Below are positions 1 to 64,000 of a stretch of DNA of 64,000 nucleotides, one piece after another. A program made the translations under genes and the position numbers. The DNA lies in the NCBI GenBank assembly GCA_026387405.1, contig JAPLLV010000057.1, positions 1,503 through 65,502 of the forward strand, read 5' to 3'. The stretch's first letter is position 1. Each line of letters begins with the position of its first letter. The notes beneath the pieces were generated by a model that was not told the DNA's origin, ran no database searches, and saw only the letters and a list, made by a program, of their open reading frames with translations. Source of the DNA: Candidatus Omnitrophota bacterium. Its GTDB lineage: Bacteria; Omnitrophota; Gorgyraeia; Gygaellales; Profunditerraquicolaceae.

Positions 1-1
1 T

Positions 2-703
2 TGGCAGGATAACTCTAATAATGAGACTGGTTTTATTATTGAGCGCGGTATAGGATCTTCATCCCAATTCTTTTTTAAGATAGGCACCACATCCGCCAAT
101 GTTACTACCTACGTAGACTCTGGTGGTATCAACAGTACCTACTACTATCGTATCCGCGCCCAAAATACTTACGGATACTCCAGCTATTCCAATATAGTAA
201 GCGCAAAGACTGCTAGTGCGTCAAACTCGCCCCCCACAGTCGGCTCAGTTTCTCCTTCAAGTAGTTCTTGCACGGTCAATGGCTCCATTAATTTAACTAC
301 TACTTATTCCGATGCAGATGGCTGGCAGGATATTCAATCTGCCTATCTTCTTGTAAATACCTCGACCAATGGCTCAAACTGTTTTTACGGATATTACAAT
401 CGTAATACAAATCAGCTTTACTTGGGGAATGACGCTAATTCTACGTGGTTAGGAGGTTTTATCCCCGGTTCGGCAAATTCAATCGAAAATTCTTATGCCA
501 AGTTAGACTGTTCGCAGACAACCGTTTCAGGTTCTGGTACAACACTGACCATTAAGTGGAGTTTAATCTTAAAGGATGCATTTTTCGGCATTAGAAATAT
601 ATATTTATATGTAGCCGATAATTCGGGCGCTACCAATACCGGCGGTTTGGCCCAAAAAGGGGATGTGTGTATTTTTAAAACACCTATTGCGCCACCAAAC
701 TAA
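2..703 (+). CDS. 5'-truncated CDS (window edge): C-terminal part of a secreted Ser/Thr/Asn-rich protein with an Fn3-like module
   Basis: Frame 2 is open from nt 2 to the TAA at 701-703; the track only reports it from the first Met at 422. The translation contains ...YYYRIRAQNTYGYSSYSNIVSAKT..., typical of the last strands of a fibronectin-III-like domain. Product is otherwise unknown. Confidence 0.45.
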   Translation, partial: WQDNSNNETGFIIERGIGSSSQFFFKIGTTSANVTTYVDSGGINSTYYYRIRAQNTYGYSSYSNIVSAKTASASNSPPTVGSVSPSSSSCTVNGSINLTTTYSDADGWQDIQSAYLLVNTSTNGSNCFYGYYNRNTNQLYLGNDANSTWLGGFIPGSANSIENSYAKLDCSQTTVSGSGTTLTIKWSLILKDAFFGIRNIYLYVADNSGATNTGGLAQKGDVCIFKTPIAPPN

Positions 704-704
704 T

Positions 705-3700
705 ATGAAACGTAGACTCTTTAAGATACTTTCTATAGTTTTGATTTTTCTCCACTTGTGGATAGTGTGCTTGAGGGATTATAGTTTCGCTGCCAGCCAA
801 CAGGATTCTTCTCAGAATAGTTCGAATACAAACTCTACCAAATCGGAGAAGGCGCCGGCTGTTGACAAAGCAGTGTCTGCGAATTCTGCCAGTACGTCTG
901 CGGTCAGTATGAGTAGTTCTTCAGATTCAAGTATAGTTTTCCCACCAACTCCTTTTCAGGCCTCAAATTTCAATCATGTCCTTGATTCAGTTTCTCCGGA
1001 CATATTCACTGGCAGGGCGCAATTGAGCATTCCAATATCTATTCCTCGCGGGAAAAGAGATATCTCTCCCCAGTTAACAATAGCTTATCAAAGCGGCAAT
1101 GGTACTGGCGTTGTAGGGGTAGGATGGTCCCTCGACTTAGGATCAATTGCCCGTTCGACAAAAAAAGGCGTTCCCAAATATGATTCATCCGATATTTTTA
1201 TTGCGCAAGGCCAGGAATTAACGTCCATTGGTAATAGCGAATACAGAAGCCAGATAGAAGGCAGCTTTGTTAAATACGTATTTGACGGGACAACATGGCT
1301 TGCAGTAGATAAAACAGGAACTAAATATTATTTCGGTTCTACAGATGCCTCGCATGTTACAATTTCGAAAGGAACCTATTCCTGGGCATTGGATAAGATA
1401 ATGGATTTAAAAGGCAATTACCTTACGGTTACATATGACAAAAATGGGAATGAACTTTATCCTTCCAATATCTCCTATACAGCAAACGACTCCACCGGAT
1501 TACCGGCAGAATACCATATTACTTTTACCTATGAGAACAGGTTGGATACTTCAACTACTTATATTATCGGTGATTTAGTACAGTTGCTACGGAGGCTAAC
1601 AAAGATAGAAATCTCCTTTGGCAGCAATCTTATACACAAGTACGTATTCGAATATATACAAAGCCCATCTACCCAGAGAAGTCTTCTGAATAAAATTACC
1701 GAATATGGCGCAGATGGTACAACAGCGTCTCCGCCAATAATCTTTACTTACCGAACAAATACCGGCAGTTGGTCAACTGATCAGCAGAAGTGGCATGCTC
1801 CAGACGGAGATTTTATAACTTCTGGCATGGATCAAGGCAGGAGGCTGTACGATTTGAACGGTGATGGTATGGCTGATTTCGTTGTTGCATGCCACGATTG
1901 GACTCTAGCTTCCAACCGGCAACAACTGATTGAAACCTTTCTTGGTTCAAAGAACGGTTTTAGTGCTACGTCTAACTGGTTGACGGTTCCTGGGGGGTAT
2001 TTTACGTTTTATAATAGGAGTATGGGAGGTACAGGGTATTGGGATAATGGCCGGAGATTGGTAGATTTAACCGGAGATGGGATTCCCGAGCTGCTGGTGG
2101 CAAGTCCCCAGGAATGGGTAAAAGGCGGCCCCTATAAGGATACGTATGAATTTAAATATCCGACTAACTTAAATCCCCAATGGTCTGAGAGTACAAACTG
2201 GAATCTTCCTGAAGGATACTTTGTTTATAGAAATGTGGTTGATGATCCTAATAATCCTAATCCTCCTCCTTTCCCAATTGGTTGGGGGATACTCATCATT
2301 TACCAATTTGACGGTGGGATACGTTTCGCTGATTTAAACGGAGACGGTTTAAATGATTTATCTATCGCCTTAGATACACAACGCTCAGTTCCGCGCGATG
2401 TAAACACTTATATTAATACCGGAAGCGGATGGCAGCAGGATACTCGCTGGAATATTCCTGATGGTAACTACTATAGTACGGGATCAGGAGATGGCGGCGT
2501 ACGCCTGGTAGATGTTAATGGCGATGGGCTGGCCGATGTTTTAATTGCCCGCGATGGCAATAAAGCTACTTATTTAAATAATGGCTCCGGTTGGACAAGA
2601 AACGATGCCTACAATATACCAGATGGAGATTTTTGTGATGGGGGGAGAGACCAGGGAAGGATGCTCGTGGATATTAACGGCGACGGATTGCCAGATCTGG
2701 TTATTGCCCAAAATGGATACCATGCAGTTTATATAAATACGGGTTCCGGCTGGAAGCGAGACGATTCTTTTAACCTTCCTGATGGTGACTTTGTAGATGC
2801 AAATGGGAGTGATCAAGGCAGATACCTGGGAGATTTAGATGGTGACGGGGTAATTGATTCATTGGTAGCAAAAGACGGCTATAAAAAAGCCTACCTTAAC
2901 TTAACAGGTGTTCCAGATTTTCTCATCGGCGTTTCTAATGGTTTAGGCGGAAGTACTAATATCGAATATACCCCTTCAACAGCATACAATAATTACGGTG
3001 CTAATCAGACGGGAAGACTTCCTTTTGCGGTTCAGGCCGTTTCCAGGATAACAAGCAATGACGGACAGGGGAATTCATACGTAACGGCATATTCCTATAG
3101 CGGTGGTTATTATTACGCACCTGACCGGGATTACCGCGGCTTTAACTATGTTAAGGTTACCGATGCTACTGGTAATTACAAAGAAAGCTACTTTAAGCAG
3201 GATGACATCCTTAAAGGGAAACCTTATGAACAGGACACAAGCGATTCATCGGGAAAGCTTCTGGCGAAGACTGTAAATGTATGGCAAGCAACCCAGCTTT
3301 ATCAGGGCGTGAATTTCCCGTTTTTGGCAAAAACCGATAGTTTTATCTATGATGGCTCTAGCTATAAGCAGACCGAGACGCAATACCAATATGATAATTA
3401 TGGTAATACCACGACAGTTACTTCCTGCGGTGATATGAGTTTAACCGGTGATGAGAAATCACAAGTTACTGAATTCGTTTATGATGTTTCGGATTGGATA
3501 GTTGCTCTGCCAAAACACGCTAGTCTGTTAGATGCCCAGGGAAACAAGGTTTCGGAAAAATGGTTTTATTATGATTACCATGCTAATGTGGATGATTTAC
3601 CCACTCTGGGCTTATTAACCAAAGAAGAGAACTTGCTCTACAATCCCTTAACTATTCAATCGGCTAGAGTCTCTACTCAGTATACTTATGACCAGTACGG

Positions 3701-6700
3701 AAATCCTCTTTCGGTAACCGATGCTTTAGGCAGACAGGTTACTACAATGTACGATACGGTCTGTTACAGTTATCCGGTGAACCTGGCCAATGCTTTAACG
3801 CAGAACGTGGCTACGGTTTACTACGGAATAAATGAGCCTAATAATGACAGCGTTTCTGGTTTTGGTCTTGTAGGTCAGGTGAAATCCGTTCAGGATGTCA
3901 ATAATCAAAAAACTTACAACGTTTATGACGCCTTAGGCAGGCTTGTCAAGGTTATCGGGCCAAACGATACTGAAGTTAGTCCCGGTATAGTGTACGAATA
4001 TAATCTTACTCTTTCTCCCGTAAAAGTTACTAAGCGGGTTAAGATTAATTATGACGCACCTCTGCAGTATCTTTCTTCATTTCAATTCTCGGATGGCTTG
4101 AGCAGGATTGTAGAGGTTAAATCTCCCGCTCAAAGCGACATCCAAGGCCAAGCACGCCAGGTTGTCTCCGGCTTAGTAAAGTATGACTCTCGCGGCCAAG
4201 TAAAAGAAAAATATCTCCCTTATTTTGTTTCCGCTTCAGAAGATTTCGAGATTCCGGCATATGATACCCCCCACAATTCTTATGACTATGACGCCCTTGG
4301 CCGCTTAATCAAATCTACCAATCCGGACCTTTCCTATTCAACAATAAGCTATTCGCTTTGGAAAAGGACTGCAACCGATGAAAACGGCCATTCCATAACC
4401 GGGTATAGCGATGCCTATGGAAGAGTCATAAAGGTCCAGGAGCAAAACAACACGCAGATTTACAATACGAATTATCAATACGATACATTGGGTAACCTCA
4501 CGCAAGTTACCGATAACAAAAATAATATTACTCAGATGTGGTATGATTCGTTAGGCAGGAAATTAAAAATGAATGACCCTGATATGGGCATCTGTCTTTA
4601 TGCATATGATGATGTCGGCAACCTAGTTCAGCAGACAGATGCCAAGATCCAGGTTTTATCCTTTAATTATGATTCTTTGAATCGACTGACCACTAAGCTG
4701 GTTAACGGACAAACAATCGTTACTTATTCTTATGATGATTCTAGCAAGACATACTGCATGGGAAGGCTTTCCAATGTTTCTGACCAATCGGGTTCAACTG
4801 GTTTTTATTATGATAACTTAGGGAGGGAAATCAAGTCTGTTAAAACCGTTGATGGAGCTTCTTATGCCGTTGAGCGCACCTACGATGCCCTAGGCAGGAT
4901 CGTTACGTTAAAGTATCCCGACAATTCCATGGTTCAATATAGCTATAACCCTCAAGGGCTGTCCAGGGTTACCGATCTAACATCATCAGCCGATTACGTC
5001 TCTAACATTGATTATTCTGCAACAGGTCAGATAACTAGAATCCAATACGGTAATGGCACAGAAATCGACTATGCCTATGATCCGAATACCTTAAGGCTTT
5101 CTAATCTAATCACCCAATCTCCTTTCGGTAAGGTTCAGGATTTAAGCTATCAGTTTGATAAAATAGGCAACATAAGACAATTAAGCGATTACGTTAATAC
5201 CGCTACCCAATCTTTTTCCTATGATGATTTAAGTCGGCTTATCCAGGCAAGCGGATCGTACGGAACTTTTAGTTATACTTATGATTCAATCGGAAACATG
5301 CTTAGCAAAGAAGGCGTTAATTTAACTTACGGGAAAAACGGGGTATTGCCTCATGCGGTAACTAGATATGGTTCCACAGCTATTGATTATGACGCAAACG
5401 GTAACATGATCGCAAAAGGTAATTTGCAATTAACGTATGATGCTGAAAACCGCCTTATTAAGGCAGAAACTAAACCTAATGGGCAACAGACAGCAAGCGT
5501 TAATTTAACCTTAAATCCCGGGTGGAATTTCTTTTCTTTCCCGGTGGTGCCGGCTAATACGGCGGCATCTTCGGTTCTATCTTCTATAACAGGTAAATTT
5601 GTACAGGTTTCAAGGTATAATCCTTCTACTAAGAATTTCGAACATTATGTAGGGAACTCTAAATATGATCAATTTAGTACATTCGAATATGGCCGGGGTT
5701 ATCAGATTTTTATTTCTAGTTCTTCTCCGGTTACCTTAAGCGTTACCGGTACGCTTCCTTTAAGCCAATCATTAACGCTTAATTCAGGAGTTAATTTAAT
5801 TTTTGCGCCAAGCAATACAGAGTTGCCCGTTGAAAATGCTCTAAGTGGGCTAAAATTAGGAATCCACTATTCCAAAGTTTTATTCTATGATACGGCGCAA
5901 GGGGTATTCCAGGAGTATTCAGGAGTTAAGAAAGACTTTACCACCTTAAAACCGGGAGCAGCGTATTATCTTTACTGTTTAACTTCTTCTACCTGGACAA
6001 TTACTAATTCTTCACTATCATCAGATACCACGACTTTTGTCTACGATGGAGATGGGGAAAGGGTAAAGAAGACGAACACTTCTGGTTCGACCACTTACAT
6101 CGGATCTCTCTTTGAAAAAGACTATTCAGGCAAGACTACCAAATACATCTTTGCGGGCGCTAACCGTATCTGCACAGTGGATTCGACAGGGGAGAAATCT
6201 TTCTACCATTCGGATCATTTGGGTTCCTCTAACGTTATTACCGATTCCACGGGCAGGCAAACCGGCCTCACTGAGTTTACCCCATACGGTTCTGTTTCCA
6301 AGCAAACTGGATCCCATGGTCCCAAGTATAAGTTCACTGGCAAGGAGTTGGATAATACAGGGTTGTATTTCTACGGGGCAAGATATTACGACCCTACCAT
6401 AGGGCGTTTTATCACCGCGGATACGATAGTTCAAAGTCCTTACGACCCGCAAGCCCTGAATCGTTATTCGTATTGTCGAAATAACCCTATTAACTATACG
6501 GATCCTACCGGACATTCGTGGTGGAAAAAGTTTTGGGGGAAAGTGTCGGGATTCCTTGGTGCCGCTGTTGGAGTTGCTTTAGGGTTTATTAACCCATTCC
6601 TTGGAATGTTCGCTTATAGCGCTATTTCAGCCAGCGGGCAAGGTGGTAATTTTGGTCAAAACCTTGGAATCAATTTTGCTAGTAGTTTAGCAGGGTTTGT

Positions 6701-7436
6701 CGTAGGTACCGCAGCTTCGGGAATAGCTTCTAATATTTTTGGTGGGACTTTTTGGCCTGGCTTGGCAGGAGCTGCCTTAGGTGGCTCAGCGGGAGGCGCA
6801 GCCACCTCTGCGATGTTGGGAGGCAATGTCGGGATGGGAGCTTTGTCGGGATTGGCAGGCGGGACAATCGGATATATAGGCGGTTTTGTTTGGCCATTAG
6901 GAGGCGATGCGGTTGCAGGAGGTGTATCTTCTGTGGTTATGGGTGGAGATTTTGGGGAAGGTGCAGCACAAGGAGCTTACTATAATATGGCAGATACAGT
7001 TGGCGGAATACTTGGACCTATGCCAACATTAGGCGAACAAGATCCACAACCAGGCGATATCGCTTTTTTAAAGGCAAACAGTTCTCCTGGATGGGGTATT
7101 TCTTTGTTTGAAGGAGGACCGTTTTCGCATGTGGGGACGGTGACCGATAAAGGGTTAGCAAGTACTAACTTTGGGGAAGATTCTGGATATGTAGATCTGG
7201 GCAAATATAGTAATCGTGGTGCTTATGTTTCAACACGTTATCGTGGTAACCAATCAGTTATCAATGCTGCAATGGCTTTATCCAACCAATCTCCTAAAAT
7301 CCGATATGGATTCTTCTTCGGACAAAAAGTTTGTTCTACTATTACTGTCTCTGCCTTGAATAAAGGTGATAGGGGATGGTGGGGGATTGGACCTAATAGT
7401 CAATTTAATGTAATGAAAACCTATGGTGAGGAATAA
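705..7436 (+). CDS. Tc-toxin-like (TcB-TcC fusion type) RHS/YD-repeat polymorphic toxin with C-terminal variable cargo domain
   Basis: ATG at 705 follows the upstream stop; the N-terminus is a signal peptide (MKRRLFKILSIVLIFLHLWIVC). An SpvB/TcB-like motif is present (FTGRAQLSIPISIPRGKRDISPQLTIAYQSGNGTGVVGVGWSL). There are at least 6 FG-GAP/VCBS-like DxNGDGxxD propeller repeats. Many YD repeats follow (YSYDALGRL, YQYDTLGNLTQVTD, YDSLGRKL...). The RHS repeat-associated core is ...YFYGARYYDPTIGRFITADTIVQSPYDPQALNRYSYCRNNPINYTDPTGH. A ~310-aa non-repeat tail follows. Confidence 0.85.
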   Translation: MKRRLFKILSIVLIFLHLWIVCLRDYSFAASQQDSSQNSSNTNSTKSEKAPAVDKAVSANSASTSAVSMSSSSDSSIVFPPTPFQASNFNHVLDSVSPDIFTGRAQLSIPISIPRGKRDISPQLTIAYQSGNGTGVVGVGWSLDLGSIARSTKKGVPKYDSSDIFIAQGQELTSIGNSEYRSQIEGSFVKYVFDGTTWLAVDKTGTKYYFGSTDASHVTISKGTYSWALDKIMDLKGNYLTVTYDKNGNELYPSNISYTANDSTGLPAEYHITFTYENRLDTSTTYIIGDLVQLLRRLTKIEISFGSNLIHKYVFEYIQSPSTQRSLLNKITEYGADGTTASPPIIFTYRTNTGSWSTDQQKWHAPDGDFITSGMDQGRRLYDLNGDGMADFVVACHDWTLASNRQQLIETFLGSKNGFSATSNWLTVPGGYFTFYNRSMGGTGYWDNGRRLVDLTGDGIPELLVASPQEWVKGGPYKDTYEFKYPTNLNPQWSESTNWNLPEGYFVYRNVVDDPNNPNPPPFPIGWGILIIYQFDGGIRFADLNGDGLNDLSIALDTQRSVPRDVNTYINTGSGWQQDTRWNIPDGNYYSTGSGDGGVRLVDVNGDGLADVLIARDGNKATYLNNGSGWTRNDAYNIPDGDFCDGGRDQGRMLVDINGDGLPDLVIAQNGYHAVYINTGSGWKRDDSFNLPDGDFVDANGSDQGRYLGDLDGDGVIDSLVAKDGYKKAYLNLTGVPDFLIGVSNGLGGSTNIEYTPSTAYNNYGANQTGRLPFAVQAVSRITSNDGQGNSYVTAYSYSGGYYYAPDRDYRGFNYVKVTDATGNYKESYFKQDDILKGKPYEQDTSDSSGKLLAKTVNVWQATQLYQGVNFPFLAKTDSFIYDGSSYKQTETQYQYDNYGNTTTVTSCGDMSLTGDEKSQVTEFVYDVSDWIVALPKHASLLDAQGNKVSEKWFYYDYHANVDDLPTLGLLTKEENLLYNPLTIQSARVSTQYTYDQYGNPLSVTDALGRQVTTMYDTVCYSYPVNLANALTQNVATVYYGINEPNNDSVSGFGLVGQVKSVQDVNNQKTYNVYDALGRLVKVIGPNDTEVSPGIVYEYNLTLSPVKVTKRVKINYDAPLQYLSSFQFSDGLSRIVEVKSPAQSDIQGQARQVVSGLVKYDSRGQVKEKYLPYFVSASEDFEIPAYDTPHNSYDYDALGRLIKSTNPDLSYSTISYSLWKRTATDENGHSITGYSDAYGRVIKVQEQNNTQIYNTNYQYDTLGNLTQVTDNKNNITQMWYDSLGRKLKMNDPDMGICLYAYDDVGNLVQQTDAKIQVLSFNYDSLNRLTTKLVNGQTIVTYSYDDSSKTYCMGRLSNVSDQSGSTGFYYDNLGREIKSVKTVDGASYAVERTYDALGRIVTLKYPDNSMVQYSYNPQGLSRVTDLTSSADYVSNIDYSATGQITRIQYGNGTEIDYAYDPNTLRLSNLITQSPFGKVQDLSYQFDKIGNIRQLSDYVNTATQSFSYDDLSRLIQASGSYGTFSYTYDSIGNMLSKEGVNLTYGKNGVLPHAVTRYGSTAIDYDANGNMIAKGNLQLTYDAENRLIKAETKPNGQQTASVNLTLNPGWNFFSFPVVPANTAASSVLSSITGKFVQVSRYNPSTKNFEHYVGNSKYDQFSTFEYGRGYQIFISSSSPVTLSVTGTLPLSQSLTLNSGVNLIFAPSNTELPVENALSGLKLGIHYSKVLFYDTAQGVFQEYSGVKKDFTTLKPGAAYYLYCLTSSTWTITNSSLSSDTTTFVYDGDGERVKKTNTSGSTTYIGSLFEKDYSGKTTKYIFAGANRICTVDSTGEKSFYHSDHLGSSNVITDSTGRQTGLTEFTPYGSVSKQTGSHGPKYKFTGKELDNTGLYFYGARYYDPTIGRFITADTIVQSPYDPQALNRYSYCRNNPINYTDPTGHSWWKKFWGKVSGFLGAAVGVALGFINPFLGMFAYSAISASGQGGNFGQNLGINFASSLAGFVVGTAASGIASNIFGGTFWPGLAGAALGGSAGGAATSAMLGGNVGMGALSGLAGGTIGYIGGFVWPLGGDAVAGGVSSVVMGGDFGEGAAQGAYYNMADTVGGILGPMPTLGEQDPQPGDIAFLKANSSPGWGISLFEGGPFSHVGTVTDKGLASTNFGEDSGYVDLGKYSNRGAYVSTRYRGNQSVINAAMALSNQSPKIRYGFFFGQKVCSTITVSALNKGDRGWWGIGPNSQFNVMKTYGEE

Positions 7437-7440
7437 AATA

Positions 7441-7830
7441 ATGGCTCTAAAGGTAATAATTCCGATGATTATATCGTTGTCTTTACTGCTCTGTGGCTGC
7501 GTAACAACTAGTCAAGCTAAAATGCCAAATTATGAAGCTCGCAAATCTTATGTCGAGACGCATTCTGAGCTAGCGGTGGAAATAAAACAAGCCATACTTA
7601 AAGGTAAAGTGATAGAGGGCATGACTAAACAAGATGTATTAGTAGCTTGGGGTGAGCCAAGTAAAATACATAGATATAGCGAGCATAAAAGGCTTGTCGA
7701 TGAAACTGATGAGAATACTCATGATGAGAGCTGGCTTTACGATCAGCCTTTTTATTCCTTTGCGCCAAGGAAATTTGTTAGATTTGGTACCGATGGTATT
7801 GTCAATTATGTAAGCGTATATTATAATTAG
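7441..7830 (+). CDS. small lipoprotein, candidate immunity protein for the upstream RHS toxin
   Basis: ATG at 7441 lies 5 nt after the RHS stop. It has a lipoprotein signal with lipobox (MALKVIIPMIISLSLLLCGC). Position immediately 3' of an Rhs C-terminal tip is where immunity genes are found. No recognisable catalytic motif. Confidence 0.5.
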   Translation: MALKVIIPMIISLSLLLCGCVTTSQAKMPNYEARKSYVETHSELAVEIKQAILKGKVIEGMTKQDVLVAWGEPSKIHRYSEHKRLVDETDENTHDESWLYDQPFYSFAPRKFVRFGTDGIVNYVSVYYN

Positions 7831-7854
7831 CCAGTAACCTTTAATAAAGTCAAA

Positions 7855-8049
7855 ATGAGAAAAACTGAACTTTTGGTCTTTATAATTTTAATTCCTCTTT
7901 TGATTATCGGTTGTGCAACTACTCCTGAAGAAAAAGAATACCGAAAGAATAAAGAAATAGTGAATTCAGCAATTCAAGGAAGTAAACCAAAACCAGTTAT
8001 TAATTCAACAACAGCCGTTATATCCGAAACGATTCGAAGACAACACTGA
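7855..8049 (+). CDS. small lipoprotein (possible second/orphan immunity gene)
   Basis: Lipoprotein signal MRKTELLVFIILIPLLIIGCATT; 64 aa; same strand, immediately downstream. Confidence 0.35.
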   Translation: MRKTELLVFIILIPLLIIGCATTPEEKEYRKNKEIVNSAIQGSKPKPVINSTTAVISETIRRQH

Positions 8050-8364
8050 TAAGAAAATTAAGAATATAGTCTGTACAGCCTTTTACATGCTGATTATTTA
8101 TGCAAAAAGCACATCCCTTATTAACACGTATAAAATTCCTTGCAAATTTCCCTCAAATTTCTACCAAAACTGCCACCATGGTTAAGCTCTGAGTCATTCT
8201 GTTCGGTGGTGTAAAACGGCTCAAAGAGATGCGGAAGGTTCTTTGCCGGAAAACCGCAGCCAGCATCAGCTAAGTTTACTGGGGACGGGTTTACTGGAGA
8301 CGCGTCCTAAGGGGACAGGTTAGGCAAGAATAGCCTATTGAAAATAAAGAATTTAGAAGAGGAG

Positions 8365-8405
8365 TTGCGATAACAGGTTTGTAAGAAGTTATCGCAATTT
8401 TTTTT
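8365..8405 (+). terminator. Rho-independent terminator-like hairpin plus T-tract
   Basis: The stem ttgcgataac / gttatcgcaa (10 bp) with a 13-nt loop is followed by tttttttt. Confidence 0.45.
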
Positions 8406-8427
8406 ACAGCAGAGAGGCAGATTGACA

Positions 8428-8455
8428 TTGACAACGCGGAGTTTTAAGTTATAAT
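8428..8455 (+). promoter_or_regulatory. sigma70-type promoter, consensus -35 TTGACA / 16 bp / -10 TATAAT
   Basis: TTGACA at 8428-8433 and TATAAT at 8450-8455, about 140 nt upstream of the first gene of the pilus cluster (8594). A tandem TTGACATTGACA is present. Confidence 0.5.
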
Positions 8456-8593
8456 ACAATGAACTTTAAGCAAGTGGCGTCAGTGAGGTTTAAGGCAGGG
8501 AGTGCTAAGAAAACCCGGACGGCTATAAGCTTATACAATTAATTAACGCCGTCAGGCAGGGTTGTCTGCCGACAGGCAGAGAGGGAGGAAAAG

Positions 8594-9016
8594 ATGGGTC
8601 GGAGGTTGCTGGTTTGTGGGGTTCTTTGTTTTTTAGTTTTAGTTGCCGGTTGCGCTACGTCTAAAAAAGGAAATCTGTCTGGCCAGGAGCAGAATCTAAG
8701 TTCGGCTAATGCTACCGGTATAGACGCGACTGTTCCGGCTGGTCCAGCTGGTGCGGAGAGTCAAAATATTTCAACAGAGTCAAAAGCTACTGAAATGCCT
8801 AATGTTAGCCCAACCAAGAACGCAGGCGCTTTGACTAAAAAGGACATCCAGACCGCTTTAAAAAACGCCGGGTTTTATAACGGCCTCATTGATGGTAAGA
8901 TGGGTCATCACACCAGGAAAGCGATCAGAGAATTTCAGAAGGCGAACGGGTTAAAAGCGGATGGCGTTGCCGGCAAAAAGACCAAGTCTTTACTGGCAAA
9001 ATATCTGTCTAAATAG
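8594..9016 (+). CDS. lipoprotein with C-terminal peptidoglycan-binding (PG_binding_1-like) domain
   Basis: Lipobox LVLVAGCATS. C-terminal ...ALKNAGFYNGLIDGKMGHHTRKAIREFQKANGLKADGVAGKKTKSLL matches the PG-binding domain pattern. Confidence 0.65.
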   Translation: MGRRLLVCGVLCFLVLVAGCATSKKGNLSGQEQNLSSANATGIDATVPAGPAGAESQNISTESKATEMPNVSPTKNAGALTKKDIQTALKNAGFYNGLIDGKMGHHTRKAIREFQKANGLKADGVAGKKTKSLLAKYLSK

Positions 9017-9055
9017 ACCGCATACATCCGTAGGCTTATTTTAATTCAAAGCTAA

Positions 9056-10078
9056 ATGGTCATACCGTTTACTCGCCAGCTTTATATTCTCATCAAATCC
9101 GGGATCCCGCTTTTAAGAGCCCTCCAGGTTAATTCTGTTCAGCTGCCCAAAGGAAAATTCAAGGACGCCATCGATGGCGTTATCCAGGAGATCCAGGAAG
9201 GCAAAAATCTTTCCGAGGCCCTCTTGTCCAACAGGAAGTTCTTCTCCTTGTTCTATATCAATATGGTCAAGGCCGGAGAGGTCACCGGTAATTTGACCGC
9301 GGTACTCAAAGAACTTTCTGAGCATCTCGTCCAGCACGACCGCATACGCCAACAGGTGCGCGCTGCTTTTATGTACCCGATTTTTATCTTAGTCGTGGCG
9401 GTCATCATCTTGACGGTGCTTTTGATGTTCGTCCTGCCGATTTTCACCCGCATATTCGCGGACCTCGGAGGGACTCTTCCCCCGGCTACTTTATTTTTAA
9501 TCTGGCTGAGCAAGGTCACGATCCGCTGGGGGTGGTTGGTGTTTTTAATTGTTGGGTCGGCTGTTATGGGCTTAGTGATCCTAGTGCGCAAATCTCCCAG
9601 AGGCAGCTACGTGGTCAATGACCTGGTATGGAAGATCCCTCTTTTCGGCATGCTGGTAAAGACTATGGAGTTGGGCAGGTACTGTCGTACCCTGGGGACG
9701 CTATTATCTTCGGGGGTAACCCTGGTAAAGGCGCTGGAGGTTTTATTTGATACGACTGAATCTTCGGTCCTGCATAAGGCCATCGAAGACATCCGTTTCA
9801 ATATCGAACAGGGCAAAAGCCTTTCTGCGGCTATGGACGAGACAAAGGTTTTCCCCCTGACACTGGTGAGCTTGACCCAGATCGGAGAGGAGAGCGGCAA
9901 ACTCGCGGATATATTCGTTGAGGCGGCAAAGGACTACGAGGATGAAGTCGAGTATTCTATCAAAGGGCTGCTGTCGCTTCTTGAGCCGGCGCTGATATTG
10001 ATCATGGGGGCAATAGTCGGATTTATCGTGATCGCCCTATTTTTCCCGATCTTTACCATGAGCGTAATGGTGAAGTGA
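9056..10078 (+). CDS. pilC: type IV pilus / T2SS inner-membrane platform protein (GspF/PilC family)
   Basis: GspF-domain hallmarks (..NMVKAGEVTGNL.., ..TQIGEESGKLADIF..), three TM segments, 340 aa (short N-terminus). Confidence 0.8.
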   Translation: MVIPFTRQLYILIKSGIPLLRALQVNSVQLPKGKFKDAIDGVIQEIQEGKNLSEALLSNRKFFSLFYINMVKAGEVTGNLTAVLKELSEHLVQHDRIRQQVRAAFMYPIFILVVAVIILTVLLMFVLPIFTRIFADLGGTLPPATLFLIWLSKVTIRWGWLVFLIVGSAVMGLVILVRKSPRGSYVVNDLVWKIPLFGMLVKTMELGRYCRTLGTLLSSGVTLVKALEVLFDTTESSVLHKAIEDIRFNIEQGKSLSAAMDETKVFPLTLVSLTQIGEESGKLADIFVEAAKDYEDEVEYSIKGLLSLLEPALILIMGAIVGFIVIALFFPIFTMSVMVK

Positions 10079-10101
10079 GGCAGGAGCGTAATATTAATAT
10101 A

Positions 10102-10500
10102 ATGAAGAAGATACGGATCCCCGCGCTAAAATCTTTAGTGCGGGGTTTTACTTTAATAGAGATACTGATATCACTTTCTATCTTAGCTCTGGGGATCGTG
10201 ATTATGTTCAGCCTTTTTCCTTTATCTCTGCGTTCCCTGACCTATAGCCGGAAGCTCACCGAGGTTTATTTCCTGGCAGAGAAAAAGATGGAGGAGTATA
10301 AGTCCGTAGAAAATAAAACGACGATAGAAGCGGCGAGCGGCATTGACGGGGATTTACGCTGGAACGCAAATCCCAAAAGTTTGCAGCTTGGGGAGGGACT
10401 GGACGTGATTTATCTTGAGCTTGATATCAACTATGATTTTATGGGGCATGCTGAAAAGCAGAGGTTCGGCACCTACTTTTTTAAGGAGTGCAATTGTTAA
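10102..10500 (+). CDS. prepilin-type N-terminal cleavage/methylation domain pseudopilin
   Basis: MKKIRIPALKSLVRGFTLIEILISLSILALGIV: G|FTLIE class-III signal peptide motif; ATG at 10102 with upstream GGAGG-like RBS. Confidence 0.75.
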   Translation: MKKIRIPALKSLVRGFTLIEILISLSILALGIVIMFSLFPLSLRSLTYSRKLTEVYFLAEKKMEEYKSVENKTTIEAASGIDGDLRWNANPKSLQLGEGLDVIYLELDINYDFMGHAEKQRFGTYFFKECNC

Positions 10501-10859
10501 GGATGGGTAAGTCCGGTCAGGCTGTAGTGGTTGTCATAGCCATACTTTCGATTATTTTTATCGCGGGGATCGCATTTTATGTGCTCTCTCAGGCGGAGAG
10601 GACCGCGAGCATGCGGCACCTGGACAGCCTGCGCTCCAGATACATAGCTGAGGCAGGCGTGGTCTATGCCCAAAAAGTTTTGGAATTGGACAGAAAAGAA
10701 AATCTCATTGATTCAGCCAAGGACAGATGGTTTACAAATTTTGCCGGCAGCGATGTGGATATAGACGGCGATAATATCCCCGAGAGCCGCTGGATAGAGA
10801 TGCCCGACAGCGAAGGAAAGTCTTTTGGGCGTTTCCCGCCGCCCGTTGAACGCGATTGA
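10488..10859 (+). CDS. GspK/PilX-like minor pseudopilin, N-terminal portion (frame 3); probably the same gene as 10825-13179, interrupted by a frameshift
   Basis: N-terminal hydrophobic helix plus ...RHLDSLRSRYIAEAGVVYAQKVLEL... matches the GspK N-region. It stops at 10857-10859, while the adjacent frame-1 ORF has no ATG start. Confidence 0.55.
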   Translation: MQLLRMGKSGQAVVVVIAILSIIFIAGIAFYVLSQAERTASMRHLDSLRSRYIAEAGVVYAQKVLELDRKENLIDSAKDRWFTNFAGSDVDIDGDNIPESRWIEMPDSEGKSFGRFPPPVERD

Positions 10860-13179
10860 GCAGGTGGGAGCGGTCCTGGGGACAAAGGATTTTAACCTGG
10901 TCAAGGATTCTATCACCGTATATTCTAAAGACCCGGAAATAGACGTGAGCCGCAAAAGGAGGGTCTACTTAAACAGTTTATGGCCTCAAAAAGCCCTGGA
11001 ATCGTTTTTAATCAAGGGTGTCAAAGATGCATTTCAGAAAGCCGCGAACTTAAAAGACGCCATCGATACTGATCTAAGCCAAACGCAGCTGATAAAATTT
11101 TCTTTATCTAATCTTGGGCCGTCTGCTCTTGTCGAGGGAGGCGGATGGTCCAGGGTGGGGAACTATTATCAGGCCTTGCGGGGGACAGCGGAAGGTAAAT
11201 TCTCCTGGAGCGGGTTAGCGGTTGATGACGGGGAGTATTATTGTTTTTTCAATGCCCCGGATAACGAAGATACCGTGGGAGAGGTAATTGTCGATGATAG
11301 CGATACGGGCGCCTTGATCCTTTCCGGAGAAGGCCCGGGTAAAAAGGTTAAGGTATCCGGCGGGGCCTTTACCGTGCGCATCAGGCCTTCTAAAGACACG
11401 GATTGCCGGTTTTTGAATATTGAGCTGTCCGACATGATCCCGCGTAATGGCTTACAGAGAAAAGTGGTCAGCGGGACCGAGGCATTAGTGATCAATGAAC
11501 TAATGGTAAAGCTTGCAGCGGAATTTACGTCAGGGACAATTTCAATTACGCCGGGGCAGGATTATAAACATGTATTTTCCGGTGTAAGGGTGGGATCATT
11601 TCATTTACAAATAAAGGCAGGTACCGCCGGCGCGACAGTGGGCGATGTCACGGTAAACGGACAGACCGCAAGTAATATGCACGACGGAGATTATTTTCCG
11701 TCTGTGGTGCATGTGGATTGCGATGACCCAAAAAATAATACAGGGCCGCTAACGCTTGAGATAAGGAATAATTCTGTTTCGAACACCTCTTTCGGCGGCA
11801 TCAAGGTCCTGCAGGAACCCGACGCGGAATACGTCGAGATACTTAATCTTTCCGGAGACACTATTGATTTGAGCAATTTTGTCCTGGTAGTTTATAACAG
11901 TTCAGGGGATCTCGTGCCGGGGTGGCCTGCTACTATACCCAAGGGCGCCAAGATCGATCCCTACCAAGAGCTGGTGTTGGCGGTAGATAGTAATGACGGT
12001 TCTCCCGCTCCGGTTAATCTTAGGAGTAATGGGATCTCGTTTCAATCGGTATGGGGCACGACTGCCACAGGCCTTATCTTTGAAGAGCAGGGTATTATCG
12101 ATAAGCGTTTTGATGCGCTTCCCGATGCCGGAGGAATGGTTATGTTGTGCAACGCGCAGGGAGAGCGTATCGATGCGGTTAAATACGCGGCTCAGTCGCC
12201 CGGATTCACAAGCCTGGAACGCGGTGATCCCAGCGCCGCCGGTGATTCCGACGGCGACGGCCTGTTTGACTTATGGTATATCGGTTCGCAAAAAGAACTG
12301 CACGCTACGCCCGGGAGCGTGAATGAGAATGCCGGGACATACACCATTGATAAGACTACAGGCGAGGCGATTAAACATTATCCCACCGAGGTCAAGGTCT
12401 TTAACCATCCGCTTTCGAACCTTACCGACGTGTTGCAGTTATCATCCGGGCAGGCCTGGAAGAAATTTACTATTTCCGACCTGGCCCAGATGGTGGACCA
12501 TTTTGCCTATGAGGCGCTTAATTTCGATCTTGTCGGCCATTATAAAGAGGGAGATTTCCTGGAGCGCAGCGGGGCATTCGAATCGCGCCACCAGGGTGAA
12601 AGCGGAACTTGGGAGTTTACCGATATCGCGCGCGGAGATTATCTATTGACTATTCTCGGGGATGAGAGCACGCAGTTCTCGGGAAACGAGAAAGTGCAGG
12701 TTTCATTAAAGACCGGCAGCCAGCAGGACTTTACACCCGCCGCAACGATCTTCTTTACCACGCAGGGGATTATATTTTACGGCAAAATAGAATTCTTGAA
12801 AAACCCTTCGCAGCTGACTTTAAAGATTGTCAATAACACCGAAACAAGGATAGCTATAAAATCAATACAGCTTGAGCCGATTTATGTGACACCCGGCCGT
12901 ATCAATGTGAATACCGCCAGGGCCGAAGTCTTACGCGGCATCTTGGGATCGGATTCGCTGGTGCAGACGGTGATAAAAAACCGGCCTATCGGCGCTAAGG
13001 ATAGCAGGAAACTGGGGGTGGGGGACCTGTTTTTGCTGGATTCAAGTTTCCTGGCTTTTCACAACTACCTTACCGTAAAATCCGATGTCTATGAAATAAG
13101 ATGTCGGGGTGAATACCATCCCATAGATAAGATTTTGGCCACCCTGAATATCCGTTCTGTAGTAGAGCGGGGGGAATAG
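10825..13179 (+). CDS. GspK-like minor pseudopilin body with inserted lamin-tail domain (LTD) and C-terminal GspK helix-hairpin-helix region (frame 1)
   Basis: LTD signature ...PDAEYVEILNLSGDTIDLSNFVLVVYNSSGD... GspK-type C-terminus ...GRINVNTARAEVLRGILGSDSLVQTVIKNRPIG... Frame 1 is open from 10798, and the ORF has only a TTG/GTG start. Confidence 0.55.
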   Translation: MGVSRRPLNAIEQVGAVLGTKDFNLVKDSITVYSKDPEIDVSRKRRVYLNSLWPQKALESFLIKGVKDAFQKAANLKDAIDTDLSQTQLIKFSLSNLGPSALVEGGGWSRVGNYYQALRGTAEGKFSWSGLAVDDGEYYCFFNAPDNEDTVGEVIVDDSDTGALILSGEGPGKKVKVSGGAFTVRIRPSKDTDCRFLNIELSDMIPRNGLQRKVVSGTEALVINELMVKLAAEFTSGTISITPGQDYKHVFSGVRVGSFHLQIKAGTAGATVGDVTVNGQTASNMHDGDYFPSVVHVDCDDPKNNTGPLTLEIRNNSVSNTSFGGIKVLQEPDAEYVEILNLSGDTIDLSNFVLVVYNSSGDLVPGWPATIPKGAKIDPYQELVLAVDSNDGSPAPVNLRSNGISFQSVWGTTATGLIFEEQGIIDKRFDALPDAGGMVMLCNAQGERIDAVKYAAQSPGFTSLERGDPSAAGDSDGDGLFDLWYIGSQKELHATPGSVNENAGTYTIDKTTGEAIKHYPTEVKVFNHPLSNLTDVLQLSSGQAWKKFTISDLAQMVDHFAYEALNFDLVGHYKEGDFLERSGAFESRHQGESGTWEFTDIARGDYLLTILGDESTQFSGNEKVQVSLKTGSQQDFTPAATIFFTTQGIIFYGKIEFLKNPSQLTLKIVNNTETRIAIKSIQLEPIYVTPGRINVNTARAEVLRGILGSDSLVQTVIKNRPIGAKDSRKLGVGDLFLLDSSFLAFHNYLTVKSDVYEIRCRGEYHPIDKILATLNIRSVVERGE

Positions 13180-13390
13180 TAATTTCCATCCGATTCATAA
13201 CTCCTTGTAAATAAAGAAGTTTAGGTCCTCTTCAAACAAAGCCTACCATTTCTTCCGATGCATTTTTTATAGCATTAGCGTGTGCCGAATCATATTCTTC
13301 ACATCACCTGTTGCTTTTCGTTCGCGTCGGGACATTGTTCGCGCACGAATTTTTTCGCCGTGCACTACGGCTTATGGCTCGATTCTGAGT

Positions 13391-13432
13391 TCTAGACCCG
13401 CGGTGGAAAGATGCTTCCACCGCGGGTCTGGA
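13391..13432. repeat. REP-like palindromic hairpin (family CCAGACCCGCGGTGGA)
   Basis: tctagacccgcggtggaa / agatgc / ttccaccgcgggtctgga: inverted arms with one mismatch. Confidence 0.7.
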
Positions 13433-13440
13433 ACTGGTCC

Positions 13441-13555
13441 ATATTGTTCGAGCGAGCCCTGAGCGAAGCGAAGGGCGAGTCGAGAACAGGCTCTGTTACT
13501 TCTCGACTCCGGCCTCGCTTACGCTCGGCCTTCGCTCGAAGAATAAAAAAGCCGC
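13441..13555. repeat. interspersed repeat module (ttgttcgagcgag...gagtcgagaa...cttcgctcgaagaataaaa), related to copies at 49196-49290, 19966-20058 and 59931-60013
   Basis: Shares the CGCTCGAAC / TTCTTCGAGCG / TCGAGAAG sub-motifs with those loci. Confidence 0.4.
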
Positions 13556-13612
13556 CGAGTCCCTACCGGAATGACTGTTTCAAAGAAAGGAAAAACCCGC
13601 CGAAAAAAAAGC

Positions 13613-13641
13613 TTGACAAATCGTAAAAAAATACATAAGAT
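13613..13641 (+). promoter_or_regulatory. sigma70-like promoter (-35 TTGACA, 17-bp spacer, -10 TAAGAT) with downstream direct repeats
   Basis: TTGACA at 13613-13618 and TAAGAT at 13636-13641. Direct repeats TATCAAATA x2 and TTCAAAG x2 lie between the promoter and the ATG at 13703, forming a possible operator. Confidence 0.4.
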
Positions 13642-13702
13642 AGTGTCACTTCGTATCAAATATGTTCAAAGTATATCAAATAGGTTAAGAGAGGTTCAAA
13701 GC

Positions 13703-13924
13703 ATGCAAGACATTAACGATTATTTCCTAAAGGAGGTTGAGATGCAAAAGGCATACCTGTCTACACAGGAGGTCGCTAAGGTCCTGGGGATATCCAAGCA
13801 GACCCTCCTGCGCTACGAAAAGAGGAAGATCTTCCCTAAGCCGAAACGTAACCTCATCAACAAACGCAGGGAATATTCCATCCAGGATATCGAAAAGTTA
13901 AAGACGATCATAGGGAGGAGATAA
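13703..13924 (+). CDS. small helix-turn-helix DNA-binding protein (MerR/excisionase-like HTH)
   Basis: ...LSTQEVAKVLGISKQTLLRYEKRKIFPKP... is a classic HTH. ATG at 13703 is preceded by AGAGAGG. The track ORF starts further upstream at 13571. Confidence 0.6.
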   Translation: MQDINDYFLKEVEMQKAYLSTQEVAKVLGISKQTLLRYEKRKIFPKPKRNLINKRREYSIQDIEKLKTIIGRR

Positions 13925-13932
13925 TTACGCCG

Positions 13933-15453
13933 ATGGGATTCCTCCAGCAGAAGAGGATAATGAGCCTGGACATCGATGAGTCTTTCGTCGTGGCTAGAGA
14001 ATTGACAAAGAGAGGCGCTCGTATATCACTGGGGCGCCACAGCACCCTATCCAGCCTAAGCGAACTTATAAAAGACCCCTCGCTTAAGTTTAAAGATGAA
14101 GGCGTAGTCATTAACGCCCCGACCCAGATCGTATACTTTCGCAGCTTCGCTATTAACCCTGGGTTATCGAAATTATTGAAATTGAAAAACAGAAAGTCCC
14201 GGGAAAAAGAAATATCGACTTTTATTGCCCGGCAGAATCTTCCCATAAAATTAGAGGAGTGCTACTGGACCATATTCATTCTAAATGACAACTTGAATCT
14301 TGTCGCTGCCAGAAAAGAGATCATAGAGAGGCATATCGCAATAGTGGAAAACCTGGGATTGAGGGTAGTAGGGGTTATACCTTCGATCGTGTCGCTGTAC
14401 AATGTCTTTATATATAATTATCCAAAGAATAAGAACCGGTTTGCCCTTTTGAATATAAAGAGTTCCGCGAGCGATATGATCATCTATGAGGCCAGGCATT
14501 TATGGATATGCCCTATTTCTGTAGGGTCTCATACGCTAAGACAGGATGAATCTGCGGGGGAGAAATTCTCTCTGGAGATCCAGCGCACTCTCAATTCTTA
14601 CTATATACAGAATAACGCCAGGGAAAAGAGTATTCTTCCGTTTTACCTAAGCGGCCAGGATCTGTTTTCGAGCCTGGCATTCTCCCTGAAAAAGGCCCTG
14701 GGAGAGGTCGAGCTTATAGAATTCGAGCCTTTTAAAAATGTCGTCTTCCCGAAAGATTCCAAGGTTAACCGCCAGGTAAGCACCTTGAGCCTGGGGTTAG
14801 GCATTACGTATTTCCGGATGCCGCAAACGATAAATGTCAATCTCCTCCGGGAGAAGATGCTTAAGGCGCAGCATCTTAACCAGGTTAAATTATTTAAAAA
14901 GATATCCATACCGCTTATGATAATCAGTGTTTTGATCCTGGGGCTGGTGAATATCAACCTTATAAAAGATGTTAAGGATCAGATTTCATTATATAAGCAA
15001 AGTAATTTATATGTTTCTAAGATTTTGCCTGAATTGAAATTGCTAAAGTCTCAGAAGGATAAGTATCAGAAACCCCTGGATTTCCTGCGCGGCAGGCTCA
15101 ACCGCCAGATACTTTTCCTCAAGGCGCTGGCTGCTATTTCTGAAGGCAGGCCTAAGACCGCGGAGATAAGGGAATTTTCTGCCGAGGTGAAGGACGCAAA
15201 ATTGCAGGTCCTTCTTTCCGGTACCGGGCCGTCATACGCCGAGATCAACGAGTTCCTGAATAATATCAGGAAAAACGAAGAGATCAAAGAGACTAAGATC
15301 ATTGCTTCAAGCGCTGCGGGAGGCGAGAGTTCCGGAGGGCAGATTAATTTTAAATTACGTTTTGAAATGCCGGTTCCGGAACCAGTCTCGGTTAAGGCGC
15401 AGGCTGAGAATACCACAGCTGTCAAGAATGTGCAAGGAACGGCTAAGAAATGA
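13933..15453 (+). CDS. putative PilM/PilN-like fusion (cytoplasmic actin-like domain + TM + periplasmic coiled coil) of the pilus assembly platform
   Basis: 506 aa; a mid-protein TM segment (ISIPLMIISVLILGLVNINLI) is followed by a coiled coil, and the position between pilC and the secretin fits. The N-terminus is not a canonical PilM, so the assignment is tentative. Confidence 0.45.
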   Translation: MGFLQQKRIMSLDIDESFVVARELTKRGARISLGRHSTLSSLSELIKDPSLKFKDEGVVINAPTQIVYFRSFAINPGLSKLLKLKNRKSREKEISTFIARQNLPIKLEECYWTIFILNDNLNLVAARKEIIERHIAIVENLGLRVVGVIPSIVSLYNVFIYNYPKNKNRFALLNIKSSASDMIIYEARHLWICPISVGSHTLRQDESAGEKFSLEIQRTLNSYYIQNNAREKSILPFYLSGQDLFSSLAFSLKKALGEVELIEFEPFKNVVFPKDSKVNRQVSTLSLGLGITYFRMPQTINVNLLREKMLKAQHLNQVKLFKKISIPLMIISVLILGLVNINLIKDVKDQISLYKQSNLYVSKILPELKLLKSQKDKYQKPLDFLRGRLNRQILFLKALAAISEGRPKTAEIREFSAEVKDAKLQVLLSGTGPSYAEINEFLNNIRKNEEIKETKIIASSAAGGESSGGQINFKLRFEMPVPEPVSVKAQAENTTAVKNVQGTAKK

Positions 15454-15529
15454 ACCCCGCACCTTCTAAGGCATTCATCGGAGGGCTCGGAGGGATGAGT
15501 AAACTGCTGAATAAAAAAGAAGGTGCGGG

Positions 15530-16639
15530 GTGAAAGTTAAGGACGTAAGGCAGACGTTGATCATGGGGCTGGGGACGCTGAACATAGTCCTGCTGGTTGC
15601 GGCGATTTTTTTGGCCGTTCAGATAGGTCTTATGAAGAATAATATTATTAGGAATGACGAGGTTTTAAAGCAGACGTATCCCGGTTTTAATCCCCGGATT
15701 ATTCCGCAGCTAAGAGGGGAGATCGATTATGTCAAGGCAGAGCTGTCCGAGGCGTGTGATTTGTTTGACCCTCAGGATAATTCGCTGCGCAAAGATTATG
15801 ATCTGAGCATCTATTTTGTGGAAGAGCTGAGTAAGGCCAATCGGGCATTAAAGCAAAAGGCCTCTGACAAGCAGCTTAATTTCAGCGAGTTGAATTTCAA
15901 GGAAAAAGTGCCTTCCGATAGGGAGGCTTCTTCCATGATCAATCAATTGCACGGTTTAGAAAAGGCGGTGGACTTAGGGCTTGATTACGGAGTAAATTTT
16001 AAGTCTGTTGAACCGGGTGTAACGGAGAACCTGGATGCGATACCCGGGATAAGGCAGCAGAAGAGCCAGATGAAGATAATGTGTCCCGGCTCTTCCATAA
16101 TGGATTTTATCACCGGAGTAAACCAGGCGGCGCCGTATCTTTCTTTTGATTCGTTTATTTTTTCACTCAAAGGAAGTTATTTCGAAGCGGATCTAAATGT
16201 CGGCCATACTATTTGCGACCGCAAGGCCTTGGACATCGCGCAACCCGCAGAACAACCTAAAAATAAGACGTCTTCTCCCAGCCAGGCGATGAAAGAGCTT
16301 AATGCGAAACAAGAAGACCTGGCTAGGATATTGAAGATCAATAATCCTTTTATGCATGAGGGAGAGCAGAAGAATGAGTCTAAAGAGCAGCCGCAGCCTT
16401 CCGCGCAGCAAAAGAAAGAGAAAACGGATGAAGAGCGTTTTTTCTATCACGGCAAGGCGATATTAAGGTCTAAAGAAGTTGCGGTAATAGAAGATACGGA
16501 AAATCAGGAGACCATTTTTGTCGCGCGGGGAGATAATGTCGGAAATTTTACCCTGAAGGATTTTTCTGAAGATCAGGCGGTGTTAGGGGCATCCAGTCCC
16601 GGCGCTAAGGATGTAGTTATAAAACGGGCAGAAGAATGA
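15530..16639 (+). CDS. membrane-anchored protein in the PilO/PilP position of the pilus cluster (hypothetical)
   Basis: N-terminal TM (LGTLNIVLLVAAIFLAVQIGL), 369 aa, Ser/Lys/Glu-rich C-terminus; located between the PilM/N-like gene and the secretin. Confidence 0.35.
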   Translation: MKVKDVRQTLIMGLGTLNIVLLVAAIFLAVQIGLMKNNIIRNDEVLKQTYPGFNPRIIPQLRGEIDYVKAELSEACDLFDPQDNSLRKDYDLSIYFVEELSKANRALKQKASDKQLNFSELNFKEKVPSDREASSMINQLHGLEKAVDLGLDYGVNFKSVEPGVTENLDAIPGIRQQKSQMKIMCPGSSIMDFITGVNQAAPYLSFDSFIFSLKGSYFEADLNVGHTICDRKALDIAQPAEQPKNKTSSPSQAMKELNAKQEDLARILKINNPFMHEGEQKNESKEQPQPSAQQKKEKTDEERFFYHGKAILRSKEVAVIEDTENQETIFVARGDNVGNFTLKDFSEDQAVLGASSPGAKDVVIKRAEE

Positions 16640-19600
16640 GATATAAAAGCTATCTAAATTTTCGTCATTGCGAGCCCCGAAGGGGCGAAGCAATCAAATC
16701 TGAGATTGCTTCGTTTCGCTCGCAACCTTCGGGATTGCTTCGTCGCCTGCGGCTCCTCGCAATGACGATACCGATAATTTTCTCCCTGTTGTTAGGCCAT
16801 TCTGCGGCAGTTGAGAATGTGGCGACTGGTGATAATGTGACAGAGCTTAAGTTGGCCAAGGAGTTGGCCAGGCAGGAAACTCAAACCAAGAAAGAAGATC
16901 TGCGCCGCCAAAAAGAGGACGAGAAGAGGCGTAAGCTCCAGGCGCAGGCCAAAGAAAAACAAGAATTGCGTAGACAAAAGATATCGCAAAAGAAACGGCA
17001 GCAGGAAGAATTGCAGGCTAAAAAAGAACAGCAGAAAAGGCAATTAGAAGAGTCTAAGGAAGAGGAGTTGGCGCGGGAACGCGAGCGCCAGTGGCAATTG
17101 GCCGAGGAGCAACGGCAGCTGCAGGAGGATCTCGAAGAGAGAGGCCTGCAGGAAAAGAGGCACAAAGATGCGCAGGAGCAGCTAAAAGAAGATGTCCGGC
17201 AGGCAGACAAGCAAAAAGCAGAGGAGCTCCGGCAGCAGTTGGCTGATCAAAAGAAATATGAGCAGTATGAATTAATGCAACAAAAAGATGAAGAGGCGAA
17301 GAGGCTGGAGGAGCTCAGGGAACAGATAAAGGTCAGGGACGAAAGGCATATCTGGCAATTGGCCCAGGATAGAAAAGAATTAGAGCACCAGTTAGCCGCC
17401 GCGGATCTGGAGCGGCAGTTAAAACAGGAGGCGGCGCAAAAGGCAAAGGAACAGGCCAGGTTAGAAGCCCGGGTCAGGGAAGAAGACCGCCGGAAGCAAG
17501 AGGAGATCCAAAGACAGCAAAGGATAGATCAGCTGGCCGGGCAGAAGAAGCTGCAAGAGAAGAAGCAGCAGGAATTAAAGGCCGAGGTCGGCCTTAAAGA
17601 AGAGGTGCGCCGCAGCAGGGAGATGGAAGAGAGGCAACATACTTATGATGAGCTGGCCCAACGGCGCGTAGCGCAGTTAAATAGATTGGAATTCGCCCGG
17701 CTGAGCAGGGAAGAGGCCGAAGCCGAATTAAAGATCAAACATGAAGAGAAGTTAAAAGCGGAGGTTTTAGAGAAGCTGCGCAGGGAAGAAGGACAGGGAC
17801 AGATAGTCCAGGAGCGCTTGCAAAAAGAAGAAACGGCGAGGCAGAAGAGGGAGATTGGGCTGTCTGTTACCAAAGAAGAAGCCGCTAAAACTATTAAAGA
17901 GGCAAAGGCCGGGGAAGAAGAACGCTTGAAAAATATAACAGAAGAAAAAAAGCGCCGGTCGGAAGAAGCTGTCCAGAAGAAACAAGAAGAGCTAAAAATT
18001 TTGGCTGCCGCCAGAGAGCGCCGGGAGCGGGAATTGAAGGCAAAACAAGGGGGGTTGGCCGCGAAAGAGAAAGAACTACAGGAGAAACTCAAAGCCTCTG
18101 CCCTTGAAGCAGTGCAGGGCAAGGCCATGACCGAGGTGATGCTGGCCAAACAACGCGAGGACAACGCCAAGATAAATAAAATCGAGCATCTCTGGCGTAA
18201 ATCCAGGAAACTCTACGCCGAAGCGAAATACGAAGAGGCCATAAAAATGTTCCAGGAGATCATAGTCCTTGAAGGAAACCCGCGCGTAAAATACACCCCT
18301 TACGCCAAGATGTATTTAGAGAAGGCCCAGCAGAAGATCGAAGAACAAAAGAAATACGCGGCCGAACAGAATATAGCGCTGATGGATAATGAAATGAGCC
18401 GCCAGGTGCTCACCAAACAGATGCCTCCATACCTCGAACCTCCGCAGAAGACCGAGATCAAGGGTTTCACGGACGAGGAGCGCCTGATCGAGATGTCGCC
18501 TGTCAGGAAGACACTGCAGAAGAAGATCACCTTGGATTTCGACAAGTTAGATTTAAAAACGGTGATTGCCTTTTTATCGCAGGAGTCCGGGGTAAATATT
18601 ATCGCCTCGCAGAAAGTTCTGGAGATGGGGCTTAAGGTGACCGCGCGTTTCAAGGATACCGCCGCCGAGGAGGCGGTAAAATATATAACCAAGAGTTTAG
18701 GCCTTATCTACCGTATTGATAAAGACCTGATTTGGATCGCCCACCCGGAGGAGATCGCCAAGGAACCCCTTGAGACCCGGGTATATTATCTGAATAAGGG
18801 GGCGGGTTTATTTACGGAATTTTCCCCTATCTCGTCAGGTTCTTCAAGCGGCGAAACAAGCCTTGGAGGCAGTTCCGCGCAGATCACCAAAGTCCGCACC
18901 CTGGAAGATACCCTGAAGGACGCGATCCCCTGGCCTTCGGATTCCAAGCTTGTTTATGACAAGCGCGTGAACGCGCTCCTGGCGCGTAATACCCCGCAGA
19001 ATTTGCAGATGCTGGAAGATATACTTTTCAGCGTAGATGTCACGCCCTACCAGATCCTTATCGAGGCCAGGTTCATTGAAGTCGAAGTCGACGATACCAA
19101 GGAGTTTGGTTTGGAATGGCAATTCAACAACGATTTCGCGCTCACGTCCGCGTCTAATAAAGGCGGCAAAGCCAAAACCGTTATTACGAAGAATAGCGGT
19201 GTTGATTTCTCTACTTTCGCCCGCGCCGCAGAAGGATTAAACTTTACTTATCAGGGGTTGTTGACTAACCCGCAATTCCAGACCGTCTTACACGCGCTTT
19301 CAGAATCAAAGAAGATCAAGACCCTTTCTTGTCCGCGCATAACTACCTTGAACAATCAGCTGGCTACGATGAAGGTGGTTGACGAATGGATCTATCCCAC
19401 GCGGTATGAGTATGAAATTGTCCAGGTGGATTTAAACGGCGACGGGCTTTTTACCGGGGCGGGTGAGACGACATACAAAAACGTGCCCAAGGATTTCTTG
19501 CGGCGCGATGTGGGTATCCTGCTTAAGGTGGTTCCTTCCATGGGCTCGGATAGAAAGACCATCAGCCTTTCCTTGATCCCGGAAGTAAGCGAAGGTACTG

Positions 19601-19890
19601 CCGATGGGTTCACTTATGCCGGAGACGTAACGCTTCCAAAATTCACCTCGCGCAACCTTTCAACGACGGTTGTGGTCCAGAGCGGGGATACGGTAGTTTT
19701 GGGAGGACTAATTAAAGAGAGCCGCACGAAGACAACGACCAAGGTTCCGCTCTTGGGAGACGTGCCCTTTCTGGGTAATTTTTTTAGGAAGAACACCGAC
19801 AGCATTGCGCGCAAGAACCTGATAATTTTTGTGACCGCGAAAGTCCTTTCTCCCTCCGGGGAAGAAGTGGTAATGGCGCAGAAGAGATGA
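16636..19890 (+). CDS. pilQ: secretin (PilQ/GspD family) with a long ER/K-rich charged alpha-helical N-terminal extension
   Basis: C-terminal secretin signature ...VVVQSGDTVVLGGLIKESRTKTTTKVPLLGDVPFLGNFFRKNTDSIARKNLIIFVTAKVL. A secretin N-domain is present (...TLDFDKLDLKTVIAFLSQESGVNIIAS...). Residues ~70-600 are an almost pure E/K/R/Q/L coiled coil. The likely true start is ATG 16762 (MTIPIIFSLLLGHSAAVEN signal peptide), within the MITE terminus. Confidence 0.8.
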   Translation: MRYKSYLNFRHCEPRRGEAIKSEIASFRSQPSGLLRRLRLLAMTIPIIFSLLLGHSAAVENVATGDNVTELKLAKELARQETQTKKEDLRRQKEDEKRRKLQAQAKEKQELRRQKISQKKRQQEELQAKKEQQKRQLEESKEEELARERERQWQLAEEQRQLQEDLEERGLQEKRHKDAQEQLKEDVRQADKQKAEELRQQLADQKKYEQYELMQQKDEEAKRLEELREQIKVRDERHIWQLAQDRKELEHQLAAADLERQLKQEAAQKAKEQARLEARVREEDRRKQEEIQRQQRIDQLAGQKKLQEKKQQELKAEVGLKEEVRRSREMEERQHTYDELAQRRVAQLNRLEFARLSREEAEAELKIKHEEKLKAEVLEKLRREEGQGQIVQERLQKEETARQKREIGLSVTKEEAAKTIKEAKAGEEERLKNITEEKKRRSEEAVQKKQEELKILAAARERRERELKAKQGGLAAKEKELQEKLKASALEAVQGKAMTEVMLAKQREDNAKINKIEHLWRKSRKLYAEAKYEEAIKMFQEIIVLEGNPRVKYTPYAKMYLEKAQQKIEEQKKYAAEQNIALMDNEMSRQVLTKQMPPYLEPPQKTEIKGFTDEERLIEMSPVRKTLQKKITLDFDKLDLKTVIAFLSQESGVNIIASQKVLEMGLKVTARFKDTAAEEAVKYITKSLGLIYRIDKDLIWIAHPEEIAKEPLETRVYYLNKGAGLFTEFSPISSGSSSGETSLGGSSAQITKVRTLEDTLKDAIPWPSDSKLVYDKRVNALLARNTPQNLQMLEDILFSVDVTPYQILIEARFIEVEVDDTKEFGLEWQFNNDFALTSASNKGGKAKTVITKNSGVDFSTFARAAEGLNFTYQGLLTNPQFQTVLHALSESKKIKTLSCPRITTLNNQLATMKVVDEWIYPTRYEYEIVQVDLNGDGLFTGAGETTYKNVPKDFLRRDVGILLKVVPSMGSDRKTISLSLIPEVSEGTADGFTYAGDVTLPKFTSRNLSTTVVVQSGDTVVLGGLIKESRTKTTTKVPLLGDVPFLGNFFRKNTDSIARKNLIIFVTAKVLSPSGEEVVMAQKR
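16663..16767. repeat. RPE-like MITE, copy A (GTCATTGCGAG...CTCGCAATGAC family)
   Basis: Bounded by tcgtcattgcgag and ctcgcaatgacg, with internal hairpins ccccgaagggg and gaagcaatc...gattgcttc. The ATG inside the right terminus (16762) is in frame with the secretin signal peptide. Confidence 0.7.
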
Positions 19891-19892
19891 AA

Positions 19893-20058
19893 TTGTCATT
19901 GCGAACCCCCAAAGGGGGTGAAGCAATCACGTTTGAGATTGCCGCGTCGCCTGCGGCTCCTCGCTCGAACAATATAGTTTATTCTTCGAGCGGAGCGAAC
20001 GAAGTGAGCGTAGTCGAGAAGATAAAATTGTCGGTTCGCTCGAACAGTATTCTTGGGG
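19893..20058. repeat. composite repeat: RPE-like MITE copy B plus a TTCTTCGAGCGG...TCGAGAAG module
   Basis: ttgtcattgcgaacccccaaagggggtgaagcaatcacgtttgagattgc... is ~90% identical to copy D (23461-23555). Its 3' part matches 59931-60013. Confidence 0.65.
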
Positions 20059-20096
20059 TTAAGCAACAAATTCTATGATTAGGAGATTTCATAACG

Positions 20097-21758
20097 ATGC
20101 CGGAATTAAGCCTTGAAGAAAGCATTATAAAAGAAGGAATACTGTCGGCCCCGCAGCTGCAGACTGTAAAGATAGAATTGCAGCGCAGCTCTATCACTTT
20201 GGTAGAAGCGATACGCCGCCTGCGGTTTGTCCCGGAAGACACGCTGATAAATTTTTTGAGCAGCAAGCTGCATCTGAAAGTATTCAGCGCCGCAGGCTAT
20301 TCGCCTTCTCAGGATATACTTGCCCTTTTGCCGGTTGAATTTCTGTGGGAGAAAAAGGTTGCGCCGCTATTGAAAGAAAACGATGAACTTACGGTAGGGG
20401 TGCTGGATCCTTTGAATACCGCGCTATTGGAAGAGGTGCGTTTTCGCACCGGCTTCTTTATTCGTCCCTGTTTGATCAAAGAAGAGGATTTAAACAGCGT
20501 TTTAGCCAAATATTATAACCGTAGAAGCGGCTTGCGTGCCGCGGCTAAGGAAGAGAAAGTAATAGAGCAAATAAGAGAAGAGGGCGCCGAGCCTTCGGCA
20601 ATTGAGGCAGCCAATCTTTTACTCATCCAGGCTATTAAATTCAATGCCTCGGACGTGCATATTGAACCGCAAAGCAAGGATAAGATGTCTTTGCGTTTAC
20701 GCATAGACGGCGTACTCAAAGAGATCAGCCCTCCCGATCCCAAGATATTCAATGCTTTTATTTCCCGTATCAAAATAATGTCTAACCTGGATATTGCCGA
20801 GAGGCGCCTGCCGCAAGACGGAAGGTTTAGTTTCACTACAGAAGACAGCGCTCTGGATGTGCGCGTCTCGGTAATCCCCACCATACAGGGAGAGAGTATT
20901 GTTTTAAGGCTTTTGAAACAAAACAAGAAATTACTCTCTCTCCAGGAGTTGGGCATGTCTAAAGATAACTTCGAGAAGTATAGAAAATTCATTCAGAGGC
21001 CCTCCGGGATCATCCTTGTTACAGGTCCCACCGGAAGCGGAAAAAGCACCACTCTCTACGCGTCATTATTATCCTTGCAGAGCGTGGAAAAGAATATTAT
21101 TACCATTGAGGATCCCGTAGAGTATCAATTGGATTTTTGCCGCCAGATCCAGGTTAATCACAAAATAAATCTCGTATTTGCCACGGGCCTGCGCTCGATA
21201 TTAAGGCATGACCCGGATATAATAATGGTGGGCGAAATAAGGGACCTTGAGACCGCCACTATCGCTATCCAGGCCGCGCTTACCGGGCACCTGGTGCTTT
21301 CTACCTTGCATACCAATGACGCCGCCTCGGCAGTCACGCGCTTGATCGATATGGGGATTGAACCTTTTTTGATCGCTTCTTGTTTGAACGGCGTGGTGGC
21401 CCAGCGATTGATCAGGGTCCTCTGCCCAAAATGTAAAAAGCCGAAAGTCTATACTTCCAATGACCCTGCGTTCTCCGCGATTTCTTCTGAAGCCACGGCT
21501 GCGGGGTATGAGACAGTGGGCTGCCAGGATTGCCTGAACACCGGCTTTTCAGGACGCCTGGGCATATTCGAAGTCATGGAGATGAGTCCCGAGATCGGGC
21601 GCAAGAGCGTTGATAAGGCCTCTTCCGATGTGATCAATGATTTGTGCCGCAAGGAAGGTATGAAATTCTTGCATGACGACGGACTCCAGAAGGTTCTTGC
21701 CGGATTGACAACACCGCAGGAATTATTACGCGTGATCGGCACAAAGTTGAAGAGTTAA
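20097..21758 (+). CDS. pilB: type IV pilus assembly / T2SS ATPase (GspE/PilB family)
   Basis: Walker A motif LVTGPTGSGKSTTLYASL. Also ..MVGEIRDLETA.., ..LSTLHTNDAA.., and a C-terminal CxxC zinc motif (CPKCKK ... CQDC). N-terminal GSPII_E_N-like domain. Confidence 0.9.
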   Translation: MPELSLEESIIKEGILSAPQLQTVKIELQRSSITLVEAIRRLRFVPEDTLINFLSSKLHLKVFSAAGYSPSQDILALLPVEFLWEKKVAPLLKENDELTVGVLDPLNTALLEEVRFRTGFFIRPCLIKEEDLNSVLAKYYNRRSGLRAAAKEEKVIEQIREEGAEPSAIEAANLLLIQAIKFNASDVHIEPQSKDKMSLRLRIDGVLKEISPPDPKIFNAFISRIKIMSNLDIAERRLPQDGRFSFTTEDSALDVRVSVIPTIQGESIVLRLLKQNKKLLSLQELGMSKDNFEKYRKFIQRPSGIILVTGPTGSGKSTTLYASLLSLQSVEKNIITIEDPVEYQLDFCRQIQVNHKINLVFATGLRSILRHDPDIIMVGEIRDLETATIAIQAALTGHLVLSTLHTNDAASAVTRLIDMGIEPFLIASCLNGVVAQRLIRVLCPKCKKPKVYTSNDPAFSAISSEATAAGYETVGCQDCLNTGFSGRLGIFEVMEMSPEIGRKSVDKASSDVINDLCRKEGMKFLHDDGLQKVLAGLTTPQELLRVIGTKLKS

Positions 21759-21792
21759 CATCGTCATTCAGACTATGTCAGAATACCATTTT

Positions 21793-21897
21793 TCGTCATT
21801 GCGAGCGACCAACGGGAGCGAAGCAATCTCAAAAACGTGATTGCTTCTCCGCCTTCGGCGGATCGCAATGACAACATGTTTGTGTCTCGCAATGACA
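21793..21897. repeat. RPE-like MITE, copy C
   Basis: tcgtcattgcgagcgaccaacgggagcgaagcaatctcaaaaacgtgattgcttc...gatcgcaatgacaacatgtttgtgtctcgcaatgacaag, with a duplicated right terminus. Confidence 0.7.
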
Positions 21898-21907
21898 AGT
21901 TGAAAAA

Positions 21908-23452
21908 GTGATCAGAACTAATCAATTACCCACAATGATTTTTGGCAGAAGATGGCTGTACGGAATACTGGCAGTGATCTGTATCATAATTTATGCCAAT
22001 TCTCTGGGGGGCGCTTTTGTTTCCGATGATATCCCGGGCATAGTAAAAAATCCCGGCCTTTCCCGGCCGGGGGATTTTATCCTTAATCCCCCGGTATTCC
22101 TGGCTTCTTTAAATTATATATCGGCAAAGTTCAACCCCCTGTCGTATCACTTAACCAATCTTTTCCTGCACATCCTTAATTCCATCCTGGCCTTCATATT
22201 CTTGGGACTGTTTTTTAAAACCGAACCCGCATTCCTGGGGGCTTGTTTATTTGCCGCTCATCCCGTTCATGCCGAGGCAGTGTCCTGGATCTCAGGCAGG
22301 CCGTATCTTACGCTGGGGCTCTTTATATTCGCCGCTTATCTTTTTTATCATCGCGCAGTGCGGGATGACCGAAAGGTCTCAATCAAGTTTTATGTTTTAA
22401 GCCTGGTTACGTTCTCATACTACCTGGTTGATTCTTACTCATTCTACGCTATGTTCGTTTTTTTTCTGGTATTGTGCGATCTGACGTTGGAGAGGTGCAG
22501 AAGGACATGGAGATTATGGCTCCCGTTCTTTTTTATCCTGCTGGCAAGGTTGGTATTGGCCAAATCCGCCATAGGCGCAAGGCTGCATTTTGTGACAAAA
22601 GAAATGGGCCTTAACCATGCAGAATGGACAAATCCCATCAATAATATGGCTTATTCACTCTTTTCACATTTTAGCCTGCTTGTAGTGCCGGCTAAATTAA
22701 GTCTTTACCATGAGCCGGCGGTCATCTCTTCATTAATACTTAAAATATTGCTCTGCATTTTATTACTCCTCTTGATTATTTCACCTTTTATATATAAAAG
22801 GGCCAGGAGGATCTTCCTGGCTATGGGTATTTTTGTCCTTTTCCTTGTTCCTACGTATAGCCCTTTTCCTTTTAGTTGGTTGGTTGCGGAAAGGTATGTT
22901 TATTTTTCAGCTATCTCTTTATGCATGATCTTAGCCTTTTTATATGAAAAATACGCACAGAAATGTCCAAACAGGATACATTATGCCCTGGTAGTTTTTC
23001 TCCTTATAGTGGCCGCATACGCGGCAAGGACCGTGGCCAGAAATGAAGACTGGCAGTCTCCCGGAAGGTTATGGAGGCAGACAGTAGCGGTATCGGATCT
23101 ATCTCCGCGGGCGCACAACAATATGGGCGACGCCTATGGGCAGGAGGGCAATACCGACGGGGCGATCAGAGAATTCAAGCGGGCAATCGCATTAAAGCCC
23201 GACTATGCCGACGCGTATCACAATCTGGCTAATACTTACGAGGGGCAAGGCTCGTCGGAAGAGGCGATAAAATACTATCTCCAGGCGGTAAATTTTAACC
23301 CCGGGCTTTTTGAGTCCCAGTATAACCTGGGGGTGATTTATTTGAATAAGGGACAGAATATTGAGGCCATAAAGTATCTTACCAGGGCAAAAGAGCTTCG
23401 TCCCGACGATGCCGGGGTAAACGCAGCCTTAAATATAGCTTACAAAAGGTAA
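21908..23452 (+). CDS. polytopic membrane protein with C-terminal TPR repeats (TMTC/PMT_2-like glycosyltransferase architecture)
   Basis: At least 8 TM segments are followed by TPR motifs (...ADAYHNLANTYEGQGSSEEAIKYYLQAVNFNPGLFESQYNLGVIYLNKGQNIEAIKYL...). The real start is probably ATG 21935 (MIFGRRW...). Confidence 0.55.
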   Translation: MIRTNQLPTMIFGRRWLYGILAVICIIIYANSLGGAFVSDDIPGIVKNPGLSRPGDFILNPPVFLASLNYISAKFNPLSYHLTNLFLHILNSILAFIFLGLFFKTEPAFLGACLFAAHPVHAEAVSWISGRPYLTLGLFIFAAYLFYHRAVRDDRKVSIKFYVLSLVTFSYYLVDSYSFYAMFVFFLVLCDLTLERCRRTWRLWLPFFFILLARLVLAKSAIGARLHFVTKEMGLNHAEWTNPINNMAYSLFSHFSLLVVPAKLSLYHEPAVISSLILKILLCILLLLLIISPFIYKRARRIFLAMGIFVLFLVPTYSPFPFSWLVAERYVYFSAISLCMILAFLYEKYAQKCPNRIHYALVVFLLIVAAYAARTVARNEDWQSPGRLWRQTVAVSDLSPRAHNNMGDAYGQEGNTDGAIREFKRAIALKPDYADAYHNLANTYEGQGSSEEAIKYYLQAVNFNPGLFESQYNLGVIYLNKGQNIEAIKYLTRAKELRPDDAGVNAALNIAYKR

Positions 23453-23460
23453 AATAAAGC

Positions 23461-23555
23461 TCGTCGGGTCATTGCGAACCCCCGAAGGGGGTGAAGCAAT
23501 CACGTTTGAGATTGCGTCGTCGCCCGCCTGCGGCGGGCTCCTCGCAATGACGGGG
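23461..23555. repeat. RPE-like MITE, copy D
   Basis: tcgtcgggtcattgcgaacccccgaagggggtgaagcaatcacgtttgagattgcgtcg...ctcctcgcaatgacgg. Confidence 0.7.
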
Positions 23556-23587
23556 AGATAAGGAAGTGTAAATAAACGGCATTTTTT

Positions 23588-23616
23588 TTGCATTGGCTTG
23601 TTTTATCGGCTATAGT
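23588..23616 (+). promoter_or_regulatory. candidate promoter in the AT-rich spacer between MITE copies D and E (-35 TTGCAT, 17 bp, -10 TATAGT)
   Basis: TTGCAT at 23588-23593, TATAGT at 23611-23616, upstream of the pseudopilin gene at 23797. Confidence 0.3.
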
Positions 23617-23660
23617 TTATATAGAGGTTCATATTATATATAGGAAGGAATTTTAATTAA

Positions 23661-23752
23661 CGTCATTGCGAGCGAAGCGAAGCAATCCCATTTTAGATTG
23701 CCTGCCTGCCGGACAGGCAGGCTTCGGCACTTCGTGCCTCGCAATGACAAGA
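23661..23752. repeat. RPE-like MITE, copy E (contains the ctgcctgccggacaggcagg hairpin module)
   Basis: cgtcattgcgagcgaagcgaagcaatcccattttagattgcctgcctgccggacaggcaggcttcggcacttcgtgcctcgcaatgacaag. Confidence 0.7.
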
Positions 23753-23796
23753 TGTTCATGGTTCTCAATGACCGTTTGGAAATAGAAAATTTAATT

Positions 23797-24347
23797 ATGA
23801 AGAAAAATTTAACAAGGGGTTTCACATTGATTGAAGTGATGATCGCAGTTTCCATTTTTACGGTGCTTATGGCCATTATGGCCGGCATTATTTTCGGGCT
23901 CTTTAAGACCATGCGCCAGGGAGAAGATATATTGAATAAGGAACAGAGACAGAGGATGTGTTTTTCGCGTATAAGCAGAGACATCTCCAGCTTATCTAAG
24001 GCAGCGCCGCCAAATTTATCTTTTAAGGGCGAACAAAACAGTTTTTTTTTATCTCGGCGCGGGAGGATAGCGTGGTGGAAGCCAGGTATAGCTTTATTCC
24101 CGGCGTTTCAAGTATTATGCGTTATTATGACACGGCGGTGGACTATGATGAAACCACATACCAGTCAAGCGACGTCTGCCTGGACAAGCTGGCGGACTGT
24201 AAATTTAGCTACAATGACGGCACTGCCTGGAGGGATACCTGGGATAAGGATGCAGGGAGCCATCCGAGCATGGTAAAGATAACTTTCAGGTTCAATGATG
24301 AGGAAAAAGAGAGAGATTTTGAGGTTAATATACCGGTGAGCCCATGA
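23797..24347 (+). CDS. prepilin-type pseudopilin (GspJ-like C-terminus) with apparent frameshift at a T9 homopolymer (24042-24050)
   Basis: N-terminal class-III signal MKKNLTRGFTLIEVMIAVSIF (ATG 23797, frame 1). After the T9 run the protein continues only in frame 3 (...ARYSFIPGVSSIMRYYDTAVDYDETTYQ...AWRDTWDKDAGSHPSMVKITFRFND...), ending at 24347. Confidence 0.6.
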
Positions 24348-25936
24348 AAAAATATAAACGCCGCAGCCGCATAGGGGGCCAATCGCCCGCCATTCTGAAA
24401 AGGATGGCGGGCTTTTTATTTGCCTGTTTAAACAGGAATAAAACATTAATTATATTAATAAGTTATGTATTTTTAACGAGTTATCTGGTTTACATTGTTG
24501 ATTCCGGTTTTACCGCCGAGACAAGCAGCGCTTCGTACACAGTAGGCCTGCTTACCTTTGTCAACGGCTCGGGGAGCGCCTCTTCGACTAATATCCTGCT
24601 GGAACATTCGATCCTCGGGGATATTGTGGCTACGACTCAGATGTCCAGCGATAAATACGGAGTGGATACCGGCCAGGTTTCTTTGATGCAGCCATTAGGC
24701 AAGGAGAAAATAGAGCTGATTTCCGATTTGAGGGCGCTCACAGGTGTCGCGGGGGTCACCATAAAAGAAGCGGCTTGGCAGAAGCATAATGCCCCTTATT
24801 TTTACTGGCACATAGATACCGCGCGTTCGAGCCTGCTTAAAGGCGTTTCTGTGGCTTTAGACAGGACGCCCGATGAGACCATTGATACCGATAATGATTT
24901 TTATCAATTTGCCGATAATAGTATTTCTTCCGGCAAGCACACCTTTTATGTTATGCCGATTATCGCAAGCGGCCCATACACGGATAATACGCTTAAGTTC
25001 GATATCTGGGTGGATACCGAACCGCCGGTAATACGCAACGCCTTACCGGTGGCCGGTTCTCTTACATCTAACGGAAAAATCCCGATAAGCTGTTTATTGT
25101 CCGACCCTGATTCCGGATTGGATATGAATCTGACCAGACTAAGCTTAAACGGGTCCAACGCCGCGTTCACTTATGACGACAAAAAACAAACCCTTAGCTA
25201 CGCGCCTGATTCCGGTTATCCGGAAGGGAGGAACGCGGTCCTTTTGACCGCTTATGATCTAGTAGGGAATTATATTACGAAGGGTTGGGATTTTATTGTG
25301 GATACGCAGCCGCCGTCAGGAAGCATTTTGATTAATAACGGCGAAGCAGTGACTTCTTCACCTCATGTCTTTTTAAACCTTGACACGCAAGATGTGGTTT
25401 CGGGAGTAAGAAATGTTTATATTTCCAATGACGGAGTGTTCGATACGGAACTAAACCATCCGTATCCTTATAGCGCGATAATTTCTGATTGGCTCCTCAA
25501 CGAGCCGGCTGTTGACGGCCCCAAGACCGTATATGTGAAATTTGATGATCAGGCCGGTAATCTCTCCGAGACTTATAGCGCCGGAATTGAGCTTAAGCTT
25601 CTCGTTCCGCGCACCAGGATCATTTCCGGTCCGGCGAGCGTTACTAATGAGACAACCGCAGAATTTAGATATGAGGCCACAAAGCAAAATTGTAAATTCA
25701 GCTATAAGCTGGATAACGGCGAATGGTCTGTCTGGTCGACCGAGCAGGCAATCGATTTTACGGGCCTGCCCCTGGGTAACCACTATTTTTACGTTAAGAG
25801 CGGACTGGACCTAAACGGCAACGGTGAGATAGGCCTTGATGAAGAGGATCCTACGCCCGCGCAGTGGGTGTGGACCATTACCAACGAAGACGAATTAGGA
25901 AAACAAAAACGTAAGACGTTATTCTGGCGTCGTTAA
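24344..25936 (+). CDS. membrane-anchored surface protein with Ig/Fn3-like repeats (hypothetical; pilus-associated position)
   Basis: N-terminal TM LIILISYVFLTSYLVYIV. Repeated ~100-aa modules begin DTEPPVI / DTQPPSG. 530 aa. Confidence 0.45.
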   Translation: MKKYKRRSRIGGQSPAILKRMAGFLFACLNRNKTLIILISYVFLTSYLVYIVDSGFTAETSSASYTVGLLTFVNGSGSASSTNILLEHSILGDIVATTQMSSDKYGVDTGQVSLMQPLGKEKIELISDLRALTGVAGVTIKEAAWQKHNAPYFYWHIDTARSSLLKGVSVALDRTPDETIDTDNDFYQFADNSISSGKHTFYVMPIIASGPYTDNTLKFDIWVDTEPPVIRNALPVAGSLTSNGKIPISCLLSDPDSGLDMNLTRLSLNGSNAAFTYDDKKQTLSYAPDSGYPEGRNAVLLTAYDLVGNYITKGWDFIVDTQPPSGSILINNGEAVTSSPHVFLNLDTQDVVSGVRNVYISNDGVFDTELNHPYPYSAIISDWLLNEPAVDGPKTVYVKFDDQAGNLSETYSAGIELKLLVPRTRIISGPASVTNETTAEFRYEATKQNCKFSYKLDNGEWSVWSTEQAIDFTGLPLGNHYFYVKSGLDLNGNGEIGLDEEDPTPAQWVWTITNEDELGKQKRKTLFWRR

Positions 25937-25944
25937 GCGTGTAA

Positions 25945-25988
25945 TTCCAGACCCGCGGTGGATGCATGCTTCCACCGCGGGTCTGGAA
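25945..25988. repeat. REP-like palindromic hairpin, perfect (ttccagacccgcggtgga / tgcatgc / ttccaccgcgggtctggaa)
   Basis: Lies between the stop of the upstream gene (25936) and the ATG of the giant gene (26003). Confidence 0.8.
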
Positions 25989-26002
25989 AACGGAGGCTTA
26001 AA

Positions 26003-29000
26003 ATGAAAAACATATTCACGAAACCCAGCGGTTTCAAATCGGTAATGACCTTCTGTTTTTTTATCATCGCGCTCTTATTTTTCTGGGATACCGTTTTCGG
26101 CGAAATGGCCCGGCAGATATCCTTCCAGGCCAGGATCACCAATAAGGATAAGACGGTACTATCCGGCAGTTTGAGCGTAACCTTCCGTCTTTACTCCGCG
26201 GAAACCGACGGGACTGCCCTCTGGACAGAAACCCAGACTGTTACCGCGGATAGCTCGGGTATAATTTCCTGTTACCTGGGCAGCGTAACGCCGTTTCCCG
26301 ATTCCGTAGATTTCAATACTACATATTACATCTCGCTGGAAGTTAGCGGCGATGGAGAGATGTCTCCGCGTATTAAAGTGGTGCCGACTCCCGCGGCTTT
26401 AAACTCAAGGCTCTTCGACGGCTTGTTATCTTCTCAATTCTTACAGGCAGGAGTACTGACAGTATCCGGATATTTCGCTCAAGATTACACTGGAATTGAC
26501 CACAACGCCATGACTATAAGCTATAGTCCCGCATCAGGCAGTTACAACGCGGTGGATATTTCCTATGGTTCCGCGGGAGGGACCGGCGTTGCCCTTCAGG
26601 TTACCCAGAACGGCACCGGCAATATTATGCAATTGAATTACGACGGCACTCCGCGCATGGTCGTGGAGATGAATGGTAATGTCGGTATCGGCACAACCAG
26701 CCCTTCCCAGGCATTGGAAGTTAACGGGACTGTAAAAGCAACCACTTTCCTGGGAGATGGGAGCAGTTTGAGCGGCCTTTCAGGCGTGATCAGCGGTCTG
26801 ACTACGGGAAAGATTCCTAAGGCAGCCAGCACCACCTCGATAGCTGATTCCGTGATTTACGAAACAAGCAGCAATATAGGCATAGGAACTACGAATCCAG
26901 GTTCAAAGTTAGATGTTTTAGGAACGTTACGTTTATCCGGCTCAACATCGGGATATGTCGGCCTTGCGCCGGCGGCGGCAGCCGGAGCAGCCACATATAC
27001 CTTACCGTCTTCATCAGCGAATGGCTTATTGAAAAATACAGATGGAGCTTTATCCTGGGATACCACAAATTATCTTACCTCAGGCACTATCGCTTCGGGC
27101 ATTACTAATTATTTAGCCAAATATACAGGGACCAGCGCTATCGGCGCTTCCACAATGATCTATGATGACGGCTCAAACATCGGCATTGGCACCACTAATC
27201 CTTTGCAGAAATTACAGGTAGGGGGCGATATTAATATTGAAGGTGGTTCCGGCCTTATGATAAATAATACCGCCGCTTCCGGGCAGTATTTGCGCGGAAA
27301 TGGCACAAGGTTCGTAGATGCGAGCATAGCGGCAGGCGATCTACCAACCGCTATTGATGCGGCAAAGATAGCCGATGGTTCGGTATCAAATGGGGCATTC
27401 CAATATTTGTCCGGCGTGACTTCTGCTGTGCAGACACAGCTTGATAGTAAGGCGCCTAAGGCCGGCCCGATTTTTAGCGGGACCGTTACGGTAGGCAGTA
27501 TGTCCAGCGCCGGTTTTGTAAAAAATGATGCAGCAGGAGTTTTATCCGGAGGCAATACCCTTACCCCCGGCACGGATTTTACCACTGCGAATCTAGTCAA
27601 TGGGACCGGCATTAATATGGGCGGCACTCTGACCAACAGGATCGTTGGTTCAGCAGGTAATGTGACCGTAAATGTATCATCGGGCGTTCCTACATCAGTA
27701 ACAAGCGATACTAATGTCACAGGCTCCATTGCCGACAATGCCTTAACCTTGGGTTGGTCAGGGCAACTTCCTGTATCCAGAGGAGGCACCGGCGCTTATA
27801 CCCTTACCGGCATCCTTAAAGGTAATGGCACCGACGCTTTCACGGCCGCGGTTTCCGGGACAGATTATCTTACTCCCGCAGGGACCCTCACCGGATTAGT
27901 GCAATCTATCGTATCAGGGACTTCTTATATAACCGGCGGTAATTTAGGAATTGGGACTACCGCTCCTTCCGCAAAATTAGAGATCAAGGCCGCAGGCACA
28001 GGCCCGGATGGTTTTGCCTTGCGCGTAACCGATGCGGAGGGCACAGACAAATTAGCTCTTTTAGATAACGGCAATCTCGGTATTGGCACCACCGCGCCCG
28101 GAGCAGCTTTAGAGATCGGCGGGCAAATTAAAATTACCGGAGGCGCTCCCGGGGAAAATAAGGTTTTGATTTCTAATGCCTTAGGGCTTGCCAGCTGGTC
28201 GAGCGCGGCTTCTATTATTGACGCTAATTCTTTGGACTATGATAAATTCAAGGATGCCATGACCCTGGATGCCTCTACCACTGTGAGTTTTGGGAATTAT
28301 GATTATATCTTTGATCTTACCGGTACCGGAAATTTCCGCGCGCAAGATAACGGCAGCGATGTATTTACCGTGAAGAACACCGGCAACGTCGGCATCGGCA
28401 CTACTAATCCCATATCTAAACTCGCGGTTACCGGAAAGATCACGGTTGCCGATGATGCTAATGCCAATGATTCCAACGGCAAGATCTATATCGGCAAAGA
28501 CAGCGGCGGTTCCACCGAAGGCGCCCCGGAAAACGGCTCGCAGTATATTATGTGGAATGACTCTTTTAACGCCGGCGGCAAGACCGGCTGGATGTATGTC
28601 TCAGGCGGTCTGTCCGCGACCAGCATTAATATCCGCAATACCAACACTCTGGTATTCGGCGATACCAACGATACTCCTCAAACGGTGAGTTACAGCCCTA
28701 CCGGCGGCGTAGGCGGTGTAGGCGCGTTTACCTTTTCCAAGGAAATTGTTACTCAGGCGTCAAGCCCTTCCTATCTGACTTTTTCCAAAGCCAATAACAA
28801 CACTTTGTATTCATTGGAGTTCAATCCGGATTCCTCCCCACAGACTTTGCGTTTAGTCAAGAAAGTCAGCGGGGGTTCCATTATTCCTTTGTTTGAATTT
28901 GATACAGCCGGCAGTTTCGGCGTTTTTGATGAGTCCGGCAATAAGAGCACTATTATCAGCCAGGGCCGCCAGTGGCAGCAGGAGTTTAACAACCTGATTT

Positions 29001-32000
29001 TTAACGGTTCCTTTGAGTCCTTTAGCGGCGGCATCTCAGAAGCTCCGACAGGTATGGGGGCTACGCAATACCAAAGCAGTGTTATTGACGGCTGGTTCAA
29101 TTTGGGTGGAGCAAGTATTAGCCGTATCTACGCGCCTTCATTCGGTTACGCGGCCTCCGGCAATGTTAAATTCGGCTATGCCGCAGTCAATGTGTCGGAC
29201 GTATCTTCTTCAGCGGCGCAGGCAATCCAGCAGGAGATCCAGCCGTTTGCTTTACGTGATATTCTTGGTAAACAGATTACCCTTTCAGTTTTTGCCAGGA
29301 ATGGAAATACAGGTTCGGCCACCACGACAATAGGTTTTGAGGCCCAGGATTCCGCAGGCAATAGTATCACTACTAATTTCATCGGTCTTAAGAACAGCCT
29401 GAGCATACTTGATTCAGGTTTTACTTTGTTGAGTTACACCGTTACTGTGCCCACCAATACTTCCAGGTTATTTGTCCGCTTATTCGGCGCTGATGCCTCC
29501 AACGTCACGAACACCGGGGTAGTCATTTATGACGGCGTTAGTCTTGTGTCAGGATCCTTGGTTTCGCCCTTCAGGCCCACGCCGATCGTGGACAGCGGGA
29601 CCCAGACCCAGAAGATCTACGGCGATATGGAAATAGATATGAGCGGCCCCTCAGGCGACATGGCAAATTACGGTGTATCCTCCGGCGGTAACTTGGGTAT
29701 TCAGGGCCAGTTGGCGGTAGGCGGAGGAATTCAAGTCTTCGGCGGTTCAATGACCTTAGGCCGCGGCGGCGCTAATAGCGGTATCTGGGCCTATCCTATG
29801 GGAAACACAAGCGGAACTACTGCCTATAAATACGTAGTTACCTCGGTGAATTCCGGTACTATAGAATCTATGCCCCATCAGGTATATCTTTCTAATGGCC
29901 CGTCAGCACTTACTACGTCTAACTCTATAAATATAGGTTGGAATGTTGATTCCAACGCCTCCAGCTATAAACTGTATGGTCGTTCTCCCAGCAGCTTGGG
30001 ATTAATTGCTTCTGGTTTGACCTCAACCTACTATAATGATAATGGCAGCGTTTCGCCTAATACCGGTGTCCAGCCGCCTACTTTTTATCAAAATGCCTGG
30101 ACCCCACCGGGTTCTTTGACTATGGAAGGCGGCCTGCGCGTCGGAACCGGCGGCAATCCTAGTTATGTCGGCAGCGGCTCCGCCGTATCTTTCGGCAATG
30201 CCTATATCGTCGGCAACCTTGAGGTGGGCGGCACCATCTATGGCGACATTTCCGGAGCGGTAGCCGGCTGGAACAAAGTTGGGACAAATGTCCAATTGAA
30301 AAACATAGGAGATAACGTCGGCATCGGGACGACGGATCCCGGAGCGAAACTGGAAGTTGCGGGGCAGATCAAGATGACCGGCAGTACGCCCGGCGCTGGA
30401 AAAGTTTTGACCTCCGATGCTAATGGTCTTGCGAGTTGGCAGAATGCGACCGGGAATGTGGCATCTGTTTTTGGACGCGCCGGCGCAGTGACCGCTCAGG
30501 CCAATGATTACACCTGGGCGCAGATCGATAAAACGACATCGAGCCTTGCGGATATCACCACGCGGTCTGCCGGAGATTTGAGTTCCGGGAATCTCGCGAT
30601 CGCACGTATGCCCACAGGCGGCGACTGGGGCCTTTCTTCGAATTTGAGCATCAGCGGAGGCAACGTCGGCATCGGGACGACGAGTCCGAGCGCGAAGTTA
30701 GAAATCAGGAGTGATAACAACGGCGGTATCGGTCCTACCTTGATTTTGAGTAATAAAACCGGCGGCGCATTTGGGACATTGGGAAATGCAGCTCAGATTA
30801 ATTTTGGGCTGGATATCTCAGAAGCGCTTACCGAGCCAAATGCGGCTATCCAGGCAATTCTAGAAGATGATTCTAATGCTGCCTCTGGTCTAAGGTTTTT
30901 CACCTTTAATGGTACTGCCAGCGGCGAAAGGGTTAGGATAGCAAATAGCGGCAATGTCGGCATTGGGACGACGGCGCCGGGGAGCAAGCTACATTTACAT
31001 GCCACAGCGATTTCTGGAAGAGAATCGTTGATGAAAGCGACGGTTTCAGATGCTGGGACAGACGCCTTTTACATTGGGAATATTACGAGTGCCGATAATT
31101 GGTTTGTTCCTGCTTTTGCAGGCATGGTTAATTCAACTAACGCAAGGCAAAGTTTGACATTTGCTGGTTTTGTAACTGCGGCTAACGATGCTTCTAATAC
31201 ATCGCCAGTCGTGGATTTCTTAGCTGCAAGAAGCACCTCTACGACTGACCCGCTCAATGGAACTCTTACGGGAATAGCGAACAGAGATTTGTTTGCATTC
31301 AGGACTCTTGATGGTTCTGGTAACAGCGTTTACAAAATGGTTATGAATAGCTCAGGCAACGTCGGCATCGGGACGACCAGCCCTGCCTACAAATTAGACG
31401 TCAACGGCACCCTTAATGCCACTAATATAAATCAAGGGGGAACTGGGCTTATAGATGGGACAGGGACAACAAACTACCTGCCGAAATGGAGTGACAGTAA
31501 TACTCTGACAGGGACCAGCCTTGTTTATGACACCGGCACCAACGTAGGCATCGGGACGACGAGCCCCTCGGCAAACCTCCAGGTTTCTGACGGAAGTTTA
31601 GTCAACTCAGCTCTTATCTCAACGGATAAAATACTTTTAACTTATCAGAATACCGCTCCAGGATTGAGCATTATTTCTGCCGATAATACAACGGCGTCCA
31701 ACAGGGCAGTGTTTAAGGGTGTTCGGTCACGAGGGACATTAGTTTCTCCTCTAGCTCCGTCTACAGATGACGACGTGCTGTCCTTTTTAGGTGCTATATA
31801 CGATGGAACAGCTACGCAAGCAACGGCAATGGTGGGGTTTAAGGTTGATGGGGCGGTTTCTTCGGGCGTGGCTCCGCAAAGAATAAGCTTTATCACATCG
31901 GAAACGACAGGGGCAGCAAGACAGGAAAGGTTAACAATAAAAGCAAACGGCAACGTCGGCATCGGCACTACCAATCCCACTGCCACCCTGCATATAGCTA

Positions 32001-35000
32001 CTGGAGGGATCAGATTTCCTGATAATTCCTATCAGACTAGCGCTACAGCAGGAGGGAGCGTTACTAACATAGCCACTACAGCTCCCATCACCGGCGGCAC
32101 TATCACCAACACCGGCACCATCGGCTTAAGTTATGCCAATGGCCTGAAACTCTCAGGTAACGACCTTGTCCCTGACTATGGCTCAAGCGCAAATACCGTT
32201 GCCCAGGGTAATACTGCCGTCAATGTCAATACTACCGGCAACCTCTCAGGTGGAGCTACCGGCACTGCCGGAGGCGGCCTGAATGTTACCTTAAATACGG
32301 TAAACAATCCCACATTCTCTACTTCTGTTACCACACCCATACTCCAGAATGCCTCTAGCGACTTAACCTTACAGACTACTACTTCTGGGAATATACTCTT
32401 ATCCCCTTCAGGTAATATAGGTATAGGAACTACTTTGCCTCAGGCTAAGCTGGAAATCAAAGCCGCAGGCACCTCAACCGGCTTTGCCTTAAAGGTGCAG
32501 GATTCAACCGGAGCCGATAAGCTTGCCTTCCTTGATAACGGTTCTCTTGGTATAGGCACTACCTCACCCGGTTCCTACAAACTCTATGTGGCAGGGGATG
32601 CCTACTTAGGCGGCCTGACTTTATCCAACGGCAGTATTAACTTCGGCAATGACTTAGATATGCAGAACCATCTGCTCCTAAATATCGGCAATGCCGCAAC
32701 AGACTTTACCACCGGCGGCGGCCTGAACTTAGCCGGCAACCTCGCAGTAAATTCCACCAAGCTCTTTGTAGATGCCACTAACGGCAACGTCGGCATCGGA
32801 ACAACCTCACCAACGGCAGCACTTACCTTTCCAGCAGCATCAACAGGAATTGTGCTCCACAATGCGGCAGACCAAACAACAAATACAGAAACAGGATTTG
32901 CGAGGTGGTCAGGCAATAGCTTTCAAATTGGAACAAATAAAACTGGAACGGGGACGGCTCGCAGTTTAGAGTTCTTTACTGGCGGTGTATCACGATTTAC
33001 TCTCACCGGTGCGGGAGATTATTCTCCAACGTCAGATAATACTTTGTTTATGGGGCTATCCAACAAAAGATTTTATACTGCATATTTTTCAAATTCCATA
33101 AATATCGGCACTGGCACCAGCCCGCAAGTATATCTTGCCGCTTCGGGTAATAGTTGGCTAACAGGCGGCAACGTCGGCATCGGGACGACAGGGCCGATAT
33201 ATAAGATAGATATGTTGTTTTCAAATAATCTTGCCGTTGGTGATGGGATTAGAATCGTAAACTCAAACACAGGAAATTTAGCGGCTGCTATGATTAGAGT
33301 GGAAAACAATACTGGTTCTGACGGTAGGCTTTTCAAACTCGGTTCTGGTTATAGTGCGTATAAGACAATCGTGGGAAATGATTTGGGTTTTTACAACTAT
33401 ACTTCTGGCAACATATCTATTTTGAATGATGTCGCCACTGGCAAAATACTTTTTGCCGCAGGTGCGGCTAATACGGCACAAATGTTAATCGATACGAACG
33501 GCAACGTCGGCATCGGCACAACTGCTCCATTAGGCCTGCTGCAGGTAGGTACTTCGCCTAATGCGCCTTTGGTGGTCTTGGCAAGCGGCAACGTCGGCAT
33601 CGGGACTACGAGTCCTGGGGCAAAACTAGATATTGGCACAGGAACAAGTGCCGATATTATATTTGGGGCTAATACGACCTACACTACTTACAACATTATT
33701 TCTACCAACGGAGTTATGACAGATGCAGGCTTTCAAGGTTTTGGCGGAGGCGGAAGTGCAGAATTTTATATGCAAGCTCCAGCTACTGGAGGATTACACT
33801 TTAGAACAAATGGGAATAGTGAAAAAGTAACAATATTAAGCGGCGGCAACGTGGGCATCGGGACGGCGGCACCTTTAGGTCTCCTGCAGGTAGGCACTTC
33901 TCCTAATGCTCCTCTGGTAGTCCTGGCTAACGGTAACGTAGGAGTAGGTACTACTTCTCCTGCTCAAACCTTAGATGTTACCGGCACCGCCCGCATCACC
34001 GGCAATGTCGGTATAGGCACTACAGCCTCTTCCACCTACGGCCTCTATGTGGTGGGCAATGCCTACTTAGGCGGCCTCACCCTTGCCAACGGCGGTATTA
34101 ACTTCGGCAATGACTTAGATATGCAGAACCATATGATCCTGAATATCGGCGATGCCGCAACAGACTTTACCACCGGAGGCGGCCTGAACTTAGTCGGTAA
34201 CCTCGCAGTAAATGCCACTAAGCTCTTTGTAGATGCCACTAACGGCAACGTAGGCATAGGCACTTCCACTCCAGGCACAGCAGCCTTAGCAATAATGAAT
34301 GGCAACGTCGGCATCGGGACGACGAGTCCGGGGAGTATTTTCTATGTTAATGGCTCAAGTGGCGCACCGTCAACCCTTAATTCTTTGATGACTCTAAGGG
34401 ATAATAATACAAATATAGGTTTTCAAATGGGTGCTACAACGGGTTATGGATGGATACGTTCGGCAGATATTTTAAGCACAGCATATAGTGGAATTAAGGT
34501 AGGCAATGGTTATGTTTCCGTAATGGATGGGTCAACGAATGACAAAGTCTATGTAAATACAACAACTGGCAACGTGGGCATCGGCACGACGAACCCGGGG
34601 GCAAAGTTTCAAATTTCTGGAACAGGTGTATATGATGCAAGTGGTGCTGCAAGATTTGATTTGCTCAATACAACTTACGGGACATCTTGGTTTACTCACG
34701 TTGGAGATACTGGAAATTGGCAAGTTGCGAATGGGGCGGCAACAAAATTACGTATATCTCCGACTACGAATGGGAATATGGATTTTTTTAATGGAACGGG
34801 TAATGTCATTGTCAATGGCACAGGCAACGTCGGCATCGGCACGACCAGCCCTGTCTACAAATTAGACGTCAACGGCACCCTTAATGCCACTGCTATAACT
34901 CAAGGGGGGGTTGGGCTTATAGATGGGGCAGGGACAGCAAACTACCTGCCGAAATGGAGTGACAGTAATACCCTGACAGGGACCAGCCTTGTTTATGACA

Positions 35001-38000
35001 ACGGCACCAACGTCGGCATCGGGACGACGAGTCCGGTTCAGGCTTTACAGGTTGCGAATGATTTTGCTATTGATACGGTTAATCATCGCGTGGGTTTGGG
35101 ATTAACTAATCCAGCTTATCAATTTACCATTGGCAGTAACTTGAGTAATGAAGCGACAAGGGGAATTACTGTCTTGCAGGGTTCTGACTCTGCAAGTGCG
35201 GCTAATTTGAATTTCAGAAAATCCAGAGGGACATTTGCTTCTCCAGAGACAGTTTCGAATCATGACTATCTAAACCTTACAACTTTTTATGCTTATACCA
35301 ACCAATGGCAATCGCCAGCCGCCTTTGGTACTTTTGTTGATGGTACAGTAAGCTCGGGAGTGAATCCTGTCAGCATGTTATTTTCGACGGGTTCAGCTAA
35401 TGAAGCATATAATCCTTTTACGAATAATTCAGTAAGAATGTATTTAAAGCCCGATGGCTCTGTTGGTTTGGGTGGTTCAATGGGCACAATGGGAAGTTTT
35501 GCAGGATCAAAAATGGTTATAGATACTGCCGGCAACGTCGGCATCGGCACGACAAACCCAACGAGTCTTTTATATGTAGCAGGCGACGCTAATATCACCG
35601 GCACGTTCAACGCGGGGATATTTTCGCCATTTACGCTCTCGGTTCCAGGGGCAGCGTACCTGGCTTATAGCTCCGGCAACGTCGGCATCGGAACGACGAA
35701 TCCGGGGACGAAACTTACCGTTTCAGGTTCAGGATTTAACGGCGGCTACGGCACATTTATTTCAACCGATAGCGGCAACGGGGTTTTGGTTCAAGGAGTA
35801 GATGGTGCGGGAATAAACGATACTGCGTACTATGCTTTTTCTGACGGTAATTCGGCGCATAACGCTTTCATTGGATTGGTTGGTACGGCTGGTAAAGGAA
35901 GCGGGAATGTTGGTGATTTGCGGTTTGCGGCAGGCAATAATACCGAGAGAATGAGAATATCTACCGGCGGCAACGTCGGCATCGGGACGGTGAGTCCCGC
36001 ATATAGGCTGAATGTTGCAGATGTTGCCGAGAATACATTTGGCCGGGACATCGTCATACGCAACGGCGATGAGACCAATTACTGGCGTTTGAGCCAAGGT
36101 ATCAATACATCAGGATCGGCTTCTGCAGGCGTTCCGAATAGCAGTAGTTACCTGCTGTGGGAGCAGGGGGGTGGTTATGGCCAAAGCGGAGGACTTGCCG
36201 TAGGTACGAACAATGCATATGCCGGACCACTCATGCTTGTTTCGGGCGGGTCTGAAGCGGTAAGAGTATTGAACAACGGCAACGTCGGCATCGGCACGAC
36301 GAGTCCGAACGCGCCACTTTCAATTGTTAATGCCGTTGGAAGAAGATTCATACTAAATGACTCTGCTACCAGTTATGCCATGGGATTAGGGATAAACCTT
36401 GGACAGGCAGCAAATTCTATGGGTGCATTTATAGGATATGGGGATGGTACTGCCGGGTCATCTAATTTTGAGATTGTTTCAGCAGACCAGGCGTGGCCAT
36501 ATACTTCTTACACAACTCGATTTGTCGTTCAGCGCGGCGGAAATGTCGGCATCGGGACTACGGGGCCGGGGGCTAAACTTGAAGTTGCGGGAACCGGCGT
36601 GGGATCTGGCTGGGGGACCAACTTATCTACTGCTCTAGTTGTTGACGGCGGGGGTTTGGGTACTACGGCAGGAAGTTATGTCTATCCTGCCGAAATCCAA
36701 AATACCGCGGGCAACCGGTTGCGGCTCCAATTTGCTCCATACCGCAGAGTAGCAGGCGCGTCTTGGCAAGGTTCTGCATACCGGATGCAATACGCGGTAG
36801 ATAATTCGTTTACTGACGGAGGCAAGGCATACATTGAACTTGGAGGCGACGATTCTACGTCTTCAGGCGGCGGCTTCGTCTCTCTCGGCACCAACGGTAC
36901 GGACCGTTTGTCCATTCTGGACAACGGCGCCGTCGGCATCGGCATAATCACTCCGTATAGTTCACTGCATATTTCGAACACGAACCCGTCAAATGCTATT
37001 TTGACTCTGGGAGGAGGTTTTGCCGGCACGGTTGATACCGGAGGTCAGATAGTATTCAGGACTGATTTCGGCTCAACCGATACTGTCGGCGGAGCCTCGA
37101 TCAGAGGTTTGAACCAATGGGGCGGTGAGAGCAGCGGACAAGCTATGGATCTCGCCTTTTATACGAATCAGAGGACCGGAGCCAACGCATACACAGGATT
37201 AACCGAACGGATGAAGATCACTCAGGCAGGCTACGTCGGCATCGGGACGACCGCACCCCAAGGCAGGTTAGATGTGTCTGGTATTACGGATGCAGGTTCG
37301 GTCTATTTCCGCAGTACGGGGCGGCCTTTCCTGGATATAAAAGGTGGGGCGAACAGCTATAGTACTCTTAGATTCTCTGATGGTTCTGATGGGACATATC
37401 GCTGGGACATAAATGTTAATCCTGGCAATGATGCTCAACCGAATGCCCTTGGCTTTTGGAGTACGACGCTTAGCGCGCCGGCACTCACGATTCTGCAGAG
37501 TGGCTACGTCGGCATCGGGACGACAAGCCCAACGAGCCTTTTAGATGTAGCAGGCAATCTTAACGTCACCGGCACGTTCAGTATGGGGGCATTCTCGCCA
37601 TCTACGCTCTCGGTTCCAGGGGCAGCGTACCTGGCTTATAGTTCCGGCAACGTCGGCATCGGGTTAACAAATCCTGGAGCAAAATTGGATATCCAAACAT
37701 CAGTGTTAACTGCCCCAGTACTTCGAGTTATGAATTATGGTAATACTGGTAATTCTAACTTTACAATGACTATTCACACCGATCAACCCGCTAATGTAGG
37801 AGGTGCCTATCCGCAATATACCGGGGCTGCTTTGAAAGTGACTGCGTTTCCAAACGCTTCCGCAGATAATGCCGGGTATGTTTTGAAGGTTGGGAGTGAT
37901 GATTCTTCGGGTTCTAGTTTTTCTCCGTATTTGGTTGTAAAGGCAGCTAACGGCAACGTCGGCATCGGGACGGCGAGCCCGGATGCAAAATTAACAATCA

Positions 38001-41000
38001 ATTCTAATACGGTCGCTTCTCCAGGTATTTTATCTAGTGGTACCGTTAGCCACATTGTCGGAGCAGACGCCGCAGTTAGTCGGATGCTTATTGATGTGTT
38101 TGCTAATACCGCATCTGTTACATTGCGCAAGGCAGACGGGACTGCCGCTAGCCCAACCGCGTTGGCAGCTAATGACCTCATAGGGCAATTTGCTTTTCAG
38201 GGATATGGCACAACTGCTTATTCTACGGCAGCCAAGGCGGCAATGAACGGCTTTGCATCCGAAAATTGGACTGATACAGCACAAGGAACTTATTTAACAT
38301 TTAATACTACACTAAACGGGGCAGCGGGGGCTTCCGAGAGAGTAAGGATAGATAATGCCGGCAACGTCGGCATCGGGACGACAAGTCCAGGATATCCGCT
38401 TCAAGTCGGTAACTATGCATATTTAACAAACGATGGTACTAACGAGTTTGCTATTTTAGGGGCAAAGACAGCAAGTGGTGGTTTAGAACGATTGTTCTTA
38501 GATGCAAATTGGGTTCGTATCGGGACAAATTATTCAAGCCCCGATATAGAGATAAAATCAGGCTACGTCGGTATCGGGACGACGAGCCCGGGATATCTTC
38601 TTGAACTTTACAATGCAGCTAATCCTATCATAAATCTAAAAACGGCCAATTATAGCACTGGTTTTTCTCAATATGAAGGAAGCTGGTACGGTGTTTCAAA
38701 TCCAACGATCATTCAACCGTTGGCTCCAGCGACCTCGCACGATGTTGTAATCACGGGAGTTCAAAATGGCCCGTTATCAGGGATTGTAATTAAATCGACC
38801 GGCAACGTGGGCATCGGGACGACGAGTCCCCAAACCAGCCTTGAGATTGGCTATAAAACACAACGCTATTTGATGTTCTCCGATTCAAGGCTGGCGCATG
38901 GCGTCACCAATTTCGTTCCGACCAATGTCTTTGGTTCATTTGAGCAGTACACCTCCGACGGCCTCGGCGGGTTCATCTTCCGCGGCGTGACCGGCGACGT
39001 TGACCGAACGGCGCTCTATTTCGTCGGCGTCAGCGGCAACGCGGCTCCCACCAACGCTCCGATTGTCTTCCGCGGGGCAAAAAAGAGCGGGGCCGGATAC
39101 ACCGACATGGCGAACAATGAACCGGTGATCCAGTTCCAGTCCGGTTCCACGCCGTTGAACATTATGACGTTCATGGGGAGCGGCAACGTCGGCATCGGGA
39201 CGACGGGTCCTCTGCAGATGTTACAAGTAGGGCAGTTAAGCGGTTCGGCGGTCAGCGATGGACAGTTAGTATTGGCAAAATCCAACGGCGGTCCTAATCG
39301 CGCTTTCAAGATCGGCCTAGACAGCAATTATGCGCTTTCCATCGGTGATTACGGATACCATGCAGGTATTGCATATACTCCGTATTTGACCATGTCCTAT
39401 GCGACCGGCAACGTCGGCATCGGGACGACGGACCCGCAGTATAAATTAGACGTTAATGGAACCGCCAGAATTAGCGGCGTGACTCTGCTATCAGGCGGTT
39501 TATCAGACCTTTCCACCTTGACTGTGACAGGAAATACGAACCTTGCGACAACTTCCGGCAACGTCGGCATCGGGACGACGGCACCCGGAACAAAACTTCA
39601 GGTATCCGGGGATGGAAATGCTAATACATATAGAGGGGTTATAAGAATAGATGATACGGGTACTTCAAAATGGGGAGGAATCGCATTTCCAGATAGCGTA
39701 GGCGCTGCTGATAGTGCCGCGAATAATTATTATTTTATAGGGCGTGGAGATGCTATAGCTAATAGAACTTTCACTATCCATATACCTACAGCAGCTAATT
39801 ATGGCAGTGGCGGGCAGCCGATTTTTGGAGTCTATTCCACAGGGTCGGACCAATTATTTAGAGTTCAGGCTTCTACGGGCGAAACATATATAAAGGGCAG
39901 CCTTGGCATCGGGACGACGAGCCCCGGCTTTACATTGGATGTCAACGGCACGGTTGCTCGTGTGGGTCCGACTGGCAGCGGAGTTGCCTATACTCAATAT
40001 GGAAATAGTGCGACTGATGCTAATAATTATTTAGTAGGTGACGAAAATGGTGATTTTGAATTCTATCAAGGTAAATATGGAGGAACAGGTAACGATCGTA
40101 TGCGTATCAAAGCTGGCGTCAACGTCGGCATAGGGACTGCGAGCCCAAGTGCTAAATTGCATGTAAAAGGAGATGCATATGTCGGCGTTCCTTATTTAGA
40201 TAGCGATACATCCGATAAGACCTTGACTATCGCGACTATGACTACCGGCAAGCCCTATTTATCATTCCAGCAAGGCGGCAATAGCGGTTCTGAAATTTAC
40301 CACGATAATACGTATTTAAACTTCGGAGAAAATAGCGGAGGTTCCCGTTCTGGTCCTTATATGGTAATTAAAACCGCAGGTGCCGGCCAGGGCAGTGTCG
40401 GCATCGGGACGACGACGCCAGTGGCTCCTCTGCAAGTCGTTGGTCGGGCTACCGCCGATTATCTGGACCAGGGACACAGCGATCTTGGAACGAGCGCTTC
40501 ACAATCGGCGCTTTCAACATGGGTCGCGATGGCAAGCGCGACGGTTTCTTACGGCACGGTGGAGGCGAACACGCGCATATATAAAAATGGCGATCTGGTC
40601 GCGGAAAAAGCAACGGCCGGGGCCGGCACATTCAACGTTGTCGCGGGCGACATCATTACCACCAACAATAAACCGGTGGGTCTTGTAGCAGAAGGCGCGC
40701 AGTACAGTATCGTGCCGCTGACCCTTTCCGGCACGCAGTTCGGTTTCTACAGCAGTCGCGACGACCCGCAGATAGTATACGTGTATGCGCCCTACGGTAC
40801 AGCGTATGTTGAGTTCTATCAGGACGCTTATAAAGGCGGCACACCGGCCGCCACGGCCACTGTGGCGCAAGGCCAGATAGCAACACTGACAGGAACAGCA
40901 ACCGTAGCTGCCCATTACAACCGCGTTTATGCTTCATCGCCTGTTATTATGACCAAAGCAGGCACCGGCGGCGACTACGATATCGTATCGCCGGCAAGCC

Positions 41001-44000
41001 ACGAGTTAATTACAGCCCGAGGTTTTTCGAGCTATAGCGGGATGACGGCGGCTACGACAATGACATTGTCGTCCAGTGGCTTATATCTGCACTCCGACAA
41101 CGGGCTTGTCTTTGGCAATGCTATTGGCGACGGCGCGGGTGGAGATACAGATATGGCATTGCCATGGAAAGCTGCGGGCGATACCTATATTATCCCTCAC
41201 GCGGTGTCCGATTTCGGTCTTATATCCCTTGAACCAACGACTGTGCGCGTGTATTACTTAAGTTCCGGTGTATGGACGCTCTATAACTCATATGACCTTA
41301 CTTCCGCTTCGCGCACTACCCCCGCTTATATCACAGTGGGTACGCAGTCGGGTGCTGACGCATACATCATTGCAAGCGGTCCCGTTCTTGTGGTTGGCGA
41401 CAGGCCGTTTTACATACGCCTTAATGACACTGCTGATGATGAATATGCGGCTTTGGGTTATATGTCAGGTTCTCGCTCTCTATTCGGGGGTGTTGACGAT
41501 TGGAATGCGACAGGCGCCAATATGTATTACAACGGCACAGGCAACGTCGGCATCGGGACGACGAATCCGCAGTATAAATTAGACGTTAATGGAACCGCCA
41601 GAATTAGCGGCGTGACTCTGCTATCAGGCGGTTTATCAGACCTTTCCACCTTGACTGTGACAGGAAATACGTACCTTGCGACAACTTCCGGCAGCGTCGG
41701 CATCGGGACGGCGAGCCCGGGAGGTAAGCTTGAAGTTCAAGGCGGGAGAAGTTTCTTCTCGGCATCTAATGAACAGTATGGGGTAGGTGTGAAATATTCT
41801 TCATCTGGCGGTGCCGTCTACTTCGGCGCTACCAGCAGTTCCGGTACTCCTGACGCTGCAATTTCTAATGCTGGTGGCGGTACACTTATGACTTTACAGA
41901 ATGGCGGCAACGTCGGCATCGGGACGGCGACACCTCTGCAGTCTCTATCTTTGGGTATTTTTGCATCACCGAGCGGTGCTTTATTAGGATATGCCAATTC
42001 CGACCAAGCCGGATTAAGTTATTATTCAGCTCAAAACTTTCCAACTGCTGGACAATATGATCGTGTTCTAGACATCAATGCCGGAGGCGGTAATGCCGGG
42101 AGTCATATCAATTTTTTAACGCAGCCGGTTAATGGTTCTTCGGTCATACGAATGAGTATAGATGACACCGGCAACGTCGGCATCGGGACGACAGCGCCGG
42201 GGGCAAAATTGGATATTGAATCGACTACAGCAGATAATCAGATTTATGTCGGAAGTGTCGCACCGAGCATTAGGCTTTCAAACAATGCGGTATTAGCATC
42301 AAGAACCAATGAAGGCGTCATCGCTCTAACGACGACCGCAAACCAGTATATTCCTGGGAGTGTTGTAGGGGATTTGAATATCTATTCAGCAGCCCCAAAT
42401 TCTGGAACCGTCGGAGGAATTTTATTTGGTACTGGCGCTTCACAAGTGGCACGGATGTATATTAAATCAGACGGCAATGTCGGCATCGGGACAACAGGAC
42501 CAATATTCACACTTCAAACTGCAGGTGCTGCTAATGCGGGCGATGGAACATTTATATTAAATGGGGGGGCACAATCGACAACCTTCTTCGACGCATATGT
42601 CGATGGGACCAGCGCTTATCAGCATACGCCAGGTATGATGGTGCGCAAGGATAGTAGTGGCACGCGCATTGACCAAGCGCCGGCCGCGCTCACGCTATTT
42701 AATAATAACGGTACGAATAATACCTGGGTAAAGTTGGTATTAGCGAACAGGGAAGCTTCAGGGACAGGAAATCCCGTGAGCATTGCAGGCATCGCAGCGC
42801 AAAAGACCTCAGGAGCTGCTGCTGCATGGGCATCGGGTGATCTCGTTCTCTGGGCAAAAAACGTTGGATCGCAGGTTGAAGTTTTGAGGGCAACAAGCGG
42901 CGGCAACGTGGGCATGGGGACGACGGCGCCAGGAGCTAAATTGGAAATAAATCTAGGAGGGATTGATCTCTTGCCGGGCGGGAATCCAGCAACTGCAAAT
43001 ATGGTACGTTTCTTCGGCGGCCAAAGTGGTACGATTTGGGGACAACAATGGGATATGAATATTGCAGGAATAAATGTTAATAATAGTAGATTAACGTTTG
43101 CGGGGGGTAATAATTCAGGTAGTTTGCCACAGGCTAATATTCTAACTCTTGTGAATAATGGCAACGTCGGCATCGGCACCACCGCGCCCAATGACCCTCT
43201 GCATATTTATAAGAGCAGCGGCAATGCATATCTTCGTACTGAAGCAAATAATGGAGCGGGGTCGGTTAGGGCTTATACATTCGGCCCGAATACTACTGAC
43301 TGGAATCTTCACGTCAGGGATGCGACTGGGAATTACGATATCATTACAGCCCTATGGTCAAACGGCAACGTGGGCATCGGGACGACAAACCCGGGAGCAA
43401 AATTGGAGGTCAATGGCACGATCACCGCAACCAGTTTCTCCGGAACCTCATCCAATGTTTCACCATACTATTATGTCACTGCTGGTAATGGATATGGAAT
43501 CGGATATTGGTCTGCTGCTCCATCAACCTATGGGACATTTATGAGTAATTCCGCAACATATCAGTATGGAGATGTAAATGACTACTATATTGCCAATGTG
43601 ATGAGTTCGGGCACAGGCAGGGGTTTTACTTGGTCATATGAGACAACTCCCAGCATGGCGTTAAATGCCAGTAGCGGTAATCTTGCTATTAAAGGCATTT
43701 TTAAAGCTAATGGAACAGGAAATAACTATTTCGCCGGTAACGTCGGCATCGGCACGGCGGCGCCGGGTCAAAAACTCACTATTTATGATACTGCTGTTGC
43801 TGGTGTTGCGCTAAGATTGGGGTATTCGGATACTGCTTATTTCGATTTTGCAAGAAATTATTCTACGGGAACGTTATCAATTCAAGGTAATCAAACTGGT
43901 ACTAACAATATTGTGTTAGCACCAACTAGCGGCAACGTCGGCATGGGGATAGCCGCTCCACTTACGGGAGCAAAGCTTGACGTTAGTAATTTACCCGCGG

Positions 44001-46048
44001 CATGGACGGCGCTGGCCAATACCTATGGCGCGACTGCCTTTACGTACCCCTATAGTTCCGATGAAACGACAGCGGCAGATTACGCCGCATTCTTAGGAAG
44101 GGTTGGTTGGTATGGGGGAGCGAACGGTAATACAAGCGTCTATGCCTTCAAAGCGGATGTTGGCAATGGGTCAGCGTCGTGGGGGCACCCTAAAGCTATG
44201 TATTCATTCTACGGAAAGTTGAATACAAACGTTGTAACCCAGGCATATCAGAAGTACTACGGCCTGTATCTTGATTCTGTGACAAAGGATGCCACTACTT
44301 CTCTTGCAGAGAACTGGGGGATCTATCAGGCTGATACGACTGCCAAGAGCTATTTTGCAGGCAACATTGGCATCGGGACGACTGCGCCGGAGGCAAAATT
44401 AGATATTCATGCCGGAGATTCCGGAGCTGACGTTGAAAATATAAGGTTTAGTCGGGGAGACCCTTGGAGGTATAACTCCATTCACAGTTGCTCTTGGACA
44501 GGAGGGAATGCTTTTATATCATTTTTAGTGCATGACGGAGTTGGAGATACTACTCAGGCAACTGTCATGACATTAAAAGGAAACGGCTACGTCGGCATCG
44601 GGACGACGGGGCCGGGGTATAAACTCGATGTGTACCAGGATTCGGATGTGTGGCATGCAAGTTTCGGTGGAAGCACGGGAAGAGTAAAAATAGGCGGGCA
44701 AACTACAGGAAACCGAGGCGTTATACAGGCGACGACCGACCTATTATTGCAACGAGACGGCGGCAACGTCGGCATCGGCACGGCGAGCCCGACACAGAAG
44801 CTCCAGGTCCATGGCAATGTGTACATTGATACGTACGGCCAAATAAAGATGCTTACTGGTAATGCTTGGGGCAGATTTATCGGTCAGTATGCGCAAACCG
44901 GAGCGAACGACGCGCTCTTTATTTCTGATAACTACGATAGAGTTGCGGGAACGATAGACCACACATCGCTTGGCACCGCGGAAATAGAGTTACGCGGAGC
45001 CAATGCCGGCCCGGGAGCGATCTATCTGCGCAGCGGTGCCGTAAATACCGCTCCGACTGATACGCTCACTGTTACCGGCGGCAACGTCGGCATCGGGACG
45101 GCGGCACCGCGGACATCTTTGGACATTCTGACTTCTGGTACTGCGAATGTAAATGGAGATGTACCTCATGGCCTTGTGCTGCAAGGTCCGTCCTATGGTC
45201 TCGGAACATACACTGGCCAGCTGGTCGTGCAATCCAACGATGCTCAAGCCGCAAATATGGGCGGGTCCATTGCATTGGGCGGCAGGTATGTTGATTCGAA
45301 TTCTACGGGCGCTTATTTTGCAGGCATTCAAGGCGCAAAAGAGAATAGCACTTCCGGAAATCTAGCCGGATATTTGGCGTTCAGAACGCGCACTACCGGT
45401 AATGCAGACACGGAAAAAATGCGAATCGACAGCGCTGGTAATATCGGCATCGGGATGGCGGCGCCCGTTGAGCCCCTTCAGGTACATCTTGCCACCGGTA
45501 AGAATGTGGGTTTTTTCAACAGTACACTTCCTGCAGTCGGGTCATTCAATGATAACTTCAGTAGTTGGGGAGATTTACAAGTTGGTCTCAATCTGTACTC
45601 TATGGCCAGCGGCAACGTCGGAATCGGGACGACGGCGCCCGGGGCAAAACTGGAAATTGTGGGCACGAATTCACTGATCAGCAACAATTCCGGGAATATC
45701 ACAATTACGCCCAATACCAATTTAAAAGTGACAACGCAGTATTATTCCGCGAAATATTCGTGCACCACCACATTGAGTTGGGATAACGGCAACGTGCAGT
45801 ACATCCAGCTTGCCGGCGGGGGCAATACGTTTACTTTTGCCAATCCTCAAGGGGGGGGGCGATATCTCCTTATCTTAAAACAGCCGTCCTCTGGTTCTGC
45901 CGGCACCGTGACCTGGCCTGCGGCGGTTTTGTGGTCGGCCGGAACAGCGCCGACGTTAACAGCGACGAACAGTAAAGTAGACATCATTACTTTTGTTTAT
46001 GACGACACGAACAGTAAGTATTACGGCGGCTCGAGTTTGAATTATTAG
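26003..46048 (+). CDS. giant (6,681 aa) secreted tail-fibre-like repeat protein
   Basis: Single uninterrupted reading frame of 20,046 nt. ATG at 26003 is preceded by GGAGG. N-terminal signal anchor (VMTFCFFIIALLFFW). About 60 copies of GNVGIGTTxPxxKLxV are spaced irregularly, with a unique ~110-aa C-terminus. The minus-strand ORFs inside are mirror readings of the repeat. Confidence 0.85.
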   Translation: MKNIFTKPSGFKSVMTFCFFIIALLFFWDTVFGEMARQISFQARITNKDKTVLSGSLSVTFRLYSAETDGTALWTETQTVTADSSGIISCYLGSVTPFPDSVDFNTTYYISLEVSGDGEMSPRIKVVPTPAALNSRLFDGLLSSQFLQAGVLTVSGYFAQDYTGIDHNAMTISYSPASGSYNAVDISYGSAGGTGVALQVTQNGTGNIMQLNYDGTPRMVVEMNGNVGIGTTSPSQALEVNGTVKATTFLGDGSSLSGLSGVISGLTTGKIPKAASTTSIADSVIYETSSNIGIGTTNPGSKLDVLGTLRLSGSTSGYVGLAPAAAAGAATYTLPSSSANGLLKNTDGALSWDTTNYLTSGTIASGITNYLAKYTGTSAIGASTMIYDDGSNIGIGTTNPLQKLQVGGDINIEGGSGLMINNTAASGQYLRGNGTRFVDASIAAGDLPTAIDAAKIADGSVSNGAFQYLSGVTSAVQTQLDSKAPKAGPIFSGTVTVGSMSSAGFVKNDAAGVLSGGNTLTPGTDFTTANLVNGTGINMGGTLTNRIVGSAGNVTVNVSSGVPTSVTSDTNVTGSIADNALTLGWSGQLPVSRGGTGAYTLTGILKGNGTDAFTAAVSGTDYLTPAGTLTGLVQSIVSGTSYITGGNLGIGTTAPSAKLEIKAAGTGPDGFALRVTDAEGTDKLALLDNGNLGIGTTAPGAALEIGGQIKITGGAPGENKVLISNALGLASWSSAASIIDANSLDYDKFKDAMTLDASTTVSFGNYDYIFDLTGTGNFRAQDNGSDVFTVKNTGNVGIGTTNPISKLAVTGKITVADDANANDSNGKIYIGKDSGGSTEGAPENGSQYIMWNDSFNAGGKTGWMYVSGGLSATSINIRNTNTLVFGDTNDTPQTVSYSPTGGVGGVGAFTFSKEIVTQASSPSYLTFSKANNNTLYSLEFNPDSSPQTLRLVKKVSGGSIIPLFEFDTAGSFGVFDESGNKSTIISQGRQWQQEFNNLIFNGSFESFSGGISEAPTGMGATQYQSSVIDGWFNLGGASISRIYAPSFGYAASGNVKFGYAAVNVSDVSSSAAQAIQQEIQPFALRDILGKQITLSVFARNGNTGSATTTIGFEAQDSAGNSITTNFIGLKNSLSILDSGFTLLSYTVTVPTNTSRLFVRLFGADASNVTNTGVVIYDGVSLVSGSLVSPFRPTPIVDSGTQTQKIYGDMEIDMSGPSGDMANYGVSSGGNLGIQGQLAVGGGIQVFGGSMTLGRGGANSGIWAYPMGNTSGTTAYKYVVTSVNSGTIESMPHQVYLSNGPSALTTSNSINIGWNVDSNASSYKLYGRSPSSLGLIASGLTSTYYNDNGSVSPNTGVQPPTFYQNAWTPPGSLTMEGGLRVGTGGNPSYVGSGSAVSFGNAYIVGNLEVGGTIYGDISGAVAGWNKVGTNVQLKNIGDNVGIGTTDPGAKLEVAGQIKMTGSTPGAGKVLTSDANGLASWQNATGNVASVFGRAGAVTAQANDYTWAQIDKTTSSLADITTRSAGDLSSGNLAIARMPTGGDWGLSSNLSISGGNVGIGTTSPSAKLEIRSDNNGGIGPTLILSNKTGGAFGTLGNAAQINFGLDISEALTEPNAAIQAILEDDSNAASGLRFFTFNGTASGERVRIANSGNVGIGTTAPGSKLHLHATAISGRESLMKATVSDAGTDAFYIGNITSADNWFVPAFAGMVNSTNARQSLTFAGFVTAANDASNTSPVVDFLAARSTSTTDPLNGTLTGIANRDLFAFRTLDGSGNSVYKMVMNSSGNVGIGTTSPAYKLDVNGTLNATNINQGGTGLIDGTGTTNYLPKWSDSNTLTGTSLVYDTGTNVGIGTTSPSANLQVSDGSLVNSALISTDKILLTYQNTAPGLSIISADNTTASNRAVFKGVRSRGTLVSPLAPSTDDDVLSFLGAIYDGTATQATAMVGFKVDGAVSSGVAPQRISFITSETTGAARQERLTIKANGNVGIGTTNPTATLHIATGGIRFPDNSYQTSATAGGSVTNIATTAPITGGTITNTGTIGLSYANGLKLSGNDLVPDYGSSANTVAQGNTAVNVNTTGNLSGGATGTAGGGLNVTLNTVNNPTFSTSVTTPILQNASSDLTLQTTTSGNILLSPSGNIGIGTTLPQAKLEIKAAGTSTGFALKVQDSTGADKLAFLDNGSLGIGTTSPGSYKLYVAGDAYLGGLTLSNGSINFGNDLDMQNHLLLNIGNAATDFTTGGGLNLAGNLAVNSTKLFVDATNGNVGIGTTSPTAALTFPAASTGIVLHNAADQTTNTETGFARWSGNSFQIGTNKTGTGTARSLEFFTGGVSRFTLTGAGDYSPTSDNTLFMGLSNKRFYTAYFSNSINIGTGTSPQVYLAASGNSWLTGGNVGIGTTGPIYKIDMLFSNNLAVGDGIRIVNSNTGNLAAAMIRVENNTGSDGRLFKLGSGYSAYKTIVGNDLGFYNYTSGNISILNDVATGKILFAAGAANTAQMLIDTNGNVGIGTTAPLGLLQVGTSPNAPLVVLASGNVGIGTTSPGAKLDIGTGTSADIIFGANTTYTTYNIISTNGVMTDAGFQGFGGGGSAEFYMQAPATGGLHFRTNGNSEKVTILSGGNVGIGTAAPLGLLQVGTSPNAPLVVLANGNVGVGTTSPAQTLDVTGTARITGNVGIGTTASSTYGLYVVGNAYLGGLTLANGGINFGNDLDMQNHMILNIGDAATDFTTGGGLNLVGNLAVNATKLFVDATNGNVGIGTSTPGTAALAIMNGNVGIGTTSPGSIFYVNGSSGAPSTLNSLMTLRDNNTNIGFQMGATTGYGWIRSADILSTAYSGIKVGNGYVSVMDGSTNDKVYVNTTTGNVGIGTTNPGAKFQISGTGVYDASGAARFDLLNTTYGTSWFTHVGDTGNWQVANGAATKLRISPTTNGNMDFFNGTGNVIVNGTGNVGIGTTSPVYKLDVNGTLNATAITQGGVGLIDGAGTANYLPKWSDSNTLTGTSLVYDNGTNVGIGTTSPVQALQVANDFAIDTVNHRVGLGLTNPAYQFTIGSNLSNEATRGITVLQGSDSASAANLNFRKSRGTFASPETVSNHDYLNLTTFYAYTNQWQSPAAFGTFVDGTVSSGVNPVSMLFSTGSANEAYNPFTNNSVRMYLKPDGSVGLGGSMGTMGSFAGSKMVIDTAGNVGIGTTNPTSLLYVAGDANITGTFNAGIFSPFTLSVPGAAYLAYSSGNVGIGTTNPGTKLTVSGSGFNGGYGTFISTDSGNGVLVQGVDGAGINDTAYYAFSDGNSAHNAFIGLVGTAGKGSGNVGDLRFAAGNNTERMRISTGGNVGIGTVSPAYRLNVADVAENTFGRDIVIRNGDETNYWRLSQGINTSGSASAGVPNSSSYLLWEQGGGYGQSGGLAVGTNNAYAGPLMLVSGGSEAVRVLNNGNVGIGTTSPNAPLSIVNAVGRRFILNDSATSYAMGLGINLGQAANSMGAFIGYGDGTAGSSNFEIVSADQAWPYTSYTTRFVVQRGGNVGIGTTGPGAKLEVAGTGVGSGWGTNLSTALVVDGGGLGTTAGSYVYPAEIQNTAGNRLRLQFAPYRRVAGASWQGSAYRMQYAVDNSFTDGGKAYIELGGDDSTSSGGGFVSLGTNGTDRLSILDNGAVGIGIITPYSSLHISNTNPSNAILTLGGGFAGTVDTGGQIVFRTDFGSTDTVGGASIRGLNQWGGESSGQAMDLAFYTNQRTGANAYTGLTERMKITQAGYVGIGTTAPQGRLDVSGITDAGSVYFRSTGRPFLDIKGGANSYSTLRFSDGSDGTYRWDINVNPGNDAQPNALGFWSTTLSAPALTILQSGYVGIGTTSPTSLLDVAGNLNVTGTFSMGAFSPSTLSVPGAAYLAYSSGNVGIGLTNPGAKLDIQTSVLTAPVLRVMNYGNTGNSNFTMTIHTDQPANVGGAYPQYTGAALKVTAFPNASADNAGYVLKVGSDDSSGSSFSPYLVVKAANGNVGIGTASPDAKLTINSNTVASPGILSSGTVSHIVGADAAVSRMLIDVFANTASVTLRKADGTAASPTALAANDLIGQFAFQGYGTTAYSTAAKAAMNGFASENWTDTAQGTYLTFNTTLNGAAGASERVRIDNAGNVGIGTTSPGYPLQVGNYAYLTNDGTNEFAILGAKTASGGLERLFLDANWVRIGTNYSSPDIEIKSGYVGIGTTSPGYLLELYNAANPIINLKTANYSTGFSQYEGSWYGVSNPTIIQPLAPATSHDVVITGVQNGPLSGIVIKSTGNVGIGTTSPQTSLEIGYKTQRYLMFSDSRLAHGVTNFVPTNVFGSFEQYTSDGLGGFIFRGVTGDVDRTALYFVGVSGNAAPTNAPIVFRGAKKSGAGYTDMANNEPVIQFQSGSTPLNIMTFMGSGNVGIGTTGPLQMLQVGQLSGSAVSDGQLVLAKSNGGPNRAFKIGLDSNYALSIGDYGYHAGIAYTPYLTMSYATGNVGIGTTDPQYKLDVNGTARISGVTLLSGGLSDLSTLTVTGNTNLATTSGNVGIGTTAPGTKLQVSGDGNANTYRGVIRIDDTGTSKWGGIAFPDSVGAADSAANNYYFIGRGDAIANRTFTIHIPTAANYGSGGQPIFGVYSTGSDQLFRVQASTGETYIKGSLGIGTTSPGFTLDVNGTVARVGPTGSGVAYTQYGNSATDANNYLVGDENGDFEFYQGKYGGTGNDRMRIKAGVNVGIGTASPSAKLHVKGDAYVGVPYLDSDTSDKTLTIATMTTGKPYLSFQQGGNSGSEIYHDNTYLNFGENSGGSRSGPYMVIKTAGAGQGSVGIGTTTPVAPLQVVGRATADYLDQGHSDLGTSASQSALSTWVAMASATVSYGTVEANTRIYKNGDLVAEKATAGAGTFNVVAGDIITTNNKPVGLVAEGAQYSIVPLTLSGTQFGFYSSRDDPQIVYVYAPYGTAYVEFYQDAYKGGTPAATATVAQGQIATLTGTATVAAHYNRVYASSPVIMTKAGTGGDYDIVSPASHELITARGFSSYSGMTAATTMTLSSSGLYLHSDNGLVFGNAIGDGAGGDTDMALPWKAAGDTYIIPHAVSDFGLISLEPTTVRVYYLSSGVWTLYNSYDLTSASRTTPAYITVGTQSGADAYIIASGPVLVVGDRPFYIRLNDTADDEYAALGYMSGSRSLFGGVDDWNATGANMYYNGTGNVGIGTTNPQYKLDVNGTARISGVTLLSGGLSDLSTLTVTGNTYLATTSGSVGIGTASPGGKLEVQGGRSFFSASNEQYGVGVKYSSSGGAVYFGATSSSGTPDAAISNAGGGTLMTLQNGGNVGIGTATPLQSLSLGIFASPSGALLGYANSDQAGLSYYSAQNFPTAGQYDRVLDINAGGGNAGSHINFLTQPVNGSSVIRMSIDDTGNVGIGTTAPGAKLDIESTTADNQIYVGSVAPSIRLSNNAVLASRTNEGVIALTTTANQYIPGSVVGDLNIYSAAPNSGTVGGILFGTGASQVARMYIKSDGNVGIGTTGPIFTLQTAGAANAGDGTFILNGGAQSTTFFDAYVDGTSAYQHTPGMMVRKDSSGTRIDQAPAALTLFNNNGTNNTWVKLVLANREASGTGNPVSIAGIAAQKTSGAAAAWASGDLVLWAKNVGSQVEVLRATSGGNVGMGTTAPGAKLEINLGGIDLLPGGNPATANMVRFFGGQSGTIWGQQWDMNIAGINVNNSRLTFAGGNNSGSLPQANILTLVNNGNVGIGTTAPNDPLHIYKSSGNAYLRTEANNGAGSVRAYTFGPNTTDWNLHVRDATGNYDIITALWSNGNVGIGTTNPGAKLEVNGTITATSFSGTSSNVSPYYYVTAGNGYGIGYWSAAPSTYGTFMSNSATYQYGDVNDYYIANVMSSGTGRGFTWSYETTPSMALNASSGNLAIKGIFKANGTGNNYFAGNVGIGTAAPGQKLTIYDTAVAGVALRLGYSDTAYFDFARNYSTGTLSIQGNQTGTNNIVLAPTSGNVGMGIAAPLTGAKLDVSNLPAAWTALANTYGATAFTYPYSSDETTAADYAAFLGRVGWYGGANGNTSVYAFKADVGNGSASWGHPKAMYSFYGKLNTNVVTQAYQKYYGLYLDSVTKDATTSLAENWGIYQADTTAKSYFAGNIGIGTTAPEAKLDIHAGDSGADVENIRFSRGDPWRYNSIHSCSWTGGNAFISFLVHDGVGDTTQATVMTLKGNGYVGIGTTGPGYKLDVYQDSDVWHASFGGSTGRVKIGGQTTGNRGVIQATTDLLLQRDGGNVGIGTASPTQKLQVHGNVYIDTYGQIKMLTGNAWGRFIGQYAQTGANDALFISDNYDRVAGTIDHTSLGTAEIELRGANAGPGAIYLRSGAVNTAPTDTLTVTGGNVGIGTAAPRTSLDILTSGTANVNGDVPHGLVLQGPSYGLGTYTGQLVVQSNDAQAANMGGSIALGGRYVDSNSTGAYFAGIQGAKENSTSGNLAGYLAFRTRTTGNADTEKMRIDSAGNIGIGMAAPVEPLQVHLATGKNVGFFNSTLPAVGSFNDNFSSWGDLQVGLNLYSMASGNVGIGTTAPGAKLEIVGTNSLISNNSGNITITPNTNLKVTTQYYSAKYSCTTTLSWDNGNVQYIQLAGGGNTFTFANPQGGGRYLLILKQPSSGSAGTVTWPAAVLWSAGTAPTLTATNSKVDIITFVYDDTNSKYYGGSSLNY

Positions 46049-46088
46049 GCGTCAAGTTTTTTAGCAGCGCTTTCGCGAGGTTCTTATT

Positions 46089-46628
46089 ATGAAAAAACTG
46101 TGCGCGTTCATAGTTTTATTTTGCGCAATGTGTTGTGCCTGTCGGCTTGGCTATGCCGAGACACCCCTTCAGACCTGCCCTCCGGCTGGTTATACAACTA
46201 ATAATGCCTGGGACTATTCAATGGGATATAGATTTACGCCGAATGTGAATGGCCAGATCACGAAACTCGGCGGTTACTTCTCCGGCACAAAATGGGTCAG
46301 GCTTTACGATGCTTCATACACACTGCTTGCCAGTGCGCAGGTCATGAGTGCCTATAACTGGGTATACACCTCGATCACTCCGGTCAGCGTGACCAGTGGC
46401 GCAACATATTATGTCGTGGTTGAAGTAGCCAGTAGCGGCGGTGTCTTTAATACCTACACAACGCCTAATACCTGCGGTAATGTTACGATGAATGCCTCTA
46501 CATATCAGACTCCCAGTGGTACGTTTAATTCCGGCCATGCCGAAACCCCAAGTTATATGTATGGTCTGGTCGATGTGGAATTTACTGTTGGAGGGGGAGC
46601 CAGCGCTTTTTTGTTGGGGGGAGATTAA
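46089..46628 (+). CDS. small secreted protein, DUF4082-like domain
   Basis: Signal peptide MKKLCAFIVLFCAMCCAC. ...GYRFTPNVNGQITKLGGYFSGTKWVRLYDASYTLLASAQV...TSITPVSVTSGATYYVVVEV... matches the DUF4082 pattern (from memory). Confidence 0.5.
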   Translation: MKKLCAFIVLFCAMCCACRLGYAETPLQTCPPAGYTTNNAWDYSMGYRFTPNVNGQITKLGGYFSGTKWVRLYDASYTLLASAQVMSAYNWVYTSITPVSVTSGATYYVVVEVASSGGVFNTYTTPNTCGNVTMNASTYQTPSGTFNSGHAETPSYMYGLVDVEFTVGGGASAFLLGGD

Positions 46629-46755
46629 GCGGATTTATACGTGCGCAACAAGAAAACCCCGCCATTTATGGCGGGGATGAACAAAGGTTGCGCAGTATCA
46701 ACCATAGCAAACCTCGGGTTTTAGCCCGAGGTAGCCGTAGGTTGATTTAAATGAT

Positions 46756-47868
46756 GTGATGACTATGAACAGGACAAATAAATTCATTCGCTCATTATTT
46801 TTTTGCAGCGCGGTGTTTTACGCGTCTGTTCAGACGGCTTATGCTGTCACAGATAACTATTCTTATATCGGAGGACAGCAGTCTTGGACTGTTCCAGTTA
46901 CTGTCAGTTCTATCACTGTTGATGTTCAGGGAGCACAGGGAAGTGATAACCTGTACGCCGGCGGTAGTGTCGGAGCCATTGGTGGGAATGGCGGCCGGGT
47001 TCAGGCGACGGTAGCTGTCACTTCCGGAACCACTATTTATATCTATGTCGGCGGAAGAGCCGGCTATAACGGCGGCGGTCCAGCCACAGGGTATGTTATT
47101 GCGGGAGGAGGAGCATCTGATATCAGGATCGGCGGAACAACGTTGACTGATAGAAAGGTTGTTGCCGGCGGCGGCGGCGGTTCAGGAGCGTATTATGGTC
47201 TTGGTTTGCAGGGCGGCGCCGGAGGAGACACAACCGGAGGTACATATACTAATAGCGGCGGCGGCGGGACACAATCTGCCGGAGGAGGGGGTCCGACTTC
47301 GGGAAGTTGGGGGCAAGGAGCAACAGGAACCGGCGATGGTACTTGCGGCTGGGGCGGTAGTGGCGGCGGTGGTTACTATGGCGGTGGCAGCGGGTATTAT
47401 AACTGTTATTACTCAGGTTCCGGCGGCGGCGGCGGCGGTTCCTCCTGGACTGACAGTGGGATTGTTTCAGGCGTTACCCATACACAAGGATATCGAGCGG
47501 GAGATGGATTGATAAGCATTACTTATTCCCTGTCAGCACCGTCGGCGCCAACTTTATCTTCGCCTTCAAACGGGGCAACCAATGTGGCTATAAGCTCGAG
47601 CCTGAGTTGGAGTGATTCCAGCGGAGCGACGTCCTACAATTTACAGGTAGCCACGGATTCGGGTTTTTCAAATAAGATATACGATCTTACCGGTATCGTG
47701 CCTGCTTCCTATCTTGTAAGTTTAGTGATTAATACGACTTATTACTGGCGTGTGAGCGCAACAAACGCAGCGGGCACGAGCAGTTGGACTTCAGCATGGA
47801 GTTTTACGACCTCGACTGTCAAAATTCAGTTTGAAGGAGTAAAAATGGAAGGGGTGAAGGTAGACTAG
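46756..47868 (+). CDS. secreted glycine-rich protein with C-terminal Fn3-like domain
   Basis: Signal peptide; long GGxGG stretches (...GGGGGSGAYYGLGLQGGAGGDTTGG...). C-terminus ...SYNLQVATDSGFSNKIYDLTGIVPASYLVSLVINTTYYWRVSATNAAGTSSWTSAWSFTT is Fn3-like. Confidence 0.6.
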   Translation: MMTMNRTNKFIRSLFFCSAVFYASVQTAYAVTDNYSYIGGQQSWTVPVTVSSITVDVQGAQGSDNLYAGGSVGAIGGNGGRVQATVAVTSGTTIYIYVGGRAGYNGGGPATGYVIAGGGASDIRIGGTTLTDRKVVAGGGGGSGAYYGLGLQGGAGGDTTGGTYTNSGGGGTQSAGGGGPTSGSWGQGATGTGDGTCGWGGSGGGGYYGGGSGYYNCYYSGSGGGGGGSSWTDSGIVSGVTHTQGYRAGDGLISITYSLSAPSAPTLSSPSNGATNVAISSSLSWSDSSGATSYNLQVATDSGFSNKIYDLTGIVPASYLVSLVINTTYYWRVSATNAAGTSSWTSAWSFTTSTVKIQFEGVKMEGVKVD

Positions 47869-47880
47869 CTCATTTTAATT

Positions 47881-48677
47881 AGGGACAGCGACTATTTTTC
47901 CCGGCATTCTTTGGTAATTACTGAAATATTTCCGTTAGATTTTCCTTCCTTTTGCGTCTGTTAATAGTAGAAGGGAGGGATATACCATGCCTCGGATTGG
48001 CAGAGTAGTAGCTGTGGGTTTACCCCATCACATTACGCAAAGAGGAAACTATCAGCAAGATGTATTTCTTGAGCCAGATGACAGGAGGCAATACCTTAGC
48101 TGGATTAGAGAATATAGTCTAAAGTACAGCCTTTCCATTTTGGTCTATTGCCTGATGCAGAATCACGTGCACTTTATCGCTATCCCAAATGAAATTGATT
48201 CCCTGGCTAAGACATTCAATGCCGCTCATATGCGTTATTCGCAGTACTTTAACAAGAAGCTGAAGCAGCGAGGGCATCTCTGGCAAGGGCGTTTCTATTC
48301 TTGCGTATTAGACGAACCTCATCTTTTGCTTGCCGCCCGCTACATTGAAAGGAACCCTGTGCGCGCCGGCCTTGTAAAAAAACCGTGGCAGTGGCCTTGG
48401 TCAAGCGCGATAAGCCATGTCAATGGGAAAGAGAACGGTCTTATTGAACTTGGCGATCTTCTTGGGATTATAGGCATGTCATGTCCTTCATGGGAAAAAT
48501 ACATTGATTCCCCAGAAGAGAATAATTCCTTGCAGCGTATAAGAAAACATACCCTTACCGGGCATCCTTTGGGAACAATAGCATTTATAGAAAAACTGGA
48601 AGCAAAATTCGGCAGAAGGTTGTGTGCATTACCGATAGGCAGGCCGAAGAAAAACTAAGAAAATAGTCGCTGTCCCT
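47881..48677 (+). mobile_element. RAYT/IS200-like unit bounded by 18-bp perfect inverted repeats
   Basis: The left arm agggacagcgactatttt (47881-47898) and right arm aaaatagtcgctgtccct (48660-48677) are exact reverse complements. They enclose the transposase gene 47987-48658. Confidence 0.65.
47987..48658 (+). CDS. REP-associated tyrosine transposase / IS200-like Y1 HUH transposase (COG1943 family), copy 1
   Basis: ...GLPHHITQRGNYQQDVFL...ILVYCLMQNHVHFIAIP... (HxH motif) ...RYSQYFN... (catalytic Y region), similar to E. coli YafM-type RAYTs. Confidence 0.85.
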   Translation: MPRIGRVVAVGLPHHITQRGNYQQDVFLEPDDRRQYLSWIREYSLKYSLSILVYCLMQNHVHFIAIPNEIDSLAKTFNAAHMRYSQYFNKKLKQRGHLWQGRFYSCVLDEPHLLLAARYIERNPVRAGLVKKPWQWPWSSAISHVNGKENGLIELGDLLGIIGMSCPSWEKYIDSPEENNSLQRIRKHTLTGHPLGTIAFIEKLEAKFGRRLCALPIGRPKKN

Positions 48678-48756
48678 ATGTACCAATTGCAAATAAGGCT
48701 TTGGCAGAGCAGGATTAAAAAAGGTTCAATTATGCGCAAAGCGTTAATTCCGCCGT

Positions 48757-48772
48757 CACCGCGGGTCTGGAG
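48757..48772. repeat. REP-like motif, single arm (caccgcgggtctggag)
   Basis: 99 nt downstream of RAYT copy 1, immediately upstream of ORF 48775. Confidence 0.6.
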
Positions 48773-48774
48773 CT

Positions 48775-49194
48775 ATGATTAAAAAAATCACCGCAGAGAA
48801 TTTTAAACATTATGGCAGGGTAATTGAATATGCAGGCAAGCCAAAAAGCGGCCGGCATAGCCTTTTTCGCATTATAATGAGAGAGCCGCGGGAGTCTGGC
48901 TGGAGAATAGCCTATCTGTTGGTGCGGGATAAGGCCATCAGGCGGCTGGAGCAGCACCTGCATACCTACGAGAGCTTTGAACCGGTCAAAGGCAGAGCGC
49001 TTTTGTATCTATCTGCAACTAAAGACCTCCGGAAAATAGAGTGTTTTCTCCTGGATAAACCGGTGGTGCTATATAAAGGCATCTGGCACGGCGTGGTGAC
49101 GTTGGGCAGGGAATCAGAGATAAAGATAACCGAGAATGCCCGGGTGAGGTCGTCTTACTGGAGTGTCGGAACTGTTCTAGGCGGGAGAAGGTAA
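48775..49194 (+). CDS. cupin-fold protein resembling ureidoglycolate lyase (AllA-like); function uncertain
   Basis: ...FKHYGRVIE...LEQHLHTYESFEPVKGRALLYLS...VLYKGIWHGVV... parallels AllA motifs (YGDVIE / LERHPLGTQAFIPMKG / NYHRNVWHH). Confidence 0.4.
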   Translation: MIKKITAENFKHYGRVIEYAGKPKSGRHSLFRIIMREPRESGWRIAYLLVRDKAIRRLEQHLHTYESFEPVKGRALLYLSATKDLRKIECFLLDKPVVLYKGIWHGVVTLGRESEIKITENARVRSSYWSVGTVLGGRR

Positions 49195-49195
49195 G

Positions 49196-49290
49196 ATATT
49201 GTTCTCCCTGCCTGCCTGCCTGCAGGCAGGGACTCGGTAAAAAATATTCTTCGAGTGAAATCGAGAAGAAGATTTTTTACCTCGCTCGAA
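49196..49290. repeat. composite interspersed repeat (ctgcctgcc..ggcaggcagggactcgg hairpin + ttcttcgagtg..tcgagaag + cctcgctcgaacaata)
   Basis: Near-copy of 59896-60013; sits just upstream of tRNA-Pro. Confidence 0.55.
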
Positions 49291-49392
49291 CAATAACACC
49301 TATCGTGCTTCGTGCCCTTCCGTGCCATTTTCGTGCCCCTTTTCGTTTGCCAACCCAAAAAATTTCTGTTATACTAATTAAACATTATTTTT

Positions 49393-49470
49393 CGGGGAGT
49401 AGCTCAGTTTGGCTAGAGCGTTTGGTTCGGGACCAAAAGGTCGTGGGTTCAAGTCCCACCTCCCCGACCA
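49393..49470 (+). tRNA. tRNA-Pro (anticodon CGG)
   Basis: Cloverleaf folds by hand: acceptor cggggag/ctccccg, D-stem gctc/gagc, anticodon stem tttgg/ccaaa with loop ttCGGga, T-arm gtggg-ttcaagt-cccac, discriminator A, encoded CCA. Confidence 0.85.
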
Positions 49471-49498
49471 TTCTAAAACGCCGCCTTTTATAGATCCG

Positions 49499-52315
<2,817 letters not shown>

Positions 52316-52324
52316 GAAAAATTT

Positions 52325-52430
52325 ACGTCATTGCGAGGGCGCCTTTTGCCCGAAGCAATCCCTCCTGAAAGCGAGATTGCTTCCCGCCACGCTTCGCTCG
52401 CGGCTTCGGCTCTGACCGCTCGCAATGACA
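52325..52430. repeat. RPE-like MITE, copy F
   Basis: acgtcattgcgagggcgcc...gaagcaatccctcctgaaagcgagattgcttc...gctcgcaatgacaac. Confidence 0.7.
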
Positions 52431-52439
52431 ACTGTGACT

Positions 52440-53075
52440 ATGATCCTGGAAACCCTTAGTTTAGGCGCGATAGAGACTAATTGCTATGTCCTGGCGGTTC
52501 AAGAAGGGGCCGGCGCTGTAATCATCGACCCCGGGGCAGAGGAGCGCAAAATAAGGGCAGTGCTGGCAAGGTATGATCTGCATCCGGAGCTGGTGGTAAA
52601 TACCCACGGCCATTATGACCATATAGGCTGCGACGACAAATTCAATGTGCCGGTTGCGATACACAAAGACGATGTCTCTTTTTTGAAAGATCCCATGCTT
52701 AACCTGTCCGGGATGTTTTCTGTTCCTTATAAAACAGATGCCGAGATAATACCCCTGGAGGATAAACAGGTTATAGAGCAGGGCGGGATAACCTTAGAGG
52801 CCTTGCATATACCCGGACATACGCCTGGAGGCATCGCTCTTTTATTGAAGAGCCCGCAGAATAATATCGTTTTCACCGGGGATACATTATTTTGCCGGGG
52901 AATAGGCAGGTCCGATTTAGACGGGGGAGATGGGGCGCTGCTTATTCGCAAGATAAAAGAAAAATTGTTCAGCCTCCCCGACAATACGATGGTTTATCCC
53001 GGCCACGGTCCATCTACTACGATCGGCGAAGAAAAACAGCACAATCCCTATTTCCAGACCCGCGGTGGAGGTTAG
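52440..53075 (+). CDS. MBL-fold metallo-hydrolase (hydroxyacylglutathione hydrolase-like)
   Basis: Metal-binding motif VNTHGHYDHIG, later HIPGHTPG and PGHG. The track start 52425 lies inside MITE F; ATG 52440 is more likely. The last 8 codons overlap a REP arm. Confidence 0.75.
   Translation: MILETLSLGAIETNCYVLAVQEGAGAVIIDPGAEERKIRAVLARYDLHPELVVNTHGHYDHIGCDDKFNVPVAIHKDDVSFLKDPMLNLSGMFSVPYKTDAEIIPLEDKQVIEQGGITLEALHIPGHTPGGIALLLKSPQNNIVFTGDTLFCRGIGRSDLDGGDGALLIRKIKEKLFSLPDNTMVYPGHGPSTTIGEEKQHNPYFQTRGGG
53052..53069. repeat. REP-like motif, single arm, overlapping the 3' end of the MBL hydrolase gene
   Basis: ttccagacccgcggtgga. Confidence 0.6.
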
Positions 53076-53157
53076 AACGTGGTAAAAAAGGAAAGAATCT
53101 GAAAAAAAGGCGTTAGATTTCATCACTCCTTACGTCTTGTAATATAGGGGGTGATAT

Positions 53158-53793
53158 ATGTCTTATAGAAAAACGCCTTTGGTTGAAGGTAATGTTTATC
53201 ATGTTTACACTAGAAGCATTGCAGGGTATGTAGTTTTCAGCGGCGAACGCGAGTATCATCGTGCGTTGGAGACAATAAATTTCTACGTTGCAGAACATCC
53301 GCCTAGTAAATTTTCTTCCAGACCCGCGGTGGAAGTGGATAAAGGAGAAAAGCTGGCTCGGATAATCGCCTATTGCTTGATGCCTACACACATACATTTG
53401 GTTCTGCAGCAGTTGAAAAAGAATGGAATTTCTCGGTTGATGAATTTGGCGTTTAACAGTTACAGTTCCTATTTCAATAAAAAACATAACAGGAGGGGCC
53501 CGCTTTGGGAAAGCAGGTTTAAAGTCGTGCCTGTAGAAAGCGACGAACAGTTACTACATCTGACCAGGTATATTCATTTAAACCCGGTGACTGCTTTTTT
53601 GGTAAACAGTCCTGAAGGATGGACATATTCCTCTTATCGTGAATACCTCGGTCTTGTGGAAGAAAGACAAAGAATCTGTGAATTCTCCAATTGTCTTGAG
53701 ATTAATGCTCTGGAGTATCAGCGTTTTGTTTGCGATCGCATCGGTTATCAACGGGAATTGGCCAGGATAAAAAATCTACTTATTGACGAATAA
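53158..53793 (+). CDS. REP-associated tyrosine transposase / IS200-like Y1 HUH transposase (COG1943 family), copy 2
   Basis: ...YHVYTRSIAGYVVF...IIAYCLMPTHIHLVLQ... (HxH) ...SYSSYFNKKHNRRGPLWESRF... It carries an internal in-frame REP arm at 53316-53335 (peptide SRPAVE). Confidence 0.85.
   Translation: MSYRKTPLVEGNVYHVYTRSIAGYVVFSGEREYHRALETINFYVAEHPPSKFSSRPAVEVDKGEKLARIIAYCLMPTHIHLVLQQLKKNGISRLMNLAFNSYSSYFNKKHNRRGPLWESRFKVVPVESDEQLLHLTRYIHLNPVTAFLVNSPEGWTYSSYREYLGLVEERQRICEFSNCLEINALEYQRFVCDRIGYQRELARIKNLLIDE
53316..53335. repeat. REP-like motif, single arm, inside the RAYT copy 2 coding sequence
   Basis: ttccagacccgcggtggaag, shares the extended form ...ggaagtgg with the copy at 53808. 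Confidence 0.6.
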
Positions 53794-53807
53794 ACCTTTA
53801 TTTTTCC

Positions 53808-53826
53808 TCCAGACCCGCGGTGGAAG
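53808..53826. repeat. REP-like motif, single arm, just 3' of RAYT copy 2
   Basis: ctccagacccgcggtggaagtgg. Confidence 0.6.
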
Positions 53827-53852
53827 TGGGGAAATAACCCATTTTTAACGGT

Positions 53853-54740
53853 ATGAAAGAATTTATTGAGATGTTTCTGAACTATCTTTCCGTGGAGCGG
53901 GGCCTGGCCCGTAACACGATACTCTCTTATAAGGATGACCTTAATATCTATATGGATTTCCTGGCTAAAAAGAATATCGACGCCCTCGCCCGGACTACCC
54001 GCAGCGATATCACTAATTTCATGCTTGACCAGAAGGATAAGAGCATGGCGGCTAATTCCATTGCCCGGCGCCTGGCGGCGATAAAATCCTTCCACCGTTT
54101 TTTATTCCGGGAGAGGATTCTGCAGGCCGACCCGACCAGCCTTATTGAATCTCCCAAGCTTTGGAAAAAGATACCCGACGCGCTCTCGCTCAGCGAGGTG
54201 GAGTCGCTGCTTAGTCGGCCAAACCTGCGGCAGACACAGGGGATCCGCGATAAAGCTATCCTGGAAACTCTTTACGCCACGGGCATGCGTGTTTCCGAGG
54301 CAGTAAACTTGAGGGTCGACGGCGTTAATCTAGACATAGGTTTTTTGCGCTGTATCGGCAAAGGCAACAAAGAGCGCGTGATCCCTTTGGGGAGAAAAGC
54401 CATTATCAGTATCCAGCGTTATCTGAAAGTTTGCCGTCCTCGGCTATTAAAGCAAAGGGAGTGCGAATTTTTGTTTGTCAGCCGGCTGGGCAAGAAGATC
54501 TCGCGGCAGTCCATCTGGAAACTCATAAAAAGATATGCCAAAGACGCCAGGATAAAAAAGACGATTAAGGTGCACACCCTGAGACACTCCTTTGCCACGC
54601 ATCTTTTAGAGAGAGGCGCGGACTTGCGTTCTGTCCAGGAGATGCTCGGGCATGCGAATATCTCCACTACGCAGATCTACACGCATATAAATAAGGACAG
54701 GCTTAAGGCTATACACAAGATGTTCCACCCCAGGCCGTAG
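53853..54740 (+). CDS. site-specific tyrosine recombinase XerC/XerD family
   Basis: ...HTLRHSFATHLLERGADLRSVQEMLGHANISTTQIYTHI... with catalytic R..H..R..Y; N-terminal SAM-like domain. Confidence 0.85.
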   Translation: MKEFIEMFLNYLSVERGLARNTILSYKDDLNIYMDFLAKKNIDALARTTRSDITNFMLDQKDKSMAANSIARRLAAIKSFHRFLFRERILQADPTSLIESPKLWKKIPDALSLSEVESLLSRPNLRQTQGIRDKAILETLYATGMRVSEAVNLRVDGVNLDIGFLRCIGKGNKERVIPLGRKAIISIQRYLKVCRPRLLKQRECEFLFVSRLGKKISRQSIWKLIKRYAKDARIKKTIKVHTLRHSFATHLLERGADLRSVQEMLGHANISTTQIYTHINKDRLKAIHKMFHPRP

Positions 54741-54742
54741 AT

Positions 54743-55504
54743 ATGGAAAAACATTTAAAAAGATTACCCAAGGAAATCCTGGATTTGATCTATTTGGCGC
54801 GGGATATCTCAACCAAGGAAGGCGTCCCTGCGTATCTGGTGGGCGGCTGCGTCAGGGATTTGTTTTTGGGGACGAGCCACCTTGATTTGGATATCGTGGT
54901 TGAGGGCGATGCTATCAGTTTTGCCGATGAATTCGGCCGCAGGCTGGGAGTAAAGGTTATCCACCACCGCAGGTTCGGCACGGCTGCCGTGCCTCTGGCC
55001 GGGCATCTCAAGGTAGATTTTGCTACCAGCCGGAAGGAATATTATCCGCACCCCGCAGATCTGCCGGTGGTCAGCCCCAGCTCTTTAAAGGACGACCTTT
55101 TCCGCCGGGATTTCAGCATCAATGCCATGGCCATTAATATCACCGCGCGTAATTTCGGCAAAGTAGTGGATTTATTCGGGGGAAAAGCCGACCTGGATAA
55201 GCGTATCATCCGGGTGATGCATGTAAGAAGCTTTATTGACGACCCCACGCGTATTCTTCGGGCGATCCGTTTTGAACAACGGTTAGGTTTCCGCATTGAA
55301 GCGCATACCTTAAGATATATTAAGGAAGCCATAAAACATCATAATATCTTTGCGCACATTAAACCATCCAGAGTTGTCCGGGAATTAGAGTTGATACTTA
55401 AGGAAGATAGGGCTATTGATTGTCTGCTGCGCCTAAATCAGTTATGCGGGCTTAAAGTTGATGAATGGATAGCTAAGAGGAGTCAGCATGTCAAGACACG
55501 ATAA
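54743..55504 (+). CDS. tRNA nucleotidyltransferase / poly(A) polymerase head-domain protein (short, 253 aa)
   Basis: ...PAYLVGGCVRDLFLG...DLDIVVEG... is the Pol-beta-like head domain of the CCA-adding/PAP family. Confidence 0.6.
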   Translation: MEKHLKRLPKEILDLIYLARDISTKEGVPAYLVGGCVRDLFLGTSHLDLDIVVEGDAISFADEFGRRLGVKVIHHRRFGTAAVPLAGHLKVDFATSRKEYYPHPADLPVVSPSSLKDDLFRRDFSINAMAINITARNFGKVVDLFGGKADLDKRIIRVMHVRSFIDDPTRILRAIRFEQRLGFRIEAHTLRYIKEAIKHHNIFAHIKPSRVVRELELILKEDRAIDCLLRLNQLCGLKVDEWIAKRSQHVKTR

Positions 55505-55892
55505 GGTTACGAAGGCATTACAGAGAGAGATCAGCAGTATCATTCACGATGAGTTAAAAGACCCGCGTCTGGGGTTTGTTACGATAACCAAGGTCGAGCT
55601 TTCCAATGACCTGAGGTTTGCCAAGGTATTTTTCAGCGTCCTGGGCAAGGAGCAGGATTATAAGAAGACCCAGGAGGCCTTGGATTCGGCATCGGGTTTT
55701 ATCAAAAAACTCATCTGCGAAAGGATCGCCTTGCGCTTTGCGCCGGAAATAATTTTTCGCGACGATCACTCCGTGGAATATAGCGTTCGGATAGAAGAGA
55801 TACTCAACCAGATAAAGAAGGAAGAAACAGGGGAAAAGGAAGAGGAGCAGGATGCAACTAAAAAAATTAGCCGCCGCGCTAAGAAAAAATAA
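55488..55892 (+). CDS. rbfA: ribosome-binding factor A
   Basis: ...RLGFVTITKVELSNDLRFAKVFFSVLG... is the RbfA KH-like fold signature; acidic tail. Confidence 0.85.
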   Translation: MSRHDKVTKALQREISSIIHDELKDPRLGFVTITKVELSNDLRFAKVFFSVLGKEQDYKKTQEALDSASGFIKKLICERIALRFAPEIIFRDDHSVEYSVRIEEILNQIKKEETGEKEEEQDATKKISRRAKKK

Positions 55893-56829
55893 AAGATTCC
55901 TCATTACCACCCATATCAGTATGGAACCGGATGCCTTGGGTTCAGAGCTCGCCTTATATTTTTTACTGCGCAGGCTGGGCAAAGAAGCGATAATCGTGAA
56001 TGACGACAAGGTTATTGGAGAATACGCATTCCTTCCCGGGTTAAGGTATGTCAAGAGGCTCGACAGCCGGATAAAGAATATCCGCTTTGATTGTTTTGCG
56101 ATCTTGGATTGTTCGGACCTAAGCCGCTGCGGTGAGGTGGCAAACCTTAAGGCTAATTCCCGGCTCACGCTTAATATCGACCATCATATAAGCAATGCTC
56201 TTTTCGGCAATATAAATTGGGTGGAACCCGGCATGTCTTCGGCCTCCGAAATGATATATAAATTGTACAAAAAAATGCGCGTCCCCATCAATAAGGATGT
56301 GGCTCTGCTTTTATTTTCCGGCATTGCCACAGACACGGGATTTTTCCGTTATGCCAACACCTCAAGCGATACCCACAAGGCGGCGGCGGAATTGTTAGGG
56401 CACGGGGTAAACTCAAGCTCGGTTTACCGGCATGTCTATGAAGACGTGCCCTTTAGAGATGCCATTATTTTAGCCGGAGAGCTCTCCAAGATAAAGTCTG
56501 ATTGTCAGGGCAGGGTAGTATGGTCCAGTATCAGGAAGGCGACTGTTAAAAGGACAAGCGGGGAGTTTGACCTGGGGGATCATTTTTTGAGTTTTATGCG
56601 CGCGATAAAAGGAGTAGAAGTAGCGGTATTGTTCAAGGAGAACTTCGGCAGAGACAGGAAAGAGATCAAGGTGAACTTCCGTTCGCAAGGCAAGGTTGAT
56701 GTGAACAGCATCGCCAAATTTTTTGGAGGAGGAGGACACAGGACTGCCAGCGGCGCAACTATTGCCGGCAGCCTGGACGCAGTGAAGAAAAGGGTGTTGG
56801 CAAAGATAAGGGGGACACTTCTGTCATAA
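55852..56829 (+). CDS. nrnA: DHH-family phosphoesterase (NrnA-like bifunctional oligoribonuclease/pAp phosphatase)
   Basis: DHH motifs (..LNIDHHISN..), DHHA1-type C-terminus (..GGGGHRTASGA..). The rbfA-nrnA pairing is conserved in many bacteria. Confidence 0.75.
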   Translation: MQLKKLAAALRKNKRFLITTHISMEPDALGSELALYFLLRRLGKEAIIVNDDKVIGEYAFLPGLRYVKRLDSRIKNIRFDCFAILDCSDLSRCGEVANLKANSRLTLNIDHHISNALFGNINWVEPGMSSASEMIYKLYKKMRVPINKDVALLLFSGIATDTGFFRYANTSSDTHKAAAELLGHGVNSSSVYRHVYEDVPFRDAIILAGELSKIKSDCQGRVVWSSIRKATVKRTSGEFDLGDHFLSFMRAIKGVEVAVLFKENFGRDRKEIKVNFRSQGKVDVNSIAKFFGGGGHRTASGATIAGSLDAVKKRVLAKIRGTLLS

Positions 56830-56868
56830 CTCAATATACCACAGCATGTTATCTAGAAACGGTCTACT

Positions 56869-57978
56869 ATGAAGGTAATAAGGGGAATTTCAAATATCAG
56901 GCGTTTTCCGCTGCCGGTGGTGGCATTAGGCGTATTTGACGGCGTGCACCTGGGGCACAGGAGTATTCTTTCGGCGGCGGTTGAGACTGCCAAAGAAATA
57001 AGAGGGACCAGCGTTGCCGTGACCTTCTGGCCGCACCCGCAAAATAGGAAGAGCCTTTATTCTCTTGAACATCGCCTGCGCATAATCGGCGAATTGGGGC
57101 TTCAGGCGGCGATCGTAATAAAGTTTACCGGGGCGTTCTCGCGCCTTTCGGCAGAGCGTTTTGTCAAAGACATCCTCGTGGATCGCATTTCGGCCCGTTA
57201 TATCTTCATAGGAAAAAATTTCCATTTCGGTAAAGATAGAAAGGGTGATTACCGCCTTTTGCAAAGATCCTCCGCGCGAAATAATTTTAAAGTAAGGGTA
57301 TTTGAGATCATACGGCGTAAAGATATGCCCATAAGCAGCACGTTGTTGCGCGAGCTGATAAGCCGAGGAGAATTATCCCGGGCAAGGCAATTATTGCTGC
57401 GGCCGGTGAGTGTTCTGGGCACAGTGATCAAGGGGGAGTCCAGAGGTTCTTCCCTGGGATTTCCCACGGCCAATATCGACCCACATCATGAGGTGCTTCC
57501 TCCTGACGGGATTTACGCGGTGCGCGTTATCCTGGGAGGGAAAAAGTTTAAAGGCGTTTGTTATATAGGTAAAAAGCCTACTTTTAGAAAGCATCTATCC
57601 AATAATCGTCATTGCGAGGAGGCTGAAGAGATTCCTCGCCTGTCATTGCGAGGCACCGCAGGTGCCGAAGCAATCTCTATAACAGGCTCGGAACAGGCTG
57701 CGCAATCTCAAAAACAGGATTGCTTCGCCCCCTGCCTTGCCGGCAGGCAGGCTTCGGGGCTCGCAATGACGGTTGCCGGGCAGTTTCCGAGGCGCCGAGA
57801 GTCAACAGGCATTGAGGTGCATATCCTGGGTTTTCACAGGAATATTTACGCTAAGACGTTAGAGATACAATTTATAAAAAAAATAAGGGAGGACAGGAAA
57901 TTCAGTTCCGCATTAAAGCTCTCCGGCCAGATAAAAAAAGATATATCCCGCGCAAAAAACATTTTTTCCCACACCTGA
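56869..57978 (+). CDS. ribF: bifunctional riboflavin kinase / FMN adenylyltransferase, carrying an in-frame MITE insertion (~56 codons)
   Basis: N-terminal ...VVALGVFDGVHLGHRSIL... The kinase region ...GVCYIGKKPTF... is separated from ...GIEVHILGFHRNIYAKTLEIQFIKKIREDRKF... by the translated MITE (SNNRHCEEAEEIPRLSLRGTAGAEAISI...GLAMTVAG). Confidence 0.85.
   Translation: MKVIRGISNIRRFPLPVVALGVFDGVHLGHRSILSAAVETAKEIRGTSVAVTFWPHPQNRKSLYSLEHRLRIIGELGLQAAIVIKFTGAFSRLSAERFVKDILVDRISARYIFIGKNFHFGKDRKGDYRLLQRSSARNNFKVRVFEIIRRKDMPISSTLLRELISRGELSRARQLLLRPVSVLGTVIKGESRGSSLGFPTANIDPHHEVLPPDGIYAVRVILGGKKFKGVCYIGKKPTFRKHLSNNRHCEEAEEIPRLSLRGTAGAEAISITGSEQAAQSQKQDCFAPCLAGRQASGLAMTVAGQFPRRRESTGIEVHILGFHRNIYAKTLEIQFIKKIREDRKFSSALKLSGQIKKDISRAKNIFSHT
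57605..57772. repeat. RPE-like MITE, copy G (compound: two left termini), inserted in-frame within ribF
   Basis: tcgtcattgcgaggaggctgaagagattcctcgcctgtcattgcgaggcaccgcaggtgccgaagcaatctc...gattgcttcgccccctgccttgccggcaggcaggcttcggggctcgcaatgacgg. Confidence 0.75.
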
Positions 57979-58122
57979 TTACCCACTATATCTTGAAGTA
58001 CGGTTAATAAAATTACACTACGGATAGTGTTTAATTTATCAAGGTAAATTTTTGTCTTGACAAAAAAAGCATTTCTCCCTATACTTGGGATACTAGTGGT
58101 ATAAAGTGGAGTAAAGTGGATT

Positions 58123-58560
58123 ATGTTCTACGGAGAATACCTACATACTATCGACCGTAAAGGCCGCCTGATTTTGCCTGCCAAATTTCGCGAAGTAGCC
58201 AAGGCAAATTTTATCGAAAAGTTTTATATTACCCGAGGCCTGGATAAATGCCTCTTTATGTTTTCGGAAGAGGAGTGGCGTACGCAGGAATCCAAATTCA
58301 AGAATCTCTCTTTTACCAAACAGGAATCGCGCACCTTTAACCGGCTTTTTTTCTCCGGCGCCATGGAGCTGGCCGCGGACAGGCAGGGGAGGATATTGTT
58401 CGCGCAGTACCTGAAGGATTACGCCGAGATAAAGAGAGACGTGGTGATCGTGGGGGTATCCAATCGTATTGAGATTTGGGCAAAGGCAAAATGGCAAGAA
58501 TTTTATGGCGCCTGGCGGCCTTCTTTCGAGGAGATCGCCGAGAAACTGATAGATGTTTGA
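58123..58560 (+). CDS. mraZ: transcriptional regulator MraZ
   Basis: Two MraZ-type repeats (DRKGRLILPAKFRE... and DRQGRILFAQYLKDY...). First gene of the dcw cluster. Confidence 0.9.
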   Translation: MFYGEYLHTIDRKGRLILPAKFREVAKANFIEKFYITRGLDKCLFMFSEEEWRTQESKFKNLSFTKQESRTFNRLFFSGAMELAADRQGRILFAQYLKDYAEIKRDVVIVGVSNRIEIWAKAKWQEFYGAWRPSFEEIAEKLIDV

Positions 58561-58639
58561 GAGCGGACTTTTGCCCCGCCTGCGGCGGGATGTCGCTGGA
58601 TGGGCAAGCCCGTTGGGTGCTCCATGTGTTGAAGAGATA

Positions 58640-59533
58640 GTGGAAACTAAATTGCACACCCCGGTAATGCTGGGGGAGATTTTAGAGTATTTAGACCTGG
58701 CCCCGGGGAAGACAGTCGTTGACGCCACAGTGGGTACTGCCGGCCATGCCCTGGAGGTGCTTAAGAAAATAACCCCTGGAGGCAGGCTCATAGGTATTGA
58801 CCGGGATGAGGATGCGCTGGCGATAGCCAGACACCAGCTGGAACATTACGGGAAGAATAGCCGGTTAGTCTACGGCAGTTTCGCGGATATAGATAATATT
58901 TTAAAAGATTGCGGCATTAGAAAGGTGGACGGTATTTTATTTGACCTGGGAGTTTCCTCCCTTCAGCTGGGAGACCCGGAAAGGGGTTTTAGTTTCAATA
59001 AGGACGGGCCGCTGGATATGCGCATGGATAAGAAGAGCTATATATCCGCGTATGACCTGATGAATAACCTTAACGAACAGGAGATATCCACTATCCTCTG
59101 GAATTTCGGACAGGAGAGGTGGCACAGGCGTATTGCCCGCCTCTTGGTCCGGGAGAGAGAAAAGCATCCTATCACTACCACGTCGCAATTATCCGATATC
59201 GTCTTTCGGGCTATGCCCTACAAACATAAATACCAGCGCATACATCCCGCGACCCGGACATTTCAAGCCGTGCGCATAGCCGTAAACAGGGAATTGGAAT
59301 CTTTGGAAAGCGCCATCACAAAATCCGTGGATCTACTGGCAAAAGGCGGCAGGATCTGCGTAATATCGTTCCACTCCCTGGAGGACCGTATCGTAAAATG
59401 GCGTTTCCGCGAGTTCGCCTCCAACGGGTTGGTGCGCATTATCACGCCAAAACCATTGACGCCTTCATGGGGAGAGGCCAAGGAAAACCCTTCCAGCCGT
59501 TCAAGTAAGCTGCGGGTAGCGGAGAGGCTATAG
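58640..59533 (+). CDS. rsmH: 16S rRNA (cytosine1402-N4)-methyltransferase RsmH
   Basis: ...HTPVMLGEILEYLDLAPGKTVVDATVGTAGHALEVL... ...GIDRDEDAL... ...FDLGVSSLQLGDPERGFSF... The start is uncertain: GTG 58640 is preferred over track start 58553, which overlaps mraZ. Confidence 0.8.
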   Translation: METKLHTPVMLGEILEYLDLAPGKTVVDATVGTAGHALEVLKKITPGGRLIGIDRDEDALAIARHQLEHYGKNSRLVYGSFADIDNILKDCGIRKVDGILFDLGVSSLQLGDPERGFSFNKDGPLDMRMDKKSYISAYDLMNNLNEQEISTILWNFGQERWHRRIARLLVREREKHPITTTSQLSDIVFRAMPYKHKYQRIHPATRTFQAVRIAVNRELESLESAITKSVDLLAKGGRICVISFHSLEDRIVKWRFREFASNGLVRIITPKPLTPSWGEAKENPSSRSSKLRVAERL

Positions 59534-59534
59534 T

Positions 59535-59903
59535 ATGAAACTATCAAGGTTCTTATTATTGGTGCTTCTTTTTACCGTCGTATCGCTTTTGTATGTGTTT
59601 CAGCAAACGGAGATCATTCGCCTGGCGTATCTGGAGCAGAAACGGTCTACGGTATTCCAGGGGCTTTTGGATAAAAATACGGTCTTGCAATACAACATTA
59701 AAAAGAGCGCTTCGCTTGTGCGTATAGGCAGCAGGATCTCCAAGGATGGGGATTTTCAGATGCCTAATAGTTACCAGCTGGTCAGGCTGGAGCGTCCCGC
59801 TTCGCAATCAAGGGCGATCGCGCGCCTGTTCAATAGGCCCAATGTCTTCTCGCGTATCTTTGCGGTAAAGAGAGAGGCAGAGGCATATACCATTAATCCC
59901 TAG
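59535..59903 (+). CDS. ftsL: cell division protein FtsL-like (small bitopic membrane protein)
   Basis: MKLSRFLLLVLLFTVVSLLYVFQQ TM plus a short coiled coil, in the canonical position between rsmH and ftsI. Confidence 0.55.
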   Translation: MKLSRFLLLVLLFTVVSLLYVFQQTEIIRLAYLEQKRSTVFQGLLDKNTVLQYNIKKSASLVRIGSRISKDGDFQMPNSYQLVRLERPASQSRAIARLFNRPNVFSRIFAVKREAEAYTINP

Positions 59904-60013
59904 CGTTCTCCCTGCCTGCCGGCAGGCAGGGACTCGGCGCCTGCGGCGCCTCGCTCGAACGATACGTTTTATTCTTCGAGCGGAGCGAACGAAGTGAGCG
60001 TAGTCGAGAAGAA
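59896..60013. repeat. composite interspersed repeat (ccctgcctgccggcaggcagggactcgg + cctcgctcgaacgata + ttcttcgagcggagcgaacgaagtgagcgtagtcgagaag)
   Basis: Near-copy of 49196-49290 and of the 3' half of 19893-20058. Confidence 0.6.
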
Positions 60014-60062
60014 AAAGCCTGGGATTTCGGATTTAATACGTTAATAAGGTTACTATAAATTA

Positions 60063-61793
60063 GTGCATATTAGCGACTACCACCGCCGCTTCAATGCGGT
60101 ATTCTTCCTATTCTTCCTATTTTTCTTTTTCTGCATAGCCCGTCTTTTGTTCATCCAGTTTTTTCGCGGCCGCTACCTTGCCGGCGTAGCCAAAAAACAA
60201 CAGAATTTATTCGTGGAATTGGAGGCGCGCCGGGGAGCTGTCTTCGATGTGAACCTCAAGCCCCAGGCCGTGAATGTTTCGGTAGATTCCCTCTACGCCT
60301 CAAGCAGCGAGATACCGGACAAGATAAAACCCGCGCTCATCAGGCAGCTTGGCGCTATCTTGGGCGTGGATCAGGGTTATCTAAAGGATAAGTTATTCCG
60401 TAATAAATCTTTTGTCTGGCTGGCGCGAAAAATACCTTCGGCCGAGAGCGAGTCCGTGAGGCGCTTAAATGTAAGGGGCCTGGATTTTATCAAAGAGAGC
60501 AAACGCTGTTATCCTAACGGCTATTTGAGCAGCCACGCTTTAGGCTTCGCGGGATTGGATAATACGGGTCTCGAGGGGCTCGAGCTGCATTATAATAAAT
60601 ATTTAAAGGGCGAACCCGGGTGGACCTTTATCCTGCGGGACGCGCGCCAGAAAAAACTGGATCTCTCCGACAGGGTGCTTATGCCGAAGGACGGGTATAA
60701 CCTTGTCCTGACCATCGACGAAGTCATCCAGTACATAGCCGAGAGGGAACTGGACAAGGCCTTCCGCGAGCATCATGCCAAGGGTGCCAGCATCGTGGTG
60801 ATGAATCCGCATACCGGGGCGATCCTCGCCATAGCAAACCGGCCTACCTATGATCTAAATGAATATTCTTCTTCAGCTAAGGATGCCCGGCGTAACCGCG
60901 CGATCTGCGATATGTTTGAGCCCGGTTCGGTATTCAAGATCGTTACCTGTTCAGCAGTGCTTGAAGAAGGCAAGGTTAAGGAGAGCGATAGATTTTTCTG
61001 CGAGAACGGGGCCTGGCAGGTGGCAGGGCATGTCCTTCACGACCACCAGCCGCATGGCTGGCTTAGCTTTGCCGAGGTGATCGAGGAGTCCAGCAATATC
61101 GGCACCGTAAAGGCAGCCCAGATCCTGGGGCAGGAATTACTTTATAAATACGCGCGGCTTTTTGGATTCGGGTCCAGGTCCGGTATCGACCTGCCGGGAG
61201 AGATCGGGGGGATGTTGAAGCCGACTAGGTTCTGGTCTAAGACATCGATCACCGCCGTGCCTATGGGGCAGGAGGTGGCGGTTACGGCGTTACAATTAGT
61301 CACGGCCATCTCGGTGATCGCCAACGGCGGACAACTGATGAAACCTTACGTGGTAGATCAGATACGGGATAAATATGAAGAGCCGATCAAAAGATTCTCT
61401 CCGCAGTTAGTGCGTAAGGTTATTTCTGTGGATACCGCAAGCCGTGTCAAGGCAATACTTACGGCGGTAGTGGAGAGCGGCACGGGAAAAATGGCGAAAG
61501 TCCCCGGTTATTCCGCGGCAGGTAAGACCGGCACGGCCCAGAAATTAGAGCCAAATGGCGCTTATTCGCACAATAAATTCACCGCCTCATTCATAGGCTT
61601 TGCTCCGGCAGAAGACCCGGTAATAGCAGTGGCTGTGGTATTGGATGAGCCGCATCCTTACTATTTCGGCGGTGTGGTGTCTGCGCCGGTGTTTAAAAAC
61701 GTCTGCGCGGATGTATTACGCTATCTAAGGGTAAAAGAGACTCAAAATCCGACCCCGGCACTTGTCTTAAATGAGACTAACACATCTGATTAA
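60063..61793 (+). CDS. ftsI: penicillin-binding protein (class B transpeptidase, FtsI/PBP3-like)
   Basis: N-terminal TM; SxxK (SVFKIVT), SxN (EESSNIGT) and KTG (KTGTAQK) motifs. Confidence 0.9.
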   Translation: MHISDYHRRFNAVFFLFFLFFFFCIARLLFIQFFRGRYLAGVAKKQQNLFVELEARRGAVFDVNLKPQAVNVSVDSLYASSSEIPDKIKPALIRQLGAILGVDQGYLKDKLFRNKSFVWLARKIPSAESESVRRLNVRGLDFIKESKRCYPNGYLSSHALGFAGLDNTGLEGLELHYNKYLKGEPGWTFILRDARQKKLDLSDRVLMPKDGYNLVLTIDEVIQYIAERELDKAFREHHAKGASIVVMNPHTGAILAIANRPTYDLNEYSSSAKDARRNRAICDMFEPGSVFKIVTCSAVLEEGKVKESDRFFCENGAWQVAGHVLHDHQPHGWLSFAEVIEESSNIGTVKAAQILGQELLYKYARLFGFGSRSGIDLPGEIGGMLKPTRFWSKTSITAVPMGQEVAVTALQLVTAISVIANGGQLMKPYVVDQIRDKYEEPIKRFSPQLVRKVISVDTASRVKAILTAVVESGTGKMAKVPGYSAAGKTGTAQKLEPNGAYSHNKFTASFIGFAPAEDPVIAVAVVLDEPHPYYFGGVVSAPVFKNVCADVLRYLRVKETQNPTPALVLNETNTSD

Positions 61794-63264
61794 AATATTA
61801 GAGGCAAATCCGAGTATCCCGGAGGCCTGTGATTTTCAGGTCAGGGGCATCGCCTGCGACTCCAAAAAGGTGGGTGAGGATTTTGTCTTTGTGGCTATAA
61901 AGGGGGCAAGGGCAGACGGCCACAAATTCATCGAGGAAGCTATACAGAGAGGCGCGCGCTTTATCGTGGTCCAGAATTCCAGACCCGCGGTGGAAGAAAA
62001 AAGGGGGATATTTTCGTATAAAGATAATAAAAAAGTAATATTCATAGAAGTTAGCGATACAAGAAAGGCGCTTGCGGACCTGGCAGCGCGTTTTTATGAT
62101 CAGCCTTCGCAAAAACTTAAGGTCATCGGCATTACCGGCACCAATGGCAAGACTACGATCTCGTATTTATTGGAAGCCATATTGAAAAAAGCGTCCTTCA
62201 GTTCCGCGGTAGTCGGGACTATCAATTATCATTTTAAGGATAAGATCATTGCTGCCAAAAACACCACTCCCGGGCCGCTTGAACTTCAGGCGCTGCTTGC
62301 CGAGATGCTTAAAGAGAAAACGGAGTACGTGGCTATGGAGGTTTCTTCGCACGCGCTGGACCAGAGGCGCGTTGAAGGCATAAATTTTCATGCCGCGGTG
62401 TTTACCAACCTGACCCAGGATCACCTTGATTACCATCTGACTTTAGAGGAATATTTTTTGGCCAAGGCAAAATTATTTCAGGGTCTTAGTCCCGGGGCAT
62501 TGGCCATAGTGAATAATGATGATCCTTATGGCCGCAGGATAAGAGATCTCACCCCCGCCAGATTTATCGGTTACGGCATAGATAGTCCGGCAGAGGTCAT
62601 GGCCGTTGATCTGGAATGCGATATTAACAGGACGCGGTTTAAGATCAGGACGGATAAACAAACCATAACTTTAGAAAGCCGCCTGATCGGCAAACACAAT
62701 GTCTACAATATATTAGCAGCGGCAGCCTTTAGTCTGGAAGAGGGCATAGAAGTAAAAAACATAAAAGCGGCAATTGAGGATTTCGTTCTTGTCCCGGGCA
62801 GGCTGGAGAGGATAGAAACTCCTGCGGGATTTTCGGTGTTTGTGGATTACGCGCATACTCCGGACGCGCTTTTTAACGTGCTTACGGCATTGCGCAATGT
62901 ATCTTCAGGCAGGTTGATCCTGGTCTTTGGCTGCGGCGGCGACCGCGATAAGACCAAAAGAGCGAAAATGGGTCAGGTGGCCTCTGAGCTCGCAGATCAC
63001 GTTTTTATTACCAGCGATAACCCGCGCTCAGAGGCCCCGGAGGCTATTATCTCTGATATTATAAAAGGGGTGAAAAAAGAGAACTATGCGGCAGTCGTGG
63101 ACCGCCGTCAGGCCATAGAGAAGGCCCTGGGGACAGCCAGGGAAGGGGATATTGTGCTTCTGGCAGGTAAAGGCCATGAGGATTATCAGATATTTAAAGA
63201 CAAGACCATTCATTTTAGCGACCAGGAAGTAGTGCGTGAATGCTTAAGGGCGCTTAATAAATAA
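61771..63264 (+). CDS. murE: UDP-N-acetylmuramoyl-tripeptide synthetase
   Basis: ...GITGTNGKTT... P-loop, ...HFKDKIIAAKNTTPGPLELQALLAEM..., ...AMEVSSHAL... Mur ligase domains. A REP arm is embedded in-frame at 61977-61996. Confidence 0.9.
   Translation: MRLTHLIKILEANPSIPEACDFQVRGIACDSKKVGEDFVFVAIKGARADGHKFIEEAIQRGARFIVVQNSRPAVEEKRGIFSYKDNKKVIFIEVSDTRKALADLAARFYDQPSQKLKVIGITGTNGKTTISYLLEAILKKASFSSAVVGTINYHFKDKIIAAKNTTPGPLELQALLAEMLKEKTEYVAMEVSSHALDQRRVEGINFHAAVFTNLTQDHLDYHLTLEEYFLAKAKLFQGLSPGALAIVNNDDPYGRRIRDLTPARFIGYGIDSPAEVMAVDLECDINRTRFKIRTDKQTITLESRLIGKHNVYNILAAAAFSLEEGIEVKNIKAAIEDFVLVPGRLERIETPAGFSVFVDYAHTPDALFNVLTALRNVSSGRLILVFGCGGDRDKTKRAKMGQVASELADHVFITSDNPRSEAPEAIISDIIKGVKKENYAAVVDRRQAIEKALGTAREGDIVLLAGKGHEDYQIFKDKTIHFSDQEVVRECLRALNK
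61977..61996. repeat. REP-like motif, single arm, inside murE coding sequence (translated SRPAVE)
   Basis: ttccagacccgcggtggaag. Confidence 0.6.
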
Positions 63265-63276
63265 TACCAAATATCA

Positions 63277-63355
63277 TCGTCATTGCGAGGGAGCGAAGCT
63301 ACCGAAGCAATCTCAAAGACGGGATTGCTTCGCCCCTTCGGGGCTCGCAATGACG
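63277..63355. repeat. RPE-like MITE, copy I (murE-murF intergenic)
   Basis: tcgtcattgcgagggagcgaagctaccgaagcaatctcaaagacgggattgcttcgccccttcggggctcgcaatgacg. Confidence 0.75.
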
Positions 63356-63370
63356 TTAACTCGGACAGCA

Positions 63371-64000
63371 ATGTTTACCATATCAGAACTATTACAGGCT
63401 ACAAAAGGTAAATTAATCCGCGGGCGCGCCGATATCAGCGTTAGGGGTATCTCTATTGACTCACGCACTATCGAGCCTTCTTATGCCTTTATCGCCATAA
63501 AAGGGGATAATTTCGACGGCCATGATTTTATTGCCCGGGCAATAGCTAAAGGAGCTAAGGCCATAGTCTACCAATCGTCATTGCGAGGGAGATGTTCTCC
63601 TGTCATTGCGAGGAGCGATTTTTGCGACGAAGCAATCTCTAAAAGCGTGATTGCTTCAGCGCCTGCGGCGCTTCGCAATGACGGCGGGGCTCGCAATGAC
63701 AGTAGAAAAGTAGCATTTATTGAAGTCAGGGATACGGTAAAGGCGCTGGGAGATATTGCTAATTTTCACCGTATGCGGTTTGATATTCCGGTGATCGCGG
63801 TTAGCGGTTCTTCGGGCAAGACCACCGCCAAAGAGATGATCGCCCACGTTTTGGCGTTTAAGTTTAAGGTGCTAAAGTCAGAGGGCACAAAAAACAATAA
63901 TATCGGCCTGCCGCTTACCTTACTGCGGCTAACCCCCAAGCATGAGGCGGTAGTCCTAGAGATAGGCACTAACCATTTCGGCGAGGTAAGGAACCTGGTT
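63371..64000 (+). CDS. murF: UDP-N-acetylmuramoyl-tripeptide--D-alanyl-D-alanine ligase, 3'-truncated by window edge, carrying an in-frame MITE insertion (~42 codons)
   Basis: ATG at 63371. Hand translation is open to the window end: MFTISELLQATKGKLIRGRADISVRGISIDSRTIEPSYAFIAIKGDNFDGHDFIARAIAKGAKAIVYQ [SSLRGRCSPVIARSDFCDEAISKSVIASAPAALRNDGGARNDS] RKVAFIEVRDTVKALGDIANFHRMRFDIPVIAVSGSSGKTT... It is not in the ORF track because no stop falls inside the window. Confidence 0.8.
   Translation, partial: MFTISELLQATKGKLIRGRADISVRGISIDSRTIEPSYAFIAIKGDNFDGHDFIARAIAKGAKAIVYQSSLRGRCSPVIARSDFCDEAISKSVIASAPAALRNDGGARNDSRKVAFIEVRDTVKALGDIANFHRMRFDIPVIAVSGSSGKTTAKEMIAHVLAFKFKVLKSEGTKNNNIGLPLTLLRLTPKHEAVVLEIGTNHFGEVRNLV
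63577..63703. repeat. RPE-like MITE, copy J (compound), inserted in-frame within murF
   Basis: tcgtcattgcgagggagatgttctcctgtcattgcgaggagcgatttttgcgacgaagcaatctctaaaagcgtgattgcttcagcgcctgcggcgcttcgcaatgacggcggggctcgcaatgacag. Confidence 0.75.

Follow-up and report, generated by a model that had tools for sequence, protein, structure and literature searches.

TcdB/TcaC-type polymorphic toxins were described by Zhang, de Souza, Anantharaman, Iyer & Aravind in 2012 (PMC3482391). Among the related Tc (ABC) toxins, natural B-C fusions and tcC genes distant from tcA are known, while a survey of 1,608 Tc loci turned up no immunity gene (PMC7861908). In the mosquito protein SGS1 (8fjp), a solved Rhs shell bears inserted sugar-binding domains; past its aspartyl-protease site, predicted transmembrane helices are housed inside the shell, with a toxin domain after them (PMC9935623). 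[quoted passage not shown] Tox-Act1, a permuted NlpC/P60 toxin with a membrane-associated immunity protein, is toxic exclusively when periplasmic, and in vitro it cleaves both phosphatidylglycerol (PG) and phosphatidylethanolamine (PE); TseH displayed phospholipase activity in one liposome assay (PMC12994826). Here, we analyzed an Rhs gene in a 64,000-nt stretch of Omnitrophota DNA (the window). Its product looks like a bacterial competition toxin of known kind, and not an insect toxin.

The open reading frame spans positions 663 to 7436 of the window on the + strand, on which all other features given with coordinates below also lie. Translation from position 705 (MKRRLF...), a start that gene callers also selected for two public contigs encoding an identical protein, yields 2,243 aa. 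A prior sequence-only reading judged the region AT-rich by eye, and considered this consistent with horizontal acquisition. The computed values agree with that impression: GC content was 42.7%, compared to 48.8% ± 1.0% (minimum 46.7%) for same-size segments of the rest of the sequence, and GC3 was 38%, compared to 55-65% in the adjoining secretion genes. The tetranucleotide distance of the gene was just ~1.8 sd above that of other segments, and the word-usage signal was therefore weaker. Taken together, GC3 makes horizontal acquisition plausible, although composition does not prove it.

We next compared the protein with Pfam and NCBIfam profiles. The sequence-only reading proposed a TcB-TcC-like fusion whose shell encloses an autoproteolytically released toxin, and the domains listed below, together with the alignment to TccC3, support each element of that layout; the SpvB, RHS_repeat and TIGR03696 profiles all matched. 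Reading from the N-terminus, KRR, a hydrophobic core and SFA/A form a Sec-type signal peptide (positions 705 to 791; aa 1-29, MKRRLFKILSIVLIFLHLWIVCLRDYSFA/A, read from the sequence), equivalents of which were present on nearly all of 24 full-length relatives, across phyla. A Ser/Thr/Asn-rich low-complexity linker, evident in the translation (792 to 989; aa 30-95), leads into the SpvB/TcB-type N-terminal domain (990 to 1799; aa ~96-365), which bears the motif SIPISIPRG... at aa 108. This domain matched Pfam SpvB at 8e-22 when the whole protein was used and at 1e-25 when the N-terminal 370 aa were used, as well as TcdB1, YenB and SpvB chains in the PDB. The six-bladed FG-GAP (integrin-like) β-propeller that follows (1800 to 2879; aa ~366-725) matched FG-GAP_3 (1e-16) and FG-GAP (6e-12), and contains six D-x-[NDT]-G-D-G blade motifs (aa 383, 454, 543, 603, 656 and 710). 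Next are a TcdB_toxin_midN region (2820 to 3206; aa 706-834; PF12256, 2e-26) and a YD/RHS repeat shell (3207 to 5486; aa ~835-1594; RHS_repeat 2e-35, YD_repeat_2x 5e-24) that also matched solved Rhs shells. Inserted in the shell, directly before the Rhs core, is a tandem all-β module composed of two ~88-aa units (5487 to 6014; aa 1595-1770), which is a new detail. The module had no homologue among solved structures; it is probably displayed outside the shell, and may serve as a binding module.

Positions 6015 to 6515 comprise the final YD repeat and the Rhs repeat-associated core with its aspartyl autoprotease (TIGR03696, 2e-22, aa 1858-1937). As candidate catalytic residues we identified D1906 (nt 6420-6422) and D1933 (nt 6501-6503). 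The TccC3 counterparts of GRFITAD (aa 1900) and DPTGH (aa 1933) in the alignment are SSDPAG and LLDPDGL, and both aspartates are conserved in the alignment with TccC3, YenC2 and RHS2. Solved chains of YenC2, TccC2, an Rhs-family protein and the TcdB2-TccC3 fusions end at the position of DPTG, and cleavage is predicted directly after this motif (aa 1933-1936). The two closest full-length relatives, L011 (55%) and L007 (50%), cease to align at aa ~2087-2100, as anticipated by the earlier description of a variable C-terminus.

The C-terminal toxin domain, or tip (7023 to 7433; aa 2107-2243), has no Pfam model of its own. Its predicted fold (pLDDT 90.7) suggests a circularly permuted NlpC/P60 (YaeF/YiiX-like) Cys-His hydrolase. 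In the family alignment, H2142 (nt 7128-7130) and C2210 (nt 7332-7334) are invariant and Y2201 is nearly so, while a third catalytic residue is not conserved. The tip profile matched YiiX (3.6e-5), aligning both His and Cys, and its weaker members are Pfam Peptidase_C92 proteins; the Peptidase_C92 model itself failed to match the window sequence even at E=10. By analogy with the fatty acid binding of YiiX and the activities of Tox-Act1 and TseH, the tip probably cuts lipid, but its substrate could be peptidoglycan or lipoprotein instead of phospholipid. A tip delivered in the same way but acting as a peptidoglycan amidase or endopeptidase, lysing the target via its cell wall like the NlpC/P60 effectors Tse1/Tae, is the best of the alternatives, albeit a rather unlikely one.

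A lipoprotein gene (7423 to 7830; lipobox LLCG/C; alternative start 7441) overlaps the toxin stop codon, and its product displays a weak BamE/DUF2845-like match. Of 7 independent places that encode this toxin domain, 6 have a member of the same lipoprotein family directly 3' of it (E≤1e-43); orphan cassettes are among these places. Loci lacking this tip contained no comparably strong lipoprotein match, only other BamE-like lipoproteins (E≥7e-9). Thus, as judged from this co-occurrence, the lipoprotein is the cognate immunity protein of the tip. A second small lipoprotein ORF (7855 to 8049; 64 aa, lipobox IIG/C, GC 32%) had no homologue in the related loci, merely similarity at the level of the signal peptide, and its membership in the toxin system is uncertain.

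Between the cleavage site and the tip lies a glycine-zipper hydrophobic segment (6543 to 6905; aa 1947-2067), likewise a new detail, in which 121 residues include 27% Gly, 13 GxxxG motifs and no charged residues. It matched neither Pfam nor, by sequence, the PDB, and could be merely a flexible or packing element. Alternatively, the segment itself may be the toxic part, forming an ion-conducting inner-membrane pore like that of the Rhs toxin Tse5, with the NlpC/P60 domain as an accessory. Its uncharged, GxxxG-rich composition fits such a role, as does its recurrence in about one fifth of the sampled Rhs tips, and glycine-zipper C-termini of other polymorphic toxins, such as EsxX, are described as depolarizing membranes (PMC12744356). 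However, we consider a pore improbable, more so than a cell wall hydrolase. The immunity family tracks the enzymatic tip rather than the glycine-rich segment, which is retained ahead of differing tips with unrelated downstream genes in P0006/L088, the second cassette of L089, L011 and L007. In L089 the tip that follows it is CCxxHDxC (phospholipase A2-like) and has a multi-pass membrane protein as its partner; in L088 the tip is short and the partner is a membrane protein with two helices. In addition, the enzyme has an invariant His and Cys, and the segment lacks sequence similarity to solved chains, including Tse5.

Upstream, a gene truncated by the window edge (3' part, 2 to 703) encodes an Fn3-like segment and a ~140-aa repeat domain, without a Pfam or NCBIfam match. 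A single nucleotide separates its stop codon (701-703) from the Rhs start, and the two genes are therefore probably co-transcribed. Two repeats of a 428-aa signal-peptide protein, whose gene abuts the Rhs gene in Omnitrophota L007, share 53% and 45% identity with the partial protein, and a Dockerin/PKD/Fn3_assoc protein occupies the same position in L011; the product of the upstream gene is possibly a secreted adhesin or accessory protein. As a candidate TcA it was rejected, since it is a truncated Fn3-like/repeat protein; both the translation and the identity to the L007 repeats are in accord with the earlier view of this gene. A type II secretion-like cluster also adjoins the Rhs gene. It has its own consensus-match promoter, and neither L007 nor L011 shows synteny between it and the Rhs gene; it is no more than a candidate for carrying the toxin across the outer membrane of the producer.

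The sequence-only reading saw no TcA component, and noted that without a delivery partner the gene would be a stand-alone Rhs. TcA domains were absent from the 64-kb window and from ten related loci, including L003, L004, L007, L011 and L084, and large genes upstream of more distant relatives encode β-helix/PMP, Laminin_G or P_proprotein proteins, not TcA. Thus, the SpvB and RHS-core matches expected of a Tc-like protein are present, but no partner was found in these loci, which places the gene on the stand-alone side. A genuine Tc BC subunit, whose propeller docks on a pentameric TcA encoded elsewhere and whose cargo enters eukaryotic cells, nevertheless deserves consideration: the best solved relatives are TcdB2-TccC3 fusions (E=1e-41), with YenB/YenC2 also matching; SpvB, propeller and TcdB_midN are all there; B-C fusions and distant tcC genes have precedent; and the TcA search covered 64 kb of this genome. 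We regard it as very unlikely. In addition to the missing TcA, the protein bears a Sec signal peptide, while the Tc toxins of Yersinia entomophaga are freed by cell lysis (PMC10847048). The same signal peptide is found on relatives from Patescibacteria, Nitrospirota and Chloroflexota. Finally, an immunity lipoprotein is encoded here, whereas the survey of Tc loci turned up no immunity gene. L003, L004 and L084 carry orphan core-tip-immunity cassettes 3' of their main Rhs genes, and the short contig L089 has cassette arrays. Based on the signal peptide, the lipoprotein immunity gene, the orphan cassettes of relatives and the absence of TcA from ten loci, the sequence identifies the Rhs protein as a 'TcdB/TcaC-type' polymorphic toxin and not a strict Tc (ABC) toxin. 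A non-toxic role in an epibiotic bacterium, as a surface adhesion protein or teneurin-like scaffold, such as might be imagined from the teneurin-like and SGS proteins among the solved matches, the inserted β-modules and the adjoining adhesin-like gene, is hardly credible given the intact autoprotease motif, an enzyme tip that is catalytically intact by its residues, the co-varying immunity gene and the orphan cassettes.

We assign a probability of roughly 0.6 to the mechanism as a whole, namely a Sec-exported, TcA-independent Rhs polymorphic toxin with an immunity gene and a lipid-cutting tip. By homology to solved TcB-TcC, the SpvB-like domain, six-bladed propeller and YD shell would form a closed cocoon. 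The D1906/D1933 protease would then cut after DPTG, freeing a cargo of ~306 residues that is retained within the shell. The tandem β-module, and possibly the upstream Fn3/repeat protein as well, might bind the target surface, which is speculative. The glycine-zipper segment would most likely enter the target-cell membrane and anchor or translocate the enzyme, and the YiiX-type tip, as suggested by its fold and family, most likely cleaves fatty-acyl bonds of phospholipids or lipoproteins at the periplasmic face. After Sec export the toxin would cross the periplasm of the producer, where the lipoprotein encoded by the overlapping gene would neutralize the enzyme.

With the TcdB/TcaC-type toxins, the protein shares a signal peptide, SpvB, an integrin-like β-propeller, RHS repeats, a variable toxin and a linked immunity gene. 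It adds the glycine-zipper pre-toxin segment and the inserted tandem β-module. A YiiX-like permuted NlpC/P60 tip was not met with among them, the terms 'YaeF' and 'permuted' being absent from the accessible text of PMC3482391, and Omnitrophota is not among the phyla given in that portion. The Tc BC subunits TcdB2-TccC3 (Photorhabdus, 4o9x) and YenB-YenC2 (Yersinia, 4igl) provide the best solved matches over SpvB, shell and Rhs core, and have the catalytic Asp pair and DPxG cleavage motif in common with it. In contrast to these, one fused gene encodes the present protein, which has a signal peptide; no TcA lies nearby, an immunity gene and orphan cassettes are present, and the cargo begins with a long hydrophobic glycine-rich stretch.

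SGS1, a protein of presumed bacterial origin, has an Rhs core that matches the present one (E=4e-11), and likewise combines an Rhs/YD shell, propellers, β-sandwich insertions and a helices-then-toxin cargo order without involvement of TcA. It differs in being a eukaryotic protein of 3,364 aa with two propellers, CBM/lectin inserts, another toxin domain and helical segments unrelated in sequence to the glycine-rich segment. Permuted NlpC/P60 toxins, Tox-Act1 of Salmonella and TseH of Vibrio cholerae, are also among the closest known systems (PMC12994826). Finally, the tip is predicted to share the fold of the YaeF/YiiX family (MEROPS C92, Pfam PF05708; 2if6, 3kw0; PMC3142127), and has the catalytic residue order GD...His...Tyr...Cys in common with it (profile-to-sequence E=3.6e-5), although it evades the Pfam model and the third catalytic residue is not conserved. 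Whereas characterized members of this family are small housekeeping proteins, the present domain is a toxin tip.

A single long open reading frame on the forward strand (663..7436) encodes the Rhs protein, which has 2,243 residues when read from the ATG at 705. The gene callers chose this same start on two public contigs with an identical protein; the only contigs bearing the identical protein are ~8 kb in length. Every domain named in the sequence-only reading was recovered with curated Pfam and NCBIfam models, including the three that had been singled out for checking: SpvB (8e-22, or 1e-25 with the N-terminal fragment as query), RHS_repeat (2e-35) and the Rhs repeat-associated core TIGR03696 (residues 1858-1937, 2e-22). 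FG-GAP_3, FG-GAP, TcdB_toxin_midN (2e-26) and YD_repeat_2x also matched, and six D-x-N-G-D-G blade motifs were present. The N-terminus (KRR, a hydrophobic core, then SFA/A) reads as a Sec signal peptide, as had been proposed; nearly all of the 24 full-length relatives likewise begin with one. Among solved structures, a PDB sequence search placed engineered TcdB2-TccC3 fusions at the top (1.4e-41), with other Rhs shells, YenB/YenC2, Tse5, SGS proteins and teneurin-like proteins ranking below them. Taken together, the SpvB domain, propeller, TcdB_toxin_midN region and RHS shell, along with the top PDB matches, establish the domain architecture and bear out its original description as TcB-TcC-like.

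The putative aspartyl autoprotease proposed for the Rhs core also found support. Residue-by-residue alignment paired GRFITAD and YTDPTGH of the window protein with GRWLSSDPAG and LLDPDGL of TccC3, and on this basis both autoprotease aspartates are kept (D1906 and D1933). Several solved chains, namely YenC2, TccC2, an Rhs-family protein and several TcdB2-TccC3 fusions, stop at the DPTG position, which is therefore the predicted cleavage site. We infer that the protein cleaves itself there and that its cargo is encapsulated in the shell. The cargo beyond DPTGH comprises 306 residues in two parts, a glycine-rich segment and a C-terminal toxin domain, or tip. Sequences of relatives diverge beyond residue ~2090, in agreement with the variable C-terminal region anticipated for this protein.

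The tip (residues 2107-2243; nt 7023..7433) matched no Pfam family at E<=10, the Peptidase_C92 model PF05708 included. Nevertheless, its 15 homologues share an invariant GD, F-x-H, C-S and G-x-G-P-N-x-Q, and an AlphaFold2 model built on their alignment reached a pLDDT of 90.7. A profile of the family retrieved YiiX by sequence (3.6e-5) with the histidine and cysteine aligned. The tip thus has the papain-like, circularly permuted NlpC/P60 fold, in which the catalytic histidine (H2142) lies N-terminal to the catalytic cysteine (C2210). Y2201, ahead of the cysteine, is nearly invariant among the homologues; the expected third catalytic position is variable (A/V/M/Q/H/D), with a conserved serine after it. 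Searching 1.84 billion representative proteins returned only 109 clusters; the strong ones are C-termini of SpvB/propeller/RHS proteins of 2,100-2,800 residues, and the weak ones are stand-alone Peptidase_C92 (PF05708) proteins.

Three precedents bear on the substrate. YiiX has a hydrophobic pocket in which it binds a fatty acid (PMC3142127). Tox-Act1, a permuted NlpC/P60 toxin described in a 2026 study, is toxic only in the periplasm, cleaves PG and PE, and has a membrane-associated immunity protein (PMC12994826). In one liposome assay, TseH acted as a phospholipase (PMC12994826). Because of these precedents we propose a lipid substrate, and by analogy the tip may act on fatty-acyl bonds.

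A lipoprotein ORF (7423-7830, alternative start 7441) overlaps the toxin stop codon and shows weak BamE/DUF2845-like matches. Local profile searches across all 89 fetched loci turned up the YiiX-like tip at seven separate sites: the window, the main gene and orphan cassette of L004, the orphan cassettes of L003 and L084, L086, and L089. At six of these sites the ORF that comes next belonged to the window-type lipoprotein family (E<=1e-43), and in the seventh, which represents a divergent subgroup, a different lipoprotein came next. No comparably strong match to the lipoprotein family was found among fetched loci without a YiiX-like tip, and where the glycine-rich segment leads to a different final domain, the proteins encoded next were membrane or secreted proteins unrelated to this family. 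These results demonstrate a toxin-immunity pairing. Since the lipoprotein tracks the enzyme rather than the glycine-rich segment, we argue that the enzyme is the toxic part. The immunity proteins are all lipoproteins or membrane proteins, which would place the action in the cell envelope. Right behind the immunity gene lies another small lipoprotein ORF of 64 residues (7855-8049, forward strand, GC 32%), and no homologue of it was seen in the related loci.

The glycine-rich segment (residues 1947-2067) is the longest charge-free stretch of the whole Rhs protein, with 121 residues, 27% glycine and 13 GxxxG motifs. A search of the whole cargo gave no Pfam match for it at E<=10, and PDB chains yielded nothing beyond a chance SecA match (E=2). 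The segment is modular, with similar segments ahead of different tips in P0006 (locus L088), the second cassette of L089, L011 and L007. Among 90 distinct Rhs tips from the fetched loci, a Gly/Ala-rich start was present in every Omnitrophota example and in some from Nitrospirota, Gammaproteobacteria and Chloroflexota, and was missing from most others. This glycine-zipper segment probably inserts into a membrane. The second L089 cassette (2389-3989) is an orphan Rhs cassette in which the glycine-rich segment precedes a tip with a CCMRHDAC motif, reminiscent of phospholipase A2; a 137-residue multi-pass membrane protein follows this tip, and the adjoining cassette is 79% identical to the window tip.

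A module of tandem β units (residues 1595-1770; nt 5487..6014) is inserted in the RHS shell. It matched no Pfam family at E<=10, and its structure model was confident, yet it had no solved structural relative. A first search returned 2 homologues and a profile of these three sequences then returned 23. The pair of units, with its 'GWNLISxP' motif, recurs at the C-termini of various bacterial and archaeal surface proteins (P0018, P0122-P0140), whose other domains are of the P_proprotein, polysaccharide lyase, cadherin-like, fn3, PKD or β-helix type. In sister Rhs proteins the RHS-repeat region holds Dockerin and fn3, or Laminin_G_3. It is a reasonable guess that the module would bind surfaces.

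The closest full-length relatives are all from Omnitrophota (55% identity for L011, 50% for L007, 41% for L008), with L010 of Candidatus Omnitrophus fodinae at 37%. The SpvB-propeller-RHS layout recurs at 25-37% identity in Nitrospirota, Desulfobacterota, Patescibacteria, Planctomycetota, SAR324, Chloroflexota and others. Orphan cassettes of an Rhs core, a tip and an immunity gene are present downstream of the main Rhs genes in L003, L004 and L084, and orphan cassettes also occur in L089.

The best placement of this system is among the TcdB/TcaC-type Rhs polymorphic toxins rather than the Tc toxins. Zhang et al. 2012 (PMC3482391) defined the "TcdB/TcaC" trafficking class by a signal peptide, SpvB and an integrin-like propeller, accompanied by RHS repeats, variable tips and immunity proteins, and the window gene fits that definition feature by feature: a signal peptide, SpvB and an integrin-like β-propeller precede the RHS repeats, a conserved body carries a variable toxin end, an immunity gene is linked, and relatives have orphan cassettes.

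The Tc-toxin-like reading made from the sequence alone was accurate as a description and is supported as an interpretation of the architecture. The BC traits are there, with an SpvB-like N-domain, β-propeller, TcdB mid/N region, RHS shell and a likely Rhs-core aspartyl autoprotease with two aspartates and a DPxG motif. Two results speak against a strict Tc toxin, whose TcA partner usually sits in the same locus and which, being aimed at eukaryotes, has no immunity gene. No TcA-type domain (VRP1, TcA_TcB_BD or neuraminidase-like) was found in the large ORFs of the 64-kb window, as first noted by eye, nor flanking the Rhs genes of five Omnitrophota loci (L003, L004, L007, L011 and L084) or four more distant relatives (L018, L019, L030 and L073). 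In addition, immunity genes were not found at 1,608 Tc loci (Song et al., PMC7861908), whereas here a co-varying lipoprotein gene overlaps the Rhs stop codon. The large upstream genes of the four distant relatives (Planctomycetota, SAR324) were examined as TcA candidates and rejected, being β-helix/PMP, Laminin_G or P_proprotein proteins. In Planctomycetota, the BC-like Rhs gene is directly preceded by a very large β-helix/PMP-repeat or Laminin_G protein of 1,900 to >3,300 residues (L018 600-9152, L030 1-9894 and L073 4101-9842), and a large secreted non-TcA partner may be a recurring feature.

A type VI Rhs effector does not fit, as the protein has no PAAR or VgrG domain, its N-terminus is a signal peptide, and the 64-kb window holds no T6SS genes.

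The gene upstream of the Rhs gene (2-703) ends 1 nt ahead of the Rhs start and is 53% and 45% identical to repeats within the 428-residue secreted protein that occupies the equivalent position in L007 (8708-9994). This ~140-residue repeat domain, without a Pfam match, occurs in secreted proteins directly upstream of the Rhs gene in the closest relatives, and the genes encoding it seem to be transcribed together with the Rhs gene. In L011 a Dockerin/PKD protein takes this place, and L004 and L084 have no equivalent gene, so the upstream gene is an occasional rather than a defining partner.

Downstream, a 540-nt intergenic gap (8050-8593) lies between the toxin locus and a type II secretion/pilus-like cluster (9056-25936) that encodes T2SSF, pseudopilins, a K-like protein with a lamin-tail domain, PilN, secretin, T2SSE and a TPR protein. 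The gap contains a promoter-like site (8428-8455) with a perfect TTGACA-16-TATAAT match; no Rfam family was found in 7800-8700. As a conserved partner of the Rhs gene the cluster was rejected, since L007 and L011 have unrelated downstream genes and a consensus promoter of its own precedes the cluster. Its secretin (16636-19890, forward strand) carries a Glu/Lys/Gln/Arg-rich extension of ~450 residues, probably a coiled coil, ahead of Secretin_N and Secretin, and this extension accounts for the AT skew of 0.34 at 16-18 kb. The giant ORF that follows (25958-46048, forward strand; 6,696 residues) had no Pfam match in either half, and was set aside as a TcA-like candidate on that account. Right behind it (46089-47868, forward strand) are genes for a DUF4082 protein and for one that matches the ALK/LTK glycine-rich domain (4e-10). 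A secretion cluster with a giant gene has been described for Omnitrophota (bioRxiv 10.1101/2023.11.21.568195), and the rest of the window fits that phylum.

The impression that the toxin region is AT-rich held on measurement: the Rhs gene has a GC content of 42.7% versus 48.8 ± 1.0% in equal-sized windows elsewhere, and a GC3 of 38% versus 55-65% in the adjacent secretion genes. Tetranucleotide distance was raised only mildly, and because this signature deviates weakly we treat horizontal transfer as no more than plausible. Genes for IS200/IS605-type Y1 transposases and for '23S rRNA intervening sequence' proteins recur beside Omnitrophota Rhs loci (L004 1052-1399 and 11109-11777; L084 486-1481; L088 2092-2760), which hints that the toxin islands are mobile.

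This family offers a testable candidate for how Rhs cocoons might get cargo into cells without a TcA channel or type VI spike. The candidate device is the long glycine zipper, which links the cleavage site to exchangeable enzymes that are apparently membrane-directed. We hypothesize, with a probability of roughly one in four, that these Sec-exported, BC-like cocoons are self-contained, TcA-free delivery systems and a bacterial prototype of mosquito SGS1. The inserted β-module would bind the prey surface, and the shell-stored glycine zipper would itself form a conduit or anchor in the membrane of the prey, bringing with it the lipid-cutting enzyme. If so, cocoons would be among the weapons that the ultra-small, presumably predatory or epibiotic Omnitrophota use against other cells.

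The YiiX-type permuted NlpC/P60 domain and its matched lipoprotein immunity family enlarge the list of polymorphic toxin tips soon after the first lipid-targeting permuted NlpC/P60 toxin was characterised, and the locus supplies a first candidate pair of toxin and immunity protein for Omnitrophota, whose members are suspected predators or parasites. As far as we found in the literature, the YiiX-type tip, its immunity family, the modular glycine-zipper pre-toxin segment and the inserted β-module without a solved relative are new. Systems of this overall kind have been known since 2012, and current understanding is not overturned. In Tse5-CT-type pore toxins a hydrophobic glycine zipper is itself the toxic part, and the cognate immunity protein neutralises it. 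The window segment has a glycine-zipper composition and resembles no solved chain in sequence, and the window immunity protein co-varies with the enzymatic tip rather than with the segment. Mosquito SGS1 has an Rhs shell with inserted sugar-binding β-sandwiches and, past the protease site, predicted transmembrane helices stored in the shell and then a toxin domain (PMC9935623). SGS1 is thus a solved precedent for the whole arrangement proposed for the window protein, with inserted β domains, a stored hydrophobic segment and a toxin end, and if the self-contained delivery proposed here is true, the window-type cocoon would be the bacterial prototype of that arrangement.

Follow-up and report, generated by a model that had tools for sequence, protein, structure and literature searches.

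What are the last 150 aa of the RHS protein encoded here, which had no prior annotation, and what would they do once released into a target cell? The stretch analysed (the window) comprises 64,000 nucleotides of a Candidatus Omnitrophota contig. Our answer, which we hold with a probability of roughly 0.55, lipid substrate included, is that the tail would be a Cys-His acyl hydrolase, tethered to the membrane, that attacks envelope lipids from the periplasmic side.

Carrier protein, probable release site and downstream genes

The carrier consists of a signal peptide, SpvB, an FG-GAP beta-propeller, TcdB_toxin_midN, RHS repeats, the RHS core, a linker and the toxin domain (Table 1). Its strongest Pfam matches are RHS_repeat (E 3.6e-35), TcdB_toxin_midN (1.9e-26), SpvB (8.5e-22) and FG-GAP_3 (1.4e-16). 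Counted from the second Met, the protein has 2243 aa, the numbering used in the initial annotation, which had placed the start of the tail at DPTG|H. The RHS core domain stops exactly on this His: the alignment covers model positions 1-76 of 76, and its last residue (nt 6513-6515) closes the DPTGH motif (aa 1947-1951, nt 6501-6515). By analogy with known RHS/TcC proteins, this motif is the expected autoproteolytic release point, and the core would probably cleave itself here, freeing a fragment of roughly 306 aa. The cargo would have two parts, the linker over its first ~157 aa and then the 150-aa enzyme.

Two lipoprotein genes follow, in agreement with the initial annotation. The first starts within an overlap with the toxin stop codon, and its homologues lie directly 3' of the toxin in 11 loci. 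Among five members of this family, Pfam finds DUF2845 in four (best E 1.9e-4) and BamE in three. Its position and its co-variation with the enzyme domain suggest an immunity function. The second has homologues in the same position in loci L009, L010 and L004 and is inherited together with the cassette among the closest relatives. Across the family, the gene after the toxin domain always encodes a lipoprotein or a signal-peptide protein, and the toxin and its immunity protein are likely to act outside the cytoplasm.

Table 1. Features of the RHS toxin locus, with positions in the window
Feature	Position	Strand	Basis
RHS polymorphic toxin gene, 2257 aa; probable true start at the Met at nt 705	663..7436	+	Pfam domains, translation
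RHS repeat-associated core with C-terminal DPTG-H	6276..6515	+	NCBIfam TIGR03696, E 3.5e-25
Gly/Ala/Ser-rich uncharged hydrophobic linker ('glycine-zipper' segment)	6516..6983	+	Composition, motif counts vs shuffles, family alignment, dN/dS
Toxin domain, predicted circularly permuted NlpC/P60 (YiiX/YaeF-like) Cys-His hydrolase	6984..7433	+	Profile, hhalign, AF2, Foldseek
Candidate immunity protein, exported lipoprotein (lipobox LLCGC), weak BamE/DUF2845-like similarity	7423..7830	+	Translation, position
Small conserved lipoprotein, 64 aa (lipobox IIGC)	7855..8049	+	Translation, homologues

The toxin domain and its relatives

From a GD(I/L) motif, an SHVG histidine and a later Cys, the tail had been read as a permuted NlpC/P60-papain fold of the YaeF/YiiX type, with His before Cys. 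The tail sequence quoted for this reading and all three elements are present as described: PGDIAF, SHVG (His codon nt 7128-7130) and VCST (Cys codon nt 7332-7334). Two further positions are a candidate third polar residue, Ser (nt 7161-7163), and an invariant Tyr (nt 7305-7307). The domain belongs to a small family, about 16 clusters among 1.84 billion representatives and mostly from Omnitrophota MAGs, whose members occur solely as the C-terminal end of RHS proteins or in orphan cassettes that follow another RHS toxin and its immunity gene. Its N-terminal boundary was set from the start of the orphan cassettes and from the discordance between linker and enzyme identity. In the 16-sequence family alignment, C-S-T is invariant and the His nearly so, and the putative catalytic residues are the most conserved positions. 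Against two orthologous loci, the dN/dS of the domain is 0.14-0.17.

Profile, profile-profile and structure comparisons support the predicted fold. A PDB search with the family profile returned YiiX (2if6) as its top match (E 0.0095), with GD, SH and CS in register; the remaining matches were canonical NlpC/P60 proteins whose alignment was confined to the His half, the pattern that a circular permutation would give. With hhalign, a YiiX alignment (17 homologues) was matched at a probability of 95.2% (E 2.7e-8, 113 columns), against 0.2% for the negative control, pairing H49 with YiiX H49 and C117 with YiiX C128 in the permuted order. The NCBIfam YiiX model reaches the tail at E 0.016, and Pfam finds NLPC_P60 in 6 of the 16 family members (best E 2.6e-4), Peptidase_C92 in three and no other enzyme family; scores with the curated YiiX and NlpC/P60 models are far under their thresholds (14.7 bits vs 216; Pfam best E 2.6e-4 to 8.7e-3).

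The AlphaFold2 (AF2) model of the domain (pLDDT 86.5, pTM 0.83) puts C117 at the head of helix 118-128 and H49 within strand 47-54. Its six best Foldseek matches in PDB are BcPPNE (3kw0) and YiiX (2if6), at probabilities of 0.85-1.00 with E only about 1e-2 and TM 0.55-0.59, and H-REV107 and HRASLS3 follow as weaker fold matches. In the BFVD viral library, the best named match is annotated as a YaeF/YiiX C92 enzyme, followed by OPG091, LRAT and picornavirus polyprotein entries. [quoted passage not shown]

Substrate, linker and alternative readings

In the mechanism that we propose, the nearly invariant His on its beta-strand and the invariant Cys at the helix N-terminus are the predicted active residues. 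A polar residue (S/H/D/Q) on the neighbouring strand would be positioned like the third residue of canonical NlpC/P60 enzymes. The enzyme would work at the periplasmic face of the envelope and damage membrane lipids by acyl hydrolysis, as a type of phospholipase A or lipid amidase, because other permuted NlpC/P60 enzymes use acyl-lipids and all cognate downstream genes encode exported lipoproteins. Permuted members have a hydrophobic S1 pocket, and YiiX has been seen with a bound fatty acid (PMC3142127). Among the toxins, Tox-Act1 is a phospholipase that acts in the periplasm and is paired with a membrane immunity protein, and phospholipase activity is also seen for TseH (PMC12994826). All characterised permuted members named in these two papers have acyl or lipid substrates. 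LRAT/HRASLS and Lnb are other permuted NlpC/P60 proteins with acyl-lipid substrates. The lipoprotein encoded directly downstream would bind the enzyme domain and so protect the producer.

By this analogy a lipid is somewhat favoured over peptidoglycan as the substrate. The domain could instead cleave the cell wall, as a peptidoglycan amidase or endopeptidase comparable to T6SS Tae effectors or canonical NlpC/P60; the linker would then keep it close to the wall, and a periplasmic lipoprotein would neutralise it. We consider this unlikely, on evidence that points both ways. In 6 of the 16 members, canonical NlpC/P60 models recognise the His hairpin (SHxGxxxDxGxxxS/H), which also matches MepS/Spr chains in PDB and looks closer to the canonical peptidoglycan-cleaving form (HxGIxxGxGxxxH); this tempers the preference for a lipid. 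The third polar residue lies at the canonical H+11/12, not at YiiX's H+15; an exported lipoprotein as immunity protein would fit equally; and Tox-NLPC/P60 is listed on TcdB/TcaC-type RHS toxins (Zhang et al. 2012, PMC3482391). However, the best full-length profile, hhalign and fold matches are all permuted (YiiX, BcPPNE, then LRAT/HRASLS), the characterised permuted members use acyl or lipid substrates (PMC3142127, PMC12994826), and obligate fusion to a membrane-seeking segment better suits a membrane substrate.

That segment, described in the initial annotation as small-residue-rich and hydrophobic, is indeed present after DPTG|H. It is 157 aa long (nt 6513-6983; G 26%, A 16%, S 9%) and uncharged over about 120 aa, with no charged residue between linker positions 11 and 131. 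It contains 47 small-xxx-small motifs, where shuffles that preserve composition give 39.4 +/- 3.2 (47 is reached by 25 of 2000), and 16 GxxxG motifs, where they give 10.3 +/- 2.4 (37/2000), so the zipper spacing is only modestly above the expectation from composition. The Pfam glycine-zipper model does not match the linker in the window; sister RHS tails match it weakly (E about 3e-3). AF2 predicts seven helices, but at pLDDT 40-52. The linker is under purifying selection (dN/dS 0.11-0.14 against two orthologous loci), shows invariant Gly and Leu columns in the family alignment, and is as conserved as the enzyme domain in its C-terminal third (about nt 6819-6983, GGNVGMGALSGLAGG...WPLGGDAVAGGVSSVVMGGDFGEGA). 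Within the same RHS clade, unrelated C-terminal domains carry analogous Gly-rich linkers, which argues for a generic delivery role. The linker may anchor the cargo at the target cell membrane; we give about even odds to a tether whose helix-prone segment inserts into, or lies on, that membrane.

Such a conserved, uncharged and helix-prone segment might itself do most of the damage, as a glycine-zipper toxin that forms pores or depolarises membranes in the manner of the Tse5 C-terminal domain or EsxX, with the papain-like domain as an accessory. The literature has examples both of pore-forming tails on RHS proteins and of glycine-zipper toxins that cause depolarisation (PMC11630599, PMC12744356), and the weak zipper matches in sister tails point the same way. 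We nevertheless regard this as improbable, since the enzyme domain and the immunity gene persist in the orphan cassettes of L001 and L004, where the linker is missing. Immunity type also goes with the enzyme subclade and not with linker similarity: P0020 shares 88.9% linker identity with the window but only 50.7% in the enzyme, and carries the other immunity family. The linkers shared with unrelated domains count against this reading too. Moreover, immunity to pore-formers is usually provided by multi-pass membrane proteins, whereas the candidate immunity proteins here are soluble-domain lipoproteins.

Still less probable is an acyltransferase that, like LRAT or Lnb, would transfer acyl groups from one lipid to another or to lipoproteins, with toxic effects on envelope biogenesis. 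The weaker fold matches to H-REV107 and HRASLS3 and the viral LRAT entries would fit it, but the closest matches are YiiX and BcPPNE, the LRAT and DUF4105 Pfam models match no family member even at E up to 10, and the one toxin of this group that has been studied in depth acts as a phospholipase. A fortuitous resemblance to YiiX, with a non-enzymatic or unrelated cargo, is very unlikely: single-sequence searches of the window tail gave nothing significant in Pfam and an irrelevant ribosomal protein as the best PDB match (E 0.049), but four independent profile and structure tests agree on one family, with the catalytic residues in register and most conserved.

Comparison with known systems

With YiiX, the toxin domain shares the permuted His-before-Cys order, the GD(I/L), SH and CS(T/E) motifs in register and, in the AF2 model, a Cys at a helix N-terminus and a His on a beta-strand. 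It differs in being shorter (about 135-150 aa vs about 180-200) and in its third residue, where YiiX Glu64 is not conserved and a variable S/H/D/Q stands one hairpin position away. In the hhalign alignment, the invariant Tyr of the family pairs with YiiX F119, not Y115, a four-residue offset. YiiX-type proteins stand alone and serve housekeeping roles; this domain, by contrast, is cargo at the C-terminus of an RHS protein and is accompanied by an immunity gene.

The Tox-NLPC/P60 domains of polymorphic toxin systems, which are described with C, H and D in the canonical order (Zhang et al. 2012, PMC3482391), likewise sit at the C-terminus of TcdB/TcaC-type RHS proteins with a signal peptide, SpvB and a beta-propeller; the Omnitrophota domain is circularly permuted (H ... 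C). Tse5-CT (RHS-borne) and EsxX (T7SS-borne) resemble the tail in their hydrophobic, Gly-rich, helix-prone part that is likely to enter membranes and, for an RHS toxin, in an encapsulated C-terminal fragment. Here, however, that part precedes a folded enzyme domain, and the immunity gene tracks the enzyme.

Permuted NlpC/P60 antibacterial toxins are known in Tox-Act1, a Salmonella T6SS effector, and TseH of V. cholerae, and RHS fusions exist with DUF4105 and DUF6695 (PLoS Biol 2026, PMC12994826). Our family shares their superfamily and permutation and would share their use as toxins between bacteria (for Tox-Act1, as judged from its description), and the periplasmic action and membrane-associated immunity of Tox-Act1 parallel the exported lipoproteins behind the RHS tail. 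TseH is absent from our PDB profile and Foldseek matches, and neither the DUF4105 nor the DUF6695 Pfam model matches a family member even at E up to 10. The Omnitrophota carrier is a Sec/SpvB/TcdB-type RHS protein, not a PAAR/VgrG T6SS RHS, and a conserved Gly-rich linker is attached. Lying behind this linker and ahead of a candidate immunity gene for an exported lipoprotein, the domain therefore belongs to a toxin class already described and is not a new kind of system. As RHS-fused permuted NlpC/P60 toxins have been published, the novelty is modest; what is new is a previously unannotated YiiX/YaeF relative serving as an RHS toxin tail.

The RHS carrier and its glycine-rich linker

The tail sits at the 3' end of an ORF of 2257 codons, in which Pfam identifies SpvB, FG-GAP/FG-GAP_3, TcdB_toxin_midN and nine RHS repeats. 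Read from the second Met (nt 705), the protein begins with what looks like a Sec signal peptide. With its signal peptide, SpvB, beta-propeller, TcdB-mid, RHS repeats and an RHS-associated core ending in DPxG, the protein is of the TcdB/TcaC type, a polymorphic toxin carrier whose signal-peptide/SpvB/beta-propeller/TcdB-mid RHS architecture was described by Zhang et al. in 2012 (PMC3482391). The NCBIfam model of the RHS-associated core, TIGR03696, aligns end to end (E 3.5e-25). The initial annotation had placed the boundary of the tail between DPTG and H, and this is exact, since the last position of the model falls on that His. No second RHS core or orphan cassette was found in the window, and no TcA-like gene among the window ORFs scanned.

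The last RHS repeats are separated from the core by an insert of two tandem beta-rich segments of ~85 aa each (LTLNPGWNFFSFPVVP... and LTLNSGVNLIFAPSN...), and the same insert is present in P0004, a protein from the homologue searches. Pfam gave no match on nt 5703-6302, which covers the insert. These segments may be surface or receptor-binding inserts of the RHS shell.

The first 157 aa after the core form a linker composed of 26% Gly, 16% Ala and 9% Ser, with no charged residue at positions 11-131. The initial annotation described this segment as hydrophobic and rich in small residues (GxxxG/AxxxG), suggestive of a glycine zipper; the description is accurate, but the zipper periodicity is only modestly above what composition alone leads one to expect. 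Small-xxx-small patterns number 47, against 39.4 +/- 3.2 in same-composition shuffles (25 of 2000 shuffles reach 47), and GxxxG occurs 16 times, against 10.3 +/- 2.4 (37 of 2000 reach 16). The Pfam glycine-zipper models do not match the window linker; the analogous linkers of sister RHS tails give weak matches (E about 3e-3). AlphaFold2 places seven helices in the linker when run on the whole tail, and, as their pLDDT is 40-52, a helix propensity is suggested and no more; the full-tail model provides no usable linker structure.

Among relatives, the C-terminal third of the linker (GG-VG-GALAGLAGG...WPLGADAVAGGVSSVIMGG-FGEGA) equals the enzyme domain in conservation and contains columns of invariant Gly and Leu. 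Compared with two orthologous loci, the linker has dN/dS values of 0.11 and 0.14, and it is a functional element rather than a spacer.

Positions of the features discussed in the window and in related loci (L-numbers)
Feature	Sequence	Positions (nt)	Strand	Remark
RHS protein ORF	window	663-7436	+	
Tandem beta-rich insert	window	~5700-6050		aa ~1690-1800
His of DPTGH	window	6513-6515		
Gly-rich linker	window	6516-6983		
Enzyme domain	window	6984-7433		aa 2108-2257, numbered 1-150
Candidate immunity gene	window	7423-7830	+	lipoprotein
Small lipoprotein gene	window	7855-8049	+	co-inherited
Small lipoprotein gene	L009	10871-11062		co-inherited
Small lipoprotein gene	L010	7416-7604		co-inherited
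Small lipoprotein gene	L004	2831-3010		co-inherited
RHS body and tail compared	window	663-7433		
RHS body and tail compared	L009	3818-10453		
RHS body and tail compared	L010	451-7026		
Intergenic stretch	window	8050-8593		540 nt, small lipoprotein to PG-binding lipoprotein
PG_binding_1 lipoprotein, then T2SS/T4P-like cluster	window	8594-23449, 25958-46048		directly 3' of the toxin cassette
ALK/LTK glycine-rich ORF	window	46756-47868		3' of the giant gene
IS200-type Y1 transposase gene	window	47987-48658		
IS200-type Y1 transposase gene	L006	486-1046		just upstream of the related RHS locus
Orphan fragment	L005	2306-3226		
Toxin-antitoxin pair and Fic-domain gene	L001	5493-7035		immediately after RHS orphan cassettes

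An enzyme domain homologous to YiiX with a conserved His-Cys dyad

As a single sequence, the 306-aa tail has no match in Pfam, and its PDB match, mitochondrial uS8, is spurious; family profiles were therefore essential. The sole NCBIfam match, 'YiiX family permuted papain-like enzyme', is weak (E 0.016). A word-indexed homologue search recovered just two relatives of the domain and two of the linker, so an exhaustive HMM search was needed. Over 1.84 billion cluster representatives, this returned 17 sequences at E < 1e-3, one of which (P0015) was repetitive and was dropped as spurious, and scans of genomes and metagenomes added about 15 further loci. The domain occurs in five named genomes, of which four are MAGs of Candidatus Omnitrophota and the fifth is a MAG with the label Planctomycetales. 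A tblastn search of plasmids found no match. The family lacks annotation, is very small and largely confined to Omnitrophota, and lies nearest to the YiiX/BcPPNE branch. In an alignment of 16 sequences, Y108, C117-S118-T119, G134 and P137 are invariant, and H49 is nearly so.

Searched against all PDB sequences, the family profile has YiiX (2if6) as its best match (E 0.0095), with the GD, SH and CS motifs co-linear in one stretch. The remaining matches are canonical NlpC/P60 proteins (MepS/Spr, SAV0400, a cell-wall hydrolase) aligned on the His half only, which is the pattern expected of a circular permutation. Pfam searches of the 16 members at E up to 10 gave NLPC_P60 in 6 (best E 2.6e-4) and Peptidase_C92 in 3 (best E 8.7e-3), and no other enzyme family, with LRAT, DUF4105 and DUF6695 all at 0. 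Aligned by hhalign to 17 YiiX homologues, the family profile scores a probability of 95.2% (E 2.7e-8, 113 columns), pairing H49 with YiiX H49 and C117 with YiiX C128; the same profile scores 0.2% against an unrelated immunity alignment used as control.

Structure prediction with AlphaFold2 and the family alignment gave a model with pLDDT 86.5 and pTM 0.83, in which DSSP places H49 within strand 47-54 and a helix at 118-128 directly after C117. The same His-strand/Cys-helix arrangement of papain and NlpC/P60 has been described for BcPPNE (PMC3142127). The six best Foldseek matches in the PDB are BcPPNE (3kw0) and YiiX (2if6), with probabilities of 0.85-1.00 and TMq of 0.55-0.59; LRAT-like H-REV107 and HRASLS3 rank lower. 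Among viral models, the top named match is annotated as a YaeF/YiiX C92 enzyme, followed by OPG091, LRAT entries and picornavirus polyproteins. The initial annotation had read the domain as a YaeF/YiiX-type permuted papain with His before Cys. The PDB profile match, hhalign, AlphaFold2 and Foldseek agree on this reading, an unrelated fold did not appear, and the proposed order of the dyad is borne out by the conserved H49 and C117. Judging by the alignment to YiiX, these two residues would lie close together in 3D.

The domain is a homologue within the permuted NlpC/P60 group, at the superfamily level, rather than a member of PF05708 or NF007458, because no score comes near the curated thresholds: the window tail has no match in Pfam, and so does not pass the gathering score of PF05708, and it scores 14.7 bits in NCBIfam, against the 216-bit cutoff of NF007458. 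The family also differs from its nearest structures in detail. The acidic third residue of YiiX/BcPPNE, Glu64 (H+15 in YiiX), aligns to a variable column, whereas this family has a polar residue at H+11/12 on the adjacent strand, which is Ser in the window and His, Asp or Gln in other members. It faces the H+2 Gly on the other side of the hairpin, and the DSSP strand register suggests that its geometry is that of the third residue of canonical NlpC/P60 (HxGIYxGxGxxxH). The invariant Y108, 9 residues before the Cys, aligns to YiiX F119, which is 4 residues after the conserved catalytic Tyr115 of YiiX.

Exported lipoprotein genes and the wider neighbourhood

In every locus with readable flanks, the domain either forms the C-terminus of an RHS protein, preceded by the core and a Gly-rich linker, or belongs to an orphan cassette that follows another RHS toxin with its immunity gene (L001, L004, L005 and L006). 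The orphans of L001 and L004 start at about '(A/E)T(V/A)GGIL-PMPTLGEQ', which sets the N-terminal boundary of the domain at nt 6984. The gene 3' of the toxin encodes an exported protein in every case and usually overlaps the toxin stop codon. These candidate immunity proteins are of two kinds. Group A, found at 11 loci of which the window is one, consists of lipoproteins 112-135 aa long that weakly resemble DUF2845/BamE, and group B (5 loci) of lipoproteins or signal-peptide proteins of 148-182 aa, with a weak DUF4019 match in one of the four scanned. The immunity lipoprotein profile matched nothing meaningful in the PDB.

The immunity group tracks the enzyme subclade, not the linker. P0020, a protein from the homologue searches, carries a group-B gene and is 88.9% identical to the window in the linker and 50.7% in the enzyme; in P0003 the relation is reversed (72.9% and 86.0%). 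The placement of the domain, its exported neighbours and this co-variation together point to the enzyme domain as the moiety that would be neutralised. They argue against the linker as primary toxin, and we rejected it as the immunity-relevant toxin since immunity type follows the enzyme.

Relative to the syntenic loci L009 and L010, the window tail is 84-85% and 70-75% conserved, above the RHS body at 38-72%, which fits cassette exchange between diverged RHS carriers. Toxin tail and immunity gene together are 70-86% similar between genomes. In the four closest cassettes, a lipoprotein of 59-64 aa (GC(A/V)TT(P/S)EE(K/R)EY.KN...) directly follows the immunity gene and may provide additional immunity or have an accessory role.

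The L005 orphan fragment starts inside an RHS core (NNPINYVDPTGH). Besides a Gly-rich linker of its own, it carries a C-terminal domain of a different type. An H-T-H-P ... S-P-A-D motif in this domain is reminiscent of the Tox-JAB (JAB/MPN) toxins catalogued by Zhang et al. 2012 (PMC3482391), and Pfam finds just a weak 'Glycine zipper 2TM' match, on the linker. In L001, a related metagenomic contig, a PhD/YefM-ParE pair and a Fic-domain gene give the region the look of a conflict-system island.

Downstream in the window, no ORF of at least 60 aa lies in the interval from the small lipoprotein to the PG-binding lipoprotein, and Rfam gave no match at E up to 0.1 on 7800-8700, which covers this interval. 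The T2SS/T4P-like cluster encodes GspF, an N_methyl-motif pseudopilin, proteins resembling T2SSK and PilN, a secretin of 1084 aa and the ATPase GspE. After it come a TPR protein and a giant ORF of 6696 aa. This arrangement agrees with one reported for Omnitrophota, in which a T2SS-like locus precedes a giant gene (bioRxiv 10.1101/2023.11.21.568195). IS200-type transposases, found in the window and in L006, are possible vehicles for rearranging these regions. A further ORF of 370 aa has a Pfam match (E 4e-10) to PF12810, the ALK/LTK glycine-rich domain, a family named after animal receptor kinases.

Proposed action and comparison with known permuted toxins

The tail would be released by self-cleavage between DPTG and H, a general property of RHS/TcC cores. 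The Gly-rich segment may serve as a membrane tether or insertion device, and, as both immunity families are exported, the toxin probably acts outside the cytoplasm. There is a parallel in Tox-Act1, whose toxicity is confined to the periplasm and whose immunity protein is membrane-associated (PMC12994826). The substrate would be a lipid or acyl compound, since the S1 pocket of permuted NlpC/P60 enzymes is hydrophobic, with a fatty acid found bound in YiiX (PMC3142127), and since Tox-Act1 and TseH have phospholipase activity (PMC12994826). Alignment to YiiX suggests a hydrophobic acyl-binding S1 pocket in our domain. The canonical look of the His hairpin would favour a peptidoglycan hydrolase instead, which we consider unlikely; a lipid or acyl substrate is the reading that we prefer.

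An RHS cargo without annotation in any database thereby gains a fold and a putative catalytic dyad that can be tested (H2156 and C2224 of the whole protein). The permuted, lipid-associated NlpC/P60 branch now takes its place in the toxin arsenals of Omnitrophota, whose offensive machinery has barely been described so far. The family is useful for annotation and a neat example of modularity, a natural experiment in which one Gly-rich linker is paired with diverged enzymes and different immunity families.

Omnitrophota have been proposed to be predatory or host-dependent bacteria. Our broadest reading, to which we give a probability of roughly 0.2, is that the family represents a third independent recruitment of permuted NlpC/P60 into polymorphic toxins, nearer to the housekeeping YiiX/YaeF clade than to Tox-Act1 or TseH, always joined to a conserved glycine-zipper module for membrane insertion and used by these bacteria, beside their T2SS-like/giant-protein attack locus, to dismantle prey membranes. 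If this were true, an easily assayed toxicity would offer the first functional handle on the cleavage targets of YiiX/YaeF-type enzymes.

A 2012 catalogue (PMC3482391) already contains NlpC/P60 toxins of canonical order on RHS carriers of the TcdB/TcaC type, and the permuted NlpC/P60 toxins Tox-Act1 and TseH have been characterised experimentally (PMC12994826). The RHS fusions tabulated in the supplement of the latter paper include DUF4105 and DUF6695 domains, and in the text covered none has Peptidase_C92. The gain is incremental, since the idea of permuted NlpC/P60 toxins on RHS proteins, with immunity in the periplasm, is already in the literature. TseH does not figure among our PDB sequence matches or among the best 50 of the 73 fold matches. 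The family differs from the Tox-Act1/DUF4105 and TseH/DUF6695 clades in that none of its 16 members matches either Pfam model at E up to 10, relatedness to Tox-Act1 being judged through the DUF4105 model alone, and it has, in addition, a conserved Gly-rich module.

Follow-up and report, generated by a model that had tools for sequence, protein, structure and literature searches.

The window analysed here, a 64,000-nucleotide stretch of a Candidatus Omnitrophota contig, carries a dispersed family of small hairpins. This motif is probably a short, atypical REP, and the HUH/Y1 protein encoded at positions 53158 to 53793 (RAYT2) its cognate enzyme, the two forming a REPtron-like unit. The unit consists of a hairpin, the gene with one in-frame internal hairpin, and a further hairpin.

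A dispersed family of short hairpins

Matches to the CCAGACCCGCGGTGGA core, allowing up to 2 mismatches, numbered 10 at 8 sites in the 64-kb window. The chance expectation was 0.04 (100 dinucleotide-preserving shuffles), and 10 matches were reached in none of the shuffles, indicating that the motif family is real. The eight copies of the initial annotation correspond to the sites, the arms themselves numbering 10. Eight of the 10 copies are identical across 16 nt, and the consensus is TTCCAGACCCGCGGTGGAAG. Of the 8 sites listed below, two are inverted doublets, five are perfect single copies (+ strand) and one is a decayed copy (- strand).

13390-13433, no strand: inverted REP doublet, REPIN-like (TTCTAGACCCGCGGTGGAA, 6-nt spacer, TTCCACCGCGGGTCTGGAA)
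25945-25988, no strand: inverted REP doublet with perfect arms, between ORF 24344-25936 and the giant gene
48755-48770, - strand: decayed REP copy with 2 mismatches, between the RAYT1 right inverted repeat and ORF 48775
49778-49796, + strand: single REP hairpin (core 49780), flanked by the acyP stop (49771) and the start of ligA
53052-53070, + strand: single REP hairpin (core 53054), ~90 to 105 nt 5' of RAYT2, at the 3' end of the MBL hydrolase gene
53316-53335, + strand: REP copy inside RAYT2 (core 53318), in frame, encoding S54-RPAVE
53807-53826, + strand: single REP hairpin (core 53809), 14 nt 3' of the RAYT2 stop, ahead of xerD
61977-61996, + strand: REP copy in murE (core 61979), in frame at about codons 69 to 75, encoding SRPAVE

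On the top strand, the 19-nt unit has a stem of 5 to 6 bp (TTCCA/TGGAA) and a 7-nt loop (ACCCGCG). Copies initially described as single arms, in the sense of half palindromes, are each a complete small stem-loop, TTCCA-g-ACCCGCG-g-TGGAA. As DNA hairpins, the single units have little thermodynamic stability (-1.2 to -3.9 kcal/mol; z about 0), and the doublets fold as hairpins of 18 to 21 bp (-24.4 kcal/mol and z -10.2 for 13390-13433; -24.5 kcal/mol and z -9.7 for 25945-25988). Transcripts of the doublets would fold into highly stable stem-loops, which may, as a side effect, protect or partition mRNA. Since no T-tract follows the doublets, the terminator role that had been suggested for the motif is not indicated by the sequence. 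The terminator scan called neither doublet hairpin, and its sole match at a doublet was a minor 5-bp stem (13424-13440) overlapping one arm. The motif is atypical for a REP, as a GT[AG]G foot is missing and conservation resides in the loop; the absence of this guide renders moot the proposed comparison of GTAG-like guides between single arms and doublets.

The doublet at 13390-13433, which has CTAG in place of CCAG in one arm, is intergenic, lying 3' of a GspK-like gene and 5' of a MerR-like gene. The doublet at 25945-25988 begins 9 nt past the stop of ORF 24344-25936 and lies directly 5' of the giant gene's Shine-Dalgarno sequence and start codon (ATG, 26004). Core 49780 lies 9 nt past the acyP stop and just ahead of ligA. 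Copies do border acyP, ligA and the giant gene, as first described. In another genome, an identical doublet marks the 3' end of an rpiB-like gene (L120, an otherwise unrelated contig). Flanking nucleotides lengthen the stem at 49778-49796 through G-T wobble pairs. The copies at 49778 and 53052 have ~27 nt in common, and 28 nt are common to the copy at 53807-53826 and the RAYT2-internal copy (96% identity). The decayed copy at 48755-48770 retains the 5' arm and the loop and has lost the 3' stem, the arm having changed from GTGGA to GTGAC. All five perfect single copies are on the + strand. This strand, with a GC skew of +0.08, serves as the template for lagging-strand synthesis, which is what IS200-type chemistry would predict (PMC6006769). 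In contigs from other samples, we saw no gain or loss of a motif copy and no mobility.

The presence of copies within ORFs was confirmed for murE and RAYT2, in which they are in frame, and for the 3' end of the MBL hydrolase gene. In the latter, core 53054 provides the final 8 codons (…QTRGGG*), the C-terminus having been compared with the MBL homologues of loci L123 and L131. The murE copy is read in the same frame as the RAYT2-internal copy, giving SRPAVE in both proteins, and sits in a variable surface loop of the MurE N-terminal domain. This loop is longer than in all 30 of the nearest homologues, by 8 to 9 residues in most. The internal copy of RAYT2 encodes part of a variable linker N-terminal to the HUH motif, where residues 53 to 60 model as a disordered loop because their pLDDT is <50. 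Disordered or variable protein loops (RAYT2 and MurE) and the 3' end of a gene (MBL hydrolase) tolerate in-frame copies. Precedents exist for REPs inside genes, RAYT genes included (PMC3733652, PMC6006769).

RAYT2 is a class 2 Y1 enzyme

53158-53793, + strand: RAYT2, HUH/Y1 enzyme of 211 aa (PF01797, alignment, AlphaFold2 model)
53111-53137, + strand: upstream element CGTTAGATTT-N12-CGTCT, with a second copy at 47933-47959

The window does contain two Y1 (HUH) transposase genes, as initially annotated, both scoring above the Pfam PF01797 cutoff of 23 bits (RAYT1, 48.9 bits; RAYT2, 38.9 bits). With the NCBI curated model NF047646 (REP_Tyr_transpos), RAYT1 scored 73.7 bits and RAYT2 scored 62 bits, both below the 80-bit cutoff. 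Alignment revealed that the catalytic residues are intact in both, namely, the HUH motif (HVH and HIH) and the tyrosine in RYIxxNP. RAYT2 has H78-I-H80, W117 and Y138 (in RYIHLNP), and the HUH, W and Y residues are invariant across its family. In a 50%-identity library, RAYT2 matched 175 representatives at E<=1e-30. The AlphaFold2 model (pLDDT 87.8) matched best, among PDB entries, E. coli TnpAREP bound to a REP hairpin (4ER8; E 5.5e-8), followed by the ISDra2 and IS608 transposases. Judged from its sequence and model, RAYT2 looks intact. Four of the five GTAG contacts of E. coli TnpAREP listed in PMC6006769 are not conserved, Q95, E100, H101 and R104 being replaced.

The description of the gene as bordered by direct motif copies (53052 and 53808), with a third inside, was borne out: one hairpin is present per side, on the gene's strand, and the third is in frame. 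The identical locus was found in three Logan contigs, one of which occurs in 19 samples. The upstream element has two matches in the window, against 0.00 expected, one upstream of each Y1 gene, and recurs in L123, an orthologous locus. It could possibly engage in a pairing that would sequester the Shine-Dalgarno sequence.

RAYT1 belongs to a separate unit

47880-48678, + strand: TIRtron-like element outside the REP family, consisting of RAYT1 (47987-48658) and inverted repeats

The initial proposal of a REP/RAYT system with two genes holds for RAYT2, which pairs with the motif on the evidence of the loci, the loop and 4ER8, but not for RAYT1, which has 19-bp inverted repeats of its own. RAYT1 (223 aa; motifs NHVH, WQ and YIERNP) is bounded by perfect copies of TAGGGACAGCGACTATTTT at 47880-47898 and 48660-48678, with no further copy of these repeats elsewhere in the window. 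Thus, RAYT1 belongs to a separate unit and has no evident part in the REP system. The arrangement of a gene within terminal inverted repeats is that of a TIRYT/TIRtron (Di Nocera et al. 2013, PMC3733652; subclass 2.1, PMC6006769), and the repeats contain AGGGACAG, which matches 7 of the 8 positions of GGGGWSAS; the RAYT1 repeats differ in having no other copy in the window. A C-terminal HTH-like domain is typical of TnpA_Y1 subclass 2.1 (PMC6006769). The context of RAYT1 was unchanged in 9 contigs from other samples. The region at 46.1 to 49.4 kb, previously regarded as a mobile-element-rich patch, contains this one TIRtron only and has no compositional anomaly.

Hairpin and enzyme vary together

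Hairpins adjoin the orthologous gene in all 10 related loci examined, on both sides in most, L128 and L129 being less clear. Beyond Omnitrophota, related loci are from other phyla, mostly of the PVC group (Auribacterota, Planctomycetota and Elusimicrobiota), and the ten loci span at least four phyla, the type of hairpin following the protein clade. A common loop, ACCCGCA (one variant, ACCCGGT), with covarying stems was found in 7 of the 10 loci. L123, which encodes a protein 68% identical to RAYT2 in a syntenic MBL-RAYT-XerD arrangement, has the hairpin TGCAg-ACCCGAG-gTGCA in four copies upstream, two internal and one downstream. The hairpin of L124 (CCAATTACAA-ACCCGCA-TTGTAATTGG) is present upstream and downstream of the gene, L125 and L132 have stems based on TTCCAA-ACCCGCA-TTGGAA, L130 has inverted doublets on either side of the gene, and L128 and L129 have variants of the same hairpin type. 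L131, L133 and L134 form a separate protein clade with a second hairpin type, CCCACC-TCGTA-GGTGGG. The presence of hairpins at all ten loci, the shared loop, the covarying stems and the clade-specific second hairpin support the assignment of motif and enzyme as a cognate REP/RAYT pair (REPtron).

Conservation across the protein family extends over the loop and the three adjoining stem pairs, and covariation is seen in the outer stem. In an alignment of 12 distinct type-A hairpins, 88% of the cells were paired, a fraction somewhat inflated by the choice of hairpins after their palindromy had been seen, and 6 of 7 pairs changed on both sides. The covariation score was 0.647, compared with 0.176 in shuffles (reached in 0 of 500) and at most 0.108 in slid controls. 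In most relatives, the only hairpins within about 10 kb on either side of the gene were those beside it, so that proliferation may be specific to the lineage studied here. The closest relatives also have an in-frame copy inside the gene, translated as RPAV, RPEV, KPAS or KPAL; one such peptide, SKPALE, corresponds to TCCAAACCCGCATTGGAA. The peptide pattern [KR]P[AE][LVS] occurred 14 times per 3549 linker residues versus 9 per 22661 residues elsewhere.

Alternative explanations

Instead of a domesticated REP system, the hairpins at 53052 and 53807 could be the left and right ends, respectively, of an autonomous, self-moving IS200-like element of ~775 bp, with the other copies as solo ends or miniature derivatives. 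We consider this unlikely, although the element would be about the size of IS200, the gene-side hairpins are direct repeats on the strand of the gene, as with IS200/IS605, most relatives show just two gene-side copies within about 10 kb either side, and the neighbourhood of the gene differs in distant relatives. The context is constant in every sample with the exact RAYT2 protein, synteny is retained in L123 at 68% identity, and a LigA-MBL-XerD-like neighbourhood is found even in Auribacterota. In addition, several relatives have REPIN-like inverted doublets at the gene, and the family lacks a near-identical multi-copy pattern, most clusters being on one contig. The Y motif of RAYT2 is Y---NP (class 2, TnpAREP-like), not the Y---Q of IS200 (PMC6006769).

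An even less probable explanation is a transcript stem-loop under selection that stabilises, attenuates or binds protein, its adjacency to a Y1 gene being incidental. All single copies are in the sense orientation relative to surrounding genes, G-T(U) wobble pairs, which work on one strand only, lengthen the stems of two copies, and the doublets lie exactly between genes. However, a regulatory function would hardly account for copies in coding sequences, that of the enzyme itself among them, Rfam gives no matching family, the doublets lack a T-tract, and the association with RAYT2 orthologues extends over ten loci in at least four phyla with a hairpin type that tracks the protein clade. An RNA role is compatible with a REP as a secondary effect. 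Neisseria DUS and Haemophilus USS occur as intergenic inverted pairs and single in-frame intragenic copies, a pattern that the inverted intergenic pairs and in-frame single copies of the window resemble, and the window encodes type II secretion or type IV pilus-like machinery. Nevertheless, we regard it as very improbable that recombination and selection, and not a transposase, spread the motif as a DNA uptake signal or some other protein-binding site found chromosome-wide. In relatives, the stems covary and the structure is kept, which indicates a structured element and not a sequence tag. From one close relative to another, the motif changes along with the gene beside it, and uptake signals would not be expected to flank a single gene family so tightly and repeatedly.

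Comparison with described systems and proposed mechanism

The REPtron-like pair resembles E. coli YafM with its REP (PDB 4ER8) and the Pseudomonas RAYT/REPIN system in having a single-copy class 2 Y1 HUH gene (Y---NP), a hairpin repeat on each side of the gene, the same repeat dispersed nearby, some inverted doublets, 4ER8 as the best structural match and a hairpin type that varies with the protein clade. It differs by the absence of the 5' GT[AG]G foot and of conserved GTAG-contact residues, by the small size of the unit (~19 nt) with the loop ACCCGCR as its conserved part, by the direct rather than inverted orientation of gene-side copies in several loci, by a protein of ~215 aa with an extra C-terminal helical region, and by its host, Omnitrophota and mostly PVC-group relatives versus Proteobacteria. 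REPs are likewise found in frame, in a peripheral variable region, inside tnpAREP of TnpA_Y1 subclass 2.4 (Bertels group 4; Quentin et al. 2018, PMC6006769); the RAYT2 insert is instead N-terminal to HUH, and its motifs are THIH, WE and YIHLNP versus NH[IFV]H, WQ and YIxNNP. Subclass 2.6 and class 3, whose secondary structures are atypical, also have non-GTAG hairpins at the gene and copies elsewhere in the genome (PMC6006769). Class 3, which occurs in Planctomycetes and Acidobacteria (PMC6006769), has Y----Q, and subclass 2.6 has YIH[QN]NP with WQ; RAYT2 differs from both. The types described in the literature compared do not include a hairpin with a conserved loop of ACCCGCA. RAYT2 shares with IS200/IS605 TnpA (IS608 and ISDra2) the HUH/Y1 fold, hairpins near both ends on one strand and a presumed single-stranded DNA mechanism on the lagging-strand template, but differs by Y---NP rather than Y---Q, by its single-copy, syntenic status without tnpB, and by the dispersal of hairpins without the gene. 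Rickettsia palindromic elements and other intragenic REPs (PMC3733652) are likewise in-frame palindromes in surface loops of functional genes; the inserts found here are far shorter (~18 to 24 nt) and have an identified cognate Y1 gene.

RAYT2 would probably read the loop and inner stem by sequence and the remaining stem by shape. By analogy with E. coli TnpAREP and the IS608 and ISDra2 TnpA enzymes, it would bind the hairpin in single-stranded DNA, probably the lagging-strand template. It would then cleave through a 5'-phosphotyrosine on Y138 with an HUH-bound metal and rejoin the strands, thereby copying or moving hairpins to new sites, the outcome in this lineage presumably being the at least 10 units in 50 kb. 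The system is thus of a known kind, REP/RAYT, seen here in an uncultivated phylum, Omnitrophota, in a new clade and an atypical form.

Copies and folding of the REP motif

The consensus of the REP motif copies in the window is TTCCAGACCCGCGGTGGAAG. With up to two mismatches, the 16-mer CCAGACCCGCGGTGGA has 10 matches in the window versus 0.04 expected from dinucleotide-preserving shuffles, and exact copies amount to 8 in 64 kb versus ~0 expected. Two of the eight sites are doublets of inverted units with spacers of 6 to 8 nt, and five are perfect singlets; REPINs are defined by such inverted pairs, folding into one larger hairpin, as the prevailing form. A further match, at 17396 with 2 of 15 positions mismatched, was taken as chance.

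Sites of the REP motif (core positions for the singlets)
13390-13433, inverted doublet
25945-25988, inverted doublet
48755, minus strand, decayed copy
49780, plus strand, perfect singlet
53054, plus strand, perfect singlet
53318, plus strand, perfect singlet
53809, plus strand, perfect singlet
61979, plus strand, perfect singlet

The initial annotation had treated the isolated copies as single arms. Each unit proved to be a complete small stem-loop rather than half a palindrome, TTCCA-g-ACCCGCG-g-TGGAA, the conserved portion of which is the loop ACCCGCG. Isolated units form weak hairpins as DNA (-1.2 to -3.9 kcal/mol), and the doublets fold into hairpins of 18 to 21 bp (~-24.5 kcal/mol, z of ~-10). 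No T-tract lies 3' of the doublets, and an intrinsic-terminator scan called neither doublet hairpin, its one match (13424-13440) being a minor stem of 5 bp that overlaps one arm. GT[AG]G adjoins 0 of the 10 copies in the window, which thus lack a foot of the canonical GTAG type. Inspection of the flanks for a guide or target sequence revealed only T-richness on the 5' side and a grouping of four copies into two extended subfamilies, one uniting the copies at 49778 and 53052 and the other those at 53316 and 53807. All genes of the window are on the plus strand and the GC skew is positive throughout; the perfect singlets are all (5/5, a small number of observations) on this strand, which is G-rich and serves as the lagging-strand template.

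An Rfam search of the window returned tRNA-Pro only. This tRNA gene (CGG; 49393-49470) is overlapped by the mechanical ORF of acyP (49409-49771), the true start of which is located 3' of the tRNA gene, since the Pfam match begins at residue 36. Two giant ORFs, 663-7436 (2257 aa) and ~26004-46048 (~6680 aa), enclose a type II secretion or type IV pilus-like cluster.

Components of the secretion or pilus-like cluster
9056, GspF-like
10825, GspK-like
13933, PilN-like
16636, secretin
20097, GspE/PilB-like ATPase
23698, pseudopilin

The RAYT2 enzyme and its family

The two Y1 genes, RAYT1 (47987-48658) and RAYT2 (53158-53793, plus strand), both retain the HUH motif and the tyrosine of the Y---NP motif, as expected for class 2 TnpA_Y1 enzymes. 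Both products pass the Pfam PF01797 threshold and score under the 80-bit cutoff of NCBIfam NF047646 (REP_Tyr_transpos), with 73.7 bits for RAYT1 and 62 bits for RAYT2. They are ~29 to 42% identical, the upper value applying to the core only. The motifs are H78-I-H80 and Y138-IHLNP in RAYT2 and HVH and YIERNP in RAYT1, and the catalytic positions are invariant in the family alignment. Foldseek analysis of an AlphaFold2 model of RAYT2 (pLDDT 87.8, pTM 0.85) identified E. coli TnpAREP in complex with its REP hairpin as the top PDB match (4ER8_A, E value of 5.5e-8), followed by ISDra2 and then IS608 TnpA. The RAYT2 family comprises 2634 clusters at E<=1e-10 in a 90%-identity collection and 175 representatives at E<=1e-30 in a 50%-identity library, with named members from Omnitrophota, Elusimicrobiota, Planctomycetota (Scalindua, Brocadiaceae), Auribacterota (Tritonobacter), and one Actinomycetota metagenome-assembled genome (MAG).

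Residues listed as GTAG contacts in E. coli TnpAREP are W94, Q95, E100, H101, and R104 (PMC6006769). In the phmmer alignment of RAYT2 to 4ER8, the tryptophan is kept and the other four of the five are replaced (Q by E, E100 and H101 by V and V, R104 by E). Since the hairpins have no GT[AG]G foot and four of the five contacts are replaced, substrate recognition by RAYT2 must differ from the E. coli paradigm. The RAYT2 clade (THIH / WE / YIHLNP, ~215 aa) fits none of the listed Quentin subclasses cleanly, the nearest being 2.1, which was reported to be devoid of REPs (PMC6006769).

RAYT1 is a separate unit

The initial annotation had assigned both Y1 genes to a single REP/RAYT system. RAYT1 does not belong to it, being flanked by its own perfect 19-bp inverted repeats, TAGGGACAGCGACTATTTT, rather than by the REP motif.

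Inverted repeats of RAYT1
47880-47898, 19-bp repeat
48660-48678, 19-bp repeat

No further copies of these repeats were found in the window. They hold AGGGACAG, a 7/8 match to GGGGWSAS, and the signature of the protein is NHVH / WQ / YIERNP. TIRYTs (TIRtrons) are Y1 genes within terminal inverted repeats, many with GGGGWSAS, and belong to subclass 2.1 (PMC3733652; PMC6006769); RAYT1 agrees with this published description in its signature, its repeat core, and the presence of the inverted repeats. A C-terminal HTH-like domain is a trait of subclass 2.1, and a Pfam search with RAYT1 returned Y1_Tnp only. The exact RAYT1 protein is found at the same locus in 9/9 contigs from other samples. Because of its own inverted repeats, its TIRtron-type signature, and its single genomic context, RAYT1 is a separate unit that is not to be counted in the system of the motif.

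An element of the form CGTTAGATTT-N12-CGTCT-N2-3-TAAT is present upstream of both Y1 genes, at 47933-47959 and 53111-53137 (2 matches in the window versus 0.00 expected), and also at ~1400-1430 in L123, a contig from another genome that carries a RAYT2 relative. Its pyrimidine tract may pair with the Shine-Dalgarno sequence, in likeness to IS200, in which a stem sequesters the ribosome-binding site.

Pairing of hairpins with RAYT2 orthologues

REP hairpins on the RAYT2 strand are located ~90 to 105 nt upstream (53052) and 14 nt downstream (53807) of the gene, a third copy being within it, so that a gene-specific palindromic repeat is present on each side of RAYT2. Hairpins adjoin the orthologous gene in 10/10 related loci, the products of which are 53 to 68% identical to RAYT2; this links the hairpin to an intact TnpAREP-like enzyme.

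Hairpins adjoining RAYT2 relatives (type A, ACCCGC[A/G] loop; type B, hairpin of a second protein clade)
L123 (syntenic MBL-RAYT-XerD), TGCAg-ACCCGAG-gTGCA, four in tandem upstream (end of the MBL gene), two internal, one downstream
L124, CCAATTACAA-ACCCGCA-TTGTAATTGG, each side of the gene
L125 and L132, stems based on TTCCAA-ACCCGCA-TTGGAA
L128 and L129, variants of the type-A hairpin
L130, inverted doublets, each side of the gene
L131, L133, and L134 (distinct protein clade), another hairpin, CCCACC-TCGTA-GGTGGG
Type-B positions in L131, ~9929 and 10693
Type-B positions in L133, 9855-9941 and 10663-10749
Type-B positions in L134, 9957, 10670, and 14103

Doublets adjoin the gene in some relatives (L129, L130, L133). 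Twelve distinct type-A hairpins, included after they were seen to be palindromic, were aligned in register, and 88% of the cells of this alignment are paired, with changes on both sides in 6/7 pairs. The covariation score is 0.647 versus 0.176 in shuffles (0/500 reach 0.647), and slid controls give <=0.108. Since the loop ACCCGC[A/G] and the adjoining C-G and A-T pairs are near-invariant, the alignment points to the loop region as the conserved determinant and to the outer stem as structural. The type of hairpin tracks the protein clade in the ten loci and the window, as would be expected if hairpin and enzyme are cognate (PMC6006769; PMC8266576).

The type-B hairpin, CCCACC-(T/G)CGTA-GGTGGG, has GTAG at the junction between the loop and the 3' stem, and in L133 it forms REPIN-like inverted pairs ~57 nt apart on each side of the gene. 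The motif as read on the minus strand of the window, CCACCGCGGGTCTGG, was considered for a possible relationship to CCACCGCGTAGGTGG, the hairpin of type B, and the resemblance was provisionally left as a coincidence. Hairpin cores also form head-to-tail arrays with a period of 13 to 15 nt, in which the 3' arm of one unit is the 5' arm of the next (L123, 1316-1376 and 1628-1660; L128, 9872-9906, 10163-10197, and 10688-10716). At 193-210, L123 carries GTACAG-ACCCGCG-GTGTAC, the loop of the window with another stem, ~1.1 kb from its TGCAG-ACCCGAG-GTGCA copies; more than one subfamily is therefore present in that genome.

The MBL-RAYT-XerD synteny between the window and L123 holds at 68% protein identity, and distant RAYT2 relatives are found in other genomic contexts. 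A LigA / MBL hydrolase / XerD neighborhood is common to positions 49791-54740 of the window and 7905-12296 of L131 (Candidatus Tritonobacter, Auribacterota), where the Y1 gene is located between ligA and the MBL gene rather than between the MBL gene and xerD.

REP copies within coding sequences

Copies of the motif are tolerated in frame in several genes. The metallo-β-lactamase-type (MBL) hydrolase encoded 5' of RAYT2 ends in the motif-encoded sequence QTRGGG*; its L131 homologue ends in …NAFVRM*, and the tail of its L123 homologue is encoded by tandem repeats (…ADPRCADPRCADPRCR). In MurE, the motif encodes SRPAVE within a variable loop of the N-terminal domain. This loop is longer than that of all 30 nearest homologues, by 8 to 9 residues in most comparisons, an excess that fits an in-frame insertion of ~24 nt. 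The internal copy of RAYT2 encodes residues 54 to 59, N-terminal to the HUH motif and within the sole stretch of at least 3 residues with a pLDDT of <50. In the nearest relatives, this linker carries an equivalent peptide, encoded in the same reading frame, the two internal L123 copies occupying the same protein position as that of the window. The peptides RPEVRRPEV in L123 and KPASPKPAS in L128 were both confirmed on DNA, and KPAL or SKPALE was detected in eight other relatives from the protein sequence only. Overall, [KR]P[AE][LVS] is ~10 times more common in the linker than elsewhere in these proteins. REPs within genes, and in frame within tnpAREP genes, are already known (PMC6006769; PMC3733652), the latter having been described for subclass 2.4 and located between HuH and Y (PMC6006769).

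Dispersal of the hairpin

High genome-wide abundance of the 16-mer beside the gene is a published RAYT criterion (Bertels 2017, PMC5581495). In most relatives, the hairpin is present only beside the gene within ~10 kb on either side, with single extras in L123, L131, and L134; the window contains ten units across 50 kb. A doublet identical to that of the window was also found at 911-954 of L120, a 1.4-kb JGI metagenome contig (Ga0163209_1050856) devoid of other similarity to the window, where it lengthens an rpiB-like ORF at its 3' end. The hairpin has thus proliferated locally in the lineage of the window. Among the matches listed, a 16-mer scan of genome contigs gave only chance singletons from unrelated taxa. 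A 19-mer scan of metagenome contigs gave seven matches, of which L120 alone is a real doublet and the rest look like chance, and a scan of viral contigs gave one chance-like match. No gain or loss of REP copies was seen between samples, the sole indel being a CCTG microsatellite. This (CCTG)n tract (49203-49218) is part of the palindrome CCCTGCCTGC…GCAGGCAGGG located 3' of ORF 48775-49194. In seven contigs from other samples, several of which end at 49285, its number of units is off by one from that in the window.

Interpretation and alternatives

Together, the motif and RAYT2 most likely form a REPtron, in the broad sense given to that term by Quentin et al. 2018. It joins the RAYT2 protein clade described above to a short, loop-conserved hairpin lacking GTAG, to frequent copies in direct orientation on either side of the gene, and to an in-frame internal copy upstream of HUH. 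By analogy with IS608, ISDra2, and the biochemistry of TnpAREP, RAYT2 would bind the folded top strand, would cleave it via a phosphotyrosine, and, at the replication fork, would carry out strand transfer on single-stranded DNA. The location of all five perfect singlets on the lagging-strand template agrees with such a single-strand mechanism.

An autonomous IS200-like element leaving solo ends would also combine a Y1 gene with hairpins, and is improbable in view of the conserved synteny, the single context, and the Y---NP motif. Members of IS200/IS605 have Y---Q, several near-identical copies, and often tnpB, whereas RAYT2 has YIHLNP, no tnpB was found beside it, and there is one context per exact protein, including one on record for RAYT2 itself. 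A purely RNA-level element is very unlikely, as it conflicts with the association of the hairpin with RAYT2 orthologues in ten loci representing four or more phyla. There is hardly any chance that the motif is a DNA uptake signal, since its stems covary between lineages and it tracks the neighboring Y1 gene across those same loci.

A more speculative extension of the REPtron assignment, to which we give a small chance of being correct, is that the RAYT2 clade, spread over Omnitrophota, Auribacterota, Elusimicrobiota, and Planctomycetota, is an undescribed TnpA_Y1 subclass that reads the hairpin loop and perhaps nicks within it (ACCC^GCA), the in-frame internal copy then possibly serving as a protected master copy or in autoregulation. 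Recognition of the loop would fit the conservation of its 7 nt and the free covariation of the outer stems. In L125, an exact 18-nt direct duplication, TAACCATGTTCCAAACCC, is located 5' of the RAYT2 homologue (7732-7767), and its first copy ends within a hairpin loop. This partial duplication may record a break in the loop, and nicking at that position would fit its end exactly after ACCC. Rolling-circle Rep proteins act at origins, whereas IS608 and TnpAREP read a guide or foot beside the hairpin; if loop nicking is true, RAYT2 would be more like a rolling-circle Rep than like IS608 or TnpAREP.

To our knowledge, nearly all characterized REP/RAYT systems come from Proteobacteria, the outliers being from Cyanobacteria and Bacteroidetes, and among the matches listed by our literature search, none linked Omnitrophota with REP, RAYT, or IS200. 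The general phenomenon, including REPs within genes and RAYT genes, is already established. The present results add Omnitrophota to the range of REP/RAYT systems, and the loci of relatives examined here add Auribacterota, Planctomycetota, and Elusimicrobiota. In the annotation of Omnitrophota MAGs, repeat insertions can account for short conserved peptides such as SRPAVE or SKPALE shared by proteins that are otherwise unrelated, and for odd extensions at the C terminus. The 19-nt hairpin and the 211-aa enzyme provide a compact pair for experiments and, because the loop rather than a GTAG foot is conserved, a clean system for the choice of substrate and cleavage site by Y1 HUH enzymes.
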